Part shown: positions 1-64,000 of the stretch, piece by piece | Numbering within the stretch: position 1 is the stretch's first letter | Layout of the letters: each line of letters begins with the position of its first letter | Origin: Candidatus Bathyarchaeota archaeon | Lineage (GTDB): Archaea > Thermoproteota > Bathyarchaeia > 40CM-2-53-6 | Length of the DNA stretch: 64,000 bases | Direction of reading: 5' to 3' | NCBI GenBank assembly: GCA_963780265.1 | Contig: CAWABQ010000028.1 | Coordinates: forward strand, 135,491 to 199,490 | The notes under the pieces: model-generated | What the model was told of the DNA's origin: nothing | What the model saw: the letters and a program-made list of their open reading frames with translations, nothing else | The model's database searches: none | Made by a program: the position numbers and the translations under genes

Positions 1-750
1 GGCGAAGGGCTGATCGACCTTATCCCTACGTTCTTGGGCGCGCATGCGGTTCCACCCGAATTCCAAGGAAAAACCCGCGAGTACGTCGGCGTCATCTGTG
101 AAGAATGGATACCAGAAATTGCGAAAAACCAACTCGCCTCATTCTGCGACGTTTTCTGTGAGAAGGACGTTTTCGAGATAGAGGATTCGCGAAGAATTCT
201 ATTGGCGGGAAAACGAGCGGGACTATTACCGAGAATTCATGCAGACGAATTCTACCCTCTCGGCGGCGCAGAACTTGCAGCTGAAGTAGGTGCAGTCTCT
301 GCTGACCACTTACTCCACGCTTCCGCAGCCGGACTGGCGCAGATGAGAAAGTGTGGTGTCATTGCAACACTCTTGCCAGCTGCACCGCTAACGTTGATGT
401 TGGACAAGTATGCTGACGCCCGGCGAATGATCTCCGAAGGACTCGCTGTAGCCCTTGGGAGCGACCTCAGCCCGAGCTGTTGGCTTGAGAACCATCAATT
501 GGTTCTCGCACTCGCCTGCTACAAGCTGAAAATGACTCCGGCGGAGGCGCTTACCGCGGCCACAATAAACGCAGCTCATTCAATCCGAAAGGCGAATGAA
601 ATCGGGAGCATCGAAGCGGGAAAGAAGGCGGACATTTTGGTTCTGAGTGCGCCTGATTACCGATTTCTCGCCTACCGCCTAGGTTTGAACATGGTTGACA
701 CGGTTGTAAAGAATGGGAAAATCGCTGCAAGAAACGGCCGCCTGACTTGA
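1..750 (+). CDS. hutI: imidazolonepropionase (HutI), 5'-truncated by window edge
   Basis: Frame 1 is open from nt 1 (GEGLIDLIPTFLGAHAVPPEF). Amidohydrolase-type motifs (RIHADE, GSDLSP, EAGKKADILV) are typical of HutI. It lies directly upstream of hutU. Confidence 0.9.
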   Translation, partial: GEGLIDLIPTFLGAHAVPPEFQGKTREYVGVICEEWIPEIAKNQLASFCDVFCEKDVFEIEDSRRILLAGKRAGLLPRIHADEFYPLGGAELAAEVGAVSADHLLHASAAGLAQMRKCGVIATLLPAAPLTLMLDKYADARRMISEGLAVALGSDLSPSCWLENHQLVLALACYKLKMTPAEALTAATINAAHSIRKANEIGSIEAGKKADILVLSAPDYRFLAYRLGLNMVDTVVKNGKIAARNGRLT

Positions 751-788
751 TGTTGCTGAAAGTTAAAATCGGCTAACAAACGAGTACT

Positions 789-2458
789 ATGCGACGAGAT
801 TTGCTAAAATTGAAGCCGTCGGTTGCGGCCGTTGCGGGTACGAAGCTGCACTGCAAGAATTGGCAGATCGAAGGCGCCTACAGGATGATTCATAATGTTC
901 TCGACCCGGAAGTTGCCAAGGACCCTGACAACCTTATCGTCTACGGCGGAACTGGTAGGGCTGCACGCTCCTGGGAATGCTTTGAGAAGATCACTCAAAC
1001 ACTTCAGGGGCTGGAAACGAACGAAACGCTGTTGATTCAGAGCGGTAAGCCAGTTGCAGTGTTTGAAACCCATGAGTGGGCTCCGCGCGTTCTAATATCC
1101 AATGCGATGCTCGTGCCGAAGTGGGCTACTTGGGACTACTTCCACGAGTTGGAACAGAAAGGCCTGATAATGTATGGGCAGATGACTGCCGGATCCTGGG
1201 CGTACATAGGAACGCAAGGAATCCTGCAGGGCACTTATGAAACATTGGTCTCGGTGGCGAAGAAGCATTTCGACGGCTCTCTCAAAGGACGCTTTGTCCT
1301 CACTGCGGGGCTTGGGGAGATGGGGGGAGCGCAGCCCTTAGCTGTGACAATGAACGATGGCATCGCCCTGGTTGTCGAAGTCAGCAAAGCCGCGATTGAT
1401 CGGCGGCTCAAGCATGGGTTCCTGGAGAAATGGACTGATGACCTCGACGAAGCAATACAACTGGTGAAGGCTGCGAAGGAGTCCAAGAAAAGCTTGAGTG
1501 TTGGATTACTAGGTAATGCAGCTGACGTTCTTCCGGAGTTGGCGAAGCGTGGGATCATTCCCGATATTGTTACGGATCAGACTTCGGCCCATGACCCTCT
1601 GAACGGATACTACCCCGCCGGCTTGAGTAAGGAAGAGGCTGATGAACTTCGGAAAGCTGATCCTGAAGAGTACCTTCGGAAGGCTAAGGAGAGCATGAAG
1701 CTGCATGTGAAAGCAATGGTCGAGATGATGCGGCGGGGTGCTATTACTTTCGAGTATGGCAACAACATAAGGCAGCAAGCCTTCGATGCCGGTTTCGAGG
1801 AAGCGTTTGCTTTCTCAGGGTTCGTTCCCGAATACATTCGCCCTATGTTCTGTGAAGGGCGAGGCCCCTTCCGTTGGACTTCTCTAGTAGGTGAAGAGGA
1901 GGACATCTTCACAATTGATGAGATGCTCAAGAGAGAGTTCGGCTACAACACGGACCTTGTAAGATGGATCGATAAGGCACGTAGCCAAGTGAAGTTCCAA
2001 GGGCTACCCGCTAGAGTCTGCTGGTTGGGATATGGGGAACGAGCTAAGTTTGGTAAGATCGTTAACGATATGGTCGCCGCAGGGAAGCTATCTGGCCCAA
2101 TCTGGGTTGGGCGAGACCATTTGGATACTGGCAGTGTCGCATCCCGCGAAGGGAGACTGAGAACATGAAGGACGGGTCGGATGCGGTGGCTGACTGGCCC
2201 ATACTGAACGCGTTGCTTAACGCAGTTGCGGGCGCATCATGGGTTTCCGTCCACCACGGCGGCGGCGTCGGCATTGGCTACAGCATCCACGCAGGCATGT
2301 GCCTCGTCCTGGATGGAACGAAGGAAATTGAGAAGCGTGCTGAGCGTGTTCTCACAACCGACCCTGGTCTAGGCGTCGTGAGACATGCCGACGCGGGATA
2401 CGATGCGGCAATCAAGGTTGCAAGAGAGAAAAAAATCAAGATGCCAATGCTAAAGTGA
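789..2458 (+). CDS. hutU: urocanate hydratase (HutU), interrupted by a 1-nt frameshift
   Basis: ORFs 789..2168 and 2165..2458 together give a full-length urocanase ([42 protein letters not shown]). The frames join if one G is added to the GGG run at 2151..2153 ([17 protein letters not shown]). Confidence 0.9.
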
Positions 2459-2469
2459 AGCTGCCCCTG

Positions 2470-3090
2470 TCAAGCTGAATAACCGTAGCTGACACTGTAG
2501 CCTCCTGTCTCGCGCTCAGCTGAGAAGACTAAGCCGAGTACGAGGCCACCGATTAGGCCGAACAGGTGTGCGAAGATGTTCACACCTGGCAACAGGCTGC
2601 TTTGAAGAAATAGTATAACGGCGTAGATCAAGGCGAAACCCATGTGTTGCGCTTTCCTTGCTACAGCTACATACGAACCTACGAGACCGAAGATGGCGCC
2701 CGAAGCTCCTCCTGAAACGGTTGCAGCAGGTAGCAAGACCAATGACATGACGCTCCCGAGGAGCCCGGAAGCAAAATAAATTGTTAGAAATTTCGGAGTC
2801 GTGAATGCGTTTTCGTTAAGCCGCCCGAAATAATACAACGCAAACATATTGAAAATCAGGTGAGTGAATCCAAAGTGAACAAACATTGAAGTGAACAACT
2901 GCCAATAGGCGCCCGCTAACACCAAGTCGTTCTCTTGCGCCAAAAGCTGACAGGCGGAAGATGTACAGTCCCCCGCGTCCCCGCTGATCAACATCGCTAT
3001 GAAAACCAGAACGTTCATGATTATCAGGACAAATACCGGTGAGGAGAGGAAACTCCCCTGCCTCCCGTAACCGTAACGACCGAAATTCAA
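2470..3090 (-). CDS. rhomboid family intramembrane serine protease
   Basis: Multi-TM protein with rhomboid signatures: WQLFTSMFVHFGFTHLIFNM, GASGAIFG (catalytic Ser) and AHLFGLIGG (catalytic His). Confidence 0.85.
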   Translation of the reverse strand: MNFGRYGYGRQGSFLSSPVFVLIIMNVLVFIAMLISGDAGDCTSSACQLLAQENDLVLAGAYWQLFTSMFVHFGFTHLIFNMFALYYFGRLNENAFTTPKFLTIYFASGLLGSVMSLVLLPAATVSGGASGAIFGLVGSYVAVARKAQHMGFALIYAVILFLQSSLLPGVNIFAHLFGLIGGLVLGLVFSAERETGGYSVSYGYSA

Positions 3091-3186
3091 GGTCGGACTC
3101 GATTGATTTCACACCTTATTTAAGTGAATTTTCAGACGCAACTAAATGCGAAACATTTCTGTACTGCAAGCACCGTGAGAATCATT

Positions 3187-3492
3187 GGGTTGGTGAGTTG
3201 GCGAGCGACTCCGGGCCCTATGCGTGATGGGCTTGAGGAAACTCCATCCACATGGCGGTCGCGTGGCACTGTGAGGTGCCGGCCGAGAGGCTGGGTTAAG
3301 GCGCAGAAAAATACCTCCGCCATCCGCGACTGTGATGCGCTTGCGTTGAGGAGGTTGGCGGTAAGGGTGAAATGCCTACACACGCTGTGAAAGGGATAAT
3401 AGGCGCCCGTGAGAACCGCCCAAGGCGCGGGTATCCCGATTAGATGAATGTCGCCTAAAACAGAAGGTGGGTTACGGCCAACACACCAACCC
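3187..3492 (+). ncRNA. rnpB: RNase P RNA (archaeal type A-like)
   Basis: Conserved RNase P RNA blocks are present: GAGGAAACUCC (~3235), GGUAAGGGUGAAA (~3360), UUAGAUGAAUG and ACAGAAGGUGGGUUAC (~3440..3476), close to E. coli M1 CCUAGAUGAAUGACU...ACAGAACCCGGCUUA. The 5' GGGUUGGUG/GUUGGC can pair with the 3' GGCCAAC/CACCAACCC (P1/P2). The only ORF here is an antisense read-through. Confidence 0.85.
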
Positions 3493-3500
3493 GTTTCATT
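3440..3500 (+). repeat. attL: 61-bp direct repeat covering the last ~53 nt of the RNase P RNA gene
   Basis: TTAGATGAATGTCGCCTAAAACAGAAGGTGGGTTACGGCCAACACACCAACCCGTTTCATT is identical (61/61) to 19122..19182. Confidence 0.9.
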
Positions 3501-3701
3501 ATCTTCTCTATTTTCTAAATCTGGCTTGTTTCCAGTTGATTGCATTTCTATTTGAACAATGTCGTTCTGTACGTGCATGTACGTACGTTTTCCGATGGAG
3601 TCAGCAATTGATTGCTCTGTTAGCCTGCTCATATTAATTCCAAGAGACTTTGCTTGCTGAACCAAATCGCGGTCCACACGAAACGTAAGCTTCTGTCTCA
3701 T
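3440..3701 (-). CDS. integrase N-terminal fragment Int(N) of a partitioned SSV-type integrase
   Basis: ATG at 3701, then 66 codons (MRQKLTFRVDRDLVQQAKSLGINMSRLTEQ, RHH-like), then 21 codons encoded by att (NETGWCVGRNPPSVLGDIHL). The rest of the 189-aa ORF (3132..3439) is antisense to RNase P RNA and is not considered coding. Confidence 0.6.
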
Positions 3702-3895
3702 TGAACCTTGACCGCCTTGTATACGTGTCCTTTGCCGTTATGCTTCTGGACGACTGCCAAGAACTTCTTTGCCAATTCCTCATCTTCCGTAAAATAACAA
3801 CTGCGCGTAGAAAACTTCAAGTCTTTGCCAAACTGGTCGGAAAAGAGAAAAAAGGACGACAAAAGGGCGACGAAAAGAAGAGAAAAGGCTGACAA
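3698..3895 (-). CDS. hypothetical small protein upstream of Int(N)
   Basis: 65-aa ORF whose stop overlaps the Int(N) ATG (ATGA). No recognisable motif. Confidence 0.3.
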   Translation of the reverse strand: MSAFSLLFVALLSSFFLFSDQFGKDLKFSTRSCYFTEDEELAKKFLAVVQKHNGKGHVYKAVKVQ

Positions 3896-3952
3896 TTTGC
3901 CAGTAGCAATAAATGATAGGCGACGCCAATTTCCTCGTCAGGAAGAGAGAAC

Positions 3953-4255
3953 ATGCCTGACTTTGCTTTCGTCTATAACTTGAATTCTGTTTTGCTCTAT
4001 TTGCTATGTGGCGGCCTCTACTTGGTATTGCGGAAGCGCCGTCGCTTAGATGACTTCAACATACGAGATTTCACAACAATTGAAGGCTTGTTCTTTCTCA
4101 TTGTATTCGGGTTGATGCAGGCTTACGGTCTTTCGGAGGTTCAAAATTCGCTAGCAACCTACGGGTTGTCCCTTTTTAGGCTAAGAACATCTGCGGTATT
4201 CTTTTTGGGTATTCTTGGCTTAGGCCACTTGGGTAAAAGCTACAATCGTAGCTGA
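3953..4255 (+). CDS. hypothetical small membrane protein
   Basis: 100-aa ORF with about 3 hydrophobic helices (VLLYLLCGGLYLVL, FFLIVFGLMQAYGL, AVFFLGILGLGHLG). Confidence 0.5.
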   Translation: MPDFAFVYNLNSVLLYLLCGGLYLVLRKRRRLDDFNIRDFTTIEGLFFLIVFGLMQAYGLSEVQNSLATYGLSLFRLRTSAVFFLGILGLGHLGKSYNRS

Positions 4256-4280
4256 CTCGAAAGGCGCTTGGCGAATTTAG

Positions 4281-4465
4281 CGTAATCGAACCAAAAAACA
4301 CTAAACAAGAGCCTATCGGACAGAAGATACGCCTTTCAGGAGAGAGTTCCAATTCAGGAATCTTTGCTTAGAGAAACGAAGTAAGCTCTCTGGTGTTACC
4401 AGCATCTCACTGTACCAGTTACACCATCCGTTATTCTTGGTTGAGACACCAATATCAAGAGAGAA
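4281..4465 (+). repeat. decayed IS (transposase 3' half) fragment, copy A
   Basis: Starts CGTAATCGAACCAAAAAACA and is alignable with 16628..16800 (GAGCCTATCGGACAGAA, GAGAGAGTTCCAATTCAGGAATCTTTGCTTAGA, GAGACACCAATATCAAG). Confidence 0.5.
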
Positions 4466-4467
4466 AT

Positions 4468-6012
4468 GAGCTATCATTGTCCGCTCTGCGGCCAAATTGT
4501 TACCCTGTTCCAGTACAATAGGATAACTGGCATCTGGAAGGAACGAGAGAAGTTACTCAGCAAGATCAGAGAAGAACGGAAGAAACTAGCTAGAAAGTCC
4601 GCCGGATTTTAGAAAGCGAAGAGCACAACTTGTCCAACAGGCGGTTCGAAAGCAAACTAAACCTTTAGAATCAAAGATAAGATCTCTGAAGCTTTCGCAA
4701 AGACAGCTAGAATCCAGCGCACAACAAGAAATGCGGCAAGCGACACTCCAAGCAAAGAAACTGCAAGGCAAGCTTAGGGAAAAGCTACTCAGAAGAATTG
4801 ATGACCAGAAGACAGCCTACGACCGACGAATCGGAAAAGAGCAGGAGAAGCTCCGAAAAGAATCCCTTAAGCTAAGAAAGCAGAAAGCCCGCCTCGTCCA
4901 ACAAATATCTAAGACGCAAAAGAGAAAATTTGAGACGCAGCTAAATGCGCTTAGACTCAGAGAGGCTCGAATAGAACAACGAACGCATCGAGAAAATACG
5001 CAGAGCTACAGCTTCAGCTCGTGAGAGAGCAAAGAGAATCGCAGCAATTCGCCTAAATTCGCTCAAAAGGGAATTTCGGAATCAAATAAGAAATGAAAGA
5101 GAACGCAACGCACGGGAAGTTGGAATAAAGTACAAGCGTCTGAACAACACGTTCCGATCTACCCTAATCCAAATGAAAGCAAAGACGACTCAGATTAAGG
5201 AACAAACAAGGCAGATAAGAGAACTGGAAAAGCAACTTAGACGACAGACTACCCCTCAGATAGAAGGACTTCTTTCTGAAGACATTCTGCTGAAGGAACT
5301 CAAGAAACGCTTCCCACAAGACAAGTTCCTGCATACGGGAAAGGGTGGAGACATACTGCATGAACTAATGCAAAATGGTCAGCCGGCAGGCTTGATTGTG
5401 TATGAGTGCAAACGAGTGAAACACTACTCAGCGAGTCATGTACAACAAACGTTAGATGCAAAAAAGAAAAGAAAAGCGGATTTTGCTCTCCTGGTAACCA
5501 ACGCGATGAAGAAAGGGACGCAAGGTTTCTTCACGGAGAGAGGAGTAGTGATTGTTCATCCAGCCGGGCTACTTCCGTTTGTAAGTATTCTAAGAGGACA
5601 AATGATGCACATTGCCGAAATGAAACTCGGACAGCGCGAAAGAGACAAGGCGATAAAAATGACATTAGAGTATCTTGAAGGACCACAGTTCGCTAATTCT
5701 ATGGATGCAATAGTTGAAGAGAGTATCAAACTATACCGCGACCTGCTTGATGAAGTTGAGAAACACATCGCCACATGGAAGCGGAGATACAGCTCTTACA
5801 ACAAAGTACACGAAGAAGCGTTATCCGTGAAAGGCACTAGCAAGGCGCTACTGAGCGGAGAACCCGAATACAAACAACAGATTCAAACGGACGCTTTCCC
5901 TGCGCTACCTGACATGCCCGAAGTAGAGAAGACGACCGCAAATCTTGTGGCTGAAAATTTCACCGGACACGCCGATAGAGAAGGTTCTGCGAAGGCGAGG
6001 GCGGTAGGCTAG
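4468..6012 (+). pseudogene. DUF2130-like coiled-coil / PD-(D/E)xK nuclease gene, fragmented by at least 3 frame disruptions
   Basis: Three pieces: N-terminal Zn-ribbon MSYHCPLCGQ (4468..4612, frame 1), K/R/E/Q coiled-coil pieces (frame 3 to 5024), then frame 1 from 4975 to 6012. The last piece carries the DUF2130 core (FPQDKF..GKGGDILHEL..GLIVYECKRVKHYS..ADFALLVTNAMKKG). Confidence 0.6.
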
Positions 6013-6029
6013 AAGGAGTTCTCCCACGC

Positions 6030-6509
6030 TTGGTGACAAGTCATTCCAGCCAACTAACAGGAATCGCTGGAACGTACTATGTTGCTGCAGAGCTGAGTCG
6101 CAGGGGATATTTGGCATATCCCACTTCGAGAAATGTCGGAGAGGTTGACATTCTCACAGCGAATCCCCGCACTGGCAAGTCAGTAAGCATTCAAGTCAAG
6201 TCAACATTGCGAGCTGAGGACAAAACTGGACGCTTGTACTGGATTTTGAACGAGAGAGCGGAAGGACTGAAAGACAGAAACTTATTTTATGTTTTCTTGA
6301 GTCTACAACAACCATCCAATTTCTACGTCGTTCCAAGCCAATCAGTGGCTAATTTCGTCGCAAAATATCACCGCAAATGGTTGAGACGTAAAGGACGACA
6401 TGGTCAAAGACACAAGAACACTAACATGCGGATGTGGTGGGCAGATAAGAGATACATCAACAAATGGGAATTACTCGGACTCGAATCCACTCCTAGTATG
6501 CCACGCTAA
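6030..6509 (+). CDS. hypothetical protein, PD-(D/E)xK nuclease-like N-terminal fold
   Basis: GIAGTYYVAAELSRRGYLAY..GEVDILT..SIQVKS matches the G-x-x-G-E..D-x-D..Q-V-K pattern of restriction-endonuclease-like small proteins. It starts 18 nt after the DUF2130-like gene. Confidence 0.5.
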   Translation: MVTSHSSQLTGIAGTYYVAAELSRRGYLAYPTSRNVGEVDILTANPRTGKSVSIQVKSTLRAEDKTGRLYWILNERAEGLKDRNLFYVFLSLQQPSNFYVVPSQSVANFVAKYHRKWLRRKGRHGQRHKNTNMRMWWADKRYINKWELLGLESTPSMPR

Positions 6510-6597
6510 TGCAACAGGCAACATTGTAACAGAACTTCTGAAGCGCTGCAAATAAGGGAAAGTTGACCGAGCTGCAACCAAATCGAGCAGATAGACA

Positions 6598-7035
6598 CTA
6601 TGGTCGCAAAAGAGGAATCACCCATTGTAACATTAGAAAGAAGACTACAAGAATAATCAGGAATGCAACAAACAAGGCAATCTTAGAGTCTGCGTATCGT
6701 ATCAAGTTCCCCCACTTCTTATCGTAAGTATGCTTTTTGATGTGTTTTTCGAGACTGCGCATGGTAGGAGCGGGGGGTTTAGGCGCATTTATCGCCGATG
6801 TGACAATCTGCCCGCACCAGAAAAAACGCACGATGCAAATTACGATAGCACTTACGATTGCGCTAAGAATGAACGAAAAGCCAAAGCTCGTGTTTGGAGT
6901 ACTAGGCAGTCTGGACCATATATCAACAACAGTCAGAATCGAGAGGACTAAGGTCACGAAATAGATCTTATAGTCCTGCATCAGAGATTTGTAGTATTCC
7001 AGAAGGGCTATTCTCGCCTGAAGCTGATCAGACAT
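6598..7035 (-). CDS. hypothetical membrane protein (3-4 TM)
   Basis: 145-aa ORF with clear TM helices (IYFVTLVLSILTVV, FSFILSAIVSAIVICIV, ALFVAFLIILVVFFLML). Confidence 0.6.
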   Translation of the reverse strand: MSDQLQARIALLEYYKSLMQDYKIYFVTLVLSILTVVDIWSRLPSTPNTSFGFSFILSAIVSAIVICIVRFFWCGQIVTSAINAPKPPAPTMRSLEKHIKKHTYDKKWGNLIRYADSKIALFVAFLIILVVFFLMLQWVIPLLRP

Positions 7036-7195
7036 GGATATTTGCCCTCGCCTACAGGCTAGTGCGAATGAATTAAGATTTGGGCAGATGTGAATGACAA
7101 TCTGTCCACGCCTTCATTTAATGATCCGACCAACTTCATAACTATGACATAGGAATAGAAACCACCGACAGAACAAGAAAACAAAGAAAGGCAAA

Positions 7196-7308
7196 GCGTA
7201 ATCGAACCAAAAAACACTGAGCATAAGGCAAGACAACAGAAAATCCAGAACTCACACAGTAACCAAAAATCATCGAACAAGAGAGCCTATCGGATACAAA
7301 ATAGAGAG
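7196..7308 (+). repeat. two short tandem IS-derived fragments (copies B1, B2)
   Basis: GCGTAATCGAACCAAAAAACAC at 7196 and GTAACCAAAAATCATCGAACAAGAGAGCCTATCGGATACAAAATAG at 7258. Both have the same 5' boundary as copies A and E. Confidence 0.5.
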
Positions 7309-7310
7309 TA

Positions 7311-7472
7311 ATGCATGAGAGATTTGCGGTGCCAAACACAGTAGAATGCCCAAACTGTAAGCAATGGTATCAGTCAAATCAGTCGAACGTCTGTCCATTT
7401 TGCGGCTACAAGGCCGAAGCATATCAGCACGTGAAGGCTGAAGGTTACGGCAATATGGGCGCGAAAGTATAA
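7311..7472 (+). CDS. hypothetical zinc-ribbon mini-protein (53 aa)
   Basis: MHERFAVPNTVECPNCKQWYQSNQSNVCPFCGYKAEAYQHV with CxxC..CxxC. It is below the ORF-track size cut-off and was read directly from the sequence. Confidence 0.35.
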   Translation: MHERFAVPNTVECPNCKQWYQSNQSNVCPFCGYKAEAYQHVKAEGYGNMGAKV

Positions 7473-7516
7473 CCCATCGGTAACTCAGGTAATTTCCCAC
7501 ATCAACCGTAGATTCT

Positions 7517-7999
7517 CTATCCGAGCAATGACGCTAAAGTGAGCATTATTAGCCCTAGACCCAACGGCATCATTGCAATTAGTCTAAAAACATGAGAGTT
7601 CTTGAGCTTGGTATTGGTGAACGGACCTAGAACTGACAAATAGAGTGAATAGACGATCTCAACGGAAAGAACGAGCAAAGTGACTACTCCCAGAATAATG
7701 GTGAAATCGGGGAGGTTCTCCTTTGTGAAAAGCAAGATTACGCCCGCGACAATAATGGAGGAAACAATTGAACAAATCGTCACGCACTTTTCGATAACCT
7801 TCTCCAAGAGTGGAGGACCTTGATTCACCTCGATGCCTCGCCTCGCAAGTCCCAATAGCGATAGAAATGAAATGAACAAGCTTTTGCCTCCGCTGCTCCC
7901 ACCTTGATTGTGATGGAGCCATAACGGAAAACAAAGTGACAGCGCTATGAAGACAATACCAATAAAATAAAGGAGAAATTTAGCAAAAATCAGGTACAA
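7517..7999 (-). CDS. hypothetical membrane protein (4-5 TM)
   Basis: 160-aa ORF that is strongly hydrophobic throughout. Confidence 0.6.
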   Translation of the reverse strand: MYLIFAKFLLYFIGIVFIALSLCFPLWLHHNQGGSSGGKSLFISFLSLLGLARRGIEVNQGPPLLEKVIEKCVTICSIVSSIIVAGVILLFTKENLPDFTIILGVVTLLVLSVEIVYSLYLSVLGPFTNTKLKNSHVFRLIAMMPLGLGLIMLTLASLLG

Positions 8000-8114
8000 G
8001 CGTGTGTCATTCCCTATTTCTCGTAGTGTTTGCCTTCCAGATTATAAGACAATCATAATCAACGTAAACTGATTAGAACGCAAAGGTGATGCGATTTAAA
8101 CATCCGATAAGCAC

Positions 8115-8205
8115 ATAACCAAAAATCATTGGGCAAAGGCCTGAGCAATAGAAAATATGTCCTTGGCGAGAGATTTCAATTCCGGAGTATTTTGCTTAAA
8201 CGGCA
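8115..8205 (+). repeat. IS-derived fragment, copy C
   Basis: ATAACCAAAAATCATTGGGCAAAGG...GAGAGATTTCAATTCCGGAGTATTTTGCTTAAACGG matches 16628..16720. Confidence 0.5.
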
Positions 8206-8382
8206 TATCCGACACATCAGGTTACAGGGCGACTCAACAAAATTAGAAATTAGCGTTTCGATTCAACCAATACGTATGCTATGAACAAGTTAGTCGCGGC
8301 AAAACCAGCCGTGGAATCAGGGTTCGACTTCATTCTTCAGAAAGACGGTTTAGCGTATTTCAGAAAACGAAAATAGCTAAGG

Positions 8383-9075
8383 CTATTTTGTTCCGCGATG
8401 ACGCTTCCAAATCACGAAGATAACGACTCCGCTCACTACAACCAAGAACACAAAGAAGACAACGTAGTTGTTGAAGGTGAACGAGTTCGATGGCAGCAGT
8501 TGACTGGACGCATTAGGTAAGGACGCCAGAGATGAGGTATAGGAAGTAGGTTGGTATGTGGCGGAGGTGAACGTACGAAATACCTGGGACCAACAAGTAA
8601 ATGAAATATTCGTATCCGTTATTCGAGGATTCCAGAAAACAAAGTAGTAGTTGTCAGAATCTGGAACCGTCCAGTCCATTGAGTAAGAAGTAATCCCATT
8701 AGCTGCCACATGTGCACTGGGAGGTACAACTTTGCCGCAGACGCCGCCGCCCTTACTAGTCAACTCTACAGCTTGCAAGCGTTGGAGCTGGCTGCTACTC
8801 AACACCCAGAAGTTTATCGGTTGACTGGCTTGTACCGTACCGAATAATTCTGTTCCAACGTATCCCTCCTCTAGTTGAATATCCGAATAGTAACAGCCGC
8901 TCGAAGTGTAACCGGGCACGTCAAATTGCTGATTCTGGATGGTATTCGTTATCACGTAAGTTGTGACGTAAGATTGCCTAACGCTGGAACCTTGAGAGAT
9001 TGCTGGAATTGTAACTAAAGATAACAACAGGAGAAAACCAACTATGACTTTGCTGGGAATGCGCAAGCTAGACAT
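8383..9075 (-). CDS. secreted, C-terminally membrane-anchored protein
   Basis: N-terminal signal peptide (VIVGFLLLLSLVTIPAISQG), a beta-rich S/T/Y ectodomain, and a C-terminal TM plus basic tail (VVFFVFLVVVSGVVIFVIWKRHRGTK). Confidence 0.65.
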   Translation of the reverse strand: MSSLRIPSKVIVGFLLLLSLVTIPAISQGSSVRQSYVTTYVITNTIQNQQFDVPGYTSSGCYYSDIQLEEGYVGTELFGTVQASQPINFWVLSSSQLQRLQAVELTSKGGGVCGKVVPPSAHVAANGITSYSMDWTVPDSDNYYFVFWNPRITDTNISFTCWSQVFRTFTSATYQPTSYTSSLASLPNASSQLLPSNSFTFNNYVVFFVFLVVVSGVVIFVIWKRHRGTK

Positions 9076-9127
9076 GGACCGTCCCCAAGGGACGAGTTTA
9101 TCCGCTTGTTAGTAGAAAACACTTGTC

Positions 9128-9335
9128 ATGCCATAAGGACTACAATAACTGGCTGACTGTAATCCAAGAAGCGAGCCGGTTGAAAGTCAGAAGAAGTAGA
9201 TCACGGGCAAGTAATGAGAACGCTAGAGAAAGGAGACACGCCAATCTTAACGGGTATGGAGATTTTTCACAACTACGTACGACCACGCATGACACTAGGC
9301 GGACGAACCCCAGCCGAGGCGGCAGGCATCAAGGT
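9128..9335 (+). mobile_element. two abutting remnants of a DDE (rve, IS6-like) transposase C-terminus
   Basis: NNWLTVIQEASR (the end of one copy) is followed by MRTLEKGDTPILTGMEIFHNYVRPRMTLGGRTPAEAAGIKVEG. The x-HNY-x-RPH..L-x-G-x-TPAE signature marks rve-domain transposases. There is no intact catalytic domain. Confidence 0.55.
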
Positions 9336-9352
9336 TGAAGGGTCGAAAGAAT

Positions 9353-9784
9353 TCAAAGCAGTTTCAGAAAGAGATACCCGGAATACACGATTCGTAGAAA
9401 TAGTAATGCTATCGGAATACTCATTATGACCTCGGCGAGAGGGCCAAGAAATGAAAGACTGGATACGAAAAGGGCGAAAGCAACAAACAAAGTGGCACTC
9501 GCAACATAGTATGTTGTCTCAGAAAGCAAATATTCCACTAGGAGAGTTCCTTCTCGCGCAATTTCGGAACTAACGAAGAATAGAACCGTTGAGAACGTCA
9601 ATGCAAAAATGATTGAAGAAACACTTGGCAAGTTGCTTTGGAAGAACCCTATAATAAACGCAAGACTAGCAAAGGCAAAACCAGAAAGAGCCAGTGAATT
9701 ACTACATAAGGTGCTCAGATATTTCTCCGACATCTTTTCCTTCATTTTGCGCTGAAAGAAAGGTTTCATAACCAAATAGGCCAA
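9353..9784 (-). CDS. hypothetical membrane protein (4 TM)
   Basis: 143-aa hydrophobic ORF (LALSGFAFASLAFIIGFF, IIFALTFSTVLFFV, ATLFVAFALFVSSL, IMSIPIALLFL). Confidence 0.55.
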   Translation of the reverse strand: MAYLVMKPFFQRKMKEKMSEKYLSTLCSNSLALSGFAFASLAFIIGFFQSNLPSVSSIIFALTFSTVLFFVSSEIAREGTLLVEYLLSETTYYVASATLFVAFALFVSSLSFLGPLAEVIMSIPIALLFLRIVYSGYLFLKLL

Positions 9785-9905
9785 GCTTTTTGTCGCCCTT
9801 GTCAGATTTAAGACCTGTTAGGAAGGCGAAGGGATACACTTGCCCCAAGTGCAGGGTCCGAGTCTATGCGGGTGAGCAGCATGTTTGTGCTTGAGGTGAT
9901 GCTCA

Positions 9906-10028
9906 ATGTCTGAGAATAAGGAAGAGAAAAAGGAAACGAAGCGAATAAAAATACAAGAATCCAAACAGGATCGCTGTGAAAAATGTGGGGAACTGATGTT
10001 CAGTGGCGAGGAACACGCATGTGGTTAA
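9906..10028 (+). CDS. hypothetical mini zinc-ribbon protein (40 aa)
   Basis: MSENKEEKKETKRIKIQESKQDRCEKCGELMFSGEEHACG. It is the only one of three tandem C-x-K-C..GE-x-H/S-x-C units with an ATG. Confidence 0.3.
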   Translation: MSENKEEKKETKRIKIQESKQDRCEKCGELMFSGEEHACG

Positions 10029-10342
10029 GACTTGAAGGAAATAGCTATTGACCGACTACACACGTTTCGATGGTGCAAAGCAACGGTACTGCGCCAAATG
10101 CAAAGCCTATCACTACAGCGGCGAAAGTTGCCCTAACTCGTAAATACCAACCGGTCACCATTCGGTTGATTAGTAGGTTTCTGCTCATTCTCAACCTGAG
10201 CGGTGCAATTGACTGAAGCAAAGCGTGAGGTTAAGATCGGCAATCTGACCTTCCACGACTTTAGGCATCCGAAACCAAGCGCAACTTTTGCGACTGTAGA
10301 GAGAATGGTTCTGTGCACCGTAAAGGGGTTTGAGGGTCAAAA

Positions 10343-10675
10343 ATGACCAACGCCAACCGCGAAGAAGCGCTAAATATTCTTAAGAGCATGGGGGAATGGG
10401 AACATGTCGTCCGATTGTTGACCGACTTGCGAGTAGGCGGTACACAACCAAAGATTGACTATGAGTTCGGTCATGATCTGTATGATATTGGAAGCGAAAT
10501 CGATAGTTATGGCATTCTTACAGTGCGCTTTTTCGTGAAATCGGAAGTGGCATTGCTGAGAGTGAATGATCAGTTTGTTGATCTAGATGTTGAGGAGATC
10601 TGGAATCAAATCACGAATATCCCAAAGTGGTTAAATTTAGTCCATATTGTGGGAGAAATTAGTTCTGTTTCTTAG
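10343..10675 (+). CDS. hypothetical protein
   Basis: 110-aa acidic ORF with an ATG start and no recognisable motif. It lies upstream of hsdR. Confidence 0.45.
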   Translation: MTNANREEALNILKSMGEWEHVVRLLTDLRVGGTQPKIDYEFGHDLYDIGSEIDSYGILTVRFFVKSEVALLRVNDQFVDLDVEEIWNQITNIPKWLNLVHIVGEISSVS

Positions 10676-10752
10676 ATGCGTTCTGTATTGGCGTTAACCA
10701 CCTGTTCTCGCCCTCACTGTGATAGCTTCAACTTCGAACGAATTCTAGGAAA

Positions 10753-10785
10753 GAGAACCAAAAAACATCGGACAAAAACCGATGG
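10753..10785 (+). repeat. short IS-derived fragment, copy F
   Basis: GAGAACCAAAAAACATCGGACAAAAACCGATGG shares the AACCAAAAAACATCGGA 5' block with copy E. Confidence 0.4.
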
Positions 10786-10899
10786 CTCTTCTTGATGAGG
10801 AAGAACATCGACATTACTGCCTCAAAGACGATCAAGCCTGGCTTGGCAAAGACCTATCTTGAATACACGCCCGTACTGTAATCTCAAGCTGGAAGCTGT

Positions 10900-13713
10900 A
10901 TGGCCAGACGCTCGTCCGAATGGCGTACACGCAGAGAAAAAATCGATGTCTTGCTAAAGCGGTCTGGCTGGGACGTGGATGACAGAACTAAAGTTTACCA
11001 AGAAGTAGACACCAAGCAATCTGATTTCAAAGCTGGAAAATACAAGACAGTAACAGAAACGCTCAAGACACCAGAGGAGAAAGCATACGCTGATTATCTT
11101 CTCCTTGACGCTCATGGACTTCCATTGGCAGTAATAGAAGCTAAACGAACCGACAAGGAATACTTGTCAGGTGAGAAGCAGGCTGAAGGTTACGCCGATG
11201 ACATAAAGAAGCAGACTGGAAAAGACATTTTCATTTTTCTCACAAACGGCTATGAGATATGGTTCTGGAACAGACCGTTCGAGGCGCCGCGAGCAGCCAG
11301 CGGTTTCCATGACAGAAATTCCCTTGAACGTTTGCGTTTCCAAAATGAGAACAAGAAGGATTTCGCTGAGGTTCCCATAAAGCGAGAGATCATTGATAGG
11401 CCGTACCAGATTGAATCGGTTAAACGAATTCTTGAAGGAATCGATAAGGGAAAACGAAAGTTTCTTATCGTGCAGGCTACCGGCAGCGGAAAAACTCGCG
11501 TCGCTATGGCTTTGATTGATGTGTTGCTACAAGCGAATAGGGCTCAAAGAATTCTGTTTCTCGCTGACAGAAAGGAACTCAGAGACCAAGCGTACGGAGA
11601 CAACGGTTTCAAAGCTTTCTTCCCTCAGGAATCTAAAGTCAAAGTGTTCTCGGGGCAAGTTGACAAAACACCACGTCTTTACGCTTCAACCATCCAGACG
11701 TTCATGGAGTGTTATCAGGAGTTTTCTCCTGGTGACTTCGACGTAATCATCTCAGATGAGGCTCATCGCTCTATCTACAACAAATGGAAGGAAGTATTCA
11801 CTTACTTTGATGCAATCGAGATTGGGCTAACTGCCACGCCTTCCGATCTCATAGAACGTGATACTTTCCGATTTTTCAATTGCGAGCAGAACACTCCGAC
11901 CTATCTCTACGGCTACGAAGAAGCAGTCAAAGACCACGTCCTGTGCGATTATAAAGTGTTCAAAGCACAAACTCATTTTCAGATAGAGGGCATTCAACCA
12001 TCCGATGTTCCAGACTCAATCAAGAAGAAACTGCTTGAAGAACAAGGAGTCGTGGAGGAAGAAATTAATTTCGAAGGGACCGACATAGAGAAGAAGGTTG
12101 TCGTAATAGGAACTAACGAAGCAATCGCAAAGGAATTTATGGACGACTGCTTAACCGACGCAGCTGGACTACCTGCCAAGACAATTATCTTCGCCGTCTC
12201 GCAGAAACATGCGACCCGACTCTGGGAGGCATTTGAAAAGCTCTATCCGCAATACAAAGGACAACTCGCGAGGAGAATTGTGTCAGAGGACATGAGGGCA
12301 GATGAACTTCTGAAACAATTCAAGACTGACAGTTTTCCCAGAGTTGCCATCTCAGTTGGAATGCTCGATACTGGAGTGGACATACCTGAAGTATGCAACC
12401 TCGTTTTCGCAAAACCCGTATTTTCTAAGATACGATTTTGGCAGATGATTGGCAGAGGAACCCGCCATGAGAGCGTATGCAGGCATAAGGATTGGCTCCC
12501 TGAAGAGGGCAAAGAATACTTCCTGATTTTCGACTTCTGGAACAATTTTGAATGGCACAACATGCATCCAAAAGGCAAAGAATCGACTCCCAGCGACGCC
12601 ATTCCAACAAGGATTTTTCTTACTCGACTCCAACAGCTGAACTATTTGCTCGAAACTAAAGACACTCGCGCAGAACTCATCAAAGAAGAGATTACTCAAG
12701 ACATCAATTCACTGCCTCAAGATTCAATCTCCATAAGAGAACACTCACGCGATGTTGAGAAAGCACTCTCACCCAGCTTCTGGGAAAATGTGGGCCTCGA
12801 CCAAAACAAACTCCTAAAGACCAAGATTGCGCCATTAATGAGGTATCAAAAAGATGTCAACCTTAACGAGGCAGCATGGACACTAAAAATCGAACGATTG
12901 AACCTCGCGATTCTAAAGAACAATCAGGCTGAGAAAGAGAGAGTTAGAGACGAAATTGGCGAATGGCTCAACGCACTTCCCACAACGATTCAAGAAGTCA
13001 AGGCAAAACAAGAATTACTAGACAGAGTAGTGCGGCCCAACTTCTGGGCAACGGTGACCTTTGAGGATGCTCAAATGCTGCTTAAGGAATTCACTCCACT
13101 AATGAAATACAAAGAGTCAGAACCAAGACCCACAATAATCCTCGACATTGACGATATGCTTCAGAAAAGAGAGTTTATTGAATATGGACCCATCCCCACG
13201 GAAGAATATGTGAGCACTTACGTGGAGAAAGTCGAGAAGAGAATCAAGGAACTCGCTGAACAGCATCCCACTATCGAGAAGATCAAGCGCGACCAAGTCC
13301 TAAATGAAGAGGACCTTAGAAATTTGGAGAAGACACTGAACAGTCCGGAACTTTACATCACAGAGGAAACACTCCAGAAAGCGTACAGACAACACAAGGG
13401 CACAATGGTCCAATTCATCAAGAAGGTTCTAGGACTCTACGAGTTTCCTGACGCAAACAAGAGAATTGCTGATTCATTCAAAACCTTCGTCATTGAAAAG
13501 AACTATCTGAACTCAGACCAAGTTAATTTTCTGCGCACAATACAAACTGTATTCAGCAAGAAACATCACATAGAATATGACGATCTTTTCGATGCACCCT
13601 TTACAAACTTTGGAGTGAACTTTCCAGTCCCAGCTTTTGGGGAAGACGATTTGCGAGACGTAATTAACCTGTGTAACAGTCTAGAGGTGGAAGTATTCCA
13701 TGCTATCGCCTGA
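10900..13713 (+). CDS. hsdR: type I restriction enzyme, R subunit (HsdR, EcoEI-like C-terminus)
   Basis: N-terminal PD-(D/E)xK (YADYLLLDAHGLPLAVIEAKR), SF2 helicase motifs (IVQATGSGKT, ISDEAHRS, QMIGRGTR) and an EcoEI_R_C-like tail (NYLNSDQVNFLRTI). Its stop overlaps the hsdM start. Confidence 0.95.
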   Translation: MARRSSEWRTRREKIDVLLKRSGWDVDDRTKVYQEVDTKQSDFKAGKYKTVTETLKTPEEKAYADYLLLDAHGLPLAVIEAKRTDKEYLSGEKQAEGYADDIKKQTGKDIFIFLTNGYEIWFWNRPFEAPRAASGFHDRNSLERLRFQNENKKDFAEVPIKREIIDRPYQIESVKRILEGIDKGKRKFLIVQATGSGKTRVAMALIDVLLQANRAQRILFLADRKELRDQAYGDNGFKAFFPQESKVKVFSGQVDKTPRLYASTIQTFMECYQEFSPGDFDVIISDEAHRSIYNKWKEVFTYFDAIEIGLTATPSDLIERDTFRFFNCEQNTPTYLYGYEEAVKDHVLCDYKVFKAQTHFQIEGIQPSDVPDSIKKKLLEEQGVVEEEINFEGTDIEKKVVVIGTNEAIAKEFMDDCLTDAAGLPAKTIIFAVSQKHATRLWEAFEKLYPQYKGQLARRIVSEDMRADELLKQFKTDSFPRVAISVGMLDTGVDIPEVCNLVFAKPVFSKIRFWQMIGRGTRHESVCRHKDWLPEEGKEYFLIFDFWNNFEWHNMHPKGKESTPSDAIPTRIFLTRLQQLNYLLETKDTRAELIKEEITQDINSLPQDSISIREHSRDVEKALSPSFWENVGLDQNKLLKTKIAPLMRYQKDVNLNEAAWTLKIERLNLAILKNNQAEKERVRDEIGEWLNALPTTIQEVKAKQELLDRVVRPNFWATVTFEDAQMLLKEFTPLMKYKESEPRPTIILDIDDMLQKREFIEYGPIPTEEYVSTYVEKVEKRIKELAEQHPTIEKIKRDQVLNEEDLRNLEKTLNSPELYITEETLQKAYRQHKGTMVQFIKKVLGLYEFPDANKRIADSFKTFVIEKNYLNSDQVNFLRTIQTVFSKKHHIEYDDLFDAPFTNFGVNFPVPAFGEDDLRDVINLCNSLEVEVFHAIA

Positions 13714-15181
13714 ACTGAAATCGCAGGTCAACAAACTCTGGGACAGGTTCTGGTCAGGAGGGATAGCCAACCCGCTTACTGCGATCGAACAGATGTCGTA
13801 CCTAATTTTCATGAAGCGCTTGGAAGACCTTGACAGTATTCACGCCAAGAGAGCTGCCATTAGAAAAGAGAAATTCAAGTCGATTTTTCAGGGACATGAG
13901 GACTGCCGTTGGTCACAGTGGAAGAACCTGAGTGCAGAGGCGATGCTAAAACACGTCTTGGGAGTCGTTTTTCCATTCATAAAGAATTTGACGAATGGCG
14001 ATGATGTCCTCTATTCGCAATATATGAAGGACGCAATGTTCGTCATCCCTAAGGCCTCTCTGTTGCAGGAGGCGGTCGCGATTATCGATGAGATGAACAT
14101 CACCGAAAGGAATCAAGACACACAAGGCGACATCTATGAGCACCTCTTGGCCGAACTCAAGACCTCGGGAAAGAATGGGCAATTCAGGACGCCACGTCAT
14201 ATCATCCGTATGATGGTCGAGCTTGTTGACCCTGACATAGGCCAGACGGTCTGTGACCCAGCGTGCGGCACGGCGGGGTTCCTTATTGCAGCATACGAGC
14301 ACATCTTGAGACGGTATACGAGCGATGAGATTGTCAGTGTGGACGAGGACGGTTCCGTGCATAACCTTTACGGAGACAAGATCATCGAGAAAGCTCACTG
14401 GGATCTTCTGAAACGCGAAACGTTCTTCGGATTCGATTTCGACACCACGATGATCCGCATTGGCCTTATGAACATGATATTGCACGGAATCGAGAGGCCC
14501 AACATTCGCTACTCGGACACGCTCTCGAAACGATTTGAACAGAAACCAATCTATGACATGGTATTTGCGAATCCTCCGTTTGCGGGTTCAATCGATAAGA
14601 GCGACATCAATGACACATTCAAACTGGACACGGCGAAGACAGAGCTTCTCTTTCTCGAACTGTTCTACAACCTCCTCAGAATGGGAGGTCGGGCTGCGGT
14701 TATTGTTCCCAATGGAGTTCTCTTCGGCTCCTCAAATGCTCACATTAAGGCGAGGCAATTACTTCTTGAGCAGTCAGAGCTTCAAGCCGTTGTTTCGATG
14801 CCCTCCGGAATCTTCCAACCCTATGCAGGCGTGAGCACAGCAGTCCTCGTTTTCGTAAAAGGAGGCAAGACGGAGAATGTCTGGTTCTATGAAATGAAAG
14901 CGGATGGCTATAGTTTGGACCAGAAACGTGATTTCATTGACGGCAAAGGCGACATACCTGACATCATCAAAGAGTTCAAAAGGCGTGCCAAATCGGCTCA
15001 GAGTATTCTTGTGCCCTTTTCAGAGATAAAGAAGAGTGACTACAATCTCTCCATATCACGCTACAAGAAGGTTGAGCATGAGGAAGTAGCGTACGAGGAC
15101 CCGGAAGTTTTGATTGAGAAAGTTTCGCAATTAGAGGAAGAGATTGCGAAGGATTTGCAGGAATTGAAAGCGATGATTTAG
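13700..15181 (+). CDS. hsdM: type I restriction-modification N6-adenine DNA methyltransferase (HsdM)
   Basis: HsdM N-terminal domain (LWDRFWSGGI), SAM motif (VCDPACGTAGFL) and catalytic FANPPFAGS. Confidence 0.95.
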   Translation: MLSPELKSQVNKLWDRFWSGGIANPLTAIEQMSYLIFMKRLEDLDSIHAKRAAIRKEKFKSIFQGHEDCRWSQWKNLSAEAMLKHVLGVVFPFIKNLTNGDDVLYSQYMKDAMFVIPKASLLQEAVAIIDEMNITERNQDTQGDIYEHLLAELKTSGKNGQFRTPRHIIRMMVELVDPDIGQTVCDPACGTAGFLIAAYEHILRRYTSDEIVSVDEDGSVHNLYGDKIIEKAHWDLLKRETFFGFDFDTTMIRIGLMNMILHGIERPNIRYSDTLSKRFEQKPIYDMVFANPPFAGSIDKSDINDTFKLDTAKTELLFLELFYNLLRMGGRAAVIVPNGVLFGSSNAHIKARQLLLEQSELQAVVSMPSGIFQPYAGVSTAVLVFVKGGKTENVWFYEMKADGYSLDQKRDFIDGKGDIPDIIKEFKRRAKSAQSILVPFSEIKKSDYNLSISRYKKVEHEEVAYEDPEVLIEKVSQLEEEIAKDLQELKAMI

Positions 15182-15182
15182 C

Positions 15183-16385
15183 ATGGATCTTCCGAACGGA
15201 TGGAGTGCAGTCAGACTGGGCGAAGTCTGCAGGGTCATGGATGTTGACCACAAGATGCCGAAGTCGCAGCCGAATGGAATACCGTTCATATCTGCTAAGG
15301 ACTTGGTGGGGAGCTCGTCCATTGACTTTAGCGAAACGAAATTCATTTCCGAAGAGGATTATCGTCGGCAGGCGAAAAAATGCGCTCCGAAAAAGAACGA
15401 TGTATTGTTCACTCGAATCGGAACGATAGGTGTCGCACGGTTAGTCAAGGACGACCGAAGATTCGGGATTTCCTATAGTCTATGTGTTGTCAGACCCTCA
15501 GAAAAAGTCGTGCCAGAGTATTTGGAGGCGCTGATGAACTCGGAAGTCGTCAAGAAGCAGGCGACAATGGGAACTCAAAGTATAGCCGTGCCCGATTTGG
15601 GCCTAAAACAGATAAGAGATTTCTTGATACAGCTTCCGCCTCTGAACGCTCAGAAAAGAATAACCAGCATTTATGAAAGAGCAACACGACTGAAGGACTT
15701 ACGCAGACAAGCAAACCAGCTTACCAGCAGAATCATCCAGTCAGTCTTTCTGAAGATGTTTGGAGATCCTGCAACGAATCCGAAGGACTGGCCAACTACA
15801 ACAATAGGAAATCATGCAAACATACGGTACGGAACTGGCAGCCCTCCTCGCTACGAAGAGAATGGAATACCGTTCGTTCGAGCTACAAATATCAAGATGG
15901 GCAGAATCGTCAGCCGTGAAATGAAATTCATTTCGGAAGAATCCACGAAGAGGATAGCGAAATGCAGGTTACAGAGCGGTAACCTCATTCTGGTGAGGAG
16001 CGGCGTAAATACGGGCGACTGTGCGTATGTGACAGACGATTACGACGGAGCGTATGCGGCTTACGATCTCATTCTAGATTTTGACAAGGACCTAAACAGC
16101 CGTTTTGTCTGGGCGATTCTGAACATGCCCCATGCAAGGAAAATCATGAAGTCGAGGAGCATCAGAGCGGCTCAACCTCATCTTAATGCTGGTCAGGTGT
16201 CCTCCATAGAAGTCCCGAAACCTCCAATTGAATTGCAAAGGAAGTTTGTGTCTTGGATAGAGAGAATCGATGGACTTGAGGCCAAACAAATGCGATCATC
16301 TCAAGAAATCAATCAACTCTTCAACTCTCTCATGCACAAAGCCTTCAGAGGAGAACTCAAGCGTGCGGAGACGAGAATTGCTTGA
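15183..16385 (+). CDS. hsdS: type I R-M specificity subunit (HsdS), two target-recognition domains
   Basis: Duplicated architecture with conserved spacers (LPPLNAQKRITSIYE..., VPKPPIELQRKFVSWIE...LMHKAFRGEL). It starts 2 nt after the hsdM stop. Confidence 0.9.
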   Translation: MDLPNGWSAVRLGEVCRVMDVDHKMPKSQPNGIPFISAKDLVGSSSIDFSETKFISEEDYRRQAKKCAPKKNDVLFTRIGTIGVARLVKDDRRFGISYSLCVVRPSEKVVPEYLEALMNSEVVKKQATMGTQSIAVPDLGLKQIRDFLIQLPPLNAQKRITSIYERATRLKDLRRQANQLTSRIIQSVFLKMFGDPATNPKDWPTTTIGNHANIRYGTGSPPRYEENGIPFVRATNIKMGRIVSREMKFISEESTKRIAKCRLQSGNLILVRSGVNTGDCAYVTDDYDGAYAAYDLILDFDKDLNSRFVWAILNMPHARKIMKSRSIRAAQPHLNAGQVSSIEVPKPPIELQRKFVSWIERIDGLEAKQMRSSQEINQLFNSLMHKAFRGELKRAETRIA

Positions 16386-16500
16386 TGTCGGTAGACGTGT
16401 GCTCGTTCAATTAGCCGAGCTAATCTAAATCACTTCGTTTTCTTGCGGCTTCATATCAACTTCTTTCGAAGTCTTGCTGCACTTAACAACCATAGGTACA

Positions 16501-16545
16501 GACGAACCAAAAAACACCTAACAAGAACCTATCAAACATAGAGCT
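16501..16545 (+). repeat. short IS-derived fragment, copy D
   Basis: GACGAACCAAAAAACACCTAACAAGAACCTATCAAACATAGAG. Confidence 0.4.
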
Positions 16546-16627
16546 ACTTGAATACTTGAATGGATAATGCAAACAAACAATCCACTCAGAACCGCAAGGT
16601 GTGCGACAACAATAGAACAAGACCTAA

Positions 16628-16936
16628 CGTAACCAAAAAACATCGGAAAAGAGAGCCTATGAGACAGAAAAATACGACTTTCGAGAGAGATTTCAATTCC
16701 AGAGTATTTTGCCTAGACGGTCTAACTGACATGTAAATCGCGAGCGACTAATGAGAACGCTAGAGAAGGGAGACACACCAATCTTAACGGGTATGCAAAT
16801 CTTCCACAACTACATTCGACCACACCAAGCATTGAACGGAAAGACACCCGCCGAACTAGCGGGAATAGAAATCCAAGGCGACAACAAGTGGCTTACCTTG
16901 ATTCAAAATGCGAGCCGTAAAACTGCAAAGTCTTAA
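16628..16936 (+). mobile_element. longest remnant of the IS (rve/IS6-like) transposase 3' half, copy E
   Basis: CGTAACCAAAAAACATCGG...ERDFNSRVF (decayed), then the intact-looking tail MRTLEKGDTPILTGMQIFHNYIRPHQALNGKTPAELAGIEIQGDNKWLTLIQNASR. No N-terminal or catalytic part is present. Confidence 0.6.
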
Positions 16937-16965
16937 GAACCTTTGCGACTGTACGGGGAGTCCCA

Positions 16966-17736
16966 TTGCGACAGCGAACCCGAACTTTAGTCATCATTCT
17001 CCTAGTTTCCTCAGCCTTGACGATAGAGCTAATTCCAAACGCAAGTAGCCAGCAATTTACCACATCTACCTCATTTCTTACAAGTTCGTTGACCCAAACT
17101 GTGACTCAGTATGTTCCAACCTCCACGATTGTAACCCAAGCCAGCATGACTAGCGCAACGACCAGCTTCCCACTTCAATCTGCACAAGGCGCATGCCTCT
17201 ACAATATCGCTTACTTCACGCTTACATTCAACACTACGGAGCCGTTGCAGATCAGTTACGACTTGCATCCTCTTAGCCTTCCATATTCTTCATACATAGA
17301 CATGTATATCGGGGGGTCCTACTTCCCAGGAAGTGGACCATTTACCCCATTTACCTTAAACGGGTCGCATTGTGTTCTAAATGGTTATTACCCTGCATTA
17401 TTCGGAAATTATTTCGGCCTTGTAGGGACTGGAACCGTGAATACGACCTCGGCGCTATCAAGTGGAACTTATGCAATACTTGTGGTAGCCTATGCGCCCT
17501 ATGCACCCTCAACGGTTACGTTGGCAATAACATTTCCAGCAGCAACCTACGCTACTACATCGTTCTTTTCCATGTCCATGATACTAACGACCAGTGGAAT
17601 GACAACTCTTACAACCTCAACCATCTTAGAAGTACCATTCATCCAAACCTATGGCTATTTGATAGTTGCTGCTGTAATTGCGGTGTTACTCGTTGGTCTA
17701 CTGTTGTTCACTCGACGAATGAGGCAGCTAAAGTGA
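16966..17736 (+). CDS. secreted S/T-rich protein with C-terminal membrane anchor
   Basis: Signal peptide (LVIILLVSSALTIELIPNASS), a T/S-rich ectodomain, and a C-terminal TM plus basic tail (LIVAAVIAVLLVGLLLFTRRMRQLK). Confidence 0.6.
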   Translation: MRQRTRTLVIILLVSSALTIELIPNASSQQFTTSTSFLTSSLTQTVTQYVPTSTIVTQASMTSATTSFPLQSAQGACLYNIAYFTLTFNTTEPLQISYDLHPLSLPYSSYIDMYIGGSYFPGSGPFTPFTLNGSHCVLNGYYPALFGNYFGLVGTGTVNTTSALSSGTYAILVVAYAPYAPSTVTLAITFPAATYATTSFFSMSMILTTSGMTTLTTSTILEVPFIQTYGYLIVAAVIAVLLVGLLLFTRRMRQLK

Positions 17737-17884
17737 AAGAATCCAAGCTTACCTAGGTGACGGTTTTTTACAGCCCCTTTCAAGACAGGGGAAAACGGTT
17801 AGGTGACGACATCTTGACGTTACCTCACTAAATCCGCTTTATTACGATCAGTTACGCAGAGTAACAATAGCCCATCCATTGAAC

Positions 17885-18235
17885 TCACACACCGTAAGTC
17901 GGATAGACTTGCTTGACTTCACCTTTCGAATCTACCCCTAGTAATACTAAGCCTAGTTTGTCGAAGACTTTAGAGTCAATGTGTTTTGCAGCGCGTAAGG
18001 TCGTAACCATCGCTACTTGGTCGTACCCGTAGGCTAATGCTTCGGATAGCTGTCCTATCCCGCGTGTAATATCGTCCCGAGGTGTTTTCAACTCCAAAGC
18101 CATCCTCCAGCCTTTCCCTAGAACCTCACCATCTATCGCCACATTACCCAATCGTATCGAACGCATCTGAACCTGCAATCCTTTGCTTCGGAAATGCTTT
18201 GAAACAGCCCACTTGAGCCAGCGGAGATTTGTCAA
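17885..18235 (-). CDS. small PD-(D/E)xK-like protein translationally coupled to the integrase
   Basis: The 116-aa ORF start overlaps the integrase stop by 4 nt. NVAIDGEV..WRMALELKT resembles the D..E-x-K core of Hjc/YraN-like nucleases. Confidence 0.45.
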   Translation of the reverse strand: MTNLRWLKWAVSKHFRSKGLQVQMRSIRLGNVAIDGEVLGKGWRMALELKTPRDDITRGIGQLSEALAYGYDQVAMVTTLRAAKHIDSKVFDKLGLVLLGVDSKGEVKQVYPTYGV

Positions 18236-19182
18236 TTGCGTTCTCCTTCCAGCAGGCGTAGGTTGACTGATTCATAGACGATTTTCATCTTGTCAACTCT
18301 GAAGTCAGAGTAGTGTCTAGCTAGAATTGACTTGGGAGCTCTGCCTTGAAATGCGTCAACATACCTATCTTGAACGCCAAGACTGCCCATCCTATCTGCG
18401 AACCAATCTCGCAAATCTTTAGGCTTAATCTTGAATCCACACTGTTTGCTAGCCTTCTCGAAGACATGACGCAAACCTTGAGGTAGCAGATTGAAGAGTT
18501 GCTCATTCCCTTGCCAAGTCTCTTTGGATGCTAAATGATTTTGTAGCAGTTGATCGCATTCGGGAGAGTAGAACGAGCACCAAGACTTCTTGGTTGAGCC
18601 TTCATGATTCTTGGGAATGATCGCTCTTCTGGATATGTCCAAGTCTTCGTAGCGTAACGATAGAATCTCCATCTCACGGAGACCGCTAGTTGCAAGCAAG
18701 AGGAACATGAGCTGGTGTACCGGTTTTGTAAGAGCATTATAAAAGAGCCTCATTTTCTCAGTGCTTGGAGCTTCTTTGGGAACGAAGGGCGCTCGTGGAT
18801 AACGAAAACTGTCGGTTATTGGTGAACCAAGAAAGCTTCTGTAGAAGCATCGAAATCCACGAATTATGTTAGCTCTACTGTTGGGTGGAGAATCGGAGTA
18901 GTTTTCAAGCATATAGTTTCGAAGATCATCTCTTGTAGCTTGTCTTAGATCCTTTGGAAACGATTTCGAGAAGCATCTCATTATTCCTTTGTAGCGCTCA
19001 ATGGTCTCTTTTGCAAGTTGCAGGTCCACTCTACAGAATTTGCTGAATTCGTCAAGAAGCTCAAGTGCGTTGACAGACTCGCCATAATTTGTAGTGTTTG
19101 CGAGAGGATTATTCGGGCTGTTTAGATGAATGTCGCCTAAAACAGAAGGTGGGTTACGGCCAACACACCAACCCGTTTCATT
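18232..19182 (-). CDS. tyrosine recombinase, C-terminal fragment Int(C) of the partitioned integrase
   Basis: Catalytic-domain motifs are present (LLATSGLREMEILSL, KDLRDWFADRM, ILARHYSDF). The frame stays open upstream of the GTG at 19029, through att and on to 19287, with no ATG/GTG/TTG. The gene therefore lacks its own N-terminus. Confidence 0.8.
   Translation of the reverse strand, partial: NETGWCVGRNPPSVLGDIHLNSPNNPLANTTNYGESVNALELLDEFSKFCRVDLQLAKETIERYKGIMRCFSKSFPKDLRQATRDDLRNYMLENYSDSPPNSRANIIRGFRCFYRSFLGSPITDSFRYPRAPFVPKEAPSTEKMRLFYNALTKPVHQLMFLLLATSGLREMEILSLRYEDLDISRRAIIPKNHEGSTKKSWCSFYSPECDQLLQNHLASKETWQGNEQLFNLLPQGLRHVFEKASKQCGFKIKPKDLRDWFADRMGSLGVQDRYVDAFQGRAPKSILARHYSDFRVDKMKIVYESVNLRLLEGERN
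19122..19182 (+). repeat. attR: second copy of the 61-bp repeat (displaced 3' end of RNase P RNA)
   Basis: 61/61 identity with 3440..3500. Confidence 0.9.
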
Positions 19183-19485
19183 TCTTGGAGAATTGGCTGA
19201 ATTAGAATTATTTTGCAGTGATTGTATTTCTGGTTGAGAACTTCTATTAACGGCGTTGACCGCGCCGGCTATGGGGCTTTCTTCACTTTATGAATCATAC
19301 ACCTTCTACGTGGAGGTAACCGGGTCAACCATCGCTAGCCCGGTTTTGTCGTTATTTTTTTTTCTAGCCGTTGGCCGCCAGGCGCTTATGTGCCCTTGTT
19401 ATGCGTGGCGGTAGGGAAATTTCTACTTTCATACCTTCCATTGGAATCTTTCCACATTTCGCTATATGCACCAGGGAAATATCTG

Positions 19486-19854
19486 ATGGCGTGGTTAGCC
19501 ATGCAACACCGAACAGATCCTACGAAGGATTACACGAAGACCGCCTTGCCTTCTGTGGGCAGGGACCTGCTTCTGATGGAGTCCATTGATGATAGCTTCA
19601 CAGCCTTGCTTGGGCAGGGCGCCAAGAATGCATTGTACGCGTACTTGGTGAAGAGGCGAGCGCTCGATAGGGAAGATATACCTGAAAGGTTGGATGATTT
19701 TGACGAATGCATGCAAGAAACCTTTGGACAGGCCGCCGTGGTAATAGAGAGAAACATACTAGCACGATTCTATCATAAACTCGGCTTGAACTTTTCCGGT
19801 AGAACGGATTACGCGTTCTCTGACTTCGTAGACGCAACCAAGAAGAGCATTTAA
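19486..19854 (+). CDS. hypothetical protein
   Basis: The ORF has internal ATGs at 19486 and 19576. The helical C-terminal part (MESIDDSFTALLGQGAKNALYAYLVKRRALDREDIPERLDDF) looks protein-like. The start is uncertain. Confidence 0.4.
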   Translation: MAWLAMQHRTDPTKDYTKTALPSVGRDLLLMESIDDSFTALLGQGAKNALYAYLVKRRALDREDIPERLDDFDECMQETFGQAAVVIERNILARFYHKLGLNFSGRTDYAFSDFVDATKKSI

Positions 19855-20372
19855 GACCTGTAGGTTTAATCCCGATACGCCCCCAACCCCAATGTAAAAC
19901 ATGTTACTCGTCCCTAATCGGGGTGGAGAAATGTTTTGATTTGGGTGGTTCCAGTGATTAGGTGGCACCAAACGGCACCACCCTATGAAGGGTGGCACCA
20001 CCCGGGGCTTGGAACGGCAAACGGAGCCTTCCACTTTGCGATCGGGCGTGTGTGTGTTTGAATATGTAGTGTAGTTTTATGGGAAACATGTTACCCATCA
20101 CGAAGGCCGCCGGAACTCGAGTGTCTGTAAATGTTGTTGTATTGATTCCGACAACCTGCTCGCATCCAAAGCGGTTGAAACGAACGACAGGTAGTTCTCG
20201 TGGGCCTCCAGCCTGTGGCTGGTTCGGCGTCGGGCGACTATCCCTTCAATGACCAGACTGCGGGAAACTCTCTCGGTTGCTTCTCGCCATGAGTTTTGGC
20301 AATTCACATTTGGCCGCTCGGAACCGAGACGTTTGGAAAGTTCTATAGATGACGTGAGGAACTATTATCGCT

Positions 20373-21027
20373 ATGTGCTATCCACCTTATCCGCGCCCCC
20401 AGTTCGTACCTGTCATGTACGTTCCCCCTCCGCCTAACTACTGGTACCCGCCCCCCCAGCCACAATACTTTGTTCAAGATTACCGTGCGCTCAGCCTTCC
20501 GAGAGTTGCCCCAAGTACGGTGGAGCCCCGAGTCGAACATACCGAAGCTGCCAAAGAGCGCCCTTCTAGCGTGAACAGTGAAATCCAGTTAATACACCAA
20601 CAAATCTCTCGCATCAAGGAAGACTTGGATAATATGGAAAAACGAGTACCGAAGCCGACGGAAGAAGGCGGAGGATTAGGTGAGGCAATTCTTAGGTTGA
20701 ATGGCGCTATTCGATATGTTGCCATCCTAGACAGCGGCAACAATCTGCTTGAGTTCAAGTCACGGGAGGAAGGCTCAAACCTGACCCTTAGAGATGCGAC
20801 GAAGGACTTCATCTCAATTAACCCACTCATAATGCTTGGAGCATTAGAGCGCCTGCGGCCATTCTATGGCAATGTAAATTACATCGCGGCTCGATTGAAA
20901 GAATGCCTCCTGATCGTGTTTGAGGACCACCAATCGCCACTTCGTCCTAATCCTAGAGTCTGCAGTGAATACGCAGCTCGCTGACCAAATTGCTGCCGCC
21001 CTCCAAGAGCTCATACTTCAGATCTAA
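20373..21027 (+). CDS. hypothetical protein with a P/Y-rich N-terminus and an alpha/beta C-terminal domain; probable frameshift near 20930
   Basis: Starts MCYPPYPRPQFVPVMYVPPPPNYWYPPPQPQYF. The C-terminal part AIRYVAILDSGNNLLEF...LLIVFED continues in another frame as TNRHFVLILESAVNTQLADQIAAALQELILQI, with a stop at 21025..21027. Confidence 0.5.
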
Positions 21028-21096
21028 GGCGGACGTGAGGCTCTAGAAAGTGATGGAAGCCTGAACTAATTTCGGGCACCCACTAAGTCACCCATA

Positions 21097-21112
21097 GCCA
21101 ACACACCAACCC
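21097..21112 (+). repeat. third, partial att copy (16 nt)
   Basis: GCCAACACACCAACCC is identical to 3477..3492 and 19159..19174, the P2/P1 3' strand of RNase P RNA. Confidence 0.5.
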
Positions 21113-21557
21113 AATCCCTTCACTAATCTTTCACAATGAAATGGCTCACAAAGGTTCCCAGGCCACGTAATGAAATACGAGATAGAGGGATTAGGAATCG
21201 CTCAGATAACCATCGCTCAGGCTTCGCCGCTGAGCCTCCCTGGAAGAAAATTCTGCCGGTGCTCACAGGCTACCCGACTAGCCTGACGAAACTTCAATCA
21301 ACCTTCTACCTATACCCGCTAGAGGAAGTTCTTGAGGATTCGACTGGGCCTAGGCGATCCTTCCGATTGTTTGAGAAGGCCGAGGTGGACCGCGACTGAC
21401 TAGTCAGGAAACTTTCTGACTCGTACTCGAGAGTCGGATTTCCAGGTCTGGGTCACGCCTGGACTTCCAATGATTCCATTCTTCCTCGCCGCGTTCATTC
21501 TAATACTAATTCTTGGGGACCCCATTATTGCCTGATAATTCGCCACTGAAACAAGAA

Positions 21558-22124
21558 TTAGAAGAACTCGGCTTCTGTTTTTACCATTTCCTCCTCGCTA
21601 ATGACCGACGAGTAAGCCTCGAACGGTTCCGCGTTCAGAGTCAGAAAAGTTTGACCCCACTTGAAAAGGGAGAGCAATTGACTTGCTTTCTCGCTGAAAC
21701 CCATTATGCGGAGACCGGCCGCAAGCGCCTCCACCGAGGATAACTTGTGAGGTTTTGCGTAGTTCACCGGGTTCGATGCTAGCAATGTTGGGAGTCGCCT
21801 GCCAAAACCGGGCAATCGGGCCGAGAAAGCAACCCGAACTTTTTCCCACGAGCAATCAATCGCAACCAAACCGTGCTGCACAGCTTCGGCTCGGTCTCTT
21901 GGGAGAAGGCATTGGCTCGCAAAAGGACTCAGGACAAGAGACTTGCGTGGAATCTGCCGGACGCGGTGCAAGGGTATTGAATAGCCGAATCTTGCTAGCT
22001 TCGCTGCCGTACATTTGCGCGGATCATCCTGCCTCAGGAGGAGTACGTATGTCCTTGGGATTGAAGAGTCCGAATTGTCGTGCAAATTCCGCCCAGGCTG
22101 TTTGCTACAGTAATCTCCTTTCAT
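21558..22124 (-). CDS. tsr3: 16S rRNA aminocarboxypropyltransferase Tsr3 (DUF367)
   Basis: LLLRQDDPRKCTAAKL, LVAIDCSW and SSVEALAAGL match the Tsr3 family. Confidence 0.8.
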   Translation of the reverse strand: MKGDYCSKQPGRNLHDNSDSSIPRTYVLLLRQDDPRKCTAAKLARFGYSIPLHRVRQIPRKSLVLSPFASQCLLPRDRAEAVQHGLVAIDCSWEKVRVAFSARLPGFGRRLPTLLASNPVNYAKPHKLSSVEALAAGLRIMGFSEKASQLLSLFKWGQTFLTLNAEPFEAYSSVISEEEMVKTEAEFF

Positions 22125-23643
22125 GAATTGATTTGTGGCACATCGGATTGTCTAGGATCTTGGGTATGTGATCAAGCAGATCGGTTGGCGTAAGATGATA
22201 GCCGTATTCTTCTTCCGCGAGGTCGCCGGCCGCACCGTTTACGAAGGCTCCGGCAACTGCAGCTCTGAATCCGTCGACGCCCTGCGCCATCAAACCAGCA
22301 ATTATTCCCGAGAGGACGTCCCCAGTTCCACCCACGGTCATGCCAGGGTTACCTGTATCATTCAACTTCACATTCATTCCATCCGAAATTATGTCGGTGT
22401 GGCCTTTGAGAAGCACAACGCCTCCACTTCTTGTAGCGAAAGCTTTCACCTCGCTGGAACGCACCTTCAAATCTCGAGACGGAGGCCTTCCGAAAACTGC
22501 TTGAAACTCACCCGCGTGTGGAGTCATAACTGTCGAGTTATCGAAAATCTTCTTTTTCACCACACCGAGGGCCCTCAAACCATCAGCGTCCAACAGAAGC
22601 GGTTTCTTGAGCTGTTGAGCGAGCTGGATGATTTTGCGAGCCGCGGAGATCGTTTGCCTATTCAAACCTAACCCTGGACCGATTGCTACTGCATTCGCTT
22701 TCTCCAATTGGTCTCGAAGGATGCGTACGTGCGCGGGCATGAGGTTTGCGCCGGGAAGTTTGATGGTGATCAGGTTTGGGGAGATTGATGAAATTACTTG
22801 CGCCGTTCTTTCGGGCGCCGCCACGAACACTAAATCGGTGCCTGTCCTGTAAGCTGCCAGCCCGACGAGTGTTGGGGCCCCAGTGAACATTTCACTACCA
22901 CCTATTACCAGTAACCTTCCGAACTGACCCTTGTGTGCGTCAGGGGACCTTCGAACTACTGCGGCGTCTACATCTCCTGGTCCGGCAAAGACAGCGGCCT
23001 CTGGCGGTATTCCGATATCCGCAACTTTGATTTCGCCACAGAACTCTTTTGCTTTCGAGAAACCCATCTTCATGGCGTGGAGGGTTACTGTAAGATTGGC
23101 GCGAACAGCCTCGCCCAACACCTCACCCGTATCGGAATCTATCCCGGTTGGGACATCTACGGCCACTTTGTAACCACGAGACCCATTGATTACCCCTACC
23201 GCTTTGAGGATAGGTTGACGCAGTTTCCCTTTGACACCAGTCCCTAGAAGTGCATCAACAACTATCTCCGAGTCCGATCCAGATATTGATGAGGAGTCAC
23301 GATACAGTTCTATCTTGATGGTTGTGGACATCGATTTCAGGGCACGCCAGTTTTGAAGTACTGTGGGATCTGAGATTGAATTCTCGCTACCCACGAGCTT
23401 GTATGATACATTGAGGCCTCTTGCCGCGAGATGCCGCGCGGCGACCATTCCATCCCCTCCATTTCTGCCGGCCCCACCGTAAATCACAACGGAACTGCCC
23501 GCTCCAAACCGGGCGATGATTTCATCAGCTACAGAACGCCCCGCATTCTCCATTAGTTGCAGCGTAGACACGCCTAGGTACTCTGAATTTCTGTCGAGAA
23601 TAGTCATTTCGAGGGATGTTAATGCGGAGTTTGTAGTGGTCAA
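22105..23643 (-). CDS. nnr: bifunctional NAD(P)H-hydrate repair enzyme (epimerase / ADP-dependent dehydratase)
   Basis: YjeF N-terminal domain (YGGAGRNGGDGMVAARHL) plus a carbohydrate-kinase domain (LVIGGSEMFTGAP, GGTGDVLSGIIAG). Confidence 0.9.
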   Translation of the reverse strand: MTTTNSALTSLEMTILDRNSEYLGVSTLQLMENAGRSVADEIIARFGAGSSVVIYGGAGRNGGDGMVAARHLAARGLNVSYKLVGSENSISDPTVLQNWRALKSMSTTIKIELYRDSSSISGSDSEIVVDALLGTGVKGKLRQPILKAVGVINGSRGYKVAVDVPTGIDSDTGEVLGEAVRANLTVTLHAMKMGFSKAKEFCGEIKVADIGIPPEAAVFAGPGDVDAAVVRRSPDAHKGQFGRLLVIGGSEMFTGAPTLVGLAAYRTGTDLVFVAAPERTAQVISSISPNLITIKLPGANLMPAHVRILRDQLEKANAVAIGPGLGLNRQTISAARKIIQLAQQLKKPLLLDADGLRALGVVKKKIFDNSTVMTPHAGEFQAVFGRPPSRDLKVRSSEVKAFATRSGGVVLLKGHTDIISDGMNVKLNDTGNPGMTVGGTGDVLSGIIAGLMAQGVDGFRAAVAGAFVNGAAGDLAEEEYGYHLTPTDLLDHIPKILDNPMCHKSIHERRLL

Positions 23644-23915
23644 AACCTGTCAAAGGTGGTCACTCCTAGCGGTCTGGTAAACGTTGTGGGAGCCAATGCC
23701 GGATCGTTGAATTCAACACGGCAACTTGTTTTTTGATCGTGACCTTGCCCTTGAAACGATTGTGATTGCTAGTTTTCGATGAAACCGTATCAACCAACAA
23801 CATCATAATCAAATCATAAGCGGAACGAAGTCTCCGCCCTAGGATTTGTGTCAGCAACGAGCTAGGCAAACCTTTTAGCGGTACCTTGAACATCAAACTG
23901 TCACGAGGTTCTGTA

Positions 23916-24152
23916 ATGCCACTTGCCTTCGTCCTAATTAATGCGGAAATAGGCTCGGAAGACGAAGTAGCCGGAGAAATGCGCAAGATAGCGAACGTGA
24001 AGGAATCATACGTCGTCTACGGTGTCTATGATATTGTTGCGAAGGTCGAAGCCGATTCGATGGACAAGTTGAAAGAAATTGTCACCTGGAAGATACGCAG
24101 ACTCGACAAGGTCCGCTCGACACTTACAATGATCGTCGTAGAAGGAACCTGA
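23916..24152 (+). CDS. stand-alone Lrp/AsnC ligand-binding (RAM) domain protein
   Basis: MPLAFVLINAEIGSEDEVAGEMRKIANVKESYVVYGVYDIVAKVEADSMDKL matches the AsnC_trans_reg pattern. Confidence 0.7.
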   Translation: MPLAFVLINAEIGSEDEVAGEMRKIANVKESYVVYGVYDIVAKVEADSMDKLKEIVTWKIRRLDKVRSTLTMIVVEGT

Positions 24153-24208
24153 CCCATTCAACCTTGCCGGAGAGTCGGTGCTAGCATTATACCGACTGGG
24201 TTCAACTT

Positions 24209-25537
24209 GTGGAACTGCACATAGGAATAGACGATACGGATTCGACGAAAGGGGGCTGCACTACCTACATTGCAGCTCGACTAGTCGAAACATTATCGAA
24301 GATGGGTGCGCAGTTCATTGACTACCCCAACATCATACGCTTAAACCCAAACATTCCGTACAAGACACGAGGAAACGCAGCAGTAGCCTTACGCCTCAAG
24401 ATTCCGGCCGACCTTTACAGCACCGTTCGGGAGGAGGCTATAGAGGAGGTGGAGGCAAACAGCCGGATTGGCAGCGCAGGGACAGATCCGGCAATTGTCT
24501 TTCTGAATGGGAAGCCACCCATCAAGATTAGGAATTTGTCTAGGAAAGCTTTGAGAGATATCGTCAGCGAGCATGAGGCCCAGAGAATCCTCACCCGCTG
24601 CCACATGACCGCAGTCGCATATGGGTCTCGATTGGGTTTAGTAGGCGCTTTATCCGCCATTGGCGAAAGGCTAGACGGCGATCACACATTTGAGCTGGTC
24701 GCTTATAGAGAAAAAAAGAACTGTGGAACACCAAGACGAGTCGATGAAAGATCTGTAATGAAGATGGATCGGCTTACCGCACCCCGCACTTTCAACAATT
24801 ACGATTTCGACAATAAGCGAATGCTCATTACGCCGCACGGCCCGGACCCTGTGCTCCTGGGCATTCGAGGAGAAAATCCGAACGCCGTTGTAAATGCCTT
24901 CCGCATGTTGAGGATTCGAGAACCAATCGAGCGATGGGTGATATTTCGGACAAATCATGGAACCGACGCTCACCTCAACGCTACACGTTCAAACGGCCAA
25001 GTTAGGTCCTATAGGCCTGCCGTTCTGAGAGGAATCGTAGCTGACAAACCGAAACGTATCGCGGGCGGCCACGTATTCTTCACTCTCCGTCACCGACTTG
25101 GCGCGGTAGACTGCGCTGCGTTCGAACCAACAGGAGCCTTCAGAGAGGTCGTGGCGAATCTCGTCGAAGGAGATGAAGTCTCCGTCTTTGGCGCGGCCAA
25201 GAGAAATCCAGCAAGTCAATACCTAACTATTAATCTGGAAAAGATTCAAGTTCAACACTTAATTGAGAAAGTCGAAATGGAAAATCCAGTATGCCCGATA
25301 TGTCACAAGCATATGAAGTCAGCTGGAAGAGACCAGGGGTTCAGGTGTGAGAGATGCTCCATCGTGTCCACGAAGCTTAGAAAGAGGAGCGTCAGGAAAC
25401 CGAGATACGTGCTTCCTGGGATTTATCTCCCAGCCTTGAAGGCACACAGACATCTCACAAAGCCGCTTTCTCGATACGGACAGGAGAAGAAAAAGTGGGA
25501 CCACAAAGCGCCTTCAGGCAAGTGGCACGACCCCTAA
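24209..25537 (+). CDS. tiaS: tRNA(Ile2) 2-agmatinylcytidine synthetase
   Basis: N-terminus LHIGIDDTDSTKGGCTTY, an OB-like middle region and a C-terminal Zn ribbon (CPICHKHMKSAGRDQGFRCERC). Confidence 0.85.
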   Translation: MELHIGIDDTDSTKGGCTTYIAARLVETLSKMGAQFIDYPNIIRLNPNIPYKTRGNAAVALRLKIPADLYSTVREEAIEEVEANSRIGSAGTDPAIVFLNGKPPIKIRNLSRKALRDIVSEHEAQRILTRCHMTAVAYGSRLGLVGALSAIGERLDGDHTFELVAYREKKNCGTPRRVDERSVMKMDRLTAPRTFNNYDFDNKRMLITPHGPDPVLLGIRGENPNAVVNAFRMLRIREPIERWVIFRTNHGTDAHLNATRSNGQVRSYRPAVLRGIVADKPKRIAGGHVFFTLRHRLGAVDCAAFEPTGAFREVVANLVEGDEVSVFGAAKRNPASQYLTINLEKIQVQHLIEKVEMENPVCPICHKHMKSAGRDQGFRCERCSIVSTKLRKRSVRKPRYVLPGIYLPALKAHRHLTKPLSRYGQEKKKWDHKAPSGKWHDP

Positions 25538-25785
25538 ATCTTAGTGAAACGAGTAACCTAGGTGCTTTGTCGTCGCCCCAAAGAGCACAGAGCCTTGGCT
25601 AAGGTCCGCTACCACATTCCGTTAAGGACACCCCAAAAACAGGGCTATTACTCAACATGCCGGCATGTACAGTCTTCTGCGAAATCCACACCGTCCTAGG
25701 GACGGGTTTGTCACAGTCAGTGGAATATGACAGCGCAAGGTTTATTCGCGATGTCGCTAGGTGTCGTTGCATAAGTGAATCAGAA

Positions 25786-26232
25786 ATGTCGTACTATTAT
25801 GTTCCGAGACCGGCGGTTCCATACACAGTCTACGTACCGCAGCAATGCTACTCGGCTGAGCAACGTCTAGCCCCCCAGCCTCCAGAGGTATTCTACCAAC
25901 CCCCGCCTCAGTACTACTGCTATCAGCCTCCTGCTACGATGTCCACCTATCAACCCCCGGCCCAGGTCTACCAGCCTCCGCCCGAGCACTACTTCCAGCA
26001 GGCTCCGGCCCAAGCATACGCCTATCAGCCTCCGGCCGTTCAGGTGGGTGAATCTGGCGGATATGGCGCGTATGGCGGATTAGGTGGATTCGGCGGATTC
26101 GGCGGCTATGGCGGATACGGCGGCTATGGCGGATACGGCGGCTATGGCGGATACGGCGGCTATGGCGGATACGGCGGCTATGGCGGATACGGCGGCTATG
26201 GCGGATTAGGCCGACGTGGCGGATTCTGGTGA
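25786..26232 (+). CDS. low-complexity protein: P/Q/Y-rich N-terminal part plus (GGY)n tail
   Basis: Starts at the internal ATG 25786 (MSYYYVPRPAVPY). It has repeated YQPP units and a C-terminal GGYGGYGGY tract encoded by the tandem repeat. Confidence 0.55.
   Translation: MSYYYVPRPAVPYTVYVPQQCYSAEQRLAPQPPEVFYQPPPQYYCYQPPATMSTYQPPAQVYQPPPEHYFQQAPAQAYAYQPPAVQVGESGGYGAYGGLGGFGGFGGYGGYGGYGGYGGYGGYGGYGGYGGYGGYGGYGGLGRRGGFW
26101..26208 (+). repeat. 18-bp tandem repeat GGCGGCTATGGCGGATAC x5 perfect plus 1 imperfect (in-frame, encodes GGYGGY)
   Basis: Read directly. Degenerate units also lie upstream (26056..26100). Confidence 0.9.
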
Positions 26233-26890
26233 ACGTTCTATCTCTAGGCCTCTTTGCGCACGGCTTTCACGACCGCTAGGACATTTTCCCATTTTACTTT
26301 GGGTTCCAGATCATAAGCTGGAGCTCTAACGAGGCCCCCCTCCCTACCGACTGTTTCGATGCGTTCTTTAGCATCTGCTTCGATCCGGTGGAATTACTCA
26401 TCGCTTTCGCAATAATCCAGTCAATACTTCTCGTGCCAACAGCATTGACTATGAAGTTGCAGCACATCTAACTCGGCTATTCTAAGCGTCCGCAGACATG
26501 AAAAACCAAAACGCCGCACCGACTTGATTTTTCGATATGTCTTCGCCAAGCTACGAAAACCCCCTCGCACAAGCAGGAAGGAAACTGACGAGAGAAGCGC
26601 TTCACCGCCGTAACATTGGTGTGAACGGTTTTTGGGGCCCACCCGTTCCTTATCGGTCACCCAGCGAATCGATCAAGCAGCTTGTACGGGTCCTAGCTGC
26701 CAGCTTTCACTTACGCAATCAAACCATCCAAGCTCGGCGCGGCAAAGCAACGCGAGAAAGCTTCACAACCTTCGCAAGTCAGCATCGTCGCATCCGAACG
26801 CCGCGCGTTCTCCAAATACTCCGCAACAGTCAAAGCGAACAAACAACCGCAACCCACAAAAACCACCCCACAGTCCTTTAATTTCGTACT

Positions 26891-27038
26891 AGCGGGGTGG
26901 GGTAGCCAGGTTTAACCCGCAGAACCTTCCCGTGCGGAGGGCTCATATCCTGGCGAGAAACCCTGAGATTGAGTCCAAAAACTCCTCAACCGGTGGTTCG
27001 AAAGGCAAACAAGCCCGAATATCCACCCCCCGCTACCA
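26891..27038 (+). tRNA. initiator tRNA-Met (CAU) gene with four predicted introns, CCA encoded
   Basis: A1:U72 acceptor (AGCGGGG/CCCCGCU), GGG:CCC anticodon stem and CUCAUAA loop. Proposed exons are 26891..26922, 26940..26947, 26960..26969, 26991..27002 and 27022..27038. The splice product AGCGGGGUGGGGUAGCCAGGUUUAACCCGCAGGGCUCAUAACCCUGAGAUCGGUGGUUCGAAUCCACCCCCCGCUACCA (79 nt) is a canonical archaeal initiator. Confidence 0.8.
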
Positions 27039-27108
27039 AACGAAATAATGGTGGGAAGCCCAATTCCGGAGGTTTCTTAATGCTCCTACACCCAAATGAT
27101 CTGGTCAG

Positions 27109-27786
27109 ATGAGTTCTTTGAACACGCCATACATGACTCGCCCAGGACGGCCGGTCGGGGTAACTATTCTTACGATATTGCAAATCTTTAGCGGCATCGG
27201 AGACCTCTTTTTCGGGGCCCTGCTACTTATCCTGGCCGTGCTTGCTGGCGTACTAGTAGGTGGGGCGCTCGCAACCGCGCTGTTTTTGTTAGATTTTGTC
27301 GTGATTGGTCTAGGAATATTCTCGTTCGCCCTTGCTTACGGCCTTTGGACTGGCAAGAGATGGGCTTGGACCCTTAGCGTAATTGGAGCAATCATTGGAA
27401 TTGTCTTAGGAGCGCTGATTGTAGCGTTGAGCCTAGTAGCGGGAAGCGGGATACTGGAAAGCCTCGCAATTCTCGTTCCAATCGCCCTGTATGTCCTCAT
27501 ACTCGCTTACTTGAGCACGAGGAATGTTCGAGCCTTCTTCGGCCGTTTAGGTGGAGTTGCTTTGGTGCGTCCAACGGTCCCGGCGCCAGTAGGCCAGCCA
27601 TACATGCCTCCAACCCCACCAACCCAACCACCTTATCCACAGCCCAGCGCTCAGCAACCCTACTACCCACAGCCGGAAACCTTTCCCCAACCAGCGACTT
27701 GGGGACCAATTGCCTGCGCTAACTGCGGTGCCCCCAACCAACCTGGCACAAACTTCTGCGACCGGTGCGGAACGCGGCTGAGATAA
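27109..27786 (+). CDS. membrane protein (4 TM) with a P-rich linker and C-terminal zinc ribbon
   Basis: TM helices, then PPTPPTQPPYPQPSAQQPYYPQP, then CANCGAPNQPGTNFCDRCG. Confidence 0.7.
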   Translation: MSSLNTPYMTRPGRPVGVTILTILQIFSGIGDLFFGALLLILAVLAGVLVGGALATALFLLDFVVIGLGIFSFALAYGLWTGKRWAWTLSVIGAIIGIVLGALIVALSLVAGSGILESLAILVPIALYVLILAYLSTRNVRAFFGRLGGVALVRPTVPAPVGQPYMPPTPPTQPPYPQPSAQQPYYPQPETFPQPATWGPIACANCGAPNQPGTNFCDRCGTRLR

Positions 27787-27858
27787 GCGAAAGGAAGCAT
27801 CCAATCTTCCCAGCGGCCAGCCTGAGCCTTCAACTATCTATTCGGTAAGATATGCCGT

Positions 27859-28644
27859 TTAATTGATCTTCTTCAGGACAGCATAGTTCCGCTTGTACTT
27901 GTTCCTCGGTAAAACGAAATTAGCAACAACCCTGAACCCGGACTGGCGTGCGAAGTCTCTTATCTCTGACATCGAAAAGAAACGCACACAAGAACTATCG
28001 ACATAGACCTGAACTTGGCTACTTCTCCGAGCGGCCTCGTACCTTGACCTTTCATTCGGCAGCATCGGTTTGAGAAACTTCGGGTAGATAATGTAGACAT
28101 CCCTTGAATATAGCACATCTGAGGCTATCTGTCCAAGAGAAACTCTTACAATCCGTTTGTTTCTCTGATCCCACGACTGCGCGATCGTGTTTCCAACGTC
28201 AGTCCATACAATCTGCGATACTCTCTCAAAGTCAAAGATTAACAACCCTCCAGGTCGGAGTAAGGAGTACGTGTTATCAAGAAACCGTTTCACCTCGTCA
28301 CCCCTAACAGGAATAGACCAGTTTAGACAAAGAGCCGCGTCAAAGCTCTCATCGTGACGATATTCATAGTAGCTGCCGACAACAAAACGCGGGTGAATTC
28401 TTTCCTCCCAGGCTTTTTTTCTGGCGAATCGAATATTCTCTCTCGAGATATCAATCCCAGTCGCACCGAATCCTAGCTTCGTAAGCGCTCTCACGTGATA
28501 TCCGGTTCCGCACCCTAAATCCACCAGGGATTGCGAGCCGTGACCTCGCAAAATAGAGGTAATGAGACCGACTTCACTCTTCCAGTCCCTGCCCTCGATG
28601 AGCTCATAGTAAGAAACGAGTTGACGGTAAAGCGGGCGGCGCAT
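27859..28644 (-). CDS. class I SAM-dependent methyltransferase
   Basis: Motif I LVDLGCGTGYH and post-I GIDIS. Confidence 0.8.
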   Translation of the reverse strand: MRRPLYRQLVSYYELIEGRDWKSEVGLITSILRGHGSQSLVDLGCGTGYHVRALTKLGFGATGIDISRENIRFARKKAWEERIHPRFVVGSYYEYRHDESFDAALCLNWSIPVRGDEVKRFLDNTYSLLRPGGLLIFDFERVSQIVWTDVGNTIAQSWDQRNKRIVRVSLGQIASDVLYSRDVYIIYPKFLKPMLPNERSRYEAARRSSQVQVYVDSSCVRFFSMSEIRDFARQSGFRVVANFVLPRNKYKRNYAVLKKIN

Positions 28645-28705
28645 TAGTTCAAATGCGATACGGAGGCCTATTATAGATTATTCTCGTGCTACCTCATCGA
28701 AGCAT

Positions 28706-29452
28706 ATGGCAATTAGTGGCCGTAAGGTGTGCTTTGAGAAATCCGAATACATTGTCTACGAACCCTACCTCGGTTTGCATTTGGCGTATCATGCCAAGAA
28801 ATTCTGTTTTTCAGGACGGTCGAATTATCAAAAAATCGACATAATCGACAACGATGCCTACGGTAGGATGTTGTTTCTCGACGATAATCTTCAGCATACT
28901 ACCTATGATTCACGGATCTTCAATGAAGCCCTCTGTGGTACTGCTAAGAGAAATGGGGCCGCCAAAGTAGTTGTGCTTGGGGGCGGCAGTGGGCAGACTG
29001 CGCTGGCATTGCTCGATTCTCCCTCAATTGAGCTAGTCACTGTCGTTGAGATTGACCCTTTGCTTGTCGAATGTTGCAGGAAGTACATCAAAGGGGTAGG
29101 CCGGGCGTTCAGAGACCCGAGAGTTAGAATCTTGATCGGTGATGCTTTCAAGTTTCTTCATTCTACGAACGAAGCGTTCGATGCAAGCATTATCGATCTT
29201 ACCGAGAGGCCGTTTGGGATTAAGGGCAATTTGAATACGCTAAACCAACTATATGCTGATATCAAGGAAAAATGCAGAGGCCGCTGTAGTCAATACATCG
29301 GGTCATCGGTAGGGCTTGCTCATAATCGGAGGTTGAGAGACTCTGCAATTAGCAGAAGCAAGCAGTACCTCTTGAACGTTAGATATGAGGACGTTTTTAT
29401 CCCGTCCTTTGGCGCACCGCATACATTCATGCATGCAGGATACGAGAAATGA
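28706..29452 (+). CDS. spermidine synthase-like aminopropyltransferase
   Basis: YQKIDIIDNDAYGRMLFLDDNLQHTTYDSRIFNEAL, VVVLGGGSGQTA and VVEIDP match the spermidine synthase family layout. Confidence 0.7.
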   Translation: MAISGRKVCFEKSEYIVYEPYLGLHLAYHAKKFCFSGRSNYQKIDIIDNDAYGRMLFLDDNLQHTTYDSRIFNEALCGTAKRNGAAKVVVLGGGSGQTALALLDSPSIELVTVVEIDPLLVECCRKYIKGVGRAFRDPRVRILIGDAFKFLHSTNEAFDASIIDLTERPFGIKGNLNTLNQLYADIKEKCRGRCSQYIGSSVGLAHNRRLRDSAISRSKQYLLNVRYEDVFIPSFGAPHTFMHAGYEK

Positions 29453-29529
29453 CCAGAGCCCGGCTCTAGCATTAAGTCACCGAATGAGCCCGGCTTCGTT
29501 AGAAATTGTCTACTTGCGATACCAATCGT

Positions 29530-30324
29530 TCAGGGTAGCCTGGGGATCCGTTGCTGAGGAGCTGAGTGAATTGCAGAAGATATCGCTACGGTACCGTCGC
29601 CGATGTACCAGAAGATTGGTGCATATGTTGAATCGAGAGGGTCATTCATTTGGTCATTCTGAGTGAACGGTGAAACGGTGTCGTACACGGCGTTGTGGAC
29701 ATTCTCTCCTTGAGTTAGGTAGATAACGAGTTCGGCAGTTAAGTCATCCAAAAACCCGAATTGGAGTGTGATGACCCCGCTACAGAAAACTACTGATGTC
29801 ACGCCTGCTGCAAGAAAGACCGGTGCAATCGTATTGCCATTACTCGACTCGAAAATTAGTAGTTTGAGCCCCGGCAGTGAATTAGGCCCGAAGTGATTTT
29901 TCAAGAAGTTTGTACTTACAGCGACCATGCCTGAGCCAATGGTAATCCTGCCTGCAGCAAAATCGGCGGCGTATTTCTGTTTAATTCCAATATTGGCCTT
30001 CTCGCCCACGTACCAATAGGTGATGCGATTCCAAGTGAAACTGTCAGTGCGCCAGATAACGACACTGTAATTCTTCATCTTGGTTAAGAGAAAGTTAATT
30101 GTAACGGCGCCGTCCGTGAGGTACGTAACGTTGTGCCCTGTACGTTTCAAGGAAGACATGATCGAACTTGCATAGTAGCTCATGGGGTGCGTTGCGTTCA
30201 GGGATGAGAGGAACAGAGCTTGGGTCTGAACCTGAGCATGTGGCGGGATAAGAGCGTTGACACCCGTTGGCATTGAGAGCGTCGACAATATCAGCACGAC
30301 AATCAGTACTTTCATCAATCCCAA
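29530..30324 (-). CDS. secreted hypothetical protein
   Basis: Signal peptide MGLMKVLIVVLILSTLSMPTGVNA. No TM anchor. Confidence 0.6.
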   Translation of the reverse strand: MGLMKVLIVVLILSTLSMPTGVNALIPPHAQVQTQALFLSSLNATHPMSYYASSIMSSLKRTGHNVTYLTDGAVTINFLLTKMKNYSVVIWRTDSFTWNRITYWYVGEKANIGIKQKYAADFAAGRITIGSGMVAVSTNFLKNHFGPNSLPGLKLLIFESSNGNTIAPVFLAAGVTSVVFCSGVITLQFGFLDDLTAELVIYLTQGENVHNAVYDTVSPFTQNDQMNDPLDSTYAPIFWYIGDGTVAISSAIHSAPQQRIPRLP

Positions 30325-30561
30325 TCCCGTCTAATGATTGCGAACATTCCGAGAACAAAACCATTATTCACCGAGATTGCGAAATTGAGATTGACTTCCG
30401 CAGAGAGATTGCTGAGTTTGTCGCAAGGTGACAGGGTTACATCTTGGCGATATGGTGGGGCGGGAGGAACCCACCGCATTAGTGCGGTGGGGTGACACAT
30501 GGTTTGGTATTGGCTTAAGGCTTGAGCTCTGTGGAAGGTTGACCGCGGCTTGAACTGACGG

Positions 30562-31644
30562 TTAAAGTATGTTCGTGGTTGGCGTTCCGCAGTGTCCGCA
30601 GAAAACGGCATCGGCCGGGAGCTTGTTTCCGCACTTGCTGCACAACCTGTCCGGGCCGGTTTTCGGAGGGCCCTCGTGTCCTGCGCCCAGTCCACTTACA
30701 CGCCCACATTCGCCGCAGAACGCCGCGTCGGCTGGAAGTTGTGCATTACAGTTAGTGCAAAGGCGGAGGCTGAAACTTGGGCTTGTTTCTTTGCGGGATG
30801 ATCTGCGTTTCTTGGCTTTTGGTTCTTCCACCTCAACCACCGTTTCCATTGCAGCGGCGGCTGCCAGCGGAACCATTTCTGAGGCGGTAGCTGCCGCTGT
30901 TGGCGGCGCGGTTGCGGATTTCACGGTTGACTTTTTCAATCCTCTCTGTCTCTTCGCGAGAAAGATTGCCAAGGCGAGCACGACCAAGATCCCGCCAATT
31001 ACTATCGGCTGCAAGATGGAGTTTATTGAAACCGCGCTAGTCGGCGTAGAGTTTGACTGCAGAACCGTGGACAGTATCGTCGATGCCAGCCATGTGGTTG
31101 CTGCATATGATATTGTTGCATCCACATAGACTGTGGCGGCGGTTTTATCGCTGTAGTTGAAGAACATGAACCAGTACTTTCCGTCAGACGGTATGACAAA
31201 TTTGCCTGTCCATGAGAGTACCTCGGCGGTTAGCACGAGGGGTGAAAACGTGCTGAAGGGGGGAAACGTGCTAAAGGGAGGAGGACTGGGATATTTGGCC
31301 CGCACCCATTTTGAGTGGTTCGTGTCGTTGAGAACTGTAAAGGTGACAACTATGTTTGACGTGAGTTTTACATACACGGTGTCGCCTTTGTTAGCCCGGA
31401 AGTAGAGTTCCTCCTCCCAGCCGCTCACAGCCTTCACGAACACTTGCTCACTTGCATAGATAGTGTCGTTTCGAGTTACTGTGGAAGTGGCGTAGGACGT
31501 GCTGACAGTTACAATGCTGGTTATCGTGGAATCGTTGATTCCAATGCTTGGACTCAAGCCTTTCGCTGACATTGCCGCCAACGCCGGGAACGCGACAAAT
31601 AGCAGCAGAAATGAAAATAGCGCTTGGCGAATGGTTCTCCGCAA
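30562..31644 (-). CDS. single-pass surface protein with a cytoplasmic double zinc ribbon
   Basis: Signal peptide, ectodomain, TM (IVIGGILVVLALAIFLAKRQRG), then CTNCNAQLPADAAFCGECG and CSKCGNKLPADAVFCGHCG. Confidence 0.7.
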   Translation of the reverse strand: MRRTIRQALFSFLLLFVAFPALAAMSAKGLSPSIGINDSTITSIVTVSTSYATSTVTRNDTIYASEQVFVKAVSGWEEELYFRANKGDTVYVKLTSNIVVTFTVLNDTNHSKWVRAKYPSPPPFSTFPPFSTFSPLVLTAEVLSWTGKFVIPSDGKYWFMFFNYSDKTAATVYVDATISYAATTWLASTILSTVLQSNSTPTSAVSINSILQPIVIGGILVVLALAIFLAKRQRGLKKSTVKSATAPPTAAATASEMVPLAAAAAMETVVEVEEPKAKKRRSSRKETSPSFSLRLCTNCNAQLPADAAFCGECGRVSGLGAGHEGPPKTGPDRLCSKCGNKLPADAVFCGHCGTPTTNIL

Positions 31645-31653
31645 GCCTCAAGC

Positions 31654-34275
31654 TCACCGCCTGGTTCCGCAGTAGATGCAGAACTTTAGTCCGGCCGCTA
31701 TCTCGCGTCCGCAATTACGGCACGTTTCAGCGCGAGCGGTGGAGGGCTTTGCTTTCTTTTGTGTAGTCTCTTTGGCCACGCTCGGACCGAGGTTTGCCCC
31801 GCAATAGGTGCAGAACTTGAGTTTCGTCGAGATTTCCCGCCCGCAATTGGGGCAAGGCCCGGAAAGCTCTGGGCCTGGCGGCTCGTGCTTTTCGGGCGGC
31901 TGTTTCTTGGGCCGCTCCATATTAGTGCCGCAGTAGACGCAGAACTTGCGGCTAGTTTCGTTTACTCGCCCACAGACCGGGCAGCCGTTGCCGACAAATT
32001 CCTTCATTGGGGGCGTTGTTAGAGCGGCCAGGGACTCTGGGCTCGCTGGGGCGAGTCTGCCCCATTTCTGTAGAATTCCGAATGGGTCCACTTCGATCTT
32101 CGGGTTTATGCTGACTTTAACAGGTGGGTTGGCCTTTCCGGCTCTTACGACTAACTGTTCTCCACCATGAACCGTCAGCCTCTCGTTCGGATTTTTGAGA
32201 TTCCAGACTTCTACTGCGCTCTCTCGTCCAAAGTCTTCCATGACGGTTATGGCTGCCGTGCTGCCATCTTTCGTGGACTCAATGAACAGCCTCGTTCCCT
32301 GGACGCGGGCGGCCCAGCTGTAGTCGTCTTCGGCTGGAGAACGCGCAAATAGTATTGTCTGGGTCCTGCTTACGCCGTGCTCCTGCCAGTTCATAAAACT
32401 TTTTCCGGCCGCATGAAGGACGACCAGTCCCGTCATCTTGGCAATCTGTTCGGCGGTCGGCCAACGCAGCCACGGAACTGGAATCCTTGAGAGAGGGTCA
32501 AGCCAGTCAACGTTGGTGTTTGAGCCTACGAACATGCCGGTTCCTGTGCTTCCTGTTCCTGTCGGGGAAGCGACGCCCTGGTTTTTAGCTAGCTGATCAA
32601 GGGTCCAGTTCAAGTTCAGGCCGGTTCTCAGGCTTCCATTATCGCCCGTGCTAATATGGTCGCCCGGCTCTATTGGAACATCCACGGGTTTTACGTTCCC
32701 GTTCTCGTCAGTTATCCCCACGTCTCCTTCCGCGTCCTGGTCGAGGAAGAATGGTTCGTGGGAGCAGACATCGTCCTCGCAGATGTGAACCCCGACCAGC
32801 GTCTGGCTGGTGCAGATCTTCCCGGACTTAGCAGTCCCGGTGGCCTTTACTAGGAATTTGTGGAGGTTGCCTGAGGAACTGACGTAGCCGCCGCCCACTG
32901 TCATCTTTCTTACCCACCCTTCCAGGACTGCCTTGGAGCGGCCGCTCACCAGCTGCGTCCTCTGTGGAAAGTGCGCAGTCCAGGGGGTCGTTGTATGCCA
33001 CATAGTCGAAAGTGACCGGCCTGTTTTCCGACCCGGGCCAGTCTAGGCGAAGTGGAATCGAGAACATGCTCTGATCTGGTCTAACCTTCACGACACCGTA
33101 TGGAACGGTGAACAGAGTAGGCCTGGAAGGGTCATATGGCGACGGGTCGTAGGTGAGCTTGAAGCCCCGGCACTCGTCACACTCCTCTTCTTTCCTCTTC
33201 TTGTTCCAATACCAGCCACCAGCCGTGATTGCTGTTATTGCCGGGATCAGTATGACCGCTGGTATCGTGTAATCCGCACTGCAAGTGGCCGTGTAGGTTT
33301 GGGGCTGGTGGATAACCACCTGCGCCGAAGGGCTATCTATCGGTGGGCTTCCGGCCACCTGTTGAATACGCCCTTTCCTCCTAACTGTCCGAGCAATCCC
33401 TCCATCGGTGCCTGCTGCTCGACCTTGATTGTGGCAGTGTCACCATCGTTATACCAGCCGCCCCCCGTGGGCTGGAGGATTGGACATTGAGAGTTTAGGT
33501 CTAGGAGGTATTGAGTATTGTAGGTGGCGGTGGCTTTGTGAGCGGAACACATAGTGACCTGCGTGCTTGTTGTACTCGAGTCATCTATCGCCCAACCATT
33601 GAAGGCGTCTCTAATCCCTGGGGACCCTGCAATAGTGTCGGGATGGCCAAGACCCGGGAGCTGGACAGATGCACAGGAATCATACCATCCATAAACGTAG
33701 GTACCTGCGGCGCTATGCTTGTCTTCGATTACCAATCGATACTGGGAGTTATAGCTGAACGTGAATTGGCAAGGTTTGCAGGGAGGCGTGAAGGTTGCTT
33801 GGGTGTACGTTTGGGTGTATGGGACCGTTACATAATATCCAGAGGTGCAACCGTGGACGTCGTAAGACGTGCACACATATTCATAGTCGTAGTAGGTTTC
33901 TGTGTAGGTTCTTGTTTCTATTGTGCCTGCTGGCACCGTCCAAGTCCATTGGTTGGTGGAAAGTCTCATGCCTTTTCTCCAGTCGGTGACCTGGTCTCCA
34001 CATTCTGATCCACTCTGGCAAATTACCTGAGGGACTTGAAAATGATGCGGCTTTGATCCGTCCAATGTTACAGTCTTTGTCTTAGAGAACCCGACCCCGG
34101 TTCCGCCGTCAATCGAAAGGGTGGTCTTGTCGGCGCCCTTGAGTGTAATCGTGTAGGTCACTTGAGTGTTTGCGTATTGGCTAGGCGAGAAGGCGCCTCC
34201 CTTCGATATGGCTAGTGATTGAACTGAAGCTGAAGCCACAACTAGAACGAGAAGAGTAACGAGGCTAGCTCGCAA
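31654..34275 (-). CDS. large single-pass surface protein with three C-terminal zinc ribbons; interrupted by two 1-nt frameshifts
   Basis: ORFs 33337..34275, 32828..33358 and 31654..33003 join if one base is restored at 33353..33356 (FNRW/AGSPP) and in the G5/C5 run at 32983..32987 (AYNDP/PWTAHF). Layout is a signal peptide, a beta-rich ectodomain, a TM (AVILIPAITAITAGGWYW), a large cytoplasmic part and 3 copies of C-x2-C..F-C-x-Y-C-G. Confidence 0.6.
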
Positions 34276-34411
34276 AGCTCAAGCAAGCAAATAGAGTAGA
34301 GAGGTTAGATAGACTTAGACTTATCCTTATTCCCTACGTAATGTTTGGCGTCTGGCATTCTTCAGGAGCGAAAGCGACTTGGAGAAACGCAGGCTAAATT
34401 CCCAGCCTAAC

Positions 34412-34651
34412 CTAGCAACAAGTGAGACCTAATCTTCTTCGCACGTTTGCCGTTAATGGGAGAAGCAAAGCGGGAACCCATTTTGTGTAATAGCTTCCGG
34501 AAGAGCGTGTGAAATTGGTTCCCAACTCATCTGACAAGGACACCGTCACTAAGTGATTTTTTGCGGCGCTTGTACCCGTGTTGTTAGTGGTTTGAGCGAA
34601 AGTTACGAAGAAGAAGATCACGACTATTGCTCTGGGTCTTGTCAAGGACAA
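34412..34651 (-). CDS. hypothetical small secreted protein
   Basis: 79-aa ORF with an N-terminal hydrophobic segment (AIVVIFFFVTFAQT). Weak support. Confidence 0.3.
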   Translation of the reverse strand: MSLTRPRAIVVIFFFVTFAQTTNNTGTSAAKNHLVTVSLSDELGTNFTRSSGSYYTKWVPALLLPLTANVRRRLGLTCC

Positions 34652-34869
34652 TTTTCTTCGTCACGTTTAGTTCCTAAGGTTAGCGAAACATGTTAGAGGA
34701 GCCGTTCTGGAAACAGTCTGTTCGAGTTGCTGGCACGCGACAACGCAATCGCATGAATGAACCAGTTGGCGCGCCGCTTTGCTGGCGAGTGCTCCAACTG
34801 GAACGTTTCCTGCCACATCGCAACATTGATGGCGTCCATGAAGCCAAGTTAGCGGCGAGCGTTCATCAA

Positions 34870-35253
34870 TCAATCCCAAAAACCTTCGTGAACGAAACGC
34901 ATATCCCTCTTCCGGCATTTCGGACAGAAATATTTCTTGTTGGGCAGGGCGTATGTACCGGTTTCCCCACCTATGTTCCAGGTGAATACTGGTCGAGTTA
35001 CTAGGGACCTGAACAGGGTCACAAAAACATCTACATGTTGACCCTTTTCCCACAGCTGGCCGTAGAAGCGAACTGCCCCGCCACAACCCTCGCATCTAGC
35101 GCCCTTATCAAGGTAGTTTAATACGGAAAATGAGCCACACGACTCGCAGAACGCGGGCGCGCCGCAGCGTGTCCTAAAGTTCCTCTTCCCGCCGCCCAGG
35201 GCCAGTTCTCTTTCGAAGCCGCATCGGCAGGTAGCCCTAAGTAAACTTCCCAT
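34870..35253 (-). CDS. hypothetical multi-CxxC zinc-finger protein
   Basis: CRCG, CESCG, CEGCGG and CPKCRK are spaced as two zinc ribbons. Confidence 0.5.
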   Translation of the reverse strand: MGSLLRATCRCGFERELALGGGKRNFRTRCGAPAFCESCGSFSVLNYLDKGARCEGCGGAVRFYGQLWEKGQHVDVFVTLFRSLVTRPVFTWNIGGETGTYALPNKKYFCPKCRKRDMRFVHEGFWD

Positions 35254-35319
35254 AGAATTTAGCTTGAGTCTGTCCTACTGTTAATGGCTTTTTCGTAGCG
35301 TGTATACCAATGTGAGAAA

Positions 35320-35724
35320 CTAAAGGAGAAGATTTTGAGAACTCTGCAGTCGACTGGCTTTCTCTTTCAACTTCCAATGCCCGTCATTCAACTTCGAAGG
35401 ATGGGAAATGAACTCTAACTGAGGATAATCTCTCCCCCAACTATACCAGGCCTGAGTCTGAGTGGTCGGTGAGATCCCCGTCATCTGAAATATTCGTTCC
35501 GCCGAGCTTTCACCCTTCCTCTTTACATACATAGAGATTTGCTCGATGGCCGGCAGAAGACTCATGCAGTATCCGCATCGGTCTAGCGTTGCAAGTCCTT
35601 GAGAAATCTGGCTTGACTTTATCGGGCTCCCATCGTCCCTGCAGAAACGAACTACTGGATCGTCAAGTTCTCCTGGGGGAGAGCCCCTAACGAGGTGTCT
35701 GATGTATTTTGTAATGCCCCGCAT
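35320..35724 (-). CDS. hypothetical protein
   Basis: 134-aa ORF at the head of the minus-strand gene string 35724..29530. No motif recognised. Confidence 0.45.
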   Translation of the reverse strand: MRGITKYIRHLVRGSPPGELDDPVVRFCRDDGSPIKSSQISQGLATLDRCGYCMSLLPAIEQISMYVKRKGESSAERIFQMTGISPTTQTQAWYSWGRDYPQLEFISHPSKLNDGHWKLKEKASRLQSSQNLLL

Positions 35725-36325
35725 TTCGGTTCATCTCATTCTAGTCTGAGTTCATATTTCTGGAGCGAGTGAATTAACAAAGATTTCGTCTTGCAGGACC
35801 TAAAGCTCATGAGGAGGCATTGAGGATCTGCAATCCGCGACGGCGGACTGGAGCTCGCGTCGCCGTCATAACGCATATTCTTTGATCAAGACCTCCGGGA
35901 CTCCCAGCTTTCAACCCATTCGCATAATTCTCCTGAGAGGACCATCTTCACTCGTATTTTTCGCACAGAACCAACATCACCCATTAATTTCCCTCCTCCC
36001 GACGCAATAGACCGAATCCGTATAACAATGAATCTCACCCGCATTCGATGGATCTCCGTCGCTCGGTGTTCGACAGAGCATTAACCATGTGATGGATTCA
36101 CCGCATTGATGTGGTGGGGCGGGAGGGAATATCATGACCCTGACAGGTCATTTTGAACCCTCGCTCACCGGTGTACTCGCTGTTCGGTATTTTCTGGTCC
36201 CGAGACCGGTTTCAAGGCAAGCGCATGCTCGCTATCTTAGACCAAGTTGTCCCCACGAAGGGTGAACTCGTGGCCTGGACCACCGCCCCTAAACCCAGTA
36301 GGGACCGGCCACTCGCTTAAATGCT

Positions 36326-36847
36326 TCACAGCCTAATCTTCGGCTTCACTGCAAACTTATCGGCAACATTTTCTCTCTTCCGGCGTAAGTAACCCAAATA
36401 TTCGAAAGCAATTAGTGCTGAATTACGTACGTCCTCATCCTTATCCTCGATCGCTTTCTTCAGATCAGGAACCACCTCATCGTCGCCTATGGAACTCAGC
36501 GCTACCGCCGACTCATGTCGAACAATCGGACTCTCGTCATGGAGCATTGCATCAACCAGTGCGGGCACGGCTGAGTGGTAACCTAACTGGCCTAGCGTGA
36601 ATGCGGCCTCATGCCTTGTGAGCGGACTGGGGTCTTCGGCCAGAACCATGCACAATGGACCTACCAGTTCCTCGTTTCCAATATGCTCAAGCATGCAAAC
36701 TGAGTGAACACGTAGCAAAAGAGGGAGCCCCTTTGAAGTTTCCAGGAAGGATTTGAAGAATGAGAGGTCTTTCTTTTCGAAGGCTTCTTCGAGTTTTGCT
36801 AGGATTTTGTAATCGTCGTCCCGCATTCGCATTTCATCCATCTGCAT
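36326..36847 (-). CDS. HEAT (PBS-lyase type) repeat protein
   Basis: Repeats EDPSPLTRHEAAFTLGQLG, HDESPIVRHESAVALSSIG and DKDEDVRNSALIAF. The ORF is open to 36997, but that would overlap the divergent gene, so the ATG at 36847 (MQMDEM) is preferred. Confidence 0.7.
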   Translation of the reverse strand: MQMDEMRMRDDDYKILAKLEEAFEKKDLSFFKSFLETSKGLPLLLRVHSVCMLEHIGNEELVGPLCMVLAEDPSPLTRHEAAFTLGQLGYHSAVPALVDAMLHDESPIVRHESAVALSSIGDDEVVPDLKKAIEDKDEDVRNSALIAFEYLGYLRRKRENVADKFAVKPKIRL

Positions 36848-36979
36848 GGCACCTGAATTGGATGGCTCCTCGCAGGTTGAACAAAGATAAAGATTCTCAA
36901 TACCGGTAACTACACAAAACCATGGTTCCTCAACGACGGGAGGGCAGCAACTACAATTTTTTAAACGTCTTCGTATGTT

Positions 36980-39290
36980 ATGGTGGTTGCGAGCCATCTT
37001 CTAGGCGGTAATTGCTTGTTTCGTTCATCGGAGAGAGTAGGTGCTGGCATCTTCGATGCCGCGTCTGCCCCGGTGAGACTACAGATTTTACGACTTCTCT
37101 CAACCAAAGGCCCACTCCAGTACACGGAAATAATGTTCCAAGTCAAACTCGACCCCGTGCGGGACGCAGGAAAATTTGTCTACCATCTCCGGAGCCTAAC
37201 CGACATAGGCCTAGTGACGCTTGAGAAGAAGACGAAGCGGTACGAGGTCACTGAACTCGGCCGAATGATCGTTTCCTTCGCTAGAGACTTGGACGAGTAC
37301 GTTAATGTCAAGCGCGGAAAACTCTATGTGCGATCTTCAAGGCTCGCGATAGAGGAATTTCACAGGAATAAGATCGCAAGATCGCTGGTTGTTGAAGCAG
37401 GTGTCCCCCAAGAGATGGCGGACGAGATAGCGGCTGAGGCTGAGGATAGGCTTGTCAGATTGAAGACGACTTACCTTACTGCGCCGTTGATCCGAGAGTT
37501 CGTTAATGCGATCTTGATTGAGAAGAAGCTTGAGGAATACCGCCACAAGCTCACAAGGCTGGGAATGCCAGTTTACGACGTGACCCAACTCATCAAAACT
37601 GCGGGCGAGAAACAACTTAGCGCTGGTTACGTCCAACAATCGTCGGCTAGGTCAGTCCTCTCGGAATACGTCCTGCTCAACTGCCTTCCTCACAAACTCG
37701 CGGACGACGCACCTGTCAGGTGAAATCCACATAGCCAACTTGGAAAACTGGATTCTCTCACCGAACGAAATAATTCACGACGTACGCTACTTCCTAAAGA
37801 ACAGTCTCCCGGGAATGTCACCACCCGACACTTTCGAGGCGGCCCTTGCACTGGTCCGCCAAGTATTGGAGCTTGGCGCCGGGGAGATCTCGGGAGAGCA
37901 GACGGTTGAGTTCTTCAACATCTTCCTCTCCCCGTACGTTCGAGGAAGAACTGCGGAGGACATTTCCAACGGGCTTTACTACTTCTTCACGTCAATGCGG
38001 AGAGATATCCCCTCAAGCAGTCCTCTAGCGGGCATATCAATCTCGGTTGACTTGGCGACGCCAGAGTTCCTTTCGCAGGAGGATGCGATTGGGCCGAGCG
38101 GCAAATCCGTCGGCAAATACTCAGGTTTCATAGAGGAGAGCAACCGGTTGGCAGGCGCGACAATCGAAGCCTTTCAAAAGATGTCGCACTCACGACCGCC
38201 GATTCTGCCCCATCTCCTAGTGAGAGTTAGGCGTAAGGCTCTGAATGACGAACAGGCCAGAGGAATTCTTGAAAAAACACACGAACTTGCCTTACAACGC
38301 AGCATACCATTCTTCGAACTAAGTGGCGACGAAGAGAAGAGCAGTTACTCGGCTACGGGGCTTAGGTTGGGCGATGAGTGGACGAAGCACTGGGACGCTG
38401 ACTGTATCAGGACAGGCAGCATGGACACCATTTTCCTAAACCTTCCCCGAATATCCTACGAGGCCAAGAAGAATGACGAAAAATTCCTAGCACTACTTAG
38501 GGAAACTGTCGCGTTAACCGTGGAAGGTTTCAAATTCAAGAAAAAGTTCGTGAGCGAACGTTTGAAGCAGCCACTGCTCCCTCTCTTGGCCGGTGAGAGT
38601 GGCGCCGCGCCTTACTTCTACGAAAAGAACTCTTCCTACAATCTCTCATTTATTGGCCTGAACGAAGCCGTTGACGCGCATACCGGACTGAGGATGGAAC
38701 GGGACAAAGGAGCGGCCGATTTCGGCCTAAAAATACTGCAAGAAGCTTCGAAGCTGCTGAAGTCCGCCTCAGAGGAAGCAGAGATGCGAATCTTGGTTTC
38801 ACAACGGCCCGGGGACGAAGCTGCGGGGAGGCTTGCAGAATTGGATATGGGGCAATATGGAAGGGCAGCTATCGTGGCAGACGGATTTAGGGGGCTCTTC
38901 CACTACACCGACTTGCCGACCATTCCTCTGACAACCAAAATGGCTATCGACAGCAGGTTGGAATTGGAATCAAGGTTCCAATCAGCCACGCCCGGCGGCC
39001 ATCTCAGTTTGGTCTGCATCTCCCCTGATTCCACTGCGCCCGCCCTTCTGAAGCTAACGGAGAGAGCATTTGAATCTGGTTGCAAGTTCTTGGCTTACAC
39101 ATCAAACTACTCGGCCTGCAGCGTCTGCAACCACACCGACCTTGGGGTTACTCCGAAGTGCAGTAGTTGCGGTTCAGACAAGATCACACACCTAGGCCGG
39201 GCATCATACGGCCTGCTACCCTTCACCCTTTGGCCTGAGGCAAAGAAGAGAAGTGTGGAAAGGCGGATATCTTACACGGTAGCTAGCTGA
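36980..39290 (+). CDS. wHTH (ArsR-like) + ATP-cone + class III ribonucleotide reductase (NrdD)-like protein; frame break near 37710
   Basis: wHTH is VRLQILRLLSTKGPLQYTEI...RYEVTELG. ATP-cone is LYVRSSRLAIEEFHRNKIARSLV...IREFVNAIL. The frame switch is at LADD/HLSGEIHIANL, the NrdD AH-x-x-G-x-IHI motif. The NrdD-like core includes NLPRISY, with a C-terminal Zn site CSVCNH..CSSCGS. Confidence 0.7.
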
Positions 39291-39780
39291 TGTATCGTCG
39301 GCTACTTCTCTCCAGGTCTGGAATCACTTCAACATCAGGTGTCTCCGTTGGCACTTCATGGAGTGAAATTTCGGGGAACATGGCGCTCGGACCTTTCGAG
39401 GCTATTTGAGTAGCCGGGTGGTCTGGACCAAATGATTGCAGCGATACATCGTACACCAGCCTCCGCACGTCCCGTTCTTCCACGTAGCCAAGTGCATGCA
39501 AATACTCGTGTAGCAGAATCGAATACACGTATGAGTTTATTTCGCGGAGAGACCGTGCACCATGTGTCACCATGTCAAGAGTCGTTCGGTTCATGACGAT
39601 GCCGTTCGTCCCCATTGTGTGGTACGCACCAATTTGCGTGGGCAGCTTAGCGAGATAGAGCATTAGGCCTGCTCTACGACGGCCTAAGGCATGTTCTGCA
39701 GATTTCTTGACAAGCTCGAATACGTCGCTAAAGTCACGGGATGCATCTAGACGCTCAGCCATTGTACTCATGTTTCTCAA
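39283..39780 (-). CDS. hypothetical HExxH metallopeptidase-like protein
   Basis: LLHEYLHALGY is the only recognisable motif. Confidence 0.5.
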   Translation of the reverse strand: MRNMSTMAERLDASRDFSDVFELVKKSAEHALGRRRAGLMLYLAKLPTQIGAYHTMGTNGIVMNRTTLDMVTHGARSLREINSYVYSILLHEYLHALGYVEERDVRRLVYDVSLQSFGPDHPATQIASKGPSAMFPEISLHEVPTETPDVEVIPDLERSSRRYIS

Positions 39781-39787
39781 CTCGAGT

Positions 39788-40390
39788 TTATTCTTCTTTG
39801 TCTGCTTTTTCGAGCAGATCCCTTACTTTCTCAACGAAAGCCAAGTACTCGCCGAGGATCGTCTTGCCAATTGGAGTAAGGTCGTACAGGTCATCTGATA
39901 GCTCGGCAATGAGTTTGTGTGCTCTCAGCAAGGGGACATTTTCGTAGATGAGCTTGGGGTTTATTCCTTCCCTGAAATTCTTCTTTCCCTGCGGACGCTC
40001 CAACAGCGGGAGTAGCATCTTCACACGCGTTTCGTTACAGAGCAGGTCCATGAGTTCCAGTGCTTCCCGAAAAGCCCTCTCCAGCCCTCGGTCCCGCCAA
40101 TTCAGATGCTCAATTACGAACTTGCCTGAGTCAACGGCGTCGGGGAACTGGGAATCTATTGAGTTAGAGTTCACTTTCGACGGGTAAACGACAACGGCTT
40201 TCGAGTTCTCCGCCTCATCTACCACTCCCAGATCCCTTAGTAGCGACTCGTTCGGTGGCTCTGTTTCACAGAATACTGCCGTCAAGCTGCCGCCTTCAAC
40301 TCCGGCCAGGTCCGCGGTGAACCGGTGCGAATGTTTCTCTGAGTCGTATACAACTGGTTCGATAAAAGTGTCCACGTCCCCATTCCGCAA
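39788..40390 (-). CDS. hypothetical protein with a C-terminal winged-helix domain
   Basis: The C-terminal part (ETRVKMLLPLLERPQGKKNFREGI...LYDLTPIGKTILGEYL) looks ArsR/PadR-like. Confidence 0.45.
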   Translation of the reverse strand: MRNGDVDTFIEPVVYDSEKHSHRFTADLAGVEGGSLTAVFCETEPPNESLLRDLGVVDEAENSKAVVVYPSKVNSNSIDSQFPDAVDSGKFVIEHLNWRDRGLERAFREALELMDLLCNETRVKMLLPLLERPQGKKNFREGINPKLIYENVPLLRAHKLIAELSDDLYDLTPIGKTILGEYLAFVEKVRDLLEKADKEE

Positions 40391-40602
40391 AGAACTCTAG
40401 CGGCATGGAATTTCTCTAGGAGGTGAAGTTCGCTCTCGTCCTCTTGGGTGCGAAAATCTTCACGAAACGCCGTATAGTTCACTACGTGCATTGGTAGGAC
40501 TCGGCGTTTTCGCGAGGATGGGAGGACTTCTAAGCGCATCTTTGTTCCGGTAATATGTTGGGGAAAATCATCATATAAGCGTTACCTTAGGTAACACTAT
40601 GC

Positions 40603-41532
40603 CTACTTCAACACGCCGAGAACCAGCCCAATCAAGCTCATACGAACGAGGAGCCCATACCAGACCTGCTTGAAGTATTTCGAGTGCGGAGTATTATCGA
40701 CGCTGTACTCGATTTCGTCGACCCTTGGCAAGGGATGCATTATAATCGCCTTCGGCTTAGCTTGAGAGAGATCGGCCGCGGTGAGTCTGTAGGAGCCACG
40801 CACCTTCTCGTAATCTTCCAAGGAACCGAACCTTTCCTTCTGAATTCGGGTCATGTAGACTACGTCAACATGCGGCAATACCTTAGAAAGTTCCTCGACC
40901 TCCTGCACCTTCACCCGCCCGCTCACCTCCTCAAGGACTTCTTTGCGCATCCTCAACAGAGGCGGTGAGACTAGGTAGAGGTTGATGTTGTACAGGGAGA
41001 GGGCATAAGCGAGGGAATGTACGGTACGGCCATATCTCAAGTCACCGGCTAGTGCAATATTCAGCCCGTCAATCTTCCCAAGTTCCCTACGCATCGTGTA
41101 CAGGTCAAGCATAGCTTGAGTCGGATGCTCTTCGGCACCGGTCCCGGCGTTGATGACTGGGACAGAAGCGAATTCGGCCGCGAGACGTGCCGCCCCTTCC
41201 AACGGATGACGTATTACTAGAACATCCGCGTAACTCTCCACAACGCGGACGGTGTCGGCGAGGTTCTCTCCTTTTTCAACTGAGGCAGCTTTCGGTTCGG
41301 CGAAACCAATGCAGTTACCGCCGTACCGGTACATGGCTGATTCGAAGCTCAGCCGTGTTCGAGTGGAGGGCTCAAAGAACAAGGTAGCCATAATCTTGCC
41401 GTCGAGCGCATGCGAGCTCTTCCTCGCCATCGGCTCTAAGGAATCAGTTATTTGGAGAACGTAGTCAATCTCTTCACGAGAGAAATCCTTGATTGATACA
41501 ATGTCTCTTCCCGCGAACTCCATTATCAACAC
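40603..41532 (-). CDS. pyrB: aspartate carbamoyltransferase catalytic subunit
   Basis: STRTRLSFE, HPTQA, HPLPRVDEI. Confidence 0.95.
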   Translation of the reverse strand: MLIMEFAGRDIVSIKDFSREEIDYVLQITDSLEPMARKSSHALDGKIMATLFFEPSTRTRLSFESAMYRYGGNCIGFAEPKAASVEKGENLADTVRVVESYADVLVIRHPLEGAARLAAEFASVPVINAGTGAEEHPTQAMLDLYTMRRELGKIDGLNIALAGDLRYGRTVHSLAYALSLYNINLYLVSPPLLRMRKEVLEEVSGRVKVQEVEELSKVLPHVDVVYMTRIQKERFGSLEDYEKVRGSYRLTAADLSQAKPKAIIMHPLPRVDEIEYSVDNTPHSKYFKQVWYGLLVRMSLIGLVLGVLK

Positions 41533-41695
41533 GCCAGAGACTCAATGTTCTCACGATTAATAAGCACCTATGCGTTGGTTTTTTGGTTCGAATTCCATTG
41601 CGTTGCATCGTCGTAGGGTGTCGTAAGCAATTACTTTCTGTTCCCACTTCTCAGGGTTAAATAACGGTTGTCAAGGATTGGGCAGTTGAATAGGT

Positions 41696-42163
41696 TTGCA
41701 GGCGCGCCAAGAACTCTACGTTAGGAAGATCAAAGACGGAACCGTCATTGATCACATAACACCTGGCTTCGCCCTAGACGTGCTGAAAATCCTTGGAATA
41801 AATGGAAAGGAAGGGGAGGTTGTAAGTGTTGCCTTGAACGTCGAGAGTAAACAGCTTCACCATAAGGATATTGTCAAGATTCAGAACAGGGAGCTGAAGC
41901 CAGGCGAAGTCGATAAGATCGCGCTAATCGCCCCCAACGCCACCATCAACATAATTCGCAACTACGATGTAGCGTCGAAGAAAGTCGTAGAACTTCCGCC
42001 CAGCATTCGAGGAATCATAAAATGCGATAACCCGTCCTGCATATCCAATTCTAGGGAACCTGTTGAACCTCGGTTTGGTGTGGACCGTAGGGAGCCAATC
42101 CGCGTACGCTGCTACTTCTGCGGGCATGTAATGGAACGGGAAGATGTTCTAGAACAATTTTGA
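41696..42163 (+). CDS. pyrI: aspartate carbamoyltransferase regulatory subunit
   Basis: KIKDGTVIDHI plus the C-terminal Zn domain CDNPSCISN..CYFCGH. Confidence 0.9.
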   Translation: MQARQELYVRKIKDGTVIDHITPGFALDVLKILGINGKEGEVVSVALNVESKQLHHKDIVKIQNRELKPGEVDKIALIAPNATINIIRNYDVASKKVVELPPSIRGIIKCDNPSCISNSREPVEPRFGVDRREPIRVRCYFCGHVMEREDVLEQF

Positions 42164-42188
42164 GCCTAATTGGACAGTGTCATGAACT

Positions 42189-42500
42189 TTGGGACAGATA
42201 GCACTACTCTCGGACCGACCAACGTCCGCTTATTTCAAAGTTACCGGAATAAAGAACAGCTATGCCGTCAAGGATAGGGATGATGCTGAGAAGGTATTCA
42301 GGAAGGTTTACGCCGACGAAACAATCTCACTTATCATGGTCACAGAACCCGTGATGCAATGGATCCAACCGATCCTCGAAAGAACGAAGAAGGAATTCCC
42401 GTTAGTTGTCTCGATACCGGCTAAGGGTGGTTCGAAGGCTCAGGCGGATGTGCTTGCGCAATTAATCAAGCGAACCGTCGGAATCGAATTGAAGATGTAG
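42189..42500 (+). CDS. atpF: V/A-type ATP synthase subunit F
   Basis: ~100-aa protein (IALLSDRPTSAYFKVTGI...ISLIMVTEPV...PLVVSIP) matching the AtpF layout. Confidence 0.75.
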   Translation: MGQIALLSDRPTSAYFKVTGIKNSYAVKDRDDAEKVFRKVYADETISLIMVTEPVMQWIQPILERTKKEFPLVVSIPAKGGSKAQADVLAQLIKRTVGIELKM

Positions 42501-42514
42501 GAACCTAAGTGGTA

Positions 42515-42629
42515 TGGTAGCCCGGGGGAGAGACTCGGGCATTTTGGTAATGCCTTTCGAACTCCCGTCGGAGGGTCCAAAGCCCTCTATGCTTCTGCGG
42601 GTTTGAACTGTCCACTACACCACCGGGCT
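42515..42629 (-). tRNA. tRNA-Gln (UUG) with two predicted non-canonical introns, CCA encoded
   Basis: A1:U72 acceptor AGCCCGG/CCGGGCU and anticodon arm GAGGG-CUUUGGA-CCCUC. Proposed introns are 42593..42608 (D-loop/stem junction, 16 nt) and 42532..42555 (T-loop 59/60, 24 nt). The spliced length is 75 nt. Confidence 0.8.
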
Positions 42630-42733
42630 ACTGGTTCGTGAAAAATCTAGGAGAGCTATCTAACCTTTTGTCCGGCTGGGGATGAGCACATAACCCAGAT
42701 GACATCTCATGTTGGCGGATAAGTAGGTCGCCC

Positions 42734-43584
42734 TTGAACGCTCTCAAACCAATCGGGTCTGAACCCGCACTTTTGTTGCGGCGACGCGGCGAGAGGGTTG
42801 TCGTTGTCGGCGATCTTCACATAGGCTGGGAAGTCACTTTATCCCAGCAAGGCATCCACATTCCATCGCAAACCGGGAAAATGCTGCAGAGGCTGAGGGT
42901 GATCATTGAGAAGGAACATCCCTCACGCATTATCATACTAGGCGACGTGAAGCATAGCGTAACTCGCGCGGAGCTGGAAGAATGGCGGGACGTCCCAGAT
43001 TTCTTTGAGGCGTTGCTGAAACTGGTTCCTTCTGTTCAGGTCATTTTGGGGAACCATGACGGCAACCTGGAACCACTAACGCCTTCGAAGGTCGAGATTC
43101 TTCCGTCCACTGGCCTAGCGCTGTGGGGCCGGTTTGGGTTGCTGCACGGCCATGCCTGGCCATCCCCGGAAATACTTGGATGCGAAACCTTGATCCTCGG
43201 CCACCTTCATCCTGCGGTTACCTTACGCGATGCTTTGGGTTACAGGTTGACGAAACCCGCGTGGGTAACGGCCTCTTGCGATCCGAAGAAACTGGTTCGC
43301 GGAACTTTGAAGGCCGCAGGAATTCAACCTGGAAGCGATCTTGAAAAAACCCTGAAGGAAAGATTTCGAGTGAAACTTGCAGCGAAGCGATGTGTTTTCG
43401 TTCCGCCGTTCAACGACTTCCTGGGCGGGCGGCCAGTGAATTCTCGGAAAATTGAGGAAACACAGCGGGCGAACGGCTTGGGCCGATTCTGAGGTCGGGA
43501 GCAGTGGACATGGAAGATGCAGAGGTACACCTACTCGATGGTACGTACTTGGGACGAGTAAGGCAACTGAAGGAGTTCGGATAG
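42734..43584 (+). CDS. metallophosphoesterase (calcineurin-like), 1-nt frameshift near 43483
   Basis: VVVGDLHIG, ILGDVKH, GNHD, GHLH. The tail continues in another frame (GLGPILRSGAVDMEDAEVHLLDGTYLG) if a C is added to CC at 43483..43484. Confidence 0.75.
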
Positions 43585-43585
43585 G

Positions 43586-44497
43586 TCAGTGGCTAGATGG
43601 GTTGTCGCAGGTTTGGCAGTACCATCGTCGGTGGTTCGCTGAGTAGTATAGGTCCCTACCGCACGTGGGGCACAAAGGTGTCTTTGGCGCTGGCGCGGGA
43701 GCTGAAGGAGCTGGCATGCCCATCTGTCCCGGCGGAAATTGACCCATCGGTCCACCAGGCATTGGCCCACCCATCGGAGACCCGCCCATCATTGGTCCGC
43801 CCATCGGAGGCATGGGTGCGCCAGGAGGACCCGCGAATGCCATGGGGGGAGGTGGCGGCGGCGGACCGGCCATTGCTGCACCTGGAACTGCTTCACCCAG
43901 GACTGCGACGGGGCCATATTTTGCTATGACTTCGCCAAGCCGGCCGTAAGTCATGTAGAAGAAGAAAGCCGGAAGAAGCAGTAGAACCGTTGGGAAGAAT
44001 GACAAGGGCGCGACCAACACCAAAAATACTGGAATAGTAAACAGCACTGCAAAGAATAGTGCAGCACCTCGCGCCCTCTCGTAGCGTCCTCTGCTAATGT
44101 TACGTACCGTCGAGAAGTAGAGGATTGCGAGGAAGATGATAGCCGCAAGGAGACCTATGACGCCAAACCCCAAGTAAGCGAACCAAACTGGTGGCAGCCC
44201 TACGCCTGGGAATGTTAAGATTAACAGAAGTGTTCCTATCAGCGGTATGCCGGCTAACCATGCGGGCAAGACGGGCGGCAGAATAACAGAGGATGGAATA
44301 TACGGGGAAGCCAACAACCCGAGCGCACCTATCGTAAGGACAATTATGAACCAAGGAAGGACGTAAAGAAACACGAGTACGAATCCTATGATGGCGTAAT
44401 CATGAGCCCCGTTAACCTCAGGAGGGCGAATAACAACCGGCTTGCTTCTGTCTTCTACAATCGCGGGAGCCGGCATTAGGACAGGTGCGGGTTCCAT
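43586..44497 (-). CDS. polytopic membrane protein with a P/G/M-rich linker and C-terminal zinc ribbon
   Basis: About 6 TM helices, then GPPPPPPPMAFAGPPGAPMPPMGGPMMGG, then CPTCGRDLYYSANHRRWYCQTC. Confidence 0.65.
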   Translation of the reverse strand: MEPAPVLMPAPAIVEDRSKPVVIRPPEVNGAHDYAIIGFVLVFLYVLPWFIIVLTIGALGLLASPYIPSSVILPPVLPAWLAGIPLIGTLLLILTFPGVGLPPVWFAYLGFGVIGLLAAIIFLAILYFSTVRNISRGRYERARGAALFFAVLFTIPVFLVLVAPLSFFPTVLLLLPAFFFYMTYGRLGEVIAKYGPVAVLGEAVPGAAMAGPPPPPPPMAFAGPPGAPMPPMGGPMMGGSPMGGPMPGGPMGQFPPGQMGMPAPSAPAPAPKTPLCPTCGRDLYYSANHRRWYCQTCDNPSSH

Positions 44498-44757
44498 CTT
44501 GAAACCTCAATGAACACTAAGCGTCGGCTAACGAATCACATAACAATTGCCACTTTCTCAGTAGGCATAAACATGCTTCAATTGGGGCCTGCGGTAGTCT
44601 GAGCCTAGGTTAAGCAAGCACCGGTTAGTCAAAACTCGTTGACACCAAGTTGTTGATTTATAGAGGGAAGGTAAAGATGAACACCTACGAAATCTTATGG
44701 TGAACGGGAAACGTTTATGACACCTCTGGCCGGCTTATAAGCGAAAGGTAAGAAACA

Positions 44758-44904
44758 ATGAGTTACGTCTACTACGCCGCACCGATAATGGTCCCGATAG
44801 AGTGTCAGCCCCAACCGCCTGTAGTGTTCTATCCGGTAAATTACGTCAGATTCAGGTTCCCAATCCCCGTCCAGTATTCACCTCCCCCTGTAGCAATACT
44901 ATAG
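44758..44904 (+). CDS. hypothetical P/Y-rich mini-protein (48 aa)
   Basis: MSYVYYAAPIMVPIECQPQPPVVFYPVNY shares its N-terminal pattern with the ORF at 25786 (MSYYYVPRPAVPY...APQPPEVFYQPP). It is below the ORF-track cut-off. Confidence 0.4.
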   Translation: MSYVYYAAPIMVPIECQPQPPVVFYPVNYVRFRFPIPVQYSPPPVAIL

Positions 44905-44964
44905 AAAAAATCACTCCCACCAACTAGGGGCTGCCATAATCCAGCCCTTACTACCGACGTTATT

Positions 44965-45080
44965 TGGTGGACCGGGCGGGATTCGGACCCGCGACCTTCC
45001 GGAAGCTTGGTGAAGAACTTGCAAACCGGACGTTCTTCGGCCCAGCAAACGCTTGGTATACCAGGCTGAACTACCGGCCC
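44965..45080 (-). tRNA. tRNA-Ala (UGC) with two predicted introns, CCA encoded
   Basis: GGGCCGG/CCGGUCC acceptor with G3:U70, and anticodon arm UCCGG-UUUGCA(A/U)-CCGGA. Proposed introns are 45036..45058 (D-loop, 23 nt) and 45004..45019 (canonical 37/38, 16 nt). The spliced length is 77 nt. Confidence 0.85.
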
Positions 45081-45209
45081 ACTTTCCCTACAACCTCTGA
45101 CTCGAAACCTTTAACCCTTCCCCGCTCTCCGCGCAGGCCACATCGATAAGAATAAGAAGTATTCCACCTCAATTTTCGAACGCGCCATCGAAAGTTGAAC
45201 TAAGCCTGC

Positions 45210-45455
45210 TCACAACCGCTCAAAGGTAAGGTTAGCTACGTTCTTCGCATTCTGCAAAGAAGCTAGACATTCTTCGCATACCCTTTTCTCAAATTCGCCG
45301 GCAACAAGCGACTCCTCATCAAACAACGGCATGGAAGAGGATTGAAGGTACTGCGCAGTGAACTTCGCCTTCCTTGTCGCAGGTTTCCTCTCGCAAACCT
45401 GACACATACCAGGCCCACTTCGCCTAAGCATCCGATCGATAATTGCACCCACCAT
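45210..45455 (-). CDS. hypothetical small CxxC protein
   Basis: 81-aa ORF with CQVCE and CEEC. Confidence 0.4.
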   Translation of the reverse strand: MVGAIIDRMLRRSGPGMCQVCERKPATRKAKFTAQYLQSSSMPLFDEESLVAGEFEKRVCEECLASLQNAKNVANLTFERL

Positions 45456-45513
45456 CCTTCAATCTAATTGGCGTAGGAATTTACATCTGCCACTTGAAAA
45501 ACGAATTGTTGAG

Positions 45514-45651
45514 GGCCGCCGGTGGGAGTTTCACGTCGTTTCTGGCGACGCTTTGAACCCACCCCGTAGGGTCCACAGCCTTGTACCCTAAGTTGGGTCT
45601 ATACGCTACCAAGTTTCGCGGAGTTTCGGACTCCTCTACGCTACGGCGGCC
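45514..45651 (-). tRNA. tRNA-His (GUG) with three predicted introns; encoded G-1, no CCA
   Basis: G-1 plus GCCGCCG/CGGCGGC acceptor, C73 discriminator, and anticodon arm UAG|GG-CUGUGGA-CCCUA. Proposed introns are 45613..45635 (D-loop, 23 nt), 45581..45598 (anticodon stem 29/30, 18 nt) and 45528..45551 (T-loop 59/60, 24 nt). Confidence 0.8.
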
Positions 45652-45792
45652 ATCGCGGGACGGTGCAGGTCTGTTCTCATATCAACCTTTCCAAGCCGCG
45701 CTCTGCTATTGTTCGCTGTTCGAAAGGGGCCGCTTCGAATCGAACACCTTTTCTTTCCAAGCCTGTTTGATTGCTCGTTGTGGAGATTCTTC

Positions 45793-46635
45793 GTGATCAG
45801 GCTTGGGATGCATGTGTCAATTTCGGGCACAATAGACCAAGCAGCCGACCGCGCACGGGAATTTGGCTGTGACACGTTCCAAATCTTCACGAGGAACCCG
45901 AGAGGTTGGAAGTACAAGAAGCTCGACCGGCAGGAAGTTGAAGAGTTCAAGCGGAAGATCGGATCGTACAACCTAACTCCCGTGGTCGCCCACATGCCGT
46001 ACCTGCCAAACCTATCGTCGCCCATGAAGTTGATCTATAACAAATCCGTTAAGTCACTTAGTGCTGAGCTTAACAGATGCGGCACGCTTGGAATCCCCTA
46101 CATTGTGACTCACCTCGGTAGCCACCTCGGTAAAGGCTCCGACATCGGCTTGGAAAGAATCGTAGGCGCAGTAAATCAGGCACTTTCAGAGAATCAAAGC
46201 GATGTCATGCTCCTCCTTGAGAACACTGCAGGCACCAAGAACAGCATGGGCTCTTCTTTCGAAGATATCAAGAGAATCTTGGATCACGTCGAGAACAAGA
46301 AACGCGTAGGTATCTGTTTCGATACTGCGCACGCGTACGCAGCCGGCTACGACTTACACTCGCCCCAAGGGGTTAACGACACTCTCAAGAAATTCGATTC
46401 CGTGCTAGGTTTCAGCCTCTTGAAGGTGTTTCACCTGAATGATTCGCAGGTCGGTTTGGGTTCAGGTCGGGATAGGCATGAGCACATAGGGTTGGGTTAC
46501 ATCGGGGAAGAGGGTTTCAAGGCGCTCTTCAAGCATGAGGCAGCCCGAGAGCGCCCATTCATTATGGAAACACCCATCGATGACCGTGGGAACGAAAAGG
46601 ACAACATGCGCAAAGTAAGAGAACTCTCAGCTTGA
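45793..46635 (+). CDS. nfo: deoxyribonuclease IV (endonuclease IV)
   Basis: LGMHVSISG, THLGSH, LLENTAG, FDTAHAYAAGYD, HLNDS..GSGRDRHEHIG. The start is taken at GTG 45793 (the ATG at 45808 is also possible). The long upstream extension of the ORF is rejected. Confidence 0.9.
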   Translation: MIRLGMHVSISGTIDQAADRAREFGCDTFQIFTRNPRGWKYKKLDRQEVEEFKRKIGSYNLTPVVAHMPYLPNLSSPMKLIYNKSVKSLSAELNRCGTLGIPYIVTHLGSHLGKGSDIGLERIVGAVNQALSENQSDVMLLLENTAGTKNSMGSSFEDIKRILDHVENKKRVGICFDTAHAYAAGYDLHSPQGVNDTLKKFDSVLGFSLLKVFHLNDSQVGLGSGRDRHEHIGLGYIGEEGFKALFKHEAARERPFIMETPIDDRGNEKDNMRKVRELSA

Positions 46636-46890
46636 GCAGAACTCTCTCAAAATCCCTTCAAGTTTGTTCGCAAATGCTCCGCGAGAGAGCACAACGCTAA
46701 TTCCAATGCGCCGCGCCTCCTCCGCTAACCCTCTGTTCACGTGCGAATAGTAACCCACAAACTTACAGGACGCGTTCTTGGCGACTCCTTCCAGGGTTGC
46801 AAGCTTTCCCTCCGTTGCGTCAAGATTCACGAGAACAACTCGTGGCGTGGTTTGCCTTGTTTCTTCGAGAAACTCCTCAAGATTACTCAT
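46627..46890 (-). CDS. hypothetical protein
   Basis: The ORF is trimmed to the internal ATG (MSNLEEFLEE). No motif recognised. Confidence 0.45.
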   Translation of the reverse strand: MSNLEEFLEETRQTTPRVVLVNLDATEGKLATLEGVAKNASCKFVGYYSHVNRGLAEEARRIGISVVLSRGAFANKLEGILREFCSS

Positions 46891-47088
46891 GACCTTAACC
46901 CGGATCCCAACTCTCGCGCCTGCGCTTTCGATTCTTGAGGAGAACAAAAGGTCGGGCTCATAGGCGATTAGTTCGGTCGTGAAAACTACACCTTCCTATG
47001 AAGTGGCTCACTGGGCTCCAATCCTCCCTCGGTAACTAAAGAAAACGAAATTGATTAAAGTTCGCCGAGCTTTCTACCTGACGCAGCC

Positions 47089-47704
47089 ATGATATTCAGA
47101 CAGGTTCCGGTAGGCACGTTCCAGAACTTCTCATACATTATCGGAGACGAAAAGACGAAGTCGGCTGCGCTAGTAGACCCTGCTTGGGAAGTTGATAATC
47201 TACTGGCGCAATGCGAAGAATTGGGTTTGAAGGTTACACGGGTCATCAATACGCATTCCCACCATGACCATATCGAAGGAAACGAAGCCGTCGCTAAACG
47301 TACAGGGCGCAAAGGTCGTCATGCACGAGAAATCCCCCGTCCGAAAGGATATTGCGGTGAAGGATGGCGACACCATTGAAGTTGGATCGGTGAAGTTGAA
47401 GGTGTTCCACACGCCGGGACATTGCCCAGACCACATCTGCCTGCTCGTAGACGGAAAACTACTCGACCGGGGACACCTTGTTCGTTGGCGAATGCGGCAG
47501 AACAGACTTGGCGGGCGGAAACTCGGCAGACATGTATGATAGCCTCGTAAAGAAGATCCTTCCCCTAGATGATTCGATAGAAGTCTACCCGGGTCACGAC
47601 TACGGAAAAAACCATCATCAACCATCGGAAATGAACGCAAGAACAATTACACGCTGAAACCCCGCACCCGGGAAGAATTCATTAAGTTCATGGCTGAGCC
47701 GTGA
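47089..47704 (+). CDS. MBL-fold hydrolase (glyoxalase II-like), interrupted by about 3 frameshifts
   Basis: NTHSHHDHIEGN, then HTPGHCPDHICLLVDG in a second frame, then GDTLFVGECGRTDL..YPGHDYG in a third. The last shift sits in the A6 run 47606..47611 (GKKPSSTIGNERKNNYTL after correction). Confidence 0.75.
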
Positions 47705-48348
47705 CGCCCAACTCTAGAAGAACAGAGAACAGAATTTTGCAAAAGGCCGAGAACGCAGAAGTTCTGAGGAAGATTCTTCGAGCCATCGGAGATACGCCAA
47801 AGAGCATCTACTCTCCAAGCGAAGACAGCTTCCTAATGGTGGACGCCATTGCGACATTGCCAGTCGAAGGTAGGAGAGTGCTAGATGTCGGGACGGGCTC
47901 GGGGATCTTAGGTTTGTTCTGTGCATTGCGGCGGGCCCAGGTGACGGTTACAGACGTTGACGAGCACGCATTGCAACAAACCATGAAAGTAGCCGGCGTG
48001 CTGGGGCTGAGCGTGGAAACAACTCTCTCCGACATGTTCTCCAAGGTGCAGGGCCTGTTTGATCTGATCCTATTCAATCCGCCCTACCTGCCCAGTTCAG
48101 TTGTTGAAGATAGAACCGTTGACGGTGGCCGGGGCGGCACGACCTTGCTGAAGCGATTCTTAGAGGGACTGGCGGCTCACCTCAAGAGCGGCGGGACGGC
48201 CCTGCTTCTGGCAAGCAGCCTAAATGAGCCAGCACCCCTGCTCGAAGAGCACCCAGAGTTCCAATATTCCGTAGTGGCGAAGCGCGCTTTGTTCTTTGAG
48301 GAACTGCAGGTTTTAGGCGTGAGGTTTCGAGAGAACCTCGCTAGTTAG
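47701..48348 (+). CDS. HemK/Mtq2-like protein (glutamine) N5-methyltransferase
   Basis: VLDVGTGSGILG and catalytic FNPPYLPS. Confidence 0.8.
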   Translation: MTPNSRRTENRILQKAENAEVLRKILRAIGDTPKSIYSPSEDSFLMVDAIATLPVEGRRVLDVGTGSGILGLFCALRRAQVTVTDVDEHALQQTMKVAGVLGLSVETTLSDMFSKVQGLFDLILFNPPYLPSSVVEDRTVDGGRGGTTLLKRFLEGLAAHLKSGGTALLLASSLNEPAPLLEEHPEFQYSVVAKRALFFEELQVLGVRFRENLAS

Positions 48349-48708
48349 CGATTTAATCGCCACATCGTCCTCGTAGAAATCCTTCTCCACGACCGATTTC
48401 CTGCCGGCAAAACCCTCATGCAATTCATGCCAGAAGGACACGTTCGCTTCATCCAACTTCCAGCACAGCCAAACACGTGTCCCGAGCCTAACGGCGGGGA
48501 AATCGATTAACCCGATGTTCATATCCTTAAGCACACAACCGAGTTCCTCGAGTTTCTGAATCTCTTTTTCAAGCCGCTCCATCGCGTCGGTCATCTCCTC
48601 CTCCTTCAAGCCATCAGCTTCCTTCTTGATGGAGATGATGCGCTGAACCGTCGCTTTCACTTCCGGTAGGAACTCGTTGGCCTGCTTGGGCGTGAAGAAG
48701 ATAGGCAA
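48313..48708 (-). CDS. DUF2203 family protein
   Basis: FTPKQANEFLPEV...GCVLKDMNIGLIDFP...VWLCWKLDE..FWHELHEGFAGRK matches my recollection of DUF2203. Confidence 0.65.
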   Translation of the reverse strand: MPIFFTPKQANEFLPEVKATVQRIISIKKEADGLKEEEMTDAMERLEKEIQKLEELGCVLKDMNIGLIDFPAVRLGTRVWLCWKLDEANVSFWHELHEGFAGRKSVVEKDFYEDDVAIKSLTSEVLSKPHA

Positions 48709-48820
48709 AGTTAACTCTCTTCCAACCTCTCCGTACCGAGAATAAGAGCTTTACATCAACGAGGCGGGACCGACCATCAGAATAAACGACTGGGCGCGCG
48801 AACTTCTTCTCGAATCCCGC

Positions 48821-49204
48821 TTGGCACACTTGGCTACGTCAACGAAACATGGCAAGCCACACGTTGTTCCGATCTGTTATGTGTACGATGGCGGCTCAAT
48901 CTATAGCTCAATCGACGAAAAACCAAAGCGAACGAACCCCACTCAATTGCGGCGGATCCTGAATATCGTTGAGAACCCCGACGTGTCCTTGCTTGTGGAT
49001 CAATACGATGAAGACTGGAGCAAGCTGAAGTACGTGATTGTGCACGGTCCCGCAGAAATTGTCCACGAAGGAGAGCAGCATGAACGAGCAGTTCTGCTCT
49101 TGCGGGAAAAATACCCGCAGTATCGGGTAATGAAACTTGAAGGAAGGCCCATAATCAGAATCAAACCGACTAGAGTGGTCGCCTGGAGCGCCGGGGGCAC
49201 ATAG
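48821..49204 (+). CDS. PPOX-class (F420/FMN-binding split-barrel) oxidoreductase
   Basis: LATSTKHGKPHVVPICYVYDG...YVIVHGPAE. The protein-like sequence (INDWARELLLESR) extends upstream to ~48776 without a canonical start, so the start is uncertain. Confidence 0.7.
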   Translation: MAHLATSTKHGKPHVVPICYVYDGGSIYSSIDEKPKRTNPTQLRRILNIVENPDVSLLVDQYDEDWSKLKYVIVHGPAEIVHEGEQHERAVLLLREKYPQYRVMKLEGRPIIRIKPTRVVAWSAGGT

Positions 49205-49334
49205 CGGCGATGTTCAGGTGCGTTTTTTACGTCAGCCGACCTCCATAGATTGACCCCTATTGCTGCAGCCCCCAACTAAACTCTCAATTTCGTCAGACAG
49301 ACGATGCAATTGCCCTGAGAACCATCTCAACTGT

Positions 49335-50151
49335 ATGTCGCCTAAGGAATGGATTAAGGCACAGATCGGGGTCTGGAAAGTCTTCTATGAGAAACGTGAC
49401 ATCAGAGACAAAGAAGTCCATCCCGCAGTGATGCCCATCGCCCTTGCCAAAAGGGCGGTGGAGTTATTCACGCACAAGGGTGAGCTAGTGCTCGACCCGT
49501 TCAACGGAATCGGCACAACACTCGTGACCTGTCAAGACCTTGAGCGAAATGCGGTGGGCTTCGACATCAACTCCCAATATTGCAATGTTGCCAGGCAGCG
49601 ACTCGGCAATACTGAACCGAAACTCGGGACTCAGCAAATCGTAGTCTGTGACGATGCCAGGAGAACACCTGCATATCTTCGCGAGGGCTCAGTCAGTTTG
49701 ATCTTCACATCCCCTCCCTACACGAACCTACTCAACAGGCCGAGGTTGAACAAGAGCAGAAGAGGCGAACTGAGGCGGAACAAGCAGTACCTCAAGGTAG
49801 AACAATACAGCCAAGACCAGAGAACTAGGAACACTAACCGTCGAAAAATATGCGGCACAAATTAGAGAGATTTTCAGCAGTCTTCTTCCCATCCTGAAAC
49901 CTAGGGGTCAGGCAATCATTAACGTACCCGACATGTGGCGGAAGAACGAGAGGCATGGGGAAAGAGTCCCGCTTCACATCCATGTATATCACGCCCTCGT
50001 TGAAGCGGGTTACGAGCTTCGGAACACAATCATCTGGGACAGAACCAACATCGTCAACAGAGTGGGAATCTTCGGCTGGCCGTCAAACTACATAACGATG
50101 GGCACAACGTTCGAATACCTTCTCAATTTTTGGAAACCCACTTCGCTCTAA
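49335..50151 (+). CDS. orphan N4/N6 DNA methyltransferase, frameshift near 49820
   Basis: Motif X-I HPAVMPIALAKRAV..LVLDPFNGIGTT and motif IV FTSPPY. The C-terminal part (RELGTLTVEKYAAQIREIF...IIWDR) is in another frame. Confidence 0.8.
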
Positions 50152-50529
50152 TTATTGGCTGGTTAAACCAAAAGCATATGTACGGTCCGACCCGTTCTCG
50201 TGGGAAATCTCACCGGATTTGAAGAGCCATGAGCCAGACCACGAAGAGTCCAAGCTTCGAGTCACGTGAGTTAGCCGTGGTTGGCAATTTCTTTTTCTGC
50301 GAGGTTTGCAATGCCGTCTGCGAGTATGGTGATCCTGTCTGGGAGGAGCATGAGAAGGAAATGAAGTTCCACAAGATGAAACGGATGCTCCTTCTTCGAT
50401 GCTGGAACTGCGGAACAGTTGTGGTTGACGCCTACCGGAGTATTCCCTGGAGCGCAATCAGTTCTGGTGTAGGAACTGCATCGAAAAAGTGGGCTACCTC
50501 AAATTTAGGTCCACAACCTAACGCGAGCT

Positions 50530-51585
50530 TCATTGCCACCGTTTCGTTGTTCCCTTCCAGTAAGCTTTCCAATATGGGTCAGAATTAGGATAGGTGAGGC
50601 GGACGCGCCCTCGCCTCGTTATAGCTTGCGCTGAACGTTTCTTCGACGTGAACCGGCCGACGATCTGCGATGGTATTCCGGCTCGGTTCAGTTGGCTCAA
50701 GACTTTTGATGTTTTGTTCGGCCGGGAGGCAATTATGAGAGTCCCCTCGCTTAGGGATGTCAAAGGGTCGATTCGAAAGAACTTGCAGATTTCCCGCGTC
50801 TCTTCAGAAATCGAAATTTCGTCGACATCGAGTTCTGTTCCGAGGCCTGATGCGTTTGCAAGTTCTAAGACCGCAGCAATGACCCCGCCCTCGGTTGCGT
50901 CATGCATGGCTGTTACGCCATCCCGATGAATTCCAACAGAGGCTGCTATGAGAGCGTCTTTGACGGTCGACACCTTGGACAGGTAACGCCAAGCCTTCTC
51001 GAACAGTCTGGCCCCTAACACTTTCTTAATCGTTCGCGGGAATGCTCGGGTGAGGATTGCGGTTGTCTCGACTGCAACGCCTTTGGTGAGGATGATATCG
51101 TCTCCGCTAGTAGCCATTTCAGATGTTAGGTACCGCCCTTCATCACAGACGGTGTACATCACGCCGCCCCCAATTATCGAATAGCCGCAACCTTGGTATT
51201 TTCCCGTGTGCCCCCCCACAATCGCGACCCCAAGCCTCTTGCACTCAGCATGGAACGCCTTCCAATACTCGGCAAATTGGTGATTGCTCATTTGGGGAGG
51301 AAGATTGAAGTCGAAGATACCGAACTGAGGAGCGGAACCACACGTGGTTAGATCGGATGCTAACAGGTTGACGGAGAGCCACGCAGATTCACGTGGCCGC
51401 AGGCTTGGTATGAAGGATAGTGGGTCAGTTGTGGCCACAAGTACTCTTCCCGTTCCAACTCTGACGACTGCGTTGTCAACGCCGAATTTTGGGCCAACGA
51501 TGATTTCTCGGCGTGCGGCGCCGAGCCTAGGATAGATAACTCTATCCAAGTAGTTTCGGTTGACTTTTCCAAGGTAACCCGTCAA
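50530..51585 (-). CDS. AIR synthase-related (PurM/HypE/ThiL superfamily) protein
   Basis: VATTDPLSF, VNLLASDL, GGHTG and MHDATEGGV are typical of the PurM-like two-domain fold. It lies downstream of thiT on the same strand. Confidence 0.8.
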   Translation of the reverse strand: MTGYLGKVNRNYLDRVIYPRLGAARREIIVGPKFGVDNAVVRVGTGRVLVATTDPLSFIPSLRPRESAWLSVNLLASDLTTCGSAPQFGIFDFNLPPQMSNHQFAEYWKAFHAECKRLGVAIVGGHTGKYQGCGYSIIGGGVMYTVCDEGRYLTSEMATSGDDIILTKGVAVETTAILTRAFPRTIKKVLGARLFEKAWRYLSKVSTVKDALIAASVGIHRDGVTAMHDATEGGVIAAVLELANASGLGTELDVDEISISEETREICKFFRIDPLTSLSEGTLIIASRPNKTSKVLSQLNRAGIPSQIVGRFTSKKRSAQAITRRGRVRLTYPNSDPYWKAYWKGTTKRWQ

Positions 51586-51675
51586 TCTTCTTCACCTCAA
51601 CATTCTAGGATTGTACACGCAAGAGGGAGAGCGAAAAGAGGAGGTTTGCGTTATTCCGCGTTTCTTTGTGGCGGC

Positions 51676-52194
51676 TCAGAGATAGAGTTGTAGGATATGC
51701 CTTTTTTGCAATATGACCATGAACACAGAGCTTATGATGAGTTCTGGAACAAGATACCATGCGTTGTATATTGCGGAGTAAAGCGCCGGATTCATTCCAA
51801 TTGGGGCATATGTAGCGAAGAAGACGAGCCCTGAGGTGAAATGGCAAAGAAACCTACCTGCTATTCCGACCGCGACGCCGAGTACTGGGGAATTTCGGAA
51901 GAAGCCAGCTAGCCCGAGTGCGCCGAAAGCTAATGGATAGTCGAGCAGTACCTGAACTGGGTGGTAGATGAAAGGCTCTTCCACGAGCACCACCAAGCCG
52001 AAAGCAATGCCCGCCAAGATTCCAATGCGCGGGCCTCTTCTTTGGGCAACGAAAAAGATCGGGACCATTGCGGCAAGGGTCACTCTACCACCTTCAGGCA
52101 TCTGTAAAGGGAGAAATCCGGAAACGTACTCAAGGACTCCCGCCAAAGCAACCATAGCGATTATTTCCGTCAATATCTTTGTTTGAATTTTCAC
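51676..52194 (-). CDS. thiT: ECF-type thiamine transporter S component (ThiT-like)
   Basis: 172-aa 6-TM protein (GGRVTLAAMVPIFFVAQRRGP, YPLAFGALGLAGFF) directly downstream of a TPP riboswitch. Confidence 0.75.
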   Translation of the reverse strand: MKIQTKILTEIIAMVALAGVLEYVSGFLPLQMPEGGRVTLAAMVPIFFVAQRRGPRIGILAGIAFGLVVLVEEPFIYHPVQVLLDYPLAFGALGLAGFFRNSPVLGVAVGIAGRFLCHFTSGLVFFATYAPIGMNPALYSAIYNAWYLVPELIISSVFMVILQKRHILQLYL

Positions 52195-52299
52195 CGTCCA
52201 ACTTCACCTCCATGTTTCGAGTGAAGGTTACCGAGGACAGCGACATGGAACACTCTGGGTGGATTGCAGAACACAGTTACGCGACTAGAGTTCACTTAG

Positions 52300-52390
52300 C
52301 ACACTCCCTACGCCGGCATTATCCGGTTCAGGTTCACGGGGTCGACGGCATCAACCGTCCTCTCAGCCGGGACACCCCAGCTCCCCCGGT
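52300..52390 (-). promoter_or_regulatory. TPP (THI-box) riboswitch
   Basis: The minus strand reads GGGGUGUCCCGGCUGAGAGGACGGUUGAUGCCGUCGACCCCGUGAACCUGAACCGGAUAAUGCCGGCGUAGGGAGUG. It carries the invariant CUGAGA, ACCC..GAACCUGA and GGAUAAUGCC.GCGUAGGGA blocks, ~100 nt upstream of the thiT GTG. Confidence 0.85.
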
Positions 52391-52476
52391 ACCCTCAGGC
52401 AAGCACAGAAGAAACGCAAATTTAGGGTTAACTCTCAGTTAGCGAAGTACGTTTCAAGTTTTGTGAACGAATGCCG

Positions 52477-53033
52477 CTAGCCACGTGCGTACTTTGTTTC
52501 AATCGGAACTCTGTGAACGTACACTCTTGATGGCGCGTACAGGGTGATGAATGGTTCCGGTTTTGAAGTTTCGCCAGCCAAGATTGAACCCGTTGAGCTG
52601 CCCAGGTCAGCGAATAGGACGCTGCCGTCTTCTAAGCCGAAGATTGCGGCATGAATTCGTGAAGGGATTATTCGCACGCGGCTGTCATACTGTTCAACTT
52701 CGCTCTCCTCCTTAGGTGACCAGACGATTAGTTTCGAATCGGGGGCTCGCGCCTACCCATGACATAAACGCTGCCCATCTCGATAGTGACCGAGCTGAGG
52801 CTGCCCGACAGGAGCCGATGTGAGTCTTTGTAGAATAGTGGTGTAGTTCGGCCGAGGACTATTATGACCGGGTCGATAGTGTCGTTGATCTTGAAGGGTT
52901 CATAGACTTTCACGGCGCCCGCTCCATATTGCCCTGTGTAGCTGCTAAAGGACTCATCGAACGAGGAATACTTTCTGCGGAACTCATCTACTACGGTTCC
53001 GAGTTTAGATTGGAGCGAGGAGAGAGCTAGCAT
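52477..53033 (-). CDS. hypothetical protein, probably one gene split by a frameshift near 52700
   Basis: ORFs 52728..53033 and 52477..52677 are collinear. The second frame is open upstream (IVWSPKEESEVEQYDSRVRIIPS) without a start. Confidence 0.35.
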
Positions 53034-53095
53034 CGGCCTCTAACCAAGATGGAAGCGCACGCGTAATTAAAGCCTAGGAAATGCGGAGTGATTTC

Positions 53096-53656
53096 TCAGA
53101 GCTGTACGCTGGCGAGCTTGTCGAAACCGTCACCTTGGATCTTCAGATTCGGGTTAGGTATCAGGGTGGATGCGTAGCGCCAGCCTGAAGATCCATATGG
53201 AGCGCGAAAGGGTGCGAAGATCATCACACCTAGAATTTTCTCTGAATCATGGTCGAAAATTCTACCCGTAAATGAACGAGCGAGGGCGATCTTACTCATT
53301 GCTTTCCTACGGTTCGAAGAGATTGATGTGGAGAGCACTACGAGTGAAGCTTCTTTTTTCGGTAACTGTTTGAGGGAGTGCGCTCTTAGTCGAAGTAATT
53401 CTCTCAAGAAATCTTGACGGTAGAAGAGGCGGCGCCGTCGGTCTGATATGCCGTTCGCCCTGGTTTTGACTTCAATGTAGGTCCAACGGTCACCCAAGGA
53501 GACCGCGAGGTCTGCGTGTTTGCCGCCTGGCAACGTGGGCTCGGATTTCACTGCAATACCACGCTGAGCACAGGTCCTGGCTATGCCGGATACCAATGCG
53601 CTGTGATCGAAACTGTTGGCGTACCCGAGTGCGGAAACGTATATTCCGTTCTTCAC
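53096..53656 (-). CDS. hypothetical protein with a PD-(D/E)xK-like N-terminal motif
   Basis: GKHADLAVSLGDRWTYIEVKTR is a D..E-x-K pattern. Confidence 0.45.
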   Translation of the reverse strand: MKNGIYVSALGYANSFDHSALVSGIARTCAQRGIAVKSEPTLPGGKHADLAVSLGDRWTYIEVKTRANGISDRRRRLFYRQDFLRELLRLRAHSLKQLPKKEASLVVLSTSISSNRRKAMSKIALARSFTGRIFDHDSEKILGVMIFAPFRAPYGSSGWRYASTLIPNPNLKIQGDGFDKLASVQL

Positions 53657-53855
53657 TCTTGCATCTCACGCCTCAAGGCTTTGCTTCGAATGGGTTAGCT
53701 TATTGAATTTTCCCTAAATGAACTATGCAATTCCTATTGACTAACGTCCAGTTGGTGCATATCCCAAAGAAGCTGCATTCAAATCTTCAAATAGCATGAT
53801 CGCCCTTAGCTAAACTAAGTTGCGCCATTAGTCGAGGATTTGGAAGTCAATAGCA

Positions 53856-54266
53856 TTGTTGCCTGATACAGTGAAGAAATTCATCCAAGACCGGTTCGAT
53901 AAGGAATACAATGGAGCCGTCGGGGTCCTATCCTCATTGAGGAGCGATGGAACACCCAACGCTTCACCAAAACATTTCCGCGCGAGGGATGACGAACACT
54001 TAGAGTTCACGGATGTATTTTCGACGACACTAAGCGAGGTACTCAAGAAAACTCCGGACGTTACTGTGGTTTTCTTCGATGCTCAGGCCATCATTGGGTT
54101 CAGGATGAGGGGAAAGGCGGTTATGGAGACTTTCGGGCCGCTCTTTCAGCAAGCGGCAAACCACTTGGAAAACTTGGGTTTCAAGCCTAAGGCCGTAGTA
54201 AGTATCAAACTGGAAGAGGTTCAGTCGTTAGCATTTGGTGCCAATACGGGCAAGAAAGTAGCCTGA
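53856..54266 (+). CDS. pyridoxamine 5'-phosphate oxidase-like FMN-binding protein
   Basis: Size and pattern (GVLSSLRSDGTPNASPKHF...LEFTDVF...GFRMRGKA) fit a PNPOx-like split barrel. Confidence 0.6.
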   Translation: MLPDTVKKFIQDRFDKEYNGAVGVLSSLRSDGTPNASPKHFRARDDEHLEFTDVFSTTLSEVLKKTPDVTVVFFDAQAIIGFRMRGKAVMETFGPLFQQAANHLENLGFKPKAVVSIKLEEVQSLAFGANTGKKVA

Positions 54267-54284
54267 CTACGTTTCATTCTGGGA

Positions 54285-54461
54285 TTAGGCATGCATGTCC
54301 AAGGGAACCGTGCTCAATTCTTCTTCCGAAAACGCTTCGACGTGTGCGGTCAGGTAGTGTTCGTTGAGCATACGCCTATCTTTGAACGGCCGCTCGCAGT
54401 ATAGGCACCGAATCGTCTGCTGCTGCGTTGACGCCGAGGCCCCGACGAAGTACACGCCCAT
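54285..54461 (-). CDS. hypothetical C2H2 zinc-finger mini-protein (58 aa)
   Basis: MGVYFVGASASTQQQTIRCLYCERPFKDRRMLNEHYLTAHVEAF has C-x2-C-x12-H-x4-H. It is below the ORF-track cut-off. Confidence 0.4.
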   Translation of the reverse strand: MGVYFVGASASTQQQTIRCLYCERPFKDRRMLNEHYLTAHVEAFSEEELSTVPLDMHA

Positions 54462-54596
54462 CTCGATAACCAGCAGACCACGCCTGATGGCTAAGCGTAT
54501 TTATCATAGCTTGGAAGAGCAGGCATGTTTGGAGAAAATTCCACTTTTCCACCCCAGCACTCCTGCGAATCGCGGCGTCGGATTCGAGACTAGTGG

Positions 54597-55474
54597 TTGG
54601 CAATGAAATTCATCGTCTGCATCAAACAGGTTCCGGCGGTTTCGGAACTTAGGTTCGACAACGTGAAGAAGACGCTCATTCGGGAAGGCGTACACAATGA
54701 GATTAACCCGTTTGACAGGCGGGCGATCACGTTCGCCACCACAACCAAGGAACAAAACGGGGGAGGAGTGGTTGTAATGACCATGGGGCCGCCCCAAGCC
54801 AAAGACGCCTTGACCGAAGCTATGGCGATGGGCGCCGATAGGGCCGTGCACCTCTTGGACAGAGCGTTCGCTGGTTCAGACACCCTCGCCACCTCACGTG
54901 CACTGTCCCTAGCGATCGAGAGAGAGAAGCCATTCGACATGATCCTCTGTGGGAAATATAGCGTGGACGGGAAACCGGGCATGTTGGCCCGGAGGTCGCT
55001 GAATTTCTCAGCATCCCCCACATCAGCGGCGCCACAAAAGTGGAATTATCCACATCCCGCAAGCAGGCCGTAGTTGAAACGGAAACGGATTATGGCTTCC
55101 AGCGAATAGAGGCTCCTTTGCCACTACTTCTAACGACGGCTGAGCGGTTAATCAAGCCCCACTTCCCGACTCAGGATGAATGGGAAGCTGTCAAATCAAA
55201 ACCGTACGCGGTGGTTTCCGCATCAGACCTCAGTCAAGACGCCACGCTGTTCGGGTCCAAAGGTTCGCCAACGTCTGTTTCAGAAATCTATTCGATAGAA
55301 ACTAAGCGGAAATGTGAGCTTATCGAAGGATCGACGGTGGAGGAGGGGGCCAAGAAGCTCGTGGAGAACCTGATGGCTCACGGCTTGTTTTCTGGATGGA
55401 AGGACGATGAGGAGAAACGGGTGAAGCCACCCCGTCCCGCCCGCGCGGTGAGAACAAGTCGTTCTGGGTTGTAG
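54597..55474 (+). CDS. etfB: electron transfer flavoprotein beta subunit, 1-nt frameshift
   Basis: MKFIVCIKQVP...NPFD...ILCGKYSVDG. The frames join (DGKTGHVGPEVAEFLSIPHISGATKVEL) if an A is added to the AAA run 54972..54974. Confidence 0.85.
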
Positions 55475-55494
55475 CTGAACTAGTCCAAGGGCGT

Positions 55495-56446
55495 GTGAGA
55501 AGCGTGACTTACGAACTGTTGGGACGGGCCTTGGAGCTAGCGACCAAACTGGAATGCGAACTATGCGCTGTCGTCCTAGGCGACGCTACGAAGGAACATT
55601 ACCAAGACCTCATAGCCCACGGGGCGGACAAAATCTACGTGACCAAACACGAGCAACTGTCGAATTATTCAAGTGACGCATACGCTGCCGCGTTGGCTCA
55701 GAGCATTCAGAAGTATGGGCCCTATGCGGTTGTTGCCGCCGCAACCTCGCTAGGGAGGGATTACATGCCGAGAGTCGCCGCCCGCCTCGGGTTAGGGATG
55801 ACTAGCGACTGCATTGGGTTAGAGCTGAACGAGAAGGAACAGTTGGTTCAATTGAAACCGGCCTTCGGCGGAAACATTGTCGCACCCATCCTCAGCAGAA
55901 CCCTCCCACAATTGGCGACGGTTCGGCCGGGAATGCTGGCTGCAGCTGAAGCAAACCCTTCGAGGCAGGGCGCAATTGTCGAACTGCACCCAACTGGTTT
56001 GAAGGCTATGGCCCATCTGATCGAGGAAAGGTTTGAGGCTGACCGCGACGTTGAGGTTGGACAATGCAGATGTTATCGTGGCCGCAGGATTCGGAGTCGG
56101 CGGCCCCGAGAAGATGAAGAGCATAGCCGATTTAGCTGAAGTCCTCGACGCGCCGATAGCAACAACGAGAAAAGTGGTGGATTCAGGTTGGCTTCCGAGA
56201 CAACTTCAGATTGGGCTAACGGGCAGGTCTGTGGCCCCTAAACTGTACGTGGCGATTGGTGTGAGGGGCGCCTTCAACCACATGGTGGGCATAGGCAGAG
56301 CGAGAATAATAGTGGCCATCAACAAAGACCCGAATGCGTTAATCTTCAAGAATTGTGACTACGGCATAGTGGGCGACTATGCAGAGGTTGTTCCAGTATT
56401 GACCCAGGTGCTTCGCGAGGGGAAAGCAACCTTGGGGAAGACTTAA
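55495..56446 (+). CDS. etfA: electron transfer flavoprotein alpha subunit, 1-nt frameshift; start unresolved
   Basis: N-domain (YELLGRALELA...) plus the FAD domain (ADVIVAAGFGVGGPE, TTRKVVDSGW, QIGLTGRSVAPKLYVAIGVRGAFNH). The frames join at the GG at 56059..56060. EtfA-like sequence (NKSFWVVAELVQG) extends upstream to ~55453 without a start codon. Confidence 0.85.
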
Positions 56447-56480
56447 AATCGTAAGAACCCGCAGAATTCTCGGTGGTCTA

Positions 56481-56807
56481 ATGCCAGCGGTTAAGGTTTG
56501 CAGCAAATCCGATGTCGCGCCGGGTAGCCTCAAACTCGTGAGTGTGGGCGGGAAGGACCTTGTTGTAGCTAATGTTGATGGTAACTTCTACGTGATGGAT
56601 AATTGGTGCACACATGAGCAGGGGAACCTATCGGAAGGAGAACTGAACAAGAAGGTCCTCACCTGCCCAGAACACGGAGCCCAATTCGACGTAACAACTG
56701 GGAAGGTCCTAGGTGGACCGGACGGCGGACCCGCTGACAGCATTCCGCCGGAAACAGCGTACAAAGTCAGAGTTCAAGGAAACGACATAATGGTCGACGT
56801 GCCCTAG
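56481..56807 (+). CDS. Rieske [2Fe-2S] ferredoxin
   Basis: CTHEQG...CPEHGAQF is the C-x-H...C-x-x-H Rieske motif. 108 aa. Confidence 0.85.
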   Translation: MPAVKVCSKSDVAPGSLKLVSVGGKDLVVANVDGNFYVMDNWCTHEQGNLSEGELNKKVLTCPEHGAQFDVTTGKVLGGPDGGPADSIPPETAYKVRVQGNDIMVDVP

Positions 56808-56837
56808 GAGCCGACCCCAGTCGCAGGCACTTCTGAG

Positions 56838-57374
56838 CTAATGATAGGTTAGTTGTCCGTCCACGATCTTTGCGCACTGAGTGTATTCATGCTCTTGAGC
56901 GTGCTCCCTGTCGAAAATGTGCGTAACCTCGACCCCATTCGAATTCAGGAAATCTGATATCATACACCTATGGCACCTCCAGTAAAGCGCTTCCGCACAC
57001 ATTATGGTCACCTTCCCTCCCCGGCCTAATTGGATAAGTTCCTCGACGCCCTCTCTGAAAACATAAGTCTCCATATAATCCGCATAATTCCTGAATGACT
57101 GGTTCTTCCAACAAACGTTCTTCGACTCCTTTCCCAAGCCTTTCCTTCTCCCGCCAAGCTTCTGCATCCAGGCGTAGCGGATGTTACGCCCCTCGAGTTC
57201 AACCCCAATCACTTCGGCGTTGAATTGAGGATTCTTGAAGGAACGAGGGAAGCTCCGAACGTCAGCTAGGATATTCACTTCGTAAGCTTGTAGAAGGTTA
57301 ACGAGCTCCTCGAAGGTTCTGGTAGAATGGCCTATTGTGAATATTCGCAATGCAACATCTTCCAAATACACCAC
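56838..57374 (-). CDS. DUF488 family protein
   Basis: IFTIGHSTRTFEELV...LADVRSFPRS...CAEALYWRCHR. Confidence 0.8.
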   Translation of the reverse strand: MVYLEDVALRIFTIGHSTRTFEELVNLLQAYEVNILADVRSFPRSFKNPQFNAEVIGVELEGRNIRYAWMQKLGGRRKGLGKESKNVCWKNQSFRNYADYMETYVFREGVEELIQLGRGGKVTIMCAEALYWRCHRCMISDFLNSNGVEVTHIFDREHAQEHEYTQCAKIVDGQLTYH

Positions 57375-57445
57375 GAAACGGCATCATCTCGTTCGCCAAT
57401 AGGCTACATTTCGACCGATTAGGTTGGGCGCCCCAGATTGCAGGG

Positions 57446-58896
57446 CTACATTACTTCTACGTCGTGGGGGTAGCTTTCCTTAAGGCCTGCCTGTGAGATT
57501 CTGATGAAGTTTCCTTTTCCGCGGAATTGTGAAATTTCTGTTGCGCCGCAGTAACTCATTCCAGACCGCAAACCGCCGACTAGTTGGCTGATTAATTCGG
57601 ACGCGTTCCCTTTGTATGCAACGAACGCTTCCACGCCCTCGGGAACATAGTCCAAAAGGTCGACTGCTGCGTCTTCGTCTGCTTGTTCGGACGCTCGCGC
57701 ACTCCGATCGTAGGAGGCGGCGACTGAGGCCATGCCGCGTACGAGTTTGAATTTTCTGCCCTCCCTCATCACGGTCATGCCTGGGCTTTCCTCGGTCCCG
57801 GCAAGGAGGCTTCCGACCATTACGGTTGAGGCGCCGGCGGCGATAGCTTTGGTGATATCTCCAGAGTTGCGTATCCCGCCGTCAGCAATTATTGGGACAC
57901 CCTTCTGATCGGCGACCTTTGTACATTCGACGATTGCCGTGAGTTGAGGTACGCCTGCTCCCGATACTATTCTGGTGATGCATATTGAACCGGAACCGAT
58001 TCCTACCTTCACGGCGTCCGCTCCTGCCGTGATGAGATCCTCCGTTCCCTCTTTGGTTGCGACGTTTCCTGCGACTAGTTCGGCTTTTGGTATCGTCTTC
58101 TTGATGTTGCGGATAGCGTCTAGGGTTATGTCGGAGTGGGCGTGGGCGACGTCGAGAACGAGTACGTCTGCGCCAGCCTGATGCAATTCTTTAGCCCTAT
58201 CCAAGTAACCTGTCTTTACACCAACAGCGGCGCCTACCATCAACTGGCCTTTCTCGTCTTTCGATGCATTGGGATATTGTTCGAGGCTGAGCATGTCGCG
58301 GCTTGTTATGAGTCCACGCAGTTTTCCGTCTTTGTCGACCAACGGGAGTTTTTCGAGCTTGTGTTTGTGCAAGATTCGCTCCGCCTCGTCTAGGGTTATC
58401 CCGGCCGGAGCTGTGACCATGTCTTTAATCCCGGTCATCATTTCAGCTACTTTCCTCTCTGGATCTCGTTCGAATTGGATGTCCCGAGTCGTTAGGATTC
58501 CTTGTAGGCGACCCCGCTCATCAAGAACCAGAAGGCCAGATACTCCCCGCTGGGACATCAGCCGCTTCGCGCCCTTGAGTTTCTGGTCAGCGGTCAGGCT
58601 GTAGGGTTGCTCTATGATGATGCTCTCAGACCGTTTCACTTTCAAAACTTCCCCAACCTGTTGATCTACGGTCATGAAACGGTGGATAATTCCAATTCCA
58701 CCCGCCCGGCGATCATGGCCGCCATGGAATGTTCAGTAACAGTGTCCATCGGCGCGCTGACAATCGGAACACGTAACTCGATATTTCGTGAGAGCCGCGT
58801 CGTAGTGTGAACGTCTCTTCGAGAGCGGACCGTCGACCTCTTCGGGACTAGTAGAACATCGTCGAAGGTTAATCCGTCCACAATCTTGTCTGACAA
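57446..58896 (-). CDS. guaB: IMP dehydrogenase, 1-nt frameshift
   Basis: [10 protein letters not shown] and SAPMDTVTE (N-terminal piece), CBS pair, [11 protein letters not shown]-like [11 protein letters not shown], and GGIRNSGD. The pieces join ([17 protein letters not shown]) if one base is added at 58708..58709. Confidence 0.9.
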
Positions 58897-59125
58897 TATT
58901 CAATCACCAATTATCGAACCAAGACAATACAGCGTCCTGGATGACCGAGTAAGCCTTGGAAAATTTCTGATTCACCGGGCGTCAATAATGTGCCCGTTAC
59001 TGTGCCGCAGCTTTTCCTTCGAATTTAAACTTTGACTGGGACGTGGCATGTTCATGCAAACCTCTGGGCGTTCTTGGGTGAAGTTAAATATGTCGTATGG
59101 CATGGTTTCCTAGCTGCGAAACAAA

Positions 59126-59980
59126 TTGTCGATCTCATACAAGCACCCTGAAGTTCTTGTCGATACTCAATGGGTCACCCAGCACCTGAAAGATAACGCT
59201 GTTCGCATCGCCGAAGTCGACTACGACCCCACCGCCAACTATAACCTCGGCCACATTCCAAGCGCAGTTCTGTTCGACTGGAAAATAGACATGAACGACC
59301 CCCTAACCCGAGACATACTAAGCAAAGAACAGCTCGAAGACATCCTCTCTCGCTTCGGCGTCAACAAAGACACGACTCTCGTTCTGTACGGCGACTTCAA
59401 CAACTGGTTTGCAGCATTCGCCTTCTGGATACTGAAGTATTACGGCGTGGAGAAGGTCGTCTTGATGAACGGCGGCCGAAAGAAATGGCTCGCCGAGGAT
59501 AGAGAAGTAACCAGGAAGGAAACACCGACGCCGACCAGAGCCTTGTACAAATCCAAGGGCCCGAACGAAGAAATCAGAACCTACTTAGACACCGTGAAGA
59601 AGTCGCTTGGCAGAGGAGACAAGGTGCTCGTCGATGTCCGCAGCCCAGCCGAATTCACCGGCGAAATAACAGCCCCACCTGAATACCCGAACGAGCATGC
59701 CCAACGCGGAGGACACATCCCTGGCGCCGTAAGCATACCTTGGTCTCAGGCTGTGAAGGAGGATGGTACCTTCAAAACCGCAGAAGACCTAGCCAACCTT
59801 TACCAAAGCAAAGGCGTTACACCAGATAAGGAAATCATAACCTACTGCAGAATCGGCGAGAGGTCGTCCTTCAGCTGGTTCGTTCTGAAATATCTACTTG
59901 GCTACCCGAAGGTTAGGAACTACGATGGGTCGTGGACTGAGTGGGGAAACATGGTCCGCAACCCCATCCAGAAACCGTGA
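59126..59980 (+). CDS. thiosulfate/3-mercaptopyruvate sulfurtransferase (tandem rhodanese)
   Basis: Two rhodanese domains with active-site loop YCRIGERSS. Confidence 0.9.
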   Translation: MSISYKHPEVLVDTQWVTQHLKDNAVRIAEVDYDPTANYNLGHIPSAVLFDWKIDMNDPLTRDILSKEQLEDILSRFGVNKDTTLVLYGDFNNWFAAFAFWILKYYGVEKVVLMNGGRKKWLAEDREVTRKETPTPTRALYKSKGPNEEIRTYLDTVKKSLGRGDKVLVDVRSPAEFTGEITAPPEYPNEHAQRGGHIPGAVSIPWSQAVKEDGTFKTAEDLANLYQSKGVTPDKEIITYCRIGERSSFSWFVLKYLLGYPKVRNYDGSWTEWGNMVRNPIQKP

Positions 59981-59998
59981 GACCTTCGATAACGCCTT

Positions 59999-60667
59999 TC
60001 ATTTTTTCACTTTCTTGACAATGAAGTGCGTCAGCTTACCTTCCTTCCTCGATTCGAGTACCACCTGGCCTGTTTCATCAGACCAACGCTCCATCTCAAT
60101 ATCAGCGGTGGGATCGTCGGAGATAACGTGAATTACATCATTCAATGAGCAGCGCTCGATGAGCTCATTCAACCTGACGAGGACGGCAGCGCATTCGACG
60201 CCGATCTCCCACATCTCATAATCTGGGAACGCCCTGAAACACCTAACCCTGAGTTGACTGATCTGTGACTTTATGATTTCTTGGGCGCTCGCTAAATCAC
60301 GGAGGGATTTCATTTCTTCTGGTGAAAGCTTGGTTTCAATCTTCACGAACCAACCGTTTTCGTAGGGCGAATCGTTCGCGAGTTTCGGTTGCGTCTTTAG
60401 GACAGCGTTGGTTTCGACCAATGTCCCGGTGAATGGAGTTCGGACAACGCCGAAGTATCTGACGCTTTCTATGGTTGCGACGCTCTGTCCCTTACTGAGG
60501 GCCGAACCGTCAGGCTTGAAGTTGATTTTGTTGAGCCTTCCGGCCAGAGCAGCGTGGAGGCTTGTGATGCCTAGGGTTGCAAGGTTTTTTGCCCCCAGCC
60601 TAACCCATACGTTGTTTTCGAGGTCGTAGAGGACGTCCTCTGGGAAATCGCAGTAGTCGATCTGCAA
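59999..60667 (-). CDS. GcvH-like domain (lipoyl Lys replaced by Arg) fused to a TusA-like domain
   Basis: The GcvH pattern LGITSLHAALAGRL..SVATIESVRYFGVVRTPFTG..SPYENGWFVKIE has ESVR in place of ESVK. The C-terminal part has a TusA/SirA-like pattern (IGVECAAVLVRLNELI..VIHVISDDPTADIEMERW). The start is taken at TTG 60667 (MQIDYCDFPED). Confidence 0.65.
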   Translation of the reverse strand: MQIDYCDFPEDVLYDLENNVWVRLGAKNLATLGITSLHAALAGRLNKINFKPDGSALSKGQSVATIESVRYFGVVRTPFTGTLVETNAVLKTQPKLANDSPYENGWFVKIETKLSPEEMKSLRDLASAQEIIKSQISQLRVRCFRAFPDYEMWEIGVECAAVLVRLNELIERCSLNDVIHVISDDPTADIEMERWSDETGQVVLESRKEGKLTHFIVKKVKK

Positions 60668-60749
60668 GTCACGCTTAGCCCTTAGTCCGCTCGCTGATCG
60701 CCGCGAAGAGTTGAGAGAAAGCGCTTCGGCTCGAACTTCACGCCGCCAA

Positions 60750-61718
60750 TTACGCGGGAGTTTCAAGCCGCTCCAAAAGAAGTTCGTTGATCTTCAGCCT
60801 ACAAGTCTTGTCTGTCTCAGGTTCGAAGCCGGCAATTCCGAGAATGGCCTTGGAGTTCACGGTTACGCTTCGTTGCTCGCCGTACGCTTTTTCGACCACA
60901 TTCACGATTGCGGAAACCTTTGCACCTAGTTTTTCGATTAGTTGTATGCAGGCGTTGCGGGTTCGGCCGGTGAAGCCGACATCGTCGAATATGATCACGC
61001 GGTCCTCGGCGGTTATGGAGCCTTCGGGTATGGCGAAGTAGTGTTCGGTCTTCTTCGTGGCGGACGGAACTTTCACATCCCCCACCACAGTCCCCCGCCA
61101 AGTCGCGGGAACCTGCGGCCTTGCTTTATCGTACACTTTCACGGCGCGTACGAAGCTGAGGCCAGCCATACTCGCGTACACGGCCGCCAAAGGCGGCCCG
61201 GAGGCTTCTGGGGATAGGACTTTGGTTGAAGTTCTGCCGAGCTTTGGCCTGAGCACGTATCGTACCAAGTCCCCGAAGAATTGCGCGTCAAAGTTCTGAT
61301 TGATGAATGGAACATCCAGCCCGCCGTCGCCTAGCACGGTGAATTGTTGGGGATCGGTTAGGTGTGCGATGAGCCTGTCTTCGAGTTTGTCGATTCTTTC
61401 CTGGAATTTCGAGAGTAGGGATATTTCGTTTGAAGCTACGAGGAGCGAGTCACCAATCTTGGGAAAGAAGACTTGAAGGGCGAAGCCAAGTATCTCAGTC
61501 TCGCGGGGCTGTTTAACAAGCTGCTGGTAACGGTCGACCGCAATAATGCCTTCAGAGAGTTGTGCTGGCTCACTCAGAAAACGGTTGATCTTCACAATCG
61601 TCCCGATTTCTCCGCGAACCGCTTCCGGTGCAAGGACAGCGTCGTCGTTTACTCTCACTTCATCGTTTTCCTTGAACGCCACAACCCCGGACTCACGCCC
61701 TCCGATCTCATACGCCAA
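60750..61718 (-). CDS. phosphoribosyltransferase-domain protein with an unknown N-terminal domain
   Basis: PRPP-binding loop VIIFDDVGFTGRT in the C-terminal half. No motif was recognised in the N-terminal ~150 aa. Confidence 0.65.
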   Translation of the reverse strand: MAYEIGGRESGVVAFKENDEVRVNDDAVLAPEAVRGEIGTIVKINRFLSEPAQLSEGIIAVDRYQQLVKQPRETEILGFALQVFFPKIGDSLLVASNEISLLSKFQERIDKLEDRLIAHLTDPQQFTVLGDGGLDVPFINQNFDAQFFGDLVRYVLRPKLGRTSTKVLSPEASGPPLAAVYASMAGLSFVRAVKVYDKARPQVPATWRGTVVGDVKVPSATKKTEHYFAIPEGSITAEDRVIIFDDVGFTGRTRNACIQLIEKLGAKVSAIVNVVEKAYGEQRSVTVNSKAILGIAGFEPETDKTCRLKINELLLERLETPA

Positions 61719-61845
61719 ATTTCTAACCTGTGCAGAACATTAGGTGATTTCGCTTAAGAAATGTTGCACAGCCCCACGTGGCCGCCGTCGGTTGACGTTG
61801 CAACCTATTTATTGCGCGCCCTCGGGCTACGGGGCGGATTCGGCG

Positions 61846-63036
61846 ATGAGTCTTGGAAGGTACCTTTCCAACGTTCCGAGGGGCAAGTATTTCTGGTTCC
61901 TCATGCTCAATGTCGCCGTTACCGGCCTAGCTTCCACGATGCTGGGCCCGTTCCTGCCCGTGTTTCTTTACAAGCAGCTCGGCATCTCTGTGGGCGCCGT
62001 CTCATTCATCTACTTCGTAAATGGCCTAGCCGGAACTTTGACAGTGCTGCTCATGGGTTGGCTTGTCGATAGGGTGGGGCGGAAGAAAGTTTACGCCTTC
62101 GGAACATCGAGCGCGGCGATAATTCCTGCGGCACTGGCCACTGCCACCACGTTCAGCCAAGCCTTGCCGATTTTCACCGTCTCAGGCGTTATGGATTCAG
62201 CCGGTCGGGCTTCGCAGACAACCATCATCGCAGACCAAGTGGAGGAGAGTAAGAGGAATACGGCCTACGGGGTGAGCCGAATAGTCGCCAATGTCGCATG
62301 GATCTTTGCCCCAATCATAGGGGGAGCCATATTGGCGGGGCAGGGAAACTTTCTGCCCCTCTTCATCGTTTCCGCCTTCATCGGCCTACTTGGCCTCCTA
62401 GCCTTCATCGGCCTGGTACCTGAATCACGGAAATCTGGCTTAGAGAGACCAAGGCTTCCGAAACTCGGAATGTTCCGTGATCGTGATTTGCTAGTCTTGT
62501 GTGTGGCTTCATTGTTCACGATGCTATTTTACTCGCAATTTTACTCGCTGTTGCCGATTTTCGCAACGCAAGTCAAAGGCCTGAACAGCGTCCAACTTGG
62601 CGTATTGTTTTCCATATCGGGGGCGACAGTCGTGGCGTTTCAGTTTCCCACTTCGAGTTGGCTGGAGAAAATCCCCAAGCAGACTGGGTACATTCTTGGT
62701 GTCGTGATTTTGGCAATAGGTATTACGGGTTTGGCTCTGGCTCCGAGCTTTTACTGGCTTCTCGTGGCGGTGGTCGTGATGACGCTTGGGGAGAACATGT
62801 TCTTCCCTATCGCGCAGACGCTGGTGACAGAAATCGCACCCGAAGCCGAGCGTGGGATGTATGTGGGCGCCTTCAGCCTCTTCCTGAACATAGGGGGAAA
62901 CGTTTCGCCACTACTCGGCGGGGCAATTTGGCAGCTTACCGGGAATCCATACTTACCCTGGCTCCTCAGCCCCGTCTATGCAGGGATTTCCGTGGGCCTT
63001 GCGATTCTGTTCAGGCTGAAACGTCCAAGCCAGTAG
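61846..63036 (+). CDS. MFS transporter
   Basis: 12 predicted TM helices and the MFS loop motif GWLVDRVGRKK. The start is trimmed to ATG 61846. Confidence 0.85.
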   Translation: MSLGRYLSNVPRGKYFWFLMLNVAVTGLASTMLGPFLPVFLYKQLGISVGAVSFIYFVNGLAGTLTVLLMGWLVDRVGRKKVYAFGTSSAAIIPAALATATTFSQALPIFTVSGVMDSAGRASQTTIIADQVEESKRNTAYGVSRIVANVAWIFAPIIGGAILAGQGNFLPLFIVSAFIGLLGLLAFIGLVPESRKSGLERPRLPKLGMFRDRDLLVLCVASLFTMLFYSQFYSLLPIFATQVKGLNSVQLGVLFSISGATVVAFQFPTSSWLEKIPKQTGYILGVVILAIGITGLALAPSFYWLLVAVVVMTLGENMFFPIAQTLVTEIAPEAERGMYVGAFSLFLNIGGNVSPLLGGAIWQLTGNPYLPWLLSPVYAGISVGLAILFRLKRPSQ

Positions 63037-63101
63037 GGTACGAACGGTTACGGGATTGGGTAATAAGTAAGATGAGCGTGGCAAGGGGCGAGATTTAACC
63101 T

Positions 63102-64000
63102 ATGACGATTGCCAAGACGGTTGCCAAGGGACTTGAAGGAGTCATTGTCGGCGATAGCAGCATTTGCCTGATTGATGGGAATGAGGGGCGGCTGATTTAC
63201 CGTGGGTATGATATTCACGACGTAGCCGCGAACCTAGCCTTCGAAGAAGTAGCCTACCTGCTCTGGTACGGCGACCTGCCTACACGAACTCAGCTTTCCG
63301 ACCTGAAGAAACGTTTGCGCGAAGAACGCCCAATCCCCGGGAACCTAAAGGCCCTGATACGAAGCCTGCCCCTATCCTCAAACACCCTGGATGTCCTACG
63401 AACCACCATCTCTGCGCTCGGGACCGGCACGCCTCTCAAGAAACCCGATATTTCAGACGCGATCTCAATCACCGCGAAGATTCCAACAATCAATGCAACA
63501 TTCGACAGACTTCGCCGGGGGAAGGAGCCTATGGATCCACGCCCGGAGCTGGGGCATGCTGCGAATTACATCTACATGCTTACAGGGAAAGAACCTGACA
63601 GCATCAAGACCGACGCTCTGAACAAGTACTTCATCCTCCTCGCGGACCATGGAATGAATTCCTCAACCTTCACGGCTAGAATTGTTGCGTCGACTTGGTC
63701 GGACATGCACTCGGCCGTAACGGCTGCCATCGGCGCGTTGAAGGGGCCACTTCACGGCGGCGCCCCAGCGCCTGTCCTGCAAATGTTGAAGGACATTGGA
63801 AGCCCAGACTGCGCTGAAGCTTGGATGAGGGATGAGTTGAAGGCGGGCAGAAGATTGATGGGGTTTGGGCATAGACTCTACAGGACAACGGACCCGCGGG
63901 CTGAAATTCTTAGAGAAATCGCGAGCACAACAACCGACAAGAAATTCTTCGAGCTGGCCCGCCAAGTCGAAGAAACGGGTATCCGCGTCTTGCAGGAGGA
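63102..64000 (+). CDS. gltA: citrate synthase, 3'-truncated by window edge
   Basis: The ATG at 63102 is open to the window end. Motifs: LEGVIVGDSSIC, YRGYDI, LLADHGMNSSTF, GALKGPLHGGA, GFGHRLY. Confidence 0.9.
   Translation, partial: MTIAKTVAKGLEGVIVGDSSICLIDGNEGRLIYRGYDIHDVAANLAFEEVAYLLWYGDLPTRTQLSDLKKRLREERPIPGNLKALIRSLPLSSNTLDVLRTTISALGTGTPLKKPDISDAISITAKIPTINATFDRLRRGKEPMDPRPELGHAANYIYMLTGKEPDSIKTDALNKYFILLADHGMNSSTFTARIVASTWSDMHSAVTAAIGALKGPLHGGAPAPVLQMLKDIGSPDCAEAWMRDELKAGRRLMGFGHRLYRTTDPRAEILREIASTTTDKKFFELARQVEETGIRVLQE

Follow-up and report, generated by a model that had tools for sequence, protein, structure and literature searches.

Positions 3501-19121 of the window (the whole 64-kb stretch of DNA analysed), together with one copy of the repeat that flanks them, very probably constitute a 15,682-bp integrative element that was inserted in the chromosome when an attP site in its own integrase gene, int, recombined with an attB site formed by the RNase P RNA gene's last ~53 nt. 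This attP site lies within the linker-coding DNA of int, on the DNA strand that runs antisense to RNase P RNA, and integration has therefore split int: int(N) borders the RNA gene, and int(C) lies at the opposite end of the element. The element supplies an identical RNA 3' end, with the displaced original 3' end staying at attR. Site-specific integration, as originally predicted, is borne out by attL/attR direct repeats, an abutting tyrosine integrase, atypical composition (a drop in GC) and an unoccupied site in relatives, features that mark the interval as a genomic island.

The ends are defined by two identical 61-nt sequences in direct orientation, at 3440-3500 and 19122-19182, which had been proposed as attL/attR and are confirmed by exact search: the copies have 0 mismatches, there are exactly two of them, and the 61-mer gave 0 matches in 100 dinucleotide-preserving shuffles. 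An independent repeat search returned the identical pair (family D5) at a spacing of 15,682 nt. In the attL copy (3440..3500), the first 53 nt belong to the 3' end of RNase P RNA and comprise the 3' strands of P2, P4/CR-V and P1, and the other 8 nt, GTTTCATT, are the antisense of int codons N-E-T; the attR copy (19122..19182) includes the displaced copy of the RNA 3' end. The first 45 nt of att show no variation across all related loci. The GC content, whose comparison had been suggested along with the repeat, is 0.451 inside the element vs 0.513-0.524 (~0.52) in equal-size windows outside.

The target is an archaeal RNase P RNA gene at 3187..3492 on the plus strand. Rfam model RF00373 matches 3193-3486 with 168.6 bits vs a gathering score of 84, and the full model (1-288) is covered. 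The 3' end was set at 3492 because the P1 helix (3187-3202 / 3477-3492) pairs at 15/16 positions and carries a compensatory U-A to C-G change in related species; the last 53 nt of the RNA (3440-3492) thus fall within attL. Since the element carries an identical copy of this 3' end, the gene, as read from the sequence, remains full length after insertion. The hut genes and the RNase P RNA had been placed outside the interval, which holds for both except that attL overlaps the RNA gene; the identity of the target is what the present analysis adds. A tRNA gene, the typical target of SSV-type integrases and the one used by all characterised members, was not found at either junction, whereas integrase homologues with <=45% identity have sequence of a tRNA 3' half in the corresponding position of the ORF. 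The RNase P RNA target is therefore unusual among integrases whose relatives normally use tRNA genes, and the literature that could be searched yielded no account of integration targeting RNase P RNA.

The original prediction had placed an integrase at the ends of the interval; pieces of integrase do lie at both, as one gene split by integration rather than as two. On the minus strand, int(N) (3701→3441) comprises the first 87 codons, which encode an N-terminal ribbon-helix-helix (RHH), CcdA-like domain, a linker and 20 att-encoded codons, NETGWCVGRNPPSVLGDIHL; its translation matches Pfam CcdA (PF07362) at residues 4-39 with E=1.9e-5. In the integrated state, the int(N) ORF continues antisense to RNase P RNA up to a stop at 3132. 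At the other end, int(C) (19182→18232, minus strand) begins with the att codons and proceeds to the SAM-like and catalytic domains, identified by translation, Pfam and structure. The two parts share a frame through att without stops and join as 87 + 296 codons into a protein of 383 aa. This rejoined integrase matches PF16795 (E=4.5e-9, 36.8 bits vs a cut-off of 27), PF00589 (3.2e-7, 30.7 bits vs 27.1) and PF13495 (6.9e-6), and unsplit full-length homologues of the same architecture exist (P0013, P0039, P0043 and others).

An AlphaFold model of residues 104-380 has the two-domain fold of tyrosine recombinases, with pLDDT values largely of 80-96 and short dips near 195, 265 and 355. The model matches archaeal XerA (5hxy) at 9.6e-10 and the fold also matches IntI4 and lambda Int; a 20-sequence alignment shows no variation at R236, K265, R325, R348 and Y358. 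For residues 40-103, among them the att-coded 68-87, pLDDT is <50, and a linker of ~60 residues is thus predicted to be unstructured, with the caveat that low pLDDT may reflect the shallow alignment (20 sequences) and not true disorder. Judged by its signature and gene layout, the integrase is an archaeal SSV-type ("suicidal") tyrosine recombinase with attP within its own ORF. The label rests on PF16795 and the split-gene architecture because phmmer comparison with SSV1 integrase C-terminal domain structures (3vcf, 4dks, 3uxu) gives an insignificant E of about 0.4; the best PDB sequence match is to an archaeal XerC-like protein (4a8e, 1.5e-7).

The site is unoccupied in a related species with 82% nucleotide identity in both flanks, which lie 2.06 kb apart around a single att, as against 18.06 kb in the window. 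Such loci (L016-L022), from several peat metagenomes, have one att and the gene order hutI, hutU, rhomboid, RNase P RNA (175 bits), TrmB, peptidase A24, TSR3 and YjeF. The search for an empty site that had been proposed as a check thus succeeded at the level of this species, while the nucleotide-precise junction of 3439 to 19183 was absent from the data compared. The closest strain, L004, is 97% identical and lacks the element, carrying instead a different 2.8-kb insert between two att copies. The insertion is therefore recent, as had been proposed.

Excisability, the other half of that proposal, holds in a qualified form: neither half of int is damaged, but integration has separated them, and the 64-kb window contains no further integrase. 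By analogy with other suicidal integrases (PMC8371274), the element probably cannot excise alone; later excision would need an intact integrase in trans, from a related incoming or tandem element. It is possible, if rather doubtful, that the element has already become an immobilised remnant, fixed in the chromosome and kept for its restriction-modification (R-M) system alone. Apart from the split integrase, this reading is favoured by the lack of any recognised replication gene, by the absence of an ATG, GTG or TTG start in int(C) upstream of 19029, and by the relic next to the element, at 19183-21112, which illustrates the fate of such elements at this site. Against such immobilisation, the repeats are identical at 61/61 positions, int(N) retains its ATG and RHH domain, int(C) runs for 317 codons without a stop codon or frameshift, the insertion is recent, and related elements with suicidal integrases are excisable given an intact integrase in trans (PMC8371274).

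The neighbouring sequence is a probable decayed earlier insertion in tandem with the element. It occupies 19183..21096 and ends in a third, truncated att copy of 16 nt, GCCAACACACCAACCC, at 21097..21112 (repeat family D7), which is the P1 3' strand and corresponds to a 51-nt att' (92% identical) in L004. The start of the relic (19183-19290, minus strand) is a decayed int(N)-like sequence, in frame with att and lacking the RHH domain and start codon; a tblastn match of the integrase reaches 19260, into the relic, and the relic start aligns with int(N) of the related element L010. The relic, with a GC content of 0.498, is absent from L004, and the third att is followed by a remnant of a peptidase A24 gene (Arc_PepC_II, 21136-21399, E=0.021). 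This older insertion suggests that the site has been used repeatedly.

The cargo of the intact element includes a complete type I R-M operon on the plus strand (10900..16385), with hsdR (10900-13713), hsdM (13700-15181) and hsdS (15183-16385) contiguous and their matches spanning nearly the full models. The system had been noticed in the original prediction and is recognised by both Pfam (ResIII, HSDR_N, EcoEI_R_C, N6_Mtase, HsdM_N, Methylase_S) and PADLOC (REase_I 4.9e-151, MTase_I 6.7e-172, Specificity_I 5.6e-71). The nuclease-like genes also mentioned there are represented by a 279-aa DUF2130 protein (5173..6012, plus strand; PF09903, E=6e-27), which is followed by a 159-aa relative of a phage protein family (6030..6509, plus strand; phrog_29029, E=5.6e-9). 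Four minus-strand ORFs in 6598..9784 (6598-7035, 7517-7999, 8383-9075 and 9353-9784) have no Pfam, NCBIfam or PHROGs match; their translations look hydrophobic on reading, as of membrane-bound or secreted proteins, in keeping with the orphan membrane proteins that had been described. Insertion sequence debris is weakly supported: the fragments at 9196-9317 and 16733-16854, 78% identical, resemble transposase C-termini and give a single rve_3 match (E=0.013).

The interval had been called a plasmid or virus. It is an integrated element; neither type is backed by its genes, among which no replication (Rep, MCM, primase-polymerase), conjugation, capsid, packaging or other virion genes were recognised by Pfam, NCBIfam or PHROGs. 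That it is a provirus, derived from a temperate archaeal virus with structural genes too diverged to recognise, is improbable. In its favour, fuselloviruses were the source of the first SSV-type integrases to be described (PMC8371274), no family match was obtained for about half of the ORFs, including those of several small hydrophobic proteins, and the related element L002 encodes a Peptidase_S74 domain, described in Pfam as a chaperone of endosialidase. Yet, besides the lack of virion matches, a 33-mer of att is absent from IMG/VR viral contigs, where the integrase subclade has no match and the wider family has one, and the cargo differs wholly between relatives, R-M here and SIR2-like and RelA/SpoT-like genes in L010, with no common structural module. 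Given these cargoes, such small elements probably persist by serving as carriers of defence genes.

In other metagenomes, the same site holds independent elements whose cargo differs. Their integrases are 61% (L001), 63% (L002), 90% (L003) and 87% (L010) identical to that of the present element; L002, which also encodes a protein with a weak GIY-YIG match, shares the right flank, and in L010, an element of ~6.6 kb, the integrase frame is unbroken across the right-hand att up to residue 49, where the contig ends. In L010 and L011, RNase P RNA lies at the int(N) end. An assembly artefact, in which a mis-joined contig or duplicated k-mer path created the repeat and the interval is not truly inserted, might be entertained for a window from a metagenome-type assembly whose exact int(N) ORF is recorded on only one 210-kb contig, but is ruled out for practical purposes because other metagenomes independently assembled the same junctions, of the attL type (RNase P RNA, att, int(N)) in L010 and L011 and of the attR type (int(C), att, flank) in L001, L002, L003 and L010, from different samples and in diverged sequences, and the integrase halves are in frame through att. 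Further against an artefact, public data hold 20 distinct attL-type ORFs in which int(N) is fused to the antisense of RNase P RNA; 18 of these include the whole int(N) part, falling into 16 groups at 80% identity and being 39-88% identical in pairs. A circular or excised form, or a free attP-bearing copy, of this RNase P subclade was not found in the data searched.

Type I suicidal archaeal integrases are known from SSV1 and SSV2 of Sulfolobales and from the pTN3 and pT26-2 families of Thermococcales (PMC8371274, PMC7253208). The present element resembles these families in its PF16795 signature, in an attP inside the int ORF that is split into int(N) and a catalytic int(C), in an att of tens of nt, in targeting a conserved structural RNA gene in its 3' part, which the element restores, and in an att-encoded peptide that varies among relatives. 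It differs in its target, since those listed in a review are all tRNA genes and target switching is described as occurring within tRNA classes (PMC8371274), and in its N-terminal RHH domain, a term that, like ribbon-helix-helix, has 0 occurrences in that review. Its sequence does not significantly match the SSV1 integrase structure, and whereas the known families come from hyperthermophiles, the hosts here are from peat and soil metagenomes, with a Bathyarchaeia MAG as the closest named relative. Another parallel is NitEve-E3, an 11-kb cryptic element integrated in Nitrososphaera evergladensis SR1 (Krupovic et al., 2019, PMC6563490), which is similar in size, resides in a non-hyperthermophilic archaeon, has an SSV1-like integrase that is split on integration and carries no viral genes, but uses a tRNA-Glu gene with a 46-nt att. 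A survey of 68 thaumarchaeal integration sites lists tRNA genes, protein-coding genes and intergenic sites, with no mention of RNase P (PMC6563490).

In bacteria, islands and prophages occupy the tmRNA gene (ssrA), and phage phiEf11 the 4.5S/SRP RNA gene (ffs) (PMC12540744). There, as here, a small, essential, conserved gene for a structural RNA is entered in its 3' part, and the element supplies a replacement 3' end; by contrast, those hosts are bacterial, the RNAs are different and the integrases are conventional and unsplit. phiEf11 restores ffs partly (12 of the last 17 nt change), whereas the 53-nt RNase P RNA segment is restored exactly. The relic beside the intact element has its counterpart in archaeal tandem or stacked insertions at one att site (PMC8371274), as in the two tandem proviruses of Nitrososphaera gargensis (PMC6563490), where reuse of att yields the order element, att, element; unlike the known arrays, this one lies behind an RNase P RNA gene, and what is left of its older member is ~1.9 kb and a 16-nt remnant of att.

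The integrase subclade appears to have moved from tRNA genes to the similarly conserved RNase P RNA 3' end. The chances seem evenly balanced that RNase P RNA genes form a class of integration target in regular use and previously unreported, one that a diverse clade of archaeal self-splitting integrases, with at least 16 int(N) lineages in public metagenomes, took up in place of tRNA genes by turning to the 3' strand of the catalytic core (P4/CR-V, P2, P1); if so, many peat and soil archaea would have part of their essential RNase P ribozyme gene supplied by such elements. In antisense orientation, the int transcript covers 53 nt of RNase P RNA and the integrated int(N) ORF the whole gene, an arrangement that could conceivably offer the element a handle on host tRNA processing.

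A 116-aa ORF (17885..18235, minus strand), whose translation has no family match in Pfam, PHROGs, PADLOC and other searches, overlaps the integrase stop codon by 4 nt and is kept beside int in the closest related elements, where 17893-18235 aligns at 83-88% with L010, L011 and L012; a D...ELK motif, read by eye, hints that it may be a small PD-(D/E)xK nuclease. A motif, AACCAAAAAWCAY, from which an extended consensus was derived, has no copy elsewhere in the window or in 26 comparison loci and occurs 7 times on the plus strand, vs 0.02 expected, in intergenic spacers between 4289 and 16643, with copies starting at 4289, 7205, 7261, 8117, 10756, 16505 and 16631.

The insert of 15.7 kb is bounded by a 61-nt sequence that occurs in two exact copies in the same orientation, attL at 3440-3500 and attR at 19122-19182, with 0 mismatches. 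A second, independent repeat search returned the same 61-nt pair at a spacing of 15,682 nt, and 100 shuffles of the window gave 0 matches to the pair; the exact and the independent search together bear out the perfect direct repeat of the original prediction. By Rfam, 3193-3486 on the + strand is a full-length archaeal RNase P RNA (RF00373), with 168.6 bits over model positions 1-288, where the gathering score is 84, and since the repeat starts at 3440, attL includes the RNase P RNA gene's 3' end. According to the Rfam alignment, the repeat covers the P2 3' strand, the ACAGAAGG...UUAC conserved segment, which is the P4 3' strand (CR-V), and the P1 3' strand. Positions 3187-3202 (GGGUUGGUGAGUUGGC) pair with 3477-3492 (GCCAACACACCAACCC) at 15 of 16 positions, and one U-A pair of this helix in the window is C-G in related species; the pairing and the paired change set the extent of the RNA at about 3187-3492. 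The 61-nt repeat consists of the final 53 nt of RNase P RNA and 8 nt beyond. A target-site duplication made by a transposase is rejected: 61 nt is far too long, terminal inverted repeats are absent, and the repeat is a segment of a functional RNA within an integrase ORF. According to ARAGORN, the window has neither a tRNA nor a tmRNA gene; Rfam reports a 113-nt tRNA at 44968-45080 (- strand, 46.3 bits), overlooked by ARAGORN and probably an intron-containing archaeal tRNA gene.

The integrase is encoded on the minus strand and is divided by the element. The int(N) ORF starts with an ATG at 3701 and enters the 61-nt repeat; the int(C) frame is open from 19182, in the other repeat copy, to a stop at 18232. 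Codon position 1 falls at 3500 as well as at 19182, and 3701→3501, a single att copy and 19121→18232, put in line, encode a 383-aa protein with Pfam matches to an archaeal phage integrase (PF16795, E=4.5e-9), PF00589 (E=3.2e-7), a SAM-like domain (PF13495, E=6.9e-6) and, at residues 4-39, a CcdA-like ribbon-helix-helix (RHH; PF07362, E=1.9e-5). An integrase had been noted at the element ends, and pieces do stand at both, but they belong to a single gene that is in frame through att, not to two genes. An AlphaFold model built from an alignment of 20 sequences is mostly confident over residues 104-380, and in Foldseek it matches tyrosine recombinases, archaeal XerA among them (5hxy at 9.6e-10). 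Residues 40-103 have pLDDT < 50 and no secondary structure, and this stretch holds the 20 att-encoded residues 68-87, NETGWCVGRNPPSVLGDIHL. The position of the att peptide in a predicted unstructured linker suggests a mechanistic reason for the new target: such a linker could encode almost any target. SSV-type "suicidal" archaeal integrases have attP within the int ORF, and integration splits the gene into int(N) and int(C) (PMC8371274); the window integrase has the same architecture.

GC content, singled out in the original prediction for comparison, does differ inside and outside the element: it is 0.451 for 3501-19121 vs 0.529 in the left flank and 0.519 in the right, and 0.513-0.524 in same-size windows outside. 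Loci of a related species from several peat metagenomes (L016-L022), whose two flanks match the window's at 82% identity, have the order hutI, hutU, rhomboid, RNase P RNA (175 bits), TrmB, peptidase A24, TSR3, YjeF, AsnC-like, TiaS, with a single att copy, and the distance from the RNA 3' end to TSR3 is 2.06 kb there vs 18.06 kb in the window. L004, a strain with ~97% identity to the window on either side of the site, is without the 15.6 kb, and holds a 2.8-kb segment unlike the window's between att and a 92%-identical att'. The L004 insert (5823-8729) lacks an integrase and codes for an HTH_45 regulator as well as a 637-aa protein of unknown function; it could be one more relic, or else a non-autonomous element. 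Relatives thus provide the expected empty site in that it is unoccupied in the 82%-identical loci and the element is absent from L004, but not as a nucleotide-precise junction in L025, L006 or L008. These three loci, which have one att each and, downstream, an ORF homologous to 19390-19854 of the window, were rejected as precise empty sites because the sequences cannot be aligned right behind the RNA 3' end; the unoccupied-site comparison uses L016-type loci only, with att copies in related loci located by blastn-short. A split integrase at att, low GC and an unoccupied site in relatives make the reading as site-specific integration correct.

The RNase P RNA gene's downstream side differs among species, even without an integrase. 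The stretch just 3' of the RNA holds toxin-antitoxin modules (MazE/PIN, HicB-like) and KaiC-like ATPases in L006 (6689-9594), L008 and L025, which come from 87-88% identical species. On the upstream side, hutU (urocanase) is split in the window into overlapping + strand ORFs of 459 and 97 aa (789-2168 and 2165-2458), which suggests a frameshift near 2165. Most relatives have one hutU gene of 551-552 aa, but in another related locus, L024, a 97-aa Urocanase_C gene again stands by itself; the frameshift may be genuine in some members of the population, or may stem from a sequencing error.

Three observations agree on a probable older insertion to the right of attR. Just beyond attR and in frame with att, 19183-19290 encodes ...SQPEIQSLQNNSNSANSPR followed by NETGW..., a peptide that by translation and tblastn resembles the int(N) linker (VQIEMQS...), although it has neither an RHH domain nor a start codon. 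Codons N-E-T, read in antisense, account for the 8 nt by which the repeat exceeds the RNA (GTTTCATT); these 8 nt reflect homology between the integrase genes of the element and the relic, not the RNase P flank. Finally, 21097-21112 is an att remnant of 16 nt, which can be aligned to the 3' end of the 51-nt att' of L004 and is followed by a peptidase A24 gene fragment. The relic, the N-E-T antisense and the att remnant give the layout RNase P RNA, att, element (15.6 kb), att, relic (1.9 kb), att remnant, flank.

Other elements occupy the same site. The nearest integrase homologues (61-93% identity) are on metagenome contigs. The int(C) starts with the RNase P-derived att in L001 (61%) and L003 (90%), and RNase P RNA adjoins int(N) in L010 (87%) and L011 (about 90%). 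L002 (63%) has the same YjeF-TSR3 side flank as the window, and among its cargo are a Peptidase_S74 protein and a weak match to GIY-YIG. L010 is a ~6.6-kb element in which 1396-2499 and 4102-5142 hold a RelA/SpoT-domain protein (PADLOC PDC-S33) and a SIR2-like protein, candidate defence genes where the window element has type I restriction-modification (R-M). The L010 integrase frame is unbroken across the right-hand att; as proof of a rebuilt intact integrase the locus was rejected, as its contig stops at residue 49, and the stretch past the right-hand att could be a relic like the window's.

Once integrated, the int(N) ORF continues into the antisense of RNase P RNA, giving a 189-aa fusion that served as the probe for a public-data search. 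One 210-kb NCBI/ENA contig has the identical sequence, and the search found 20 distinct proteins with an RHH int(N), the att peptide and an RNase P-antisense tail; 18 of them have the int(N) part in full and fall into 16 groups at 80% identity (pairwise 39-88%). These fusions and the independent elements show that insertion into RNase P RNA is common for this integrase clade. A profile search of genome contigs with the subclade alignment gave no match, nor did a scan of them with the flank protein YjeF; exact-sequence searches for the flank proteins rhomboid and TSR3 were also negative, probably owing to differing start-codon calls. The host is assigned through one NCBI MAG label, 'Candidatus Bathyarchaeia archaeon', on a relative with 88% flank identity. 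IMG/VR viral contigs gave 0 matches for the window integrase, the subclade alignment and the conserved att 33-mer, and 1 distant match to the wide integrase family alignment, so that the RNase P-targeting clade appears essentially absent from IMG/VR.

Integrases that target tRNA or tmRNA genes are textbook cases. Homologues at ≤45% identity carry tRNA-derived peptides at the same protein position (RDLNPGARLH, WWAGPDLNRRP, GFEPT, AGSNPAGP), and the antisense DNA of the linkers of two homologues, the full-length P0043 (...GGTCGCCGGTTCAAGTCCGGTCCGGCCCACCA) and P0008 (...CCCGGGTTCAAATCCCGGCCCCGGCCCTCACC), looks on reading like tRNA 3' halves. RNase P sequence is found in the linker only in the ≥61%-identity subclade, which we infer moved its target from tRNA to RNase P RNA. 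A review of suicidal integrases describes target switching confined to tRNA classes (PMC8371274); by contrast, the window clade has a ribozyme gene as target. Other structural RNA gene targets are rare, given that a phage site in ffs was still reported as novel in 2025 (PMC12540744). RNase P is not among the targets in a survey of 68 thaumarchaeal integration sites (PMC6563490), a review of archaeal tyrosine recombinases (PMC8371274) or the TIGER/Islander announcement. In the full-text literature searched, neither RNase P RNA nor rnpB was reported to serve as an attachment site; a bacterial precedent is possible. The finding is real, and what the analysis adds to the original prediction is the RNase P RNA target, the split integrase and evidence of a whole clade using the site. 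By the literature covered, the RNase P RNA gene is a new target for suicidal integrases, to which this clade has probably jumped. Elements at such sites would probably be recorded as intergenic, and a scan of RNase P RNA gene 3' ends should therefore reveal more. Self-splitting integrases are known chiefly from hyperthermophiles. Their host range is wider, extending here to archaea of peat and soil metagenomes, where their elements are carriers of defence systems (type I R-M, SIR2-like, RelA/SpoT-like).

The type I R-M operon noted in the interval is complete, with hsdR, hsdM and hsdS all present. The element also encodes a DUF2130 ORF, a phrog_29029-like protein and several hydrophobic ORFs with no family match. 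A 116-aa ORF at 17885-18235 (- strand) overlaps the integrase stop codon by 4 nt, is kept in L010-L012 and has no family match; by eye it may have a PD-(D/E)xK nuclease motif (IDGEV...ALELK), and an accessory role in recombination is possible. Among the element ORFs, none was recognised as a replication, conjugation or virion gene, and we class the insert as a cryptic integrated element, a carrier of defence genes. The suggestion that it is still excisable holds in part: the two att copies do not differ and each half of the integrase is intact, but the gene is split and the 64-kb window has no further integrase. Excision by characterised suicidal integrases was observed with an intact related integrase in trans (PMC8371274), on which, by analogy, excision of the window element would likewise depend.

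The 13-mer AACCAAAAAWCAY has 7 copies vs 0.02 expected, all within the element, on the + strand and in intergenic spacers (4289, 7205, 7261, 8117, 10756, 16505, 16631). The copies are independent of neighbour gene direction, have an extended consensus of ~40 nt and are absent from 26/26 fetched loci, related elements included; they may be sites where a regulator binds, iterons or MITE-like debris. Behind hsdS, a stretch of ~225 nt (16629-16854) recurs as 3 pieces at 78-84% identity (7259-7301, 8152-8214 and 9196-9317), the last with a transposase-C-terminus-like peptide (rve_3, E=0.013). The pieces are probably old IS debris, broken by later insertion including ORF 8383-9075. Elsewhere in the window, 26037-26242 is a tandem array of 9-nt period (GGCGGATAC / GGCGGCTAT) with about 15 or more in-register copies, whose units would read Gly-Gly-Tyr in one + strand frame. 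A TPP riboswitch aptamer (RF00059, 70.2 bits) lies at 52287-52397 (- strand) in this evidently archaeal genome.

Follow-up and report, generated by a model that had tools for sequence, protein, structure and literature searches.

The locus analyzed here raises the question of whether an archaeal integrative element has used the gene for RNase P RNA (rnpB), rather than a tRNA gene, as its attachment site. Site-specific integration at the 3′ ends of tRNA or tmRNA genes is a textbook rule, and Islander-type tools are built on that rule. The window, that is, the whole stretch of 64,000 nucleotides that was analyzed from the Candidatus Bathyarchaeota contig CAWABQ010000028.1, was revealed by repeat search to include an exact 61-nt direct repeat at positions 3440-3500 and 19122-19182 (100% identity, spacing 15,682 bp). 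A 61-nt exact match in 64 kb cannot arise by chance.

The left copy of the repeat overlaps the 3′ end of a full-length rnpB gene at 3187..3492 on the plus strand, which was recognized through the Rfam model RF00373 and covariation in helix P1. The RF00373 match obtained with Infernal in the window is located at 3193-3486 (+) with 168.6 bits and an E-value of 3.2e-48 (gathering score 84), and spans the whole model, positions 1-288/288. Helix P1 was analyzed with RNAalifold in an alignment of 18 Bathyarchaeia rnpB genes, consisting of the window rnpB and 17 related genes. In this helix, 3187-3202 is paired with 3477-3492, and the pairing is accompanied by compensatory changes: one pair is U-A in the window while it is C-G in the 17 others, and two more pairs swap UA/CG. 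The covariation at 3477-3492 therefore places the 3′ end of the RNA at ~3492. The closing helix P1 and the conserved CR-I, CR-IV, and CR-V blocks are all present in the window rnpB. CR-IV is represented by UUAGAUGAAUG and CR-V by ACAGAAGGUGGGUUAC, and both are inside the repeat. Among the 18 related full-length rnpB genes, 15 have the motif GAGGAAA.TCC ~209 nt before the 3′ block, and the window version is GAGGAAACTCC. No tRNA was detected in the window by ARAGORN, and none near either junction by Rfam; the sole Rfam tRNA in the window is at 44968-45080, far from the junctions.

The two repeat copies are designated as attL (3440..3500, plus strand) and attR (19122..19182, plus strand). The repeat consists of the last 53 nt of the RNA (3440-3492), which include CR-IV, the P2 3′ strand, CR-V, and the P1 3′ strand, and 8 nt of the 3′ flank. 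attR alone shows a sub-threshold partial RF00373 match (19065-19168, 26.7 bits), as expected of a displaced 3′ fragment of rnpB. A preliminary description of this locus had read the gene as RNase P RNA from its CR-IV/CR-V blocks and P2/P1 3′ strands, and had placed the repeat over the last ~53 nt of the RNA. The full-model match of 168.6 bits confirms the gene, the 3′ end lies at ~3492 as defined by P1 and not upstream of 3440, and the overlap is exactly 53 nt with 8 nt of flank. The same description attributed the strict conservation of the repeat to its catalytic nucleotides, and this part has to be abandoned because the attR copy belongs to no RNA gene. The identity of both att copies reflects recombination and recent insertion, not selection on catalytic nucleotides. 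Functional constraint on CR-IV/CR-V explains the stability of the attachment site (attB) across species. The att part of rnpB is 93% identical among the related loci vs. 81% for the rest of the gene, a comparison biased by the retrieval of the loci with a pattern inside att. A symmetry search detected no dyad symmetry within att, and the imperfect GGTGGGTT/AACACACC dyad visible on inspection is no better than expected by chance.

The DNA between the two copies is designated as element A, whose body occupies 3501..19121 (15,621 bp, or 15,682 bp from att to att). In the composition profile, its GC content is ~0.44-0.47 vs. 0.51-0.53 in the flanks, corresponding to a 6-8-point drop inside the repeats. 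Element A carries a complete type I restriction-modification operon at 10900..16385 on the plus strand, recognized with both Pfam and PADLOC. The operon comprises hsdR (10900-13713, plus strand; ResIII/EcoEI_R_C/HSDR_N; PADLOC REase_I, 4.9e-151), hsdM (13700-15181, plus strand; N6_Mtase/HsdM_N; PADLOC MTase_I, 6.7e-172), and hsdS (15183-16385, plus strand; Methylase_S; PADLOC Specificity_I, 5.6e-71). The other cargo includes a DUF2130 protein (5173..6012, plus strand; PF09903, E-value 6e-27) and several membrane or secreted proteins without family match. Neither Pfam nor PHROGs revealed viral hallmark genes (capsid, packaging) in element A, where a single PHROG of unknown function was matched, and no replication, transfer, or virion genes are recognizable in the element. 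IMG/VR gave no matches to either the exact att sequence or the integrase. A provirus was considered and rejected, given that element A has no hallmark genes and no IMG/VR relatives. Element A is a cryptic integrative element or defence island. It is bounded by a regenerated rnpB and a displaced rnpB fragment, with the integrase at its end, which is the arrangement on which Islander-type recognition is based.

The integrase gene is divided between the two ends of element A. Int(N), the N-terminal stub, is encoded at 3501..3701 on the minus strand with its ATG at 3701; it is a CcdA-like ribbon-helix-helix (RHH) domain (PF07362) and corresponds to residues 1-99 in tblastn. Int(C), the C-terminal part, is encoded at 18232..19121 on the minus strand, and contains the SAM-like core-binding domain and the catalytic domain (PF16795, PF00589, and PF13495, assigned through the reconstruction). 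If 19121, att, and 3501 are joined as a circle, one uninterrupted 383-aa ORF without any stop codon appears, with the layout of the RHH domain, an att-encoded linker, and the tyrosine recombinase domain. In the reconstructed integrase, PF07362 is matched at residues 4-39, PF16795 (archaeal integrase) with 36.8 bits (cut-off 27), and PF00589 with 30.7 bits (cut-off 27.1), and the SAM-like core-binding domain PF13495 is also matched. The residues R236, K265, R325, R348, and Y358 of the reconstructed protein are invariant in 9 sequences. The closest PDB match is XerA (4a8e, E-value 1.5e-7). The protein can be aligned with intact 350-383-aa homologues over 96-99% of its length, and the RHH residues K18, L20, G21, N23, S25, and E29 are invariant in this comparison. 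The linker between the RHH and core-binding domains is the translated antisense 3′ end of rnpB (..NETGWCVGRNPPSVLGDIHLN..). In the integrated state, Int(N) reads through att and antisense rnpB, resulting in an artefactual 189-aa ORF at 3132-3701.

The nearest characterized relatives of the integrase are the SSV-RH integrase, in which an internal att site is annotated, and Sulfolobales plasmid integrases. SSV-RH is the only virus matched, and the plasmid matches are mostly Sulfolobales plasmid integrases. Based on the in-frame reconstitution of 383 aa across att, the integrase is classified as an SSV-type ("suicidal", self-splitting) tyrosine recombinase that was split by integration. Two characters of this type, the catalytic domain and the location of attP inside the int ORF, are observed here, while the third, a tRNA-gene target, is replaced by rnpB. 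A target in the 3′ (rarely 5′) part of a tRNA gene is true of all described SSV-type members, and lies outside the mechanistic definition of the type.

The same architecture was found in other genomes. All sequences are from metagenome assemblies (JGI, ENA, NCBI, and Logan). A scan for the rnpB 3′ block, with one genome per species, retrieved 22 loci, 20 of which are from Bathyarchaeia or from archaeal-looking contigs labelled otherwise, and two from Methanobacterium. Wherever the 5′ part is present (18/18 loci), a full RNase P RNA with 161-188 bits was recognized. Int(N) coding sequences are located directly after intact rnpB in 6-8 of the 18 Bathyarchaeia species representatives; L010, L013, L017, L018, L021, and L024 have clear Int(N) stubs with 36-77% identity, and L022 and L004 have weaker stubs or scars. 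The scores of rnpB are comparable and the P1 pairing is equally good between occupied and unoccupied loci, which argues that integration leaves the gene intact. The window rnpB is likewise intact after integration and encodes a complete, model-conformant RNase P RNA. The possibility that a foreign 3′ strand causes more mismatch or wobble in P1 of the occupied loci was considered, and no difference was found.

The closest homologues of the integrase (61-93% identity) are Int(C)-sized fragments. In the contigs of L001, L002, and L003, the 5′ end of Int(C) likewise carries this rnpB 3′ fragment, and L001 and L003 adjoin the host genes Tsr3, YjeF, AsnC, and TiaS, as on the right side of the window. 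A second complete element was found on the JGI contig Ga0619418_06752771 (L001 and L030), where 58-nt att repeats occur at a spacing of 11,384 bp. This 11.4-kb element carries different cargo, Peptidase_S74 and GIY-YIG, and its integrase reconstitutes to an intact ORF. Two more attL/attR pairs, L018/L006 on one 161-kb contig and L013/L020 in one MAG, are in frame across att, and the in-frame continuity is thus observed in four independent elements including that of the window. Further junctions are represented by L002, L003, and L026-L029. Among them, L026 reads through att up to the end of its contig and might represent a tandem junction similar to attR of the window. Recurrence beside rnpB in other genomes, which the preliminary description had suggested looking for, is shown by the rnpB-adjacent Int(N) in 6-8/18 representatives and by these further attL/attR pairs.

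Empty sites were found as well. Tsr3 (Tsr3/Ribo_biogen_C; 21558..22124, minus strand; PF04034, 1.4e-41) is the native right-flank gene of the window, as also indicated by synteny, and it adjoins attR or the empty site in L001, L003, L004, L005, L006, L020, and L025. In L025, L005, and L004, which are empty or nearly empty, rnpB is 80-415 nt from Tsr3, while 17.9 kb lies between rnpB and the native flank preceding Tsr3 in the window. This comparison is at the species level, and the closest relatives, the Bathyarchaeia MAG contigs L019, L007, L009, and L021, show 81-88% nucleotide identity to the left flank of the window. The right flank is 86% identical to that of L009, the sole relative for which the right flank is available. 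It is through these flank identities alone that the host is assigned to Bathyarchaeia. Sporadic presence in combination with empty sites in related genomes characterizes element A as an island. The earlier proposal that the target is rnpB and not a tRNA gene is upheld by the low-GC block, the in-frame split integrase, the recurrent junctions, and the empty sites.

The sequence beyond attR includes traces of older insertions. An older element of this family has left a decayed Int(N)-like remnant at 19183..19260 on the minus strand; the remnant reads ..SSQPEIQSLQNNSNSANSPR beside att, has a stop codon upstream, and was recognized with tblastn, translation, and DNA alignment with the attL flank. 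The tblastn match at attR continues past att to query residue 42. This remnant is at the left end of region B (19183..21096), which was left behind by an earlier insertion into this site and contains two ORFs without family match. Region B is partly shared with L007, and the common part is downstream of rnpB in L007. Region B is followed by a 16-nt relic, GCCAACACACCAACCC, at 21097..21112 on the plus strand; it is an exact third copy from the repeat and corresponds to the P1 3′ strand of an earlier rnpB 3′ end. The relic is ~445 nt from Tsr3, within the spacing range of the empty sites L025, L005, and L004, and the flank after it resembles the native flanks of the empty sites.

Thus, the order of the array is rnpB, element A, att, the remnant of element B, the 16-nt relic, and the native flank. 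In the remnant of element B, Int(C) is missing, as is most of the element's own attR. Given this array, it was probably element B, and not the original host gene, that contributed the 3′ end now found at 19122-19182. The preliminary description had stated that the element supplies a replacement 3′ end for the RNA and that the displaced original sits at 19122..19174; the first part is supported, with up to 53 nt of the RNA being element-derived, while the second probably needs to be revised in favor of the copy from element B. The third copy at 21097-21112 and the split of the integrase across att had been missed there. The rnpB site in the window has been used repeatedly. Scars are found elsewhere, too: L004 contains a short Int(N) remnant, L011 a 15-nt partial att 1.6 kb downstream, L014 a 17-nt repeat and a remnant of the C-terminus of Int, and L003 an Int(N)-like sequence beyond attR.

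It is considered likely, with a probability of roughly 0.9, that element A entered the Bathyarchaeia chromosome via site-specific recombination into rnpB by an SSV-type integrase from a clade that switched from tRNA genes to rnpB, and that the site was reused. The tyrosine recombinase of element A would recombine attP, within int, with attB, the 3′ end of rnpB. Because attP is inside the int ORF, integration would cut the gene, leaving Int(N) beside the regenerated rnpB at attL and Int(C) beside the displaced rnpB fragment at attR. The att copy borne by the element would regenerate the complete RNase P RNA, replacing up to 53 nt, and thus the essential ribozyme would not be lost. An earlier related element had left its remnant at the site, and element A would have entered upstream of it. 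From the established knowledge of tyrosine recombinases and the SSV type, no directionality factor would be needed, and excision would require an intact integrase, either provided in trans or restored (PMC7253208). Element A may still be mobile at present.

The alternative that survives best accepts the integration itself, and regards element A as a fixed, immobile defence island and rnpB as a graveyard, with the integrase destroyed on insertion. It fits the frameshifted Int(C) of L006, the remnants and scars in the window, L004, L011, and L014, and the search with the Int(N) protein, which found no intact attP-form rnpB-type integrase or circular episome, all 15 matches being short stubs. The window element points in the other direction. 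Both int halves are without stops or frameshifts and attL and attR are identical over 61 nt, and this insertion is therefore a recent one; the element of L001 is undamaged as well. Elements at the rnpB site differ in cargo and show integrase identities of 36-93%, which implies many independent insertions, and suicidal integrases persist via episomal copies and stub recombination (PMC7253208). Permanent immobility is thus regarded as unlikely, although it keeps appreciable weight.

The integrase could also be a non-splitting one of the pNOB8 type or type II, in which Int(C) alone is the enzyme, att is merely upstream, and Int(N) is an unrelated small RHH gene. Int(C) by itself has both the SAM-like domain and the catalytic domain, the annotated length of most database homologues is ~280-300 aa, and the plasmid matches include pNOB8-like integrases. 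However, these 280-300-aa homologues start with antisense-tRNA peptides, and therefore they are themselves split stubs. The continuous frame across att in the four independent elements and the homology of the Int(N) RHH domain to the N-terminus of the intact 350-383-aa homologues also contradict a non-splitting enzyme, which is very improbable. It is barely conceivable that the rnpB 3′ end was duplicated locally or misassembled and that the two copies enclose ordinary chromosomal DNA: repeats can cause mis-joins in metagenome assemblies such as these, but the same architecture with different cargo is found in independent JGI, ENA, NCBI, and Logan assemblies, GC drops by 6-8 points between the repeats, the integrase halves lie exactly at both junctions, and rnpB is beside Tsr3 at the empty sites of related species.

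The integration of element A into rnpB by an SSV-type integrase raises the question of where this specificity came from. Homologues with ≤45% identity have antisense-tRNA peptides at the linker position or at the start (for example, GFEPT, DLNPGARLHR, and WWAGPDLNRRPLARKAP). In L031, a tRNA 3′ half ending in CCA is present inside an intact int gene. GRNPPSVLGDIHL is carried only by the clade close to the query. The Int(C) proteins of the rnpB-type clade are P0003, P0004, P0129, P0133, and P0134, and rnpB-type Int(N) with the rnpB-derived peptide is represented by twelve distinct 90%-identity clusters (P0121-P0128, P0130-P0132, and P0135). The antisense-tRNA peptides of the distant relatives at the att position imply a switch from tRNA to rnpB, and the simplest reading of these sequences would be one switch followed by diversification. 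Local alignment of the rnpB att with the tRNA-type att sites of relatives revealed no significant similarity compared with shuffles (p ~0.07 and 0.93). A shared att core as the explanation of the target switch was rejected on this basis.

Among the known systems, the SSV type (the fuselloviruses SSV1/SSV2/SSV-RH, pT26-2, and TKV/TPV-type elements of Thermococcales and Archaeoglobales) shares with element A the location of attP inside int, the Int(N)/Int(C) split, the use of a stable RNA gene's 3′ part as att with regeneration of that gene, the translation of att as a variable linker, and PF16795. Tandem or remnant arrays and target switching have also been described for the SSV-type family (PMC7253208). 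All reported targets of the SSV type are tRNA genes, and the study on suicidal integrases includes only tRNA genes as targets (PMC7253208), in contrast to rnpB here. The SSV-type hosts are hyperthermophiles, whereas element A and its relatives are from soil/peat Bathyarchaeia metagenomes. The N-terminal domain of the element A integrase also differs in being a CcdA-like RHH, and the identity to the SSV-RH integrase is ~25%.

Bacterial islands and prophages in the tmRNA gene (ssrA), collected with Islander/TIGER, are similar in that a stable RNA gene other than tRNA is used as attB, its 3′ end is replaced, and the displaced fragment is at the far end (PMC4383910). These islands are bacterial and their integrases are unsplit; in addition, the 3′ domain of tmRNA is tRNA-like, whereas the rnpB 3′ end has no significant similarity to the tRNA-type att of the integrase family. 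The Enterococcus phage phiEf11, whose integration into ffs (4.5S/SRP RNA) was described in 2025 as a novel att site, likewise uses an essential ribonucleoprotein RNA gene as attB (PMC12540744). It differs from element A in its bacterial host, its 27-nt core, its conventional integrase, and attP outside the gene, and it is a single phage in contrast to the many-species clade here. According to the phiEf11 paper, the non-coding RNA targets known so far are limited to tRNA/tmRNA and csRNA (PMC12540744).

The integrated elements of Thaumarchaeota (Krupovic et al. 2019) resemble element A in being cryptic, in their defence cargo, in their mesophilic archaeal hosts from a related phylum, and in their tandem integrations at one site (PMC6563490). 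Their 68 mapped targets are 39 tRNA genes, 15 intergenic sites, and 14 3′ ends of protein genes, and none of the att sequences in Table S2 of that study matches rnpB (PMC6563490). Their att sequences are mostly short, with a median of 17 bp vs. 55-61 bp here. The targets named in reviews and surveys of archaeal integrases and integrated elements are tRNA genes, intergenic regions, and protein genes at their 3′ ends (PMC6563490, PMC7253208). In the open-access literature, no report combining RNase P or rnpB with an integrase, att, or island describes rnpB as an attachment site, and the co-mentions that were read are unrelated. Targeting of rnpB is thus probably without precedent, in agreement with the initial impression that rnpB had not been described as a target. 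What is new is the target class, the whole integrase clade using rnpB, and soil/peat Bathyarchaeia as hosts; the mechanism itself is known. As a tentative generalization, RNase P RNA might constitute the third class of stable-RNA attachment sites after tRNA and tmRNA, and the first non-tRNA class in Archaea, used by a whole clade of switched self-splitting integrases.

If this generalization is true, the elements could carry segments of the catalytic core of an essential ribozyme (CR-IV, CR-V, and the P2/P1 3′ strands) from one species to another, and the need to pair with the P1/P2 5′ strands of the host could restrict their host range. In that case, defence islands in soil Bathyarchaeia would land repeatedly in the interval between rnpB and tsr3. 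If a whole clade across many Bathyarchaeia species integrates into rnpB, an entire class of islands escapes tRNA-centred tools, and integrations classified as "intergenic" may conceal unannotated RNA genes. In this clade, a self-splitting integrase family would have changed its target class in nature, with att doubling as a coding linker, and this bears directly on how specificity changes. It would also extend SSV-type integrases from hyperthermophiles to abundant soil/peat archaea. Genetic tools for uncultivated archaeal lineages could be targeted to the 55-61-bp attB, which lies in a universal single-copy gene.

Two smaller points concern annotation and the closing helix. The ORF derived from Int(N) in the window is identical to the database protein P0121, an example of the spurious proteins in public databases that are antisense RNase P RNA translations fused to Int(N). 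As for helix P1, a terminal G-U pair is common to only three loci, which are occupied or scarred.

The interval between the archaeal RNase P RNA gene (rnpB, 3187-3492) and tsr3, the native gene of the right flank (21558-22124, minus strand), seems to act as a hotspot where variable DNA in general collects. The gene order in the window is hutU-rhomboid-rnpB-tsr3. The closest relatives, as judged by the left flank, are the loci L007 and L019, and in both of them Int(N), the N-terminal stub of the split SSV-type integrase, is absent after rnpB. In L007, over 6.9 kb of other DNA precedes Tsr3; within it, in a comparison of L007 positions 1124-3993 (oriented coordinates) with window positions 19398-19882, one segment shows 83% identity to part of region B, the remnant of an earlier insertion. 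A context unlike that of the window was seen in some Bathyarchaeia lineages, where rnpB is close to rRNA genes: in L012 (1-1383) and L016 (1-1996) the LSU rRNA gene precedes it by about 100 nt, and in L017 (373-6953) it is at most about 1.5 kb from the rRNA operon, which is on the opposite strand.

Archaeal RNase P RNA was also found on contigs binned as Acidobacteriota: L013 and L020 (DATIYC01, labelled 'Candidatus Acidiferrales bacterium') and L014 (DASQZS01, labelled 'Candidatus Acidoferrum sp.'). They are syntenic with Bathyarchaeia loci, and L013 additionally contains the 5' end of an archaeal SSU rRNA. On these grounds, they are probably mis-binned archaeal contigs.

Int(N) is continuous with an antisense translation of the att site and the RNase P RNA, and together they constitute a 189-aa ORF (3132-3701, minus strand). 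The identical protein is deposited at NCBI/ENA (P0121), and the protein databases also contain the related stubs P0122-P0135; thus, these antisense-rnpB "proteins" are annotation artefacts. An intact tRNA-type relative of the integrase (357 aa), with a tRNA 3' half within the ORF, is encoded at 10001-11074 of L031. It adjoins ordinary-looking host genes (thermosome, Sua5 and ABC transporter), and no full tRNA gene was detected near it.

Inside the 15.6-kb element A, a 12-nt motif, AACCAAAAANCA, is repeated at 4289, 7205, 7261, 8117, 10756, 16505 and 16631 (span 4289-16642). These seven copies in the window, against 0.08 expected by chance, are all on the plus strand, all within the element and all between ORFs (those of at least 60 aa judged to be genes). 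The motif is a candidate and may represent an element-specific promoter or regulator-binding site. Element A also contains direct duplications with 78-84% identity between copies: 8152-8214/16669-16731, 9196-9317/16733-16854 and 7259-7301/16629-16671. The sequence upstream of the ORF at 16966 is therefore similar to sequences around 7.2-9.3 kb in the window, and paralogous intergenic or small-ORF modules are present.

Elsewhere in the window, this apparent Bathyarchaeia genome has a TPP riboswitch aptamer at 52287-52397 on the minus strand, which matches RF00059 at 70.2 bits (gathering score 54.3). A 113-nt tRNA gene (44968-45080, minus strand) was not called by ARAGORN although Rfam matches it at 46.3 bits. 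Relative to the model it has two insertions, one of 29 nt in the D-loop region and another of 18 nt at the anticodon loop. This is probably an archaeal tRNA gene with multiple introns. At 26037-26242, a tandem array of 9-nt period (units GGCGGATAC/GGCGGCTAT and similar), reported by the repeat finder as 15 overlapping 80-nt copies spaced by 9 nt, would encode a Gly/Tyr-rich repeat.

Follow-up and report, generated by a model that had tools for sequence, protein, structure and literature searches.

In type I (SSV-type, or suicidal) integration, the attP site lies inside the integrase (int) open reading frame (ORF), while in type II (pNOB8-type) integration att is located outside the gene and int stays intact. 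In type I, an intact int is carried by the free episomal or viral form, and the full-length protein is expected to perform both integration and excision on the att core with no directionality factor. Fuselloviruses, to which the SSV elements belong, have the VP1/VP3 capsid proteins and a DnaA-like ATPase as their hallmarks. The chromosomal dif resolvase XerA is encoded by a single intact housekeeping gene and acts through the R-K-H-R-H-Y chemistry. To our knowledge, all documented cases of self-splitting integrases use tRNA genes, and most of them come from hyperthermophiles.

Int-pT26-2 and Int-pTN3 are suicidal integrase families of the Thermococcales and Archaeoglobales (Badel et al. 2020, PMC7253208; PMC8371274). 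All att sites reported for these families are in tRNA genes, and the term 'RNase P' is absent from both papers. A model in which integrations follow one another at a single att has been put forward for them (PMC7253208; PMC8371274); Badel et al. 2020 (PMC7253208) state that a site with multiple or tandem insertions was never seen. As targets, the survey of Krupovic et al. 2019 (PMC6563490) gives tRNA genes, intergenic regions and protein-coding genes at their 3' ends, and its main text makes no mention of 'RNase P'. Literature searches on integration into RNase P RNA or rnpB gave incidental mentions and reference-list matches, and no precedent.

The locus described here is located in a 64,000-nucleotide stretch of a Bathyarchaeia contig, the whole of which is referred to as the window. 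The host is probably mesophilic. There is little doubt in our view that the window carries an integrated mobile element whose tyrosine integrase has its own attP inside the coding sequence, which makes the element type I, SSV-type or 'suicidal'.

Element Boundaries and Integration Target

The element has a size of 15,682 bp (one att plus the unique DNA) and is bounded by a perfect 61-bp direct repeat, the identity of which was re-checked (Table 1). The GC content of the 15.7-kb island is about 45% (0.44-0.47) versus about 52% (0.51-0.53) in the flanks, and synteny with the contigs L013 and L002 was found on both sides of the element. A circular form of the element presumably exists, and the crossover point is likely to fall within att. 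An imperfect inverted repeat in att, GGTGGGTT-ACGGCC-AACACACC, was judged by eye as a candidate recombinase core; it agrees at 7 of 8 positions here and at 6 of 8 in L013 and L075, which is about the chance level, and it is not claimed.

Table 1. Coordinates of the integrated element, its attachment sites, the integrase gene halves and neighbouring genes in the window.
Feature	Position	Strand	Remarks
Integrated element including both att copies	3440..19182	.	Direct repeat, GC profile, flank synteny
attL, 61-bp repeat copy	3440..3500	.	
attR, 61-bp repeat copy	19122..19182	.	Stand-alone duplicate: last 47 nt of RNase P RNA + 14 nt
Archaeal RNase P RNA gene, integration target	3193..3486	+	Rfam RF00373
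Int(N), 67 codons from ATG 3701	3501..3701	-	RHH domain and start of linker; in frame into attL
Int(C)	18232..19121	-	Remaining linker, SAM-like core-binding domain, catalytic domain
Fossil tail of older Int(N)'	19183..19257	-	Just outside attR, same frame, 75 nt; alignment A3
orf65, putative	3698..3895	-	Directly upstream of int; stop overlaps int ATG (ATGA)
DUF2130 protein	5173..6012	+	Pfam PF09903, E = 6e-27
Type I restriction-modification operon	10900..16385	+	hsdR 10900-13713, hsdM 13700-15181, hsdS 15183-16385
orf116	17885..18235	-	Start overlaps int stop codon

The left repeat copy overlaps an archaeal RNase P RNA gene, which was matched by the Rfam model at 168.6 bits (gathering score 84) over model positions 1-288. 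The att consists of the final 47 nt of this gene and 14 nt downstream. The 3' strands of both P1 and P2 fall within it, as does the conserved ACAGAAGG..UUAC stretch, which we take to be the CR-V / P4 3' strand. The gene is complete, because the element brings an identical 3' end. The geometry is that of the tRNA-targeting type I elements: integration makes use of the 3' end of an RNA gene, int runs antisense to this gene, and an intact gene is restored. The same target is common to this locus and at least three other contigs (L013, L075 and L076).

The attB of the characterised type I members lies in a tRNA gene. ARAGORN found no tRNA in the whole window and Rfam found none near att; therefore, a tRNA target was rejected for this locus. 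An interrupted host protein gene was also considered and rejected, as the reconstructed empty site has no convincing start-bearing ORF and the RNase P match accounts for the sequence. Another contig, L063, has no element at the 3' end of its RNase P gene, but was rejected as an empty-site control. With many differences in its att region and a C-terminal remnant of int on the gene's 5' side, it is not a clean attB.

Partition of the Integrase Gene

Both halves of int read the repeat on the minus strand in the same frame, as NETGWCVGRNPPSVLGDIHL, on the left from ATG 3701 and on the right in the frame ending at 18232. Joining 3701->3440 to 19121->18232 by in-silico excision gives an uninterrupted ORF of 383 aa, in which the att-encoded peptide makes up residues 68-87. 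By chance, the 66-codon junction region would be open in the matching frame in about 0.7% of random sequences of the same composition. Both halves are without stops or frameshifts in the window. Thus, attP is inside the int ORF as codons 68-87, and int(N) and int(C) are found at opposite ends of the element, each adjoining att, as in type I; the type II (pNOB8-type) arrangement with att outside an intact int is not found.

The first-pass annotation had proposed that integration partitions the gene and that recombination would fuse its halves into a 383-aa ORF. The fusion was reproduced in silico, and the repeats, the shared frame, the ORF and the split and unsplit relatives all agree with the partition. 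The att frame of Int(N) from ATG 3701 had been read correctly, but 67 codons precede the repeat rather than the 66 counted before. It had also been noticed that the recombinase frame stays open upstream of its first possible start, and indeed the 86 codons from the in-frame TAA 19290 to GTG 19029 contain no ATG, GTG or TTG. As had been concluded, the integrated copy is unable to make full-length integrase, because int is cut in two and the first start codon available to Int(C) is GTG 19029.

GTG 19029 is residue 119 of the rejoined protein and gives a 265-aa ORF with the whole catalytic domain. The SAM-like domain begins at 106-110; therefore, this ORF cuts into it, and the first helix of the core-binding domain is removed. 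An N-truncated product of 265 aa may be formed from this start. At the left end, the integrated Int(N) ORF passes att and extends to 189 aa, ending at 3132, antisense through the RNase P RNA gene. This ORF is regarded as a read-through, because it is not conserved in L013.

The rejoined protein starts with a ribbon-helix-helix (RHH) domain at residues 4-39 (Pfam CcdA, 25.4 bits versus the cut-off of 22.4). The SAM-like core-binding domain covers residues from about 106 to 190, with the Pfam Phage_int_SAM_4 match at 109-190. It is followed by the catalytic domain (about 206-373) with R236, K265, R325, R348 and Y358, all five invariant in alignment A1. Pfam Phage_integr_3 (PF16795, archaeal phage integrase) matches residues 206-361 at 36.8 bits (cut-off 27), and the domain belongs to the tyrosine recombinases of the archaeal phage integrase type. 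The catalytic motifs reported for the right-end ORF in the first-pass annotation are borne out by the same residues and match. It had further been suggested that an orphan N-terminal part of 118 aa, together with a 265-aa ORF aligning over its full length to stand-alone recombinases, would speak against a fused gene; this part contains the RHH domain, and homologues cover 96-99% of the protein, in favour of the partition. In the AlphaFold model, residues 5-36 adopt an RHH fold, the pLDDT of the linker at 36-103 is below 50, and residues 106-373 make up two confidently modelled domains. Accordingly modelled, the linker of about 65 residues is predicted to be disordered, and its middle (68-87) is the translation of att. 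The rejoined protein is presumably catalytically active. Judging from the N-terminus of Int-SSV2 (PMC8371274), the RHH domain might serve to form multimers or to bind DNA.

The active-site block IKPKDLRDWFADRMGSLGVQDRYVDAFQGRAPKSILARHY can be aligned to that of SSV1 Int (chains 4dks and 3vcf) and has the SSV1-like QGR..HY signature. Over the protein as a whole, the similarity to these SSV1 chains is weak (phmmer E = 0.13-0.4; Foldseek E = 0.02-0.15). XerA (5hxy and 4a8e) is the best match in both sequence and fold, over residues from about 110 to 352 (Foldseek E about 1e-10), and yet the protein is not a XerA-type chromosome-dimer resolvase. The earlier label 'SSV-type' stands for the mechanistic class and the catalytic signature, but not for the overall sequence and fold, which are nearer to archaeal XerA.

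Split and Unsplit Relatives

At least 14 unsplit homologues of 342-383 aa, with the 96-99% coverage of the fused protein given above, have the same architecture of RHH domain, linker, SAM-like domain and catalytic domain. In one of them, P0043, the linker DNA corresponds to the 3' half of a tRNA-Val(TAC) gene in antisense, the CCA end included; attP thus lies within int there, in the position that it has at the present locus. Split relatives were found at at least nine loci (L007, L014, L017, L038, L040, L052, L053, L061 and L062). In these, an Int(N) fragment with the RHH domain runs on into a tRNA gene in antisense, and is tied to a distant Int(C) by a repeat of 32-55 nt.

In a second genome (L013), the same split occurs at the same locus, with a 59-nt repeat and an RNase P match of 178 bits. 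The same split and RNase P target are also present in the metagenome contigs L075 and L076. The int modules are 83-93% identical between genomes (DNA 83-88%), whereas the host flanks are only about 68-70% identical and the cargo differs, which points to recent horizontal spread. The six closest proteins show 61-93% identity; their coverage of the fused protein is 80% at most, the RHH N-terminus is missing from them, and the longest, P0004, begins inside the att peptide.

Intact int genes exist for the tRNA-targeting relatives, whereas the RNase P clade is represented by Int(C)-type genes and a junction at the end of contig L075. There, an Int(N) tail is joined to att and Int(C), and the junction is partial evidence of an unsplit gene because it lies at the contig end. 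No unsplit copy with a complete ORF was found in the RNase-P-targeting clade: the metagenome scan gave three close loci, none with a complete unsplit gene, and the search of viral contigs with the fused protein gave no relatives. Frameshifts or stops are present in the Int(C) of L013, L076 and L077; therefore, some copies are decaying, or these are sequencing errors. Nothing was detected by Rfam and ARAGORN on L001-L004, as expected, because these contigs hold just the Int(C) end or just the tRNA half.

The site has evidently been used before. The range 18232-19290 given for the partitioned integrase in the first-pass annotation holds, with the in-frame stop as its upper limit, but positions 19183-19257 within it are the tail of an older Int(N)' rather than anonymous host DNA. 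Compared with five Int(N) tails, this stretch gave local-alignment z-scores of 4-8, the observed score being reached by 0-11 of 2000 shuffles, versus z of about 0 for the adjacent control stretch 19258-19332. The frame is open beyond att because the fossil tail lies there in the same frame. As the tail is located outside attR, the site was used at least once before the present insertion. In the relative L007, an intact hybrid int is followed by a second Int(N).

Cargo and Other Element Genes

The cargo includes the gene of a DUF2130 protein and a type I restriction-modification (R-M) operon, which was recognised by PHROGs and by Pfam matches to ResIII, HSDR_N and EcoEI_R_C, to N6_Mtase and HsdM_N, and to Methylase_S. 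The gene orf116 is kept with the int module in L013, L075, L076 and L077 at 65-83% aa identity. No family match was obtained for orf65. Screening of 18 element ORFs of at least 50 aa, the ten longest against PHROGs and Pfam and the other eight against Pfam only, revealed no recognisable replication or virion genes. Having no virion-protein match (PHROGs, Pfam) and a weak likeness to SSV1 Int, the element is not placed in the Fuselloviridae.

Proposed Mechanism and Alternative Explanations

With a type I integrase, the free circle would make one 383-aa integrase, and attP would be the RNase P RNA gene's last 47 nt and 14 nt downstream, read antisense. Recombination of attP with the chromosomal site would insert the element, whose att copy would regenerate an intact RNase P RNA gene. 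The same event would cut int, leaving Int(N) beside the RNase P RNA gene and Int(C) without a start codon at the far end. For excision, integrase would then have to come in trans, or int would have to be restored through another insertion at the same att.

The partition could be real and the present copy nonetheless a trapped relic, immobile and persisting as a chromosomal R-M island. We regard this as possible, though doubtful. It agrees with the loss of full-length integrase from the integrated copy, with the damaged Int(C) of L013, L076 and L077, with the failure to find an episomal or viral-contig copy, and with the lack of recognisable replication or virion genes among the 18 ORFs screened. 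However, the 61-bp repeats are still identical and the int halves at this locus are free of stops and frameshifts, and the similarity of the int modules between hosts, well above that of the flanks (about 68%) and combined with different cargo, speaks for recent mobility of the lineage. This explanation is also compatible with type I integration and bears only on the present state of the copy.

That the two ORFs are independent genes is highly improbable. The left one would be a small RHH regulator or antitoxin and the right one a 265-aa type II (pNOB8-like) integrase, with att outside both and a coincidentally shared frame. CcdA, the family matched by the N-terminal domain, is indeed an antitoxin family that is usually free-standing, and the ORF from GTG 19029 does hold the entire catalytic domain. 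Nevertheless, the fusion of RHH and integrase in one ORF is kept in the unsplit homologues, the GTG start sacrifices the first core-binding helix, the chance of an open, frame-matched junction is below one in a hundred, and the arrangement recurs in L013, again at RNase P, and in the split relatives, where tRNA genes are the sites. An assembly or binning artefact joining unrelated contigs at a shared RNase P fragment is hardly credible: the source is probably a metagenome-assembled genome and repeats are classic misjoin points, but the layout and the syntenic host genes on both sides reappear in the independent assembly L013 and the metagenome contigs L075 and L076, and the two int halves complement each other exactly.

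Within the type I explanation, it seems rather likely that the target was moved by exchanging an att 'cassette' in the disordered linker between the RHH domain and the recombinase core; the gene for RNase P RNA would then be the first structured-RNA target of this class other than tRNA. It is to the same degree likely that this lineage and its tRNA-targeting relatives show repeated insertions at a single att, which rebuild a hybrid int (intact in L007) or leave fossils (here), that is, the predicted escape route from 'suicide'.

These data would extend the class of self-splitting integrases to the Bathyarchaeia of soil and sediment. The att segment within the protein appears to be replaceable by a part of another, very unlike RNA gene that is essential, and this part takes in a highly conserved stretch of RNase P RNA. 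Since att falls in a linker predicted to be disordered, a concrete and testable account of target change without loss of function is obtained. The fossil Int(N) tail at this locus and the intact hybrid gene of the relative may serve as natural examples of successive insertion at one att, which was proposed as a way for elements to escape 'suicide' or to recombine. For annotation, RNase P RNA genes belong among the sites to be scanned for integrated elements in archaea, and integrase ORFs of about 265-300 aa beside RNase P RNA sites should be read as gene halves.

Comparison with Known Systems

The element resembles SSV1 and SSV2 in having attP in the int ORF, which is split into int(N) and int(C) at the element ends, and in the orientation of int, antisense to a target RNA gene whose 3' part is used and which is regenerated. 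With SSV1, it further shares Pfam Phage_integr_3 and the active-site block K/Y-x-x-R ... QGR-P ... HY. The Int(N)-specific part, which we take to be 66 residues long in SSV1, has about 66-67 residues here. Unlike SSV1 and SSV2, which target a tRNA gene in hyperthermophilic Sulfolobales, the present element uses the RNase P RNA gene of a probably mesophilic member of the Bathyarchaeia, has an RHH N-terminus, lacks fusellovirus genes and includes a type I R-M system in its cargo. SSV1 Int also differs in that a SAM-like core-binding domain is detectable here and that the present protein is closer to XerA in overall sequence and fold.

Archaeal XerA (Pyrococcus abyssi 4a8e, Thermoplasma 5hxy) has the same two-domain architecture of core-binding and catalytic domains. 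In contrast to XerA, K322-x-x-R325 and R348 are present here, with K and R in place of the two histidines, along with an extra RHH domain, an att-encoded linker, a split gene and low-GC island edges.

As far as the bacterial integrases of tRNA and tmRNA (ssrA) genes (Williams 2002) are summarised in PMC8371274, they likewise use the 3' end of a conserved and essential structured-RNA gene as attB, which is restored by the element, but their att is outside int and the gene is not partitioned. Compared by description, NitEve-E3 of the thaumarchaeon Nitrososphaera evergladensis (Krupovic et al. 2019, PMC6563490) is also a cryptic integrated element of a mesophilic archaeon from the same broad lineage, with an SSV1-like integrase split on integration and no viral hallmark genes.

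Int-pT26-2 and Int-pTN3 follow the same suicidal logic, with att translated in a variable region of the protein (PMC7253208; PMC8371274). In these families, as here, closely related integrases differ in their target, and the histories of Int(N) and Int(C) can differ (PMC7253208; PMC8371274). Unlike them, the integrases considered here have left a fossil Int(N)' outside attR at the present locus and, in L007, a hybrid int together with a second Int(N).

Reconstruction of the split integrase gene

The element is delimited by a perfect 61-bp direct repeat (identity verified), and the GC profile gives 0.44-0.47 inside the repeat pair versus 0.51-0.53 outside it. On the minus strand, the Int(N) frame beginning at ATG 3701 enters the left repeat (attL) and translates it as NETGWCVGRNPPSVLGDIHL. 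The recombinase frame of Int(C), with its stop at 18232, translates the right repeat (attR) as the same peptide, which agrees with the common att frame proposed in the first-pass annotation. The recombinase indeed has no start upstream of GTG 19029, as the 86 codons between the in-frame TAA 19290 and this GTG contain no ATG, GTG or TTG. The left ORF runs from ATG 3701 into att as claimed; the codons ahead of the repeat, counted earlier as 66, number 67. In-silico removal of one repeat copy and of everything outside the element joined 3701->3440 to 19121->18232, and the halves fused, as predicted, into an uninterrupted 383-aa ORF with the att peptide at residues 68-87. The chance of an open and frame-matched 66-codon junction region was about 0.7% in random sequences of the same base composition.

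After integration, the ORF of Int(N) comprises 189 aa and ends at 3132, not at att. In the second genome with the same locus (L013), the frame beyond att closes after about 45 codons, and the long antisense read-through across RNase P is therefore probably a matter of chance. Transcription of Int(N) could give an antisense RNA against RNase P RNA.

Features of the window, domains of the rejoined protein and integrase regions of related contigs
Feature	Position	Remarks
Int(N) frame, open for 189 codons	3132-3701 (-)	antisense to the entire RNase P RNA gene
RNase P RNA gene, archaeal, complete	3193-3486 (+)	Rfam, 168.6 bits vs gathering score 84; model positions 1-288
attL	3440-3500	final 47 nt of the gene for RNase P RNA and 14 nt downstream
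Motif GAACCAAAAAACA, 7 copies	4288, 7204, 7260, 8116, 10755, 16504, 16630	
DUF2130 protein	5173-6012	cargo
ORF	6030-6509	one PHROG family without assigned function
Repeated block	8152-8214 and 16669-16731	81% identical
Repeated block	9196-9317 and 16733-16854	78% identical
hsdR	10900-13713	type I restriction-modification operon
hsdM	13700-15181	type I restriction-modification operon
hsdS	15183-16385	type I restriction-modification operon
orf116	17885-18235 (-)	116 codons; TTG start overlapping int stop codon
attR	19122-19182	
Fossil Int(N) tail	19183-19257	75 nt directly outside attR
tRNA	44968-45080 (-)	Rfam, 113 nt, 46.3 bits; no ARAGORN call
TPP riboswitch aptamer	52287-52397 (-)	RF00059, 70.2 bits vs gathering score 54.3
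CcdA (ribbon-helix-helix family)	residues 4-39	Pfam, 25.4 bits, cut-off 22.4
Phage_int_SAM_4	residues 109-190	Pfam, E = 6.9e-06, 26.8 bits; marginally below cut-off 27
Phage_integr_3 (Archaeal phage integrase)	residues 206-361	Pfam, 36.8 bits, cut-off 27
Phage_integrase	residues 221-359	Pfam, E = 3.2e-07
Unsplit integrase with tRNA-Val half	L003 10001-11074; L004 255-1328	
RNase P RNA gene, complete	within L063 7999-8612	186 bits; 3' end unoccupied

The closest solved structure by sequence is Pyrococcus XerA (4a8e). Its alignment begins at residue 110, and the 265-aa ORF, in which GTG 19029 corresponds to residue 119, would consequently lack the beginning of the core-binding domain. The AlphaFold model (18 input sequences) predicts a strand and two helices, i.e., a ribbon-helix-helix (RHH) fold, at residues 5-36 with moderate confidence, pLDDT below 50 for residues 36-103, and two confident domains within residues 106-373. 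Foldseek, too, ranked XerA first (E about 1e-10) and gave the catalytic domain of SSV1 integrase only E = 0.02-0.15, despite a TM-score (target-normalised) around 0.6. The active-site block carries the SSV1 signature (IKPKDLRDWFADRMGSLGVQDRYVDAFQGRAPKSILARHY, aligned to SSV1 Int), with an arginine at the position where XerA has the second histidine. R236, K265, R325, R348 and Y358 are invariant in the family alignment.

Homologues and the partition of the gene

Searching with the fused protein returned two size classes of homologues. The shorter proteins (about 270-300 aa) cover only its C-terminal 70-75%. The longer class has at least 14 members (342-383 aa, 96-99% coverage) with the architecture of the fused protein (RHH, linker, SAM-like and catalytic domains); within this class, a peptide of the linker is conserved, WWA(E/G)PDLNRRPLARKA. 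The reverse complement of the linker DNA of one such protein, P0043, is GGGGCTTTACGAGCCAAAGGTCGCCGGTTCAAGTCCGGTCCGGCCCACCA, the 3' half of tRNA-Val(TAC) including the CCA end. The long-class genes thus bear attP inside the ORF, antisense to an RNA gene, exactly where the repeat lies in the gene of the window. Two unsplit genes of this kind (L003, L004) have genes of normal cellular function as neighbours (ABC transporter, thermosome, Sua5), and neither a tRNA gene nor a second att copy was found within the 16 kb retrieved.

The locus scan used one genome per species and comprised 70 loci, mostly from Bathyarchaeia or Bathyarchaeota MAGs. Nine of these loci have, several kb downstream of an Int(C), a fragment of RHH Int(N) that runs straight into an antisense tRNA gene; an exact 32-55-nt repeat, the antisense tRNA 3' half, ties Int(N) to the Int(C) end. 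The targets are tRNA Val-GAC (L007, L040, L052, L062), Val-CAC (L038), Val-TAC (L061), Pro-CGG (L014), Ser-GCT (L017) and His-GTG (L053). The repeats of L023 and L029 are tRNA-like, with no ARAGORN call. From the unsplit attP-bearing genes and the nine split loci it follows that the family belongs to the type I (suicidal) integrases as defined by She et al. and Badel et al. (PMC7253208, PMC8371274). The homologues settle the partition question: the integrase of the window is partitioned by integration, as first suggested, and its rejoined N-terminus is comparable to integrase N-domains, the long homologues having the same RHH and linker.

The RNase P RNA gene as the target

In the Rfam model alignment, the att segment takes in P2 and P1 (the 3' strand of each) as well as the conserved ACAGAAGG..UUAC stretch, which corresponds to CR-V, the 3' strand of P4. 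The int gene is antisense to the gene for RNase P RNA, and the complete RNA gene stands at the Int(N) end, a geometry identical to that of the tRNA-targeting relatives.

The RNase P target is directly observed in several independent assemblies. L013, a Bathyarchaeota MAG, has a 9.5-kb element flanked by 59-nt repeats. Its Int(N) side carries an RNase P RNA (178 bits), Int(N) reads att in the matching frame, and the host genes on either side are syntenic with the window. In the metagenome contigs L075 and L076, the terminal features are Int(N), att and RNase P. The Int(C) end is present in L001, L002 and L077, and P0004, encoded in L001, has its N-terminus inside the att peptide. A more distant Bathyarchaeia contig (L063) has a C-terminal integrase remnant (residues 319-378 matched) about 140 bp from the RNase P 5' end, in an orientation inconsistent with the att geometry of the window element.

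The circular form would express the 383-aa protein, which would catalyse recombination between attP and the 3' end of RNase P. To leave, the integrated copy would depend on integrase supplied in trans or on a hybrid gene being rebuilt. The linker that contains the att peptide is predicted to be disordered, so that an exchange of the att cassette would be tolerated, in line with published work noting free variation of att translations between close relatives. The RHH domain may act in multimerisation or DNA binding, by analogy with the Int-SSV2 N-terminus, for which these roles were reported (PMC8371274).

Earlier insertions at the same att

The 75 nt directly outside attR align to the Int(N) tails of the window, L013, L075 and L076 with local-alignment z of 4-8, the observed score being reached in 0-11 of 2000 shuffles; the next 75 nt, used as a control, gave z of about 0. 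Judging by this alignment, the segment is a fossil Int(N) tail of an older element that formerly occupied att, the remainder being lost. The frame is open past att because this tail adjoins attR.

Some relatives preserve such remains in a less decayed state. L007, a 2.0-Mb Bathyarchaeota contig, has a first Int(N) that continues in frame as Int(C) (intact 380-codon frame, 9920-11059). A second Int(N) (18584-18835), 79% identical to the first, lies about 7.5-8.5 kb downstream and runs into tRNA-Val(GAC). The arrangement resembles the outcome of two insertions, one after the other, at a single att, with a hybrid int rebuilt; the 10 kb upstream contained no third copy of att. L052, L061 and L062 have the same layout in damaged form.

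Cargo and spread of the element

Apart from the tabulated cargo, the screened ORFs of the element matched no family of the libraries used. The 18 ORFs screened included no recognisable virion or replication gene, and the element is therefore regarded as a cryptic integrated element and not as a demonstrable provirus. Intergenic blocks are repeated within it (4288-16854) and may serve several genes as common promoters or operators. The left host flank contains a rhomboid protease gene. Farther right, the window has a TPP riboswitch aptamer, in an apparently archaeal genome, and a tRNA that is probably an intron-containing archaeal gene.

Between the RNase-P-targeted genomes, DNA identity is 83-88% for the int module and about 68-70% for host flank genes, and the cargo is unrelated except for orf116. 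Recent horizontal spread of the int module is a better fit to this pattern than vertical inheritance. In L013, L075, L076 and L077, the int module is likewise accompanied by orf116, whose product (65-83% aa identity) had no Pfam or PHROG matches. On L076 (1-2742), the element appears to be only about 3.3 kb long, with int, orf116 and about 1.4 kb more, which suggests such a size for a minimal element of the RNase-P-targeting clade. The mobile core may thus be very small, and the restriction-modification system of the window may be added cargo.

Comparison with known systems

That integration partitions the gene is textbook knowledge for SSV-type integrases. One split integrase, NitEve-E3, has been described in Thaumarchaeota (PMC6563490); partition as such is already known, and the integrase of the window adds a further case. 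The term RNase P is absent from PMC7253208, PMC8371274 and the surveys of Thaumarchaeota elements (PMC6563490), Bathyarchaeia viruses and Asgard elements, and no relevant paper on integration at RNase P RNA or rnpB was found in literature covered without most subscription journals. The RNase P RNA gene as a target, for which missing precedent is not proof, thus goes beyond the searchable literature, as do RHH as an integrase N-terminal domain and the traces left at one att by successive insertions. According to Badel et al. 2020 (PMC7253208), tandem or multiple insertions at one site have never been observed for suicidal integrases, and such insertions were proposed as the route to hybrid integrases; here, in contrast, the window carries a fossil tail and L007 an apparent hybrid int.

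Follow-up and report, generated by a model that had tools for sequence, protein, structure and literature searches.

Whether 148 nt of DNA, from which five short exons would have to be joined, can serve as the initiator tRNA-Met gene of a Bathyarchaeia archaeon is the question raised by this locus. The initiator tRNA is essential and its gene usually single-copy, and the Bathyarchaeia are among the most abundant uncultured archaea of soils and sediments. Multiple-intron tRNA genes reportedly occur in the Thermoproteales, where Sugahara et al. are said to have described them in 2008. In a preliminary description of the 64-kb stretch of DNA analysed here (the window), the locus was read as an initiator tRNA gene interrupted by four introns. 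Judged from the sequence, it is, with a probability of about 0.9, a functional initiator tRNA-Met gene of a Bathyarchaeia archaeon with five exons and four short introns.

Features of the window, with positions counted from its first nucleotide and tRNA sites in Sprinzl numbering
Feature	Positions	Strand	Length	Details
Initiator tRNA-Met(CAU) gene	26891-27038	+	148 nt	Complete; five exons, four introns; CCA encoded at 27036-27038
Exon 1	26891-26922	+		nt 1-29: 5' acceptor strand, D arm, first 3 nt of anticodon stem
Intron 1	26923-26939	+	17 nt	Site 29/30, strict BHB; central helix 26917-26920 (CCGC)/26934-26937 (GCGG); bulges 26921-26923 and 26938-26940; intron-side helix 2 bp (26924-26925/26932-26933); exon-side helix merely 1 bp (26916:26941)
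Exon 2	26940-26947	+	8 nt	GGCUCAUA; nt 30-37, includes CAU anticodon
Intron 2	26948-26959	+	12 nt	UCCUGGCGAGAA; canonical site 37/38, relaxed BHB; central helix 3/4 pairs, 26942-26944 (CUC)/26955-26957 (GAG), with A26945 x C26954 mismatch; 3' bulge 26958-26960 (AAA), canonical; exon-side helix is the anticodon stem; intron-side helix 1 bp
Exon 3	26960-26969	+	10 nt	nt 38-47
Intron 3	26970-26990	+	21 nt	Variable loop, site 47/48, strict BHB; central helix 26964-26967 (UGAG)/26985-26988 (CUCA); bulges 26968-26970 and 26989-26991; intron-side helix 4 bp (26971-26974/26981-26984); exon-side helix 2 bp (26962-26963/26992-26993)
Exon 4	26991-27002	+	12 nt	nt 48-59
Intron 4	27003-27021	+	19 nt	T loop, site 59/60, strict BHB; central helix 26997-27000 (UUCG)/27016-27019 (CGAA); bulges 27001-27003 and 27020-27022; intron-side helix 3 bp (27004-27006/27013-27015); exon-side helix is the T stem, 5 bp (26992-26996/27023-27027)
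Exon 5	27022-27038	+	17 nt	nt 60-76 with CCA
Candidate TATA-like A-rich box	26855-26863	+		CACAAAAAC; 28-36 nt 5' of mature end; predicted promoter element
TiaS (tRNA(Ile2) agmatidine synthetase) gene	24209-25537			
ORF with GGY-repeat tail	25657-26232	+		Just 3' of TiaS
tRNA-Ala(UGC) gene	44968-45080	-		Second interrupted tRNA gene; G3:U70, encoded CCA, two insertions
Archaeal RNase P RNA gene	3193-3486			
Low-GC insertion	3493-21096		17.6 kb	GC 0.45-0.46; type I restriction-modification (10900-16385), DUF2130, archaeal phage-type integrase (18232-19029)
Strain-specific insertion	30468-36108		5.6 kb	Two zinc-ribbon/DZR proteins, three ORFs without Pfam match
TPP riboswitch	52287-52397	-		70 bits
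Thia_YuaJ thiamine transporter gene	51676-52194	-		

The gene strand (AGCGGGG...CCCCGCUACCA) received no ARAGORN call in its unspliced form and did not match the Rfam tRNA model even at E <= 10. Removal of the four introns restored the cloverleaf: the spliced product of 79 nt (AGCGGGGUGGGGUAGCCAGGUUUAACCCGCAGGGCUCAUAACCCUGAGAUCGGUGGUUCGAAUCCACCCCCCGCUACCA) was called by ARAGORN as tRNA-Met(CAT) with a 7/4/5/5-bp cloverleaf. The spliced sequence and its fold possessed the hallmarks of an initiator, namely A1:U72, G11:C24, a CAU anticodon and an encoded CCA; in addition, the bottom of the anticodon stem consisted of three consecutive G:C pairs (29-31:39-41, GGG:CCC) and the T stem was GGUGG/CCACC. 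The ARAGORN check that the preliminary description had proposed thus bore out both its 148-nt gene with initiator hallmarks and its 79-nt archaeal tRNAi. The exons are colinear within the 148 nt, so that the gene is neither split nor permuted, and no other tRNA-Met gene was found within the 64-kb window.

Among 71 distinct upstream regions, the A/T frequency peaked at 0.77-0.89 at positions -32/-31 in surroundings that had diverged, and T was present at -1 in 99 %. The conserved A-rich box at -33 to -28, together with the T at -1, suggests a putative promoter with a short leader.

The junctions were then compared with the BHB geometry, in which the last six exon nucleotides provide four helix and two bulge positions and the first intron nucleotide provides the third bulge position, the 3' site being built likewise. 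Every pair of splice sites in the gene was tested using the strict criterion only, with explicit nulls; a looser criterion (at least three central and at least two exon-side pairs) was dropped as non-specific, with dozens of matches within the gene. This unbiased all-pairs scan returned strict hBHBh' motifs for introns 1, 3 and 4 at their exact boundaries, and intron 2 possessed the relaxed form only. When boundaries were allowed to shift as long as the product remained the same, all four stayed where the preliminary description had placed them, and its proposed folding of the junctions yielded a BHB at each (three strict and one relaxed). The background of strict BHBs was 0.10 % of window sites for intron lengths of 12-25 nt, and the probability that at least three of the four cloverleaf-defined sites would be strict BHBs was about 1e-7. 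Shuffling of the intron interiors reached the observed motif in 16, 787, 0 and 1 of 20000 trials for introns 1, 2, 3 and 4, respectively. The MFE structure predicted for the precursor (z = -2.4) contained the acceptor stem alongside the BHBs of both intron 3 and intron 4.

Relatives of the gene were sought in genomes with a pattern that demanded an insertion at 59/60 in this T arm, and in JGI metagenomes with a pattern for genes carrying both the 29/30 and the 37/38 introns, which gave at least 120 loci. An insertion at 59/60 in the initiator tRNA was found in 105 species-representative genomes from many archaeal lineages, which points to a site that is either very old or repeatedly re-acquired. 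The lineages included Bathyarchaeia, Desulfurococcales, Sulfolobales, Nitrososphaerales, Micrarchaeota, Woesearchaeota, Aenigmatarchaeota and others. Several contigs with this insertion (among loci L004-L108) are filed as bacterial (Dormiibacterota, Acidiferrales, 'bacterium'), and are probably mis-binned archaeal contigs. Alignments with six introns in some Desulfurococcales loci had low scores and were treated as misalignments.

The same mature tRNA was recovered by spliced alignment from 44 Bathyarchaeia genes of the genome set (41 identical, three with one or two changes), each of which has two, three or four introns. The exact four-site layout of the window was present in 13 of the genome-set genes, from 12 species-representative genomes, with introns that differed in length and sequence; CCA was encoded at the 3' end in all 13 of these orthologues. 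Complete genes among the metagenome matches listed numbered 103, comprising 83 with four introns and 20 with three (lacking that at 47/48), and none of the 103 had five. When GTDB genomes and JGI metagenomes were pooled, the layout was found in at least 97 genes, at least 67 of them distinct. Names of the relatives' contigs point to peat, wetland and soil samples. Two interrupted initiator copies were present in each of two MAGs, MFD02248.bin.2.124 (L004 and L099, both with four introns) and binchicken_co10_187 (L094 and L106); the paired copies sit on different contigs and differ in intron sequence, representing either a true duplication or two strains per bin.

The window sequence is derived from a metagenome, and a chimeric or mis-assembled sequence produced during assembly or binning was therefore considered. 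This is hardly credible, as an identical gene was present in four independent metagenome contigs (L109, L124, L165 and L182), of which L109 and L124 matched 13-14 kb of the window at 98-99 % identity, and the same layout recurred in dozens of independent assemblies.

Failure of the standard finders (ARAGORN, the Rfam tRNA model) to detect the gene would also fit a decaying pseudogene that has accumulated insertions and is left unspliced or unused, its function having been taken over by another copy. The mature sequence was, however, identical in 137 of 148 related genes (genomes and metagenome matches listed) while the introns had diverged, which indicates strong purifying selection on the exons, and each insertion was placed exactly at the BHB register. 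The preliminary description had named another intact initiator gene as a sign of a pseudogene, and no intact copy of this mature sequence appeared: an uninterrupted 43-nt segment of the mature sequence, spanning the four junctions, had no match in 241 million metagenome records, and all 103 complete metagenome genes among the matches listed were interrupted. With no intact copy of this sequence in those records, invariant exons and divergence of introns 1, 3 and 4, a decaying pseudogene is very unlikely.

Compensatory changes that upheld the BHBs provided further evidence against decay. The central helix was kept in 76 of 76 distinct 47/48 introns and in 97 of 98 distinct 59/60 introns among the matches listed, and in all 14 distinct 29/30 introns of the genome set, which had not been chosen by intron sequence; the 29/30 sequences from metagenomes were not counted as evidence because the search pattern itself fixes GCGG. 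When the register was slid by -1, +1 or +2, the central helix was intact in none of the sequences of any intron class. In each class, those four positions of the intron that form pairs with the exon were conserved, whereas the intron-side stem varied yet stayed complementary. Covariation was assessed by counting pairs on boundary-anchored alignments, with shuffled and slid controls. For intron 3, 98.1 % of cells were paired and 58 had changed on both sides, giving a score of 0.415 against a shuffled mean of 0.125 (0/500) and 0.081 for the best slid register; the corresponding values for intron 4 were 92.6 %, 27, 0.132, 0.070 (0/500) and 0.058. The BHBs of introns 3 and 4 are thus upheld by compensatory changes.

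Natural alleles lacking one of the introns provided a separate view of the boundaries. Intron 1 was absent from L008, L054 and L087, intron 2 from L027, L064, L094 and L106, and intron 3 from L056 and the 20 three-intron metagenome genes among the matches listed; in every case the contiguous junction was exactly as predicted, which confirms the boundaries of these three introns. A second layout with four introns was found in L045 and L061 and is independent of that of the window: its introns lie at 4/5, in the 3' strand of the D stem (after spliced nt 25), at 37/38 and at 59/60. The 4/5 intron formed a strict BHB once the 5' leader (CCACCGUAG) was included, with the leader pairing with both intron and exon, which implies that the leader must remain attached at cleavage. 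A U-to-C change between L045 and L061 turns a G-U pair of this BHB into G-C. L041 is a further candidate with four introns, the first boundary of which is uncertain.

The 12-nt intron 2 differed from the others. Among the 67 distinct four-intron genes in the matches listed it occurred in only three variants, with 10 of its 12 positions invariant, compared with 44, 52 and 60 distinct sequences for introns 1, 3 and 4, respectively. Its segment CCUGGC (26949-26954) is the exact reverse complement of GCCAGG in the D-loop (26905-26910), and the two were paired in the MFE fold. That the intron 2 loop is invariant is not accounted for by what a BHB requires. Only introns 1, 3 and 4 might then be endonuclease introns, the 37/38 segment being handled otherwise, by another activity, in dependence on the D-loop pairing or through inefficient regulatory splicing. 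Such a division would accommodate the near-invariance and the D-loop complementarity, as well as the relaxed motif, with its three of four central pairs, A-C mismatch and 1-bp intron-side helix, which was matched by 4 % of shuffles. The segment nevertheless occupies the universal canonical site, both its 3' bulge and the anticodon stem that serves as its exon-side helix are of canonical form, and the (alpha-beta)2 and epsilon2 endonucleases are known to accept relaxed hBH/BHL motifs (PMC4033280, PMC5829648). In L054, L061 and L087 this site is occupied by longer introns with full 4-bp helices, and an anticodon loop of 19 nt would result if intron 2 stayed in place. Separate handling of this segment is accordingly considered improbable.

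Under the reading with four endonuclease introns, we infer transcription, cleavage, ligation, the type of enzyme and a splicing order as follows. A single precursor transcript of approximately 150 nt would be made, each exon-intron pair of which would fold into a BHB with a 4-bp exon/intron helix and two 3-nt bulges. EndA, the endonuclease that splices archaeal tRNAs, would cut within each bulge, eight cuts in total, and the five exons would be joined by an RtcB-type ligase; RNase P would trim the leader, and the CCA is already encoded. A broad-specificity endonuclease (PMC5829648, PMC4033280), presumably of the (alpha-beta)2 or epsilon2 type, is implied by the relaxed motif of intron 2 and by the placement of the other introns at non-canonical sites. 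Pfam scans detected no tRNA_int_endo or RtcB domain in 60 ORFs of the window, and tblastn with the validated M. jannaschii EndA gave no match in the window or the fetched loci.

The junctions would probably not all be available simultaneously. Intron 3 draws on nucleotides of the anticodon and T stems for its exon-side helix, and the full 5-bp exon-side helix of intron 2 forms only once intron 1 is gone, although AG, the 3'-terminal dinucleotide of intron 1, can replace exon 1 to give a 4-bp exon-side helix for intron 2. This competition, and the dependence of intron 2 on removal of intron 1, make some splicing order or alternation of folds likely. A bolder combination, tentative and on balance doubtful, is that the sole initiator gene of a widespread peat and soil clade of Bathyarchaeia needs four splicings and that the CCUGGC/GCCAGG pairing of intron 2 with the D-loop keeps the precursor in a non-cloverleaf fold by which the remaining cleavages are ordered or gated. 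The D-loop was invariant among the genes compared, so that this pairing carries no covariation signal; the sole mature change in genes with an 11-nt intron was C68U in the T stem. If the gating were real, tRNA splicing would act as a checkpoint that controls how much initiator tRNA is available and, through it, translation initiation.

The preliminary description had also taken three introns as the documented maximum for an archaeal tRNA gene. Reviews agree with that figure (PMC4033280, PMC8450103), but four introns are already on record in Supplementary Data 4 of Valentin-Alvarado et al. 2024 (PMC11291895), where tRNA-Arg(UCU) and tRNA-Ile2(CAU) of Freyarchaeia are given four introns both as predicted and as observed, and Leu(GAG) of Freyarchaeia and Trp(CCA) of Atabeyarchaeia four as observed. 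According to the same source, some calls in the table were made by tRNAscan-SE 2.0.12 and some were added via manual R2DT inspection. As listed there, these Asgard genes share with the present one introns at canonical and non-canonical sites and an origin in uncultured wetland or soil archaea (PMC11291895). They differ from it in that the present gene belongs to Thermoproteota/Bathyarchaeia and encodes a different tRNA, an Asgard initiator listed in the table (Atabeyarchaeia-2) having three introns (PMC11291895). The Asgard counts appear in the supplementary table only, with no comment that they surpass the textbook maximum, and are given without comparative or covariation evidence (PMC11291895), whereas the present layout is backed by its conservation in at least 67 distinct genes. 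Four introns are therefore not a record, being rare and under-reported but not unprecedented. No report of a four-intron tRNA from Bathyarchaeia, or of a four-intron initiator tRNA, was found in the open-access literature, and this is the first of either kind that we could find.

Several short non-canonical BHB introns per gene, including those at 29/30 and 59/60, are shared with the Thermoproteales (Pyrobaculum, Thermofilum, Caldivirga), which belong to the same phylum (PMC4033280, PMC8450103) and whose multi-intron tRNAs depend on a broad-specificity endonuclease (PMC4033280, PMC8450103). These organisms are hyperthermophiles with a stated maximum of three introns (PMC4033280, PMC8450103), unlike the present lineage of Bathyarchaeia with 51-52 % GC. 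Nuclear tRNA genes of Cyanidioschyzon merolae likewise contain BHB introns, up to three, at sites that include the D arm, 37/38 and the T loop, and the order of intron removal has been shown experimentally (PMC3728597). That system is located in a eukaryotic nucleus, has a maximum of three introns and includes permuted genes (PMC3728597). The split and tri-split tRNAs of Nanoarchaeum equitans and Caldivirga maquilingensis share BHB-like junctions and the same endonuclease and ligase machinery, but their pieces are encoded at separate loci.

Making the initiator tRNA here would take eight endonuclease cuts and four ligations, an arrangement that has been kept across many species. Where annotation relies on ARAGORN or the Rfam tRNA model, Bathyarchaeia genomes seem to lack an initiator tRNA, and estimates of completeness based on tRNAs are biased. 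The natural alleles, in which an unchanging mature sequence is interrupted by two, three or four introns, offer material on intron gain, intron loss and limits to intron number, and this gene and the Asgard table together indicate that the 'maximum of three introns' stated in reviews needs revision.

A second interrupted tRNA gene, tRNA-Ala(UGC), is present in the window (see table), suggesting that interrupted tRNA genes are a habit of this genome. Its 16-nt canonical intron is a strict BHB, whereas the D-loop insertion of approximately 22 nt has only a relaxed motif and tentative boundaries; enumeration of those boundaries with ARAGORN was uninformative, as too many variants were accepted.

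The initiator gene is neighboured by that for TiaS, the best named relative of which is from Candidatus Bathyarchaeia archaeon (72 % identity). Synteny was examined via TiaS homologues (98, 79 and 72 % identity), and all three contigs stopped before the position of the tRNA. They end in or just before the ORF that follows TiaS, which has a Pro/Gln/Tyr-rich middle and a long GGY-repeat tail; this repeat may break assemblies.

Two other segments of the window were recognized by comparison with related contigs. The 17.6-kb low-GC insertion was identified against contig L002 (95-97 % identical) and begins 6 nt past the RNase P RNA gene; a 16-nt overlap between its junction pieces may represent an attachment repeat, and the whole resembles an element that has integrated with the RNase P RNA gene as its target. 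Contigs L109 and L124, which come from the same species (98-99 % identical), lack the 5.6-kb segment, a strain-specific insertion with an 18-nt overlap at its junction. In this archaeal genome, the TPP riboswitch lies directly upstream of the thiamine transporter gene.
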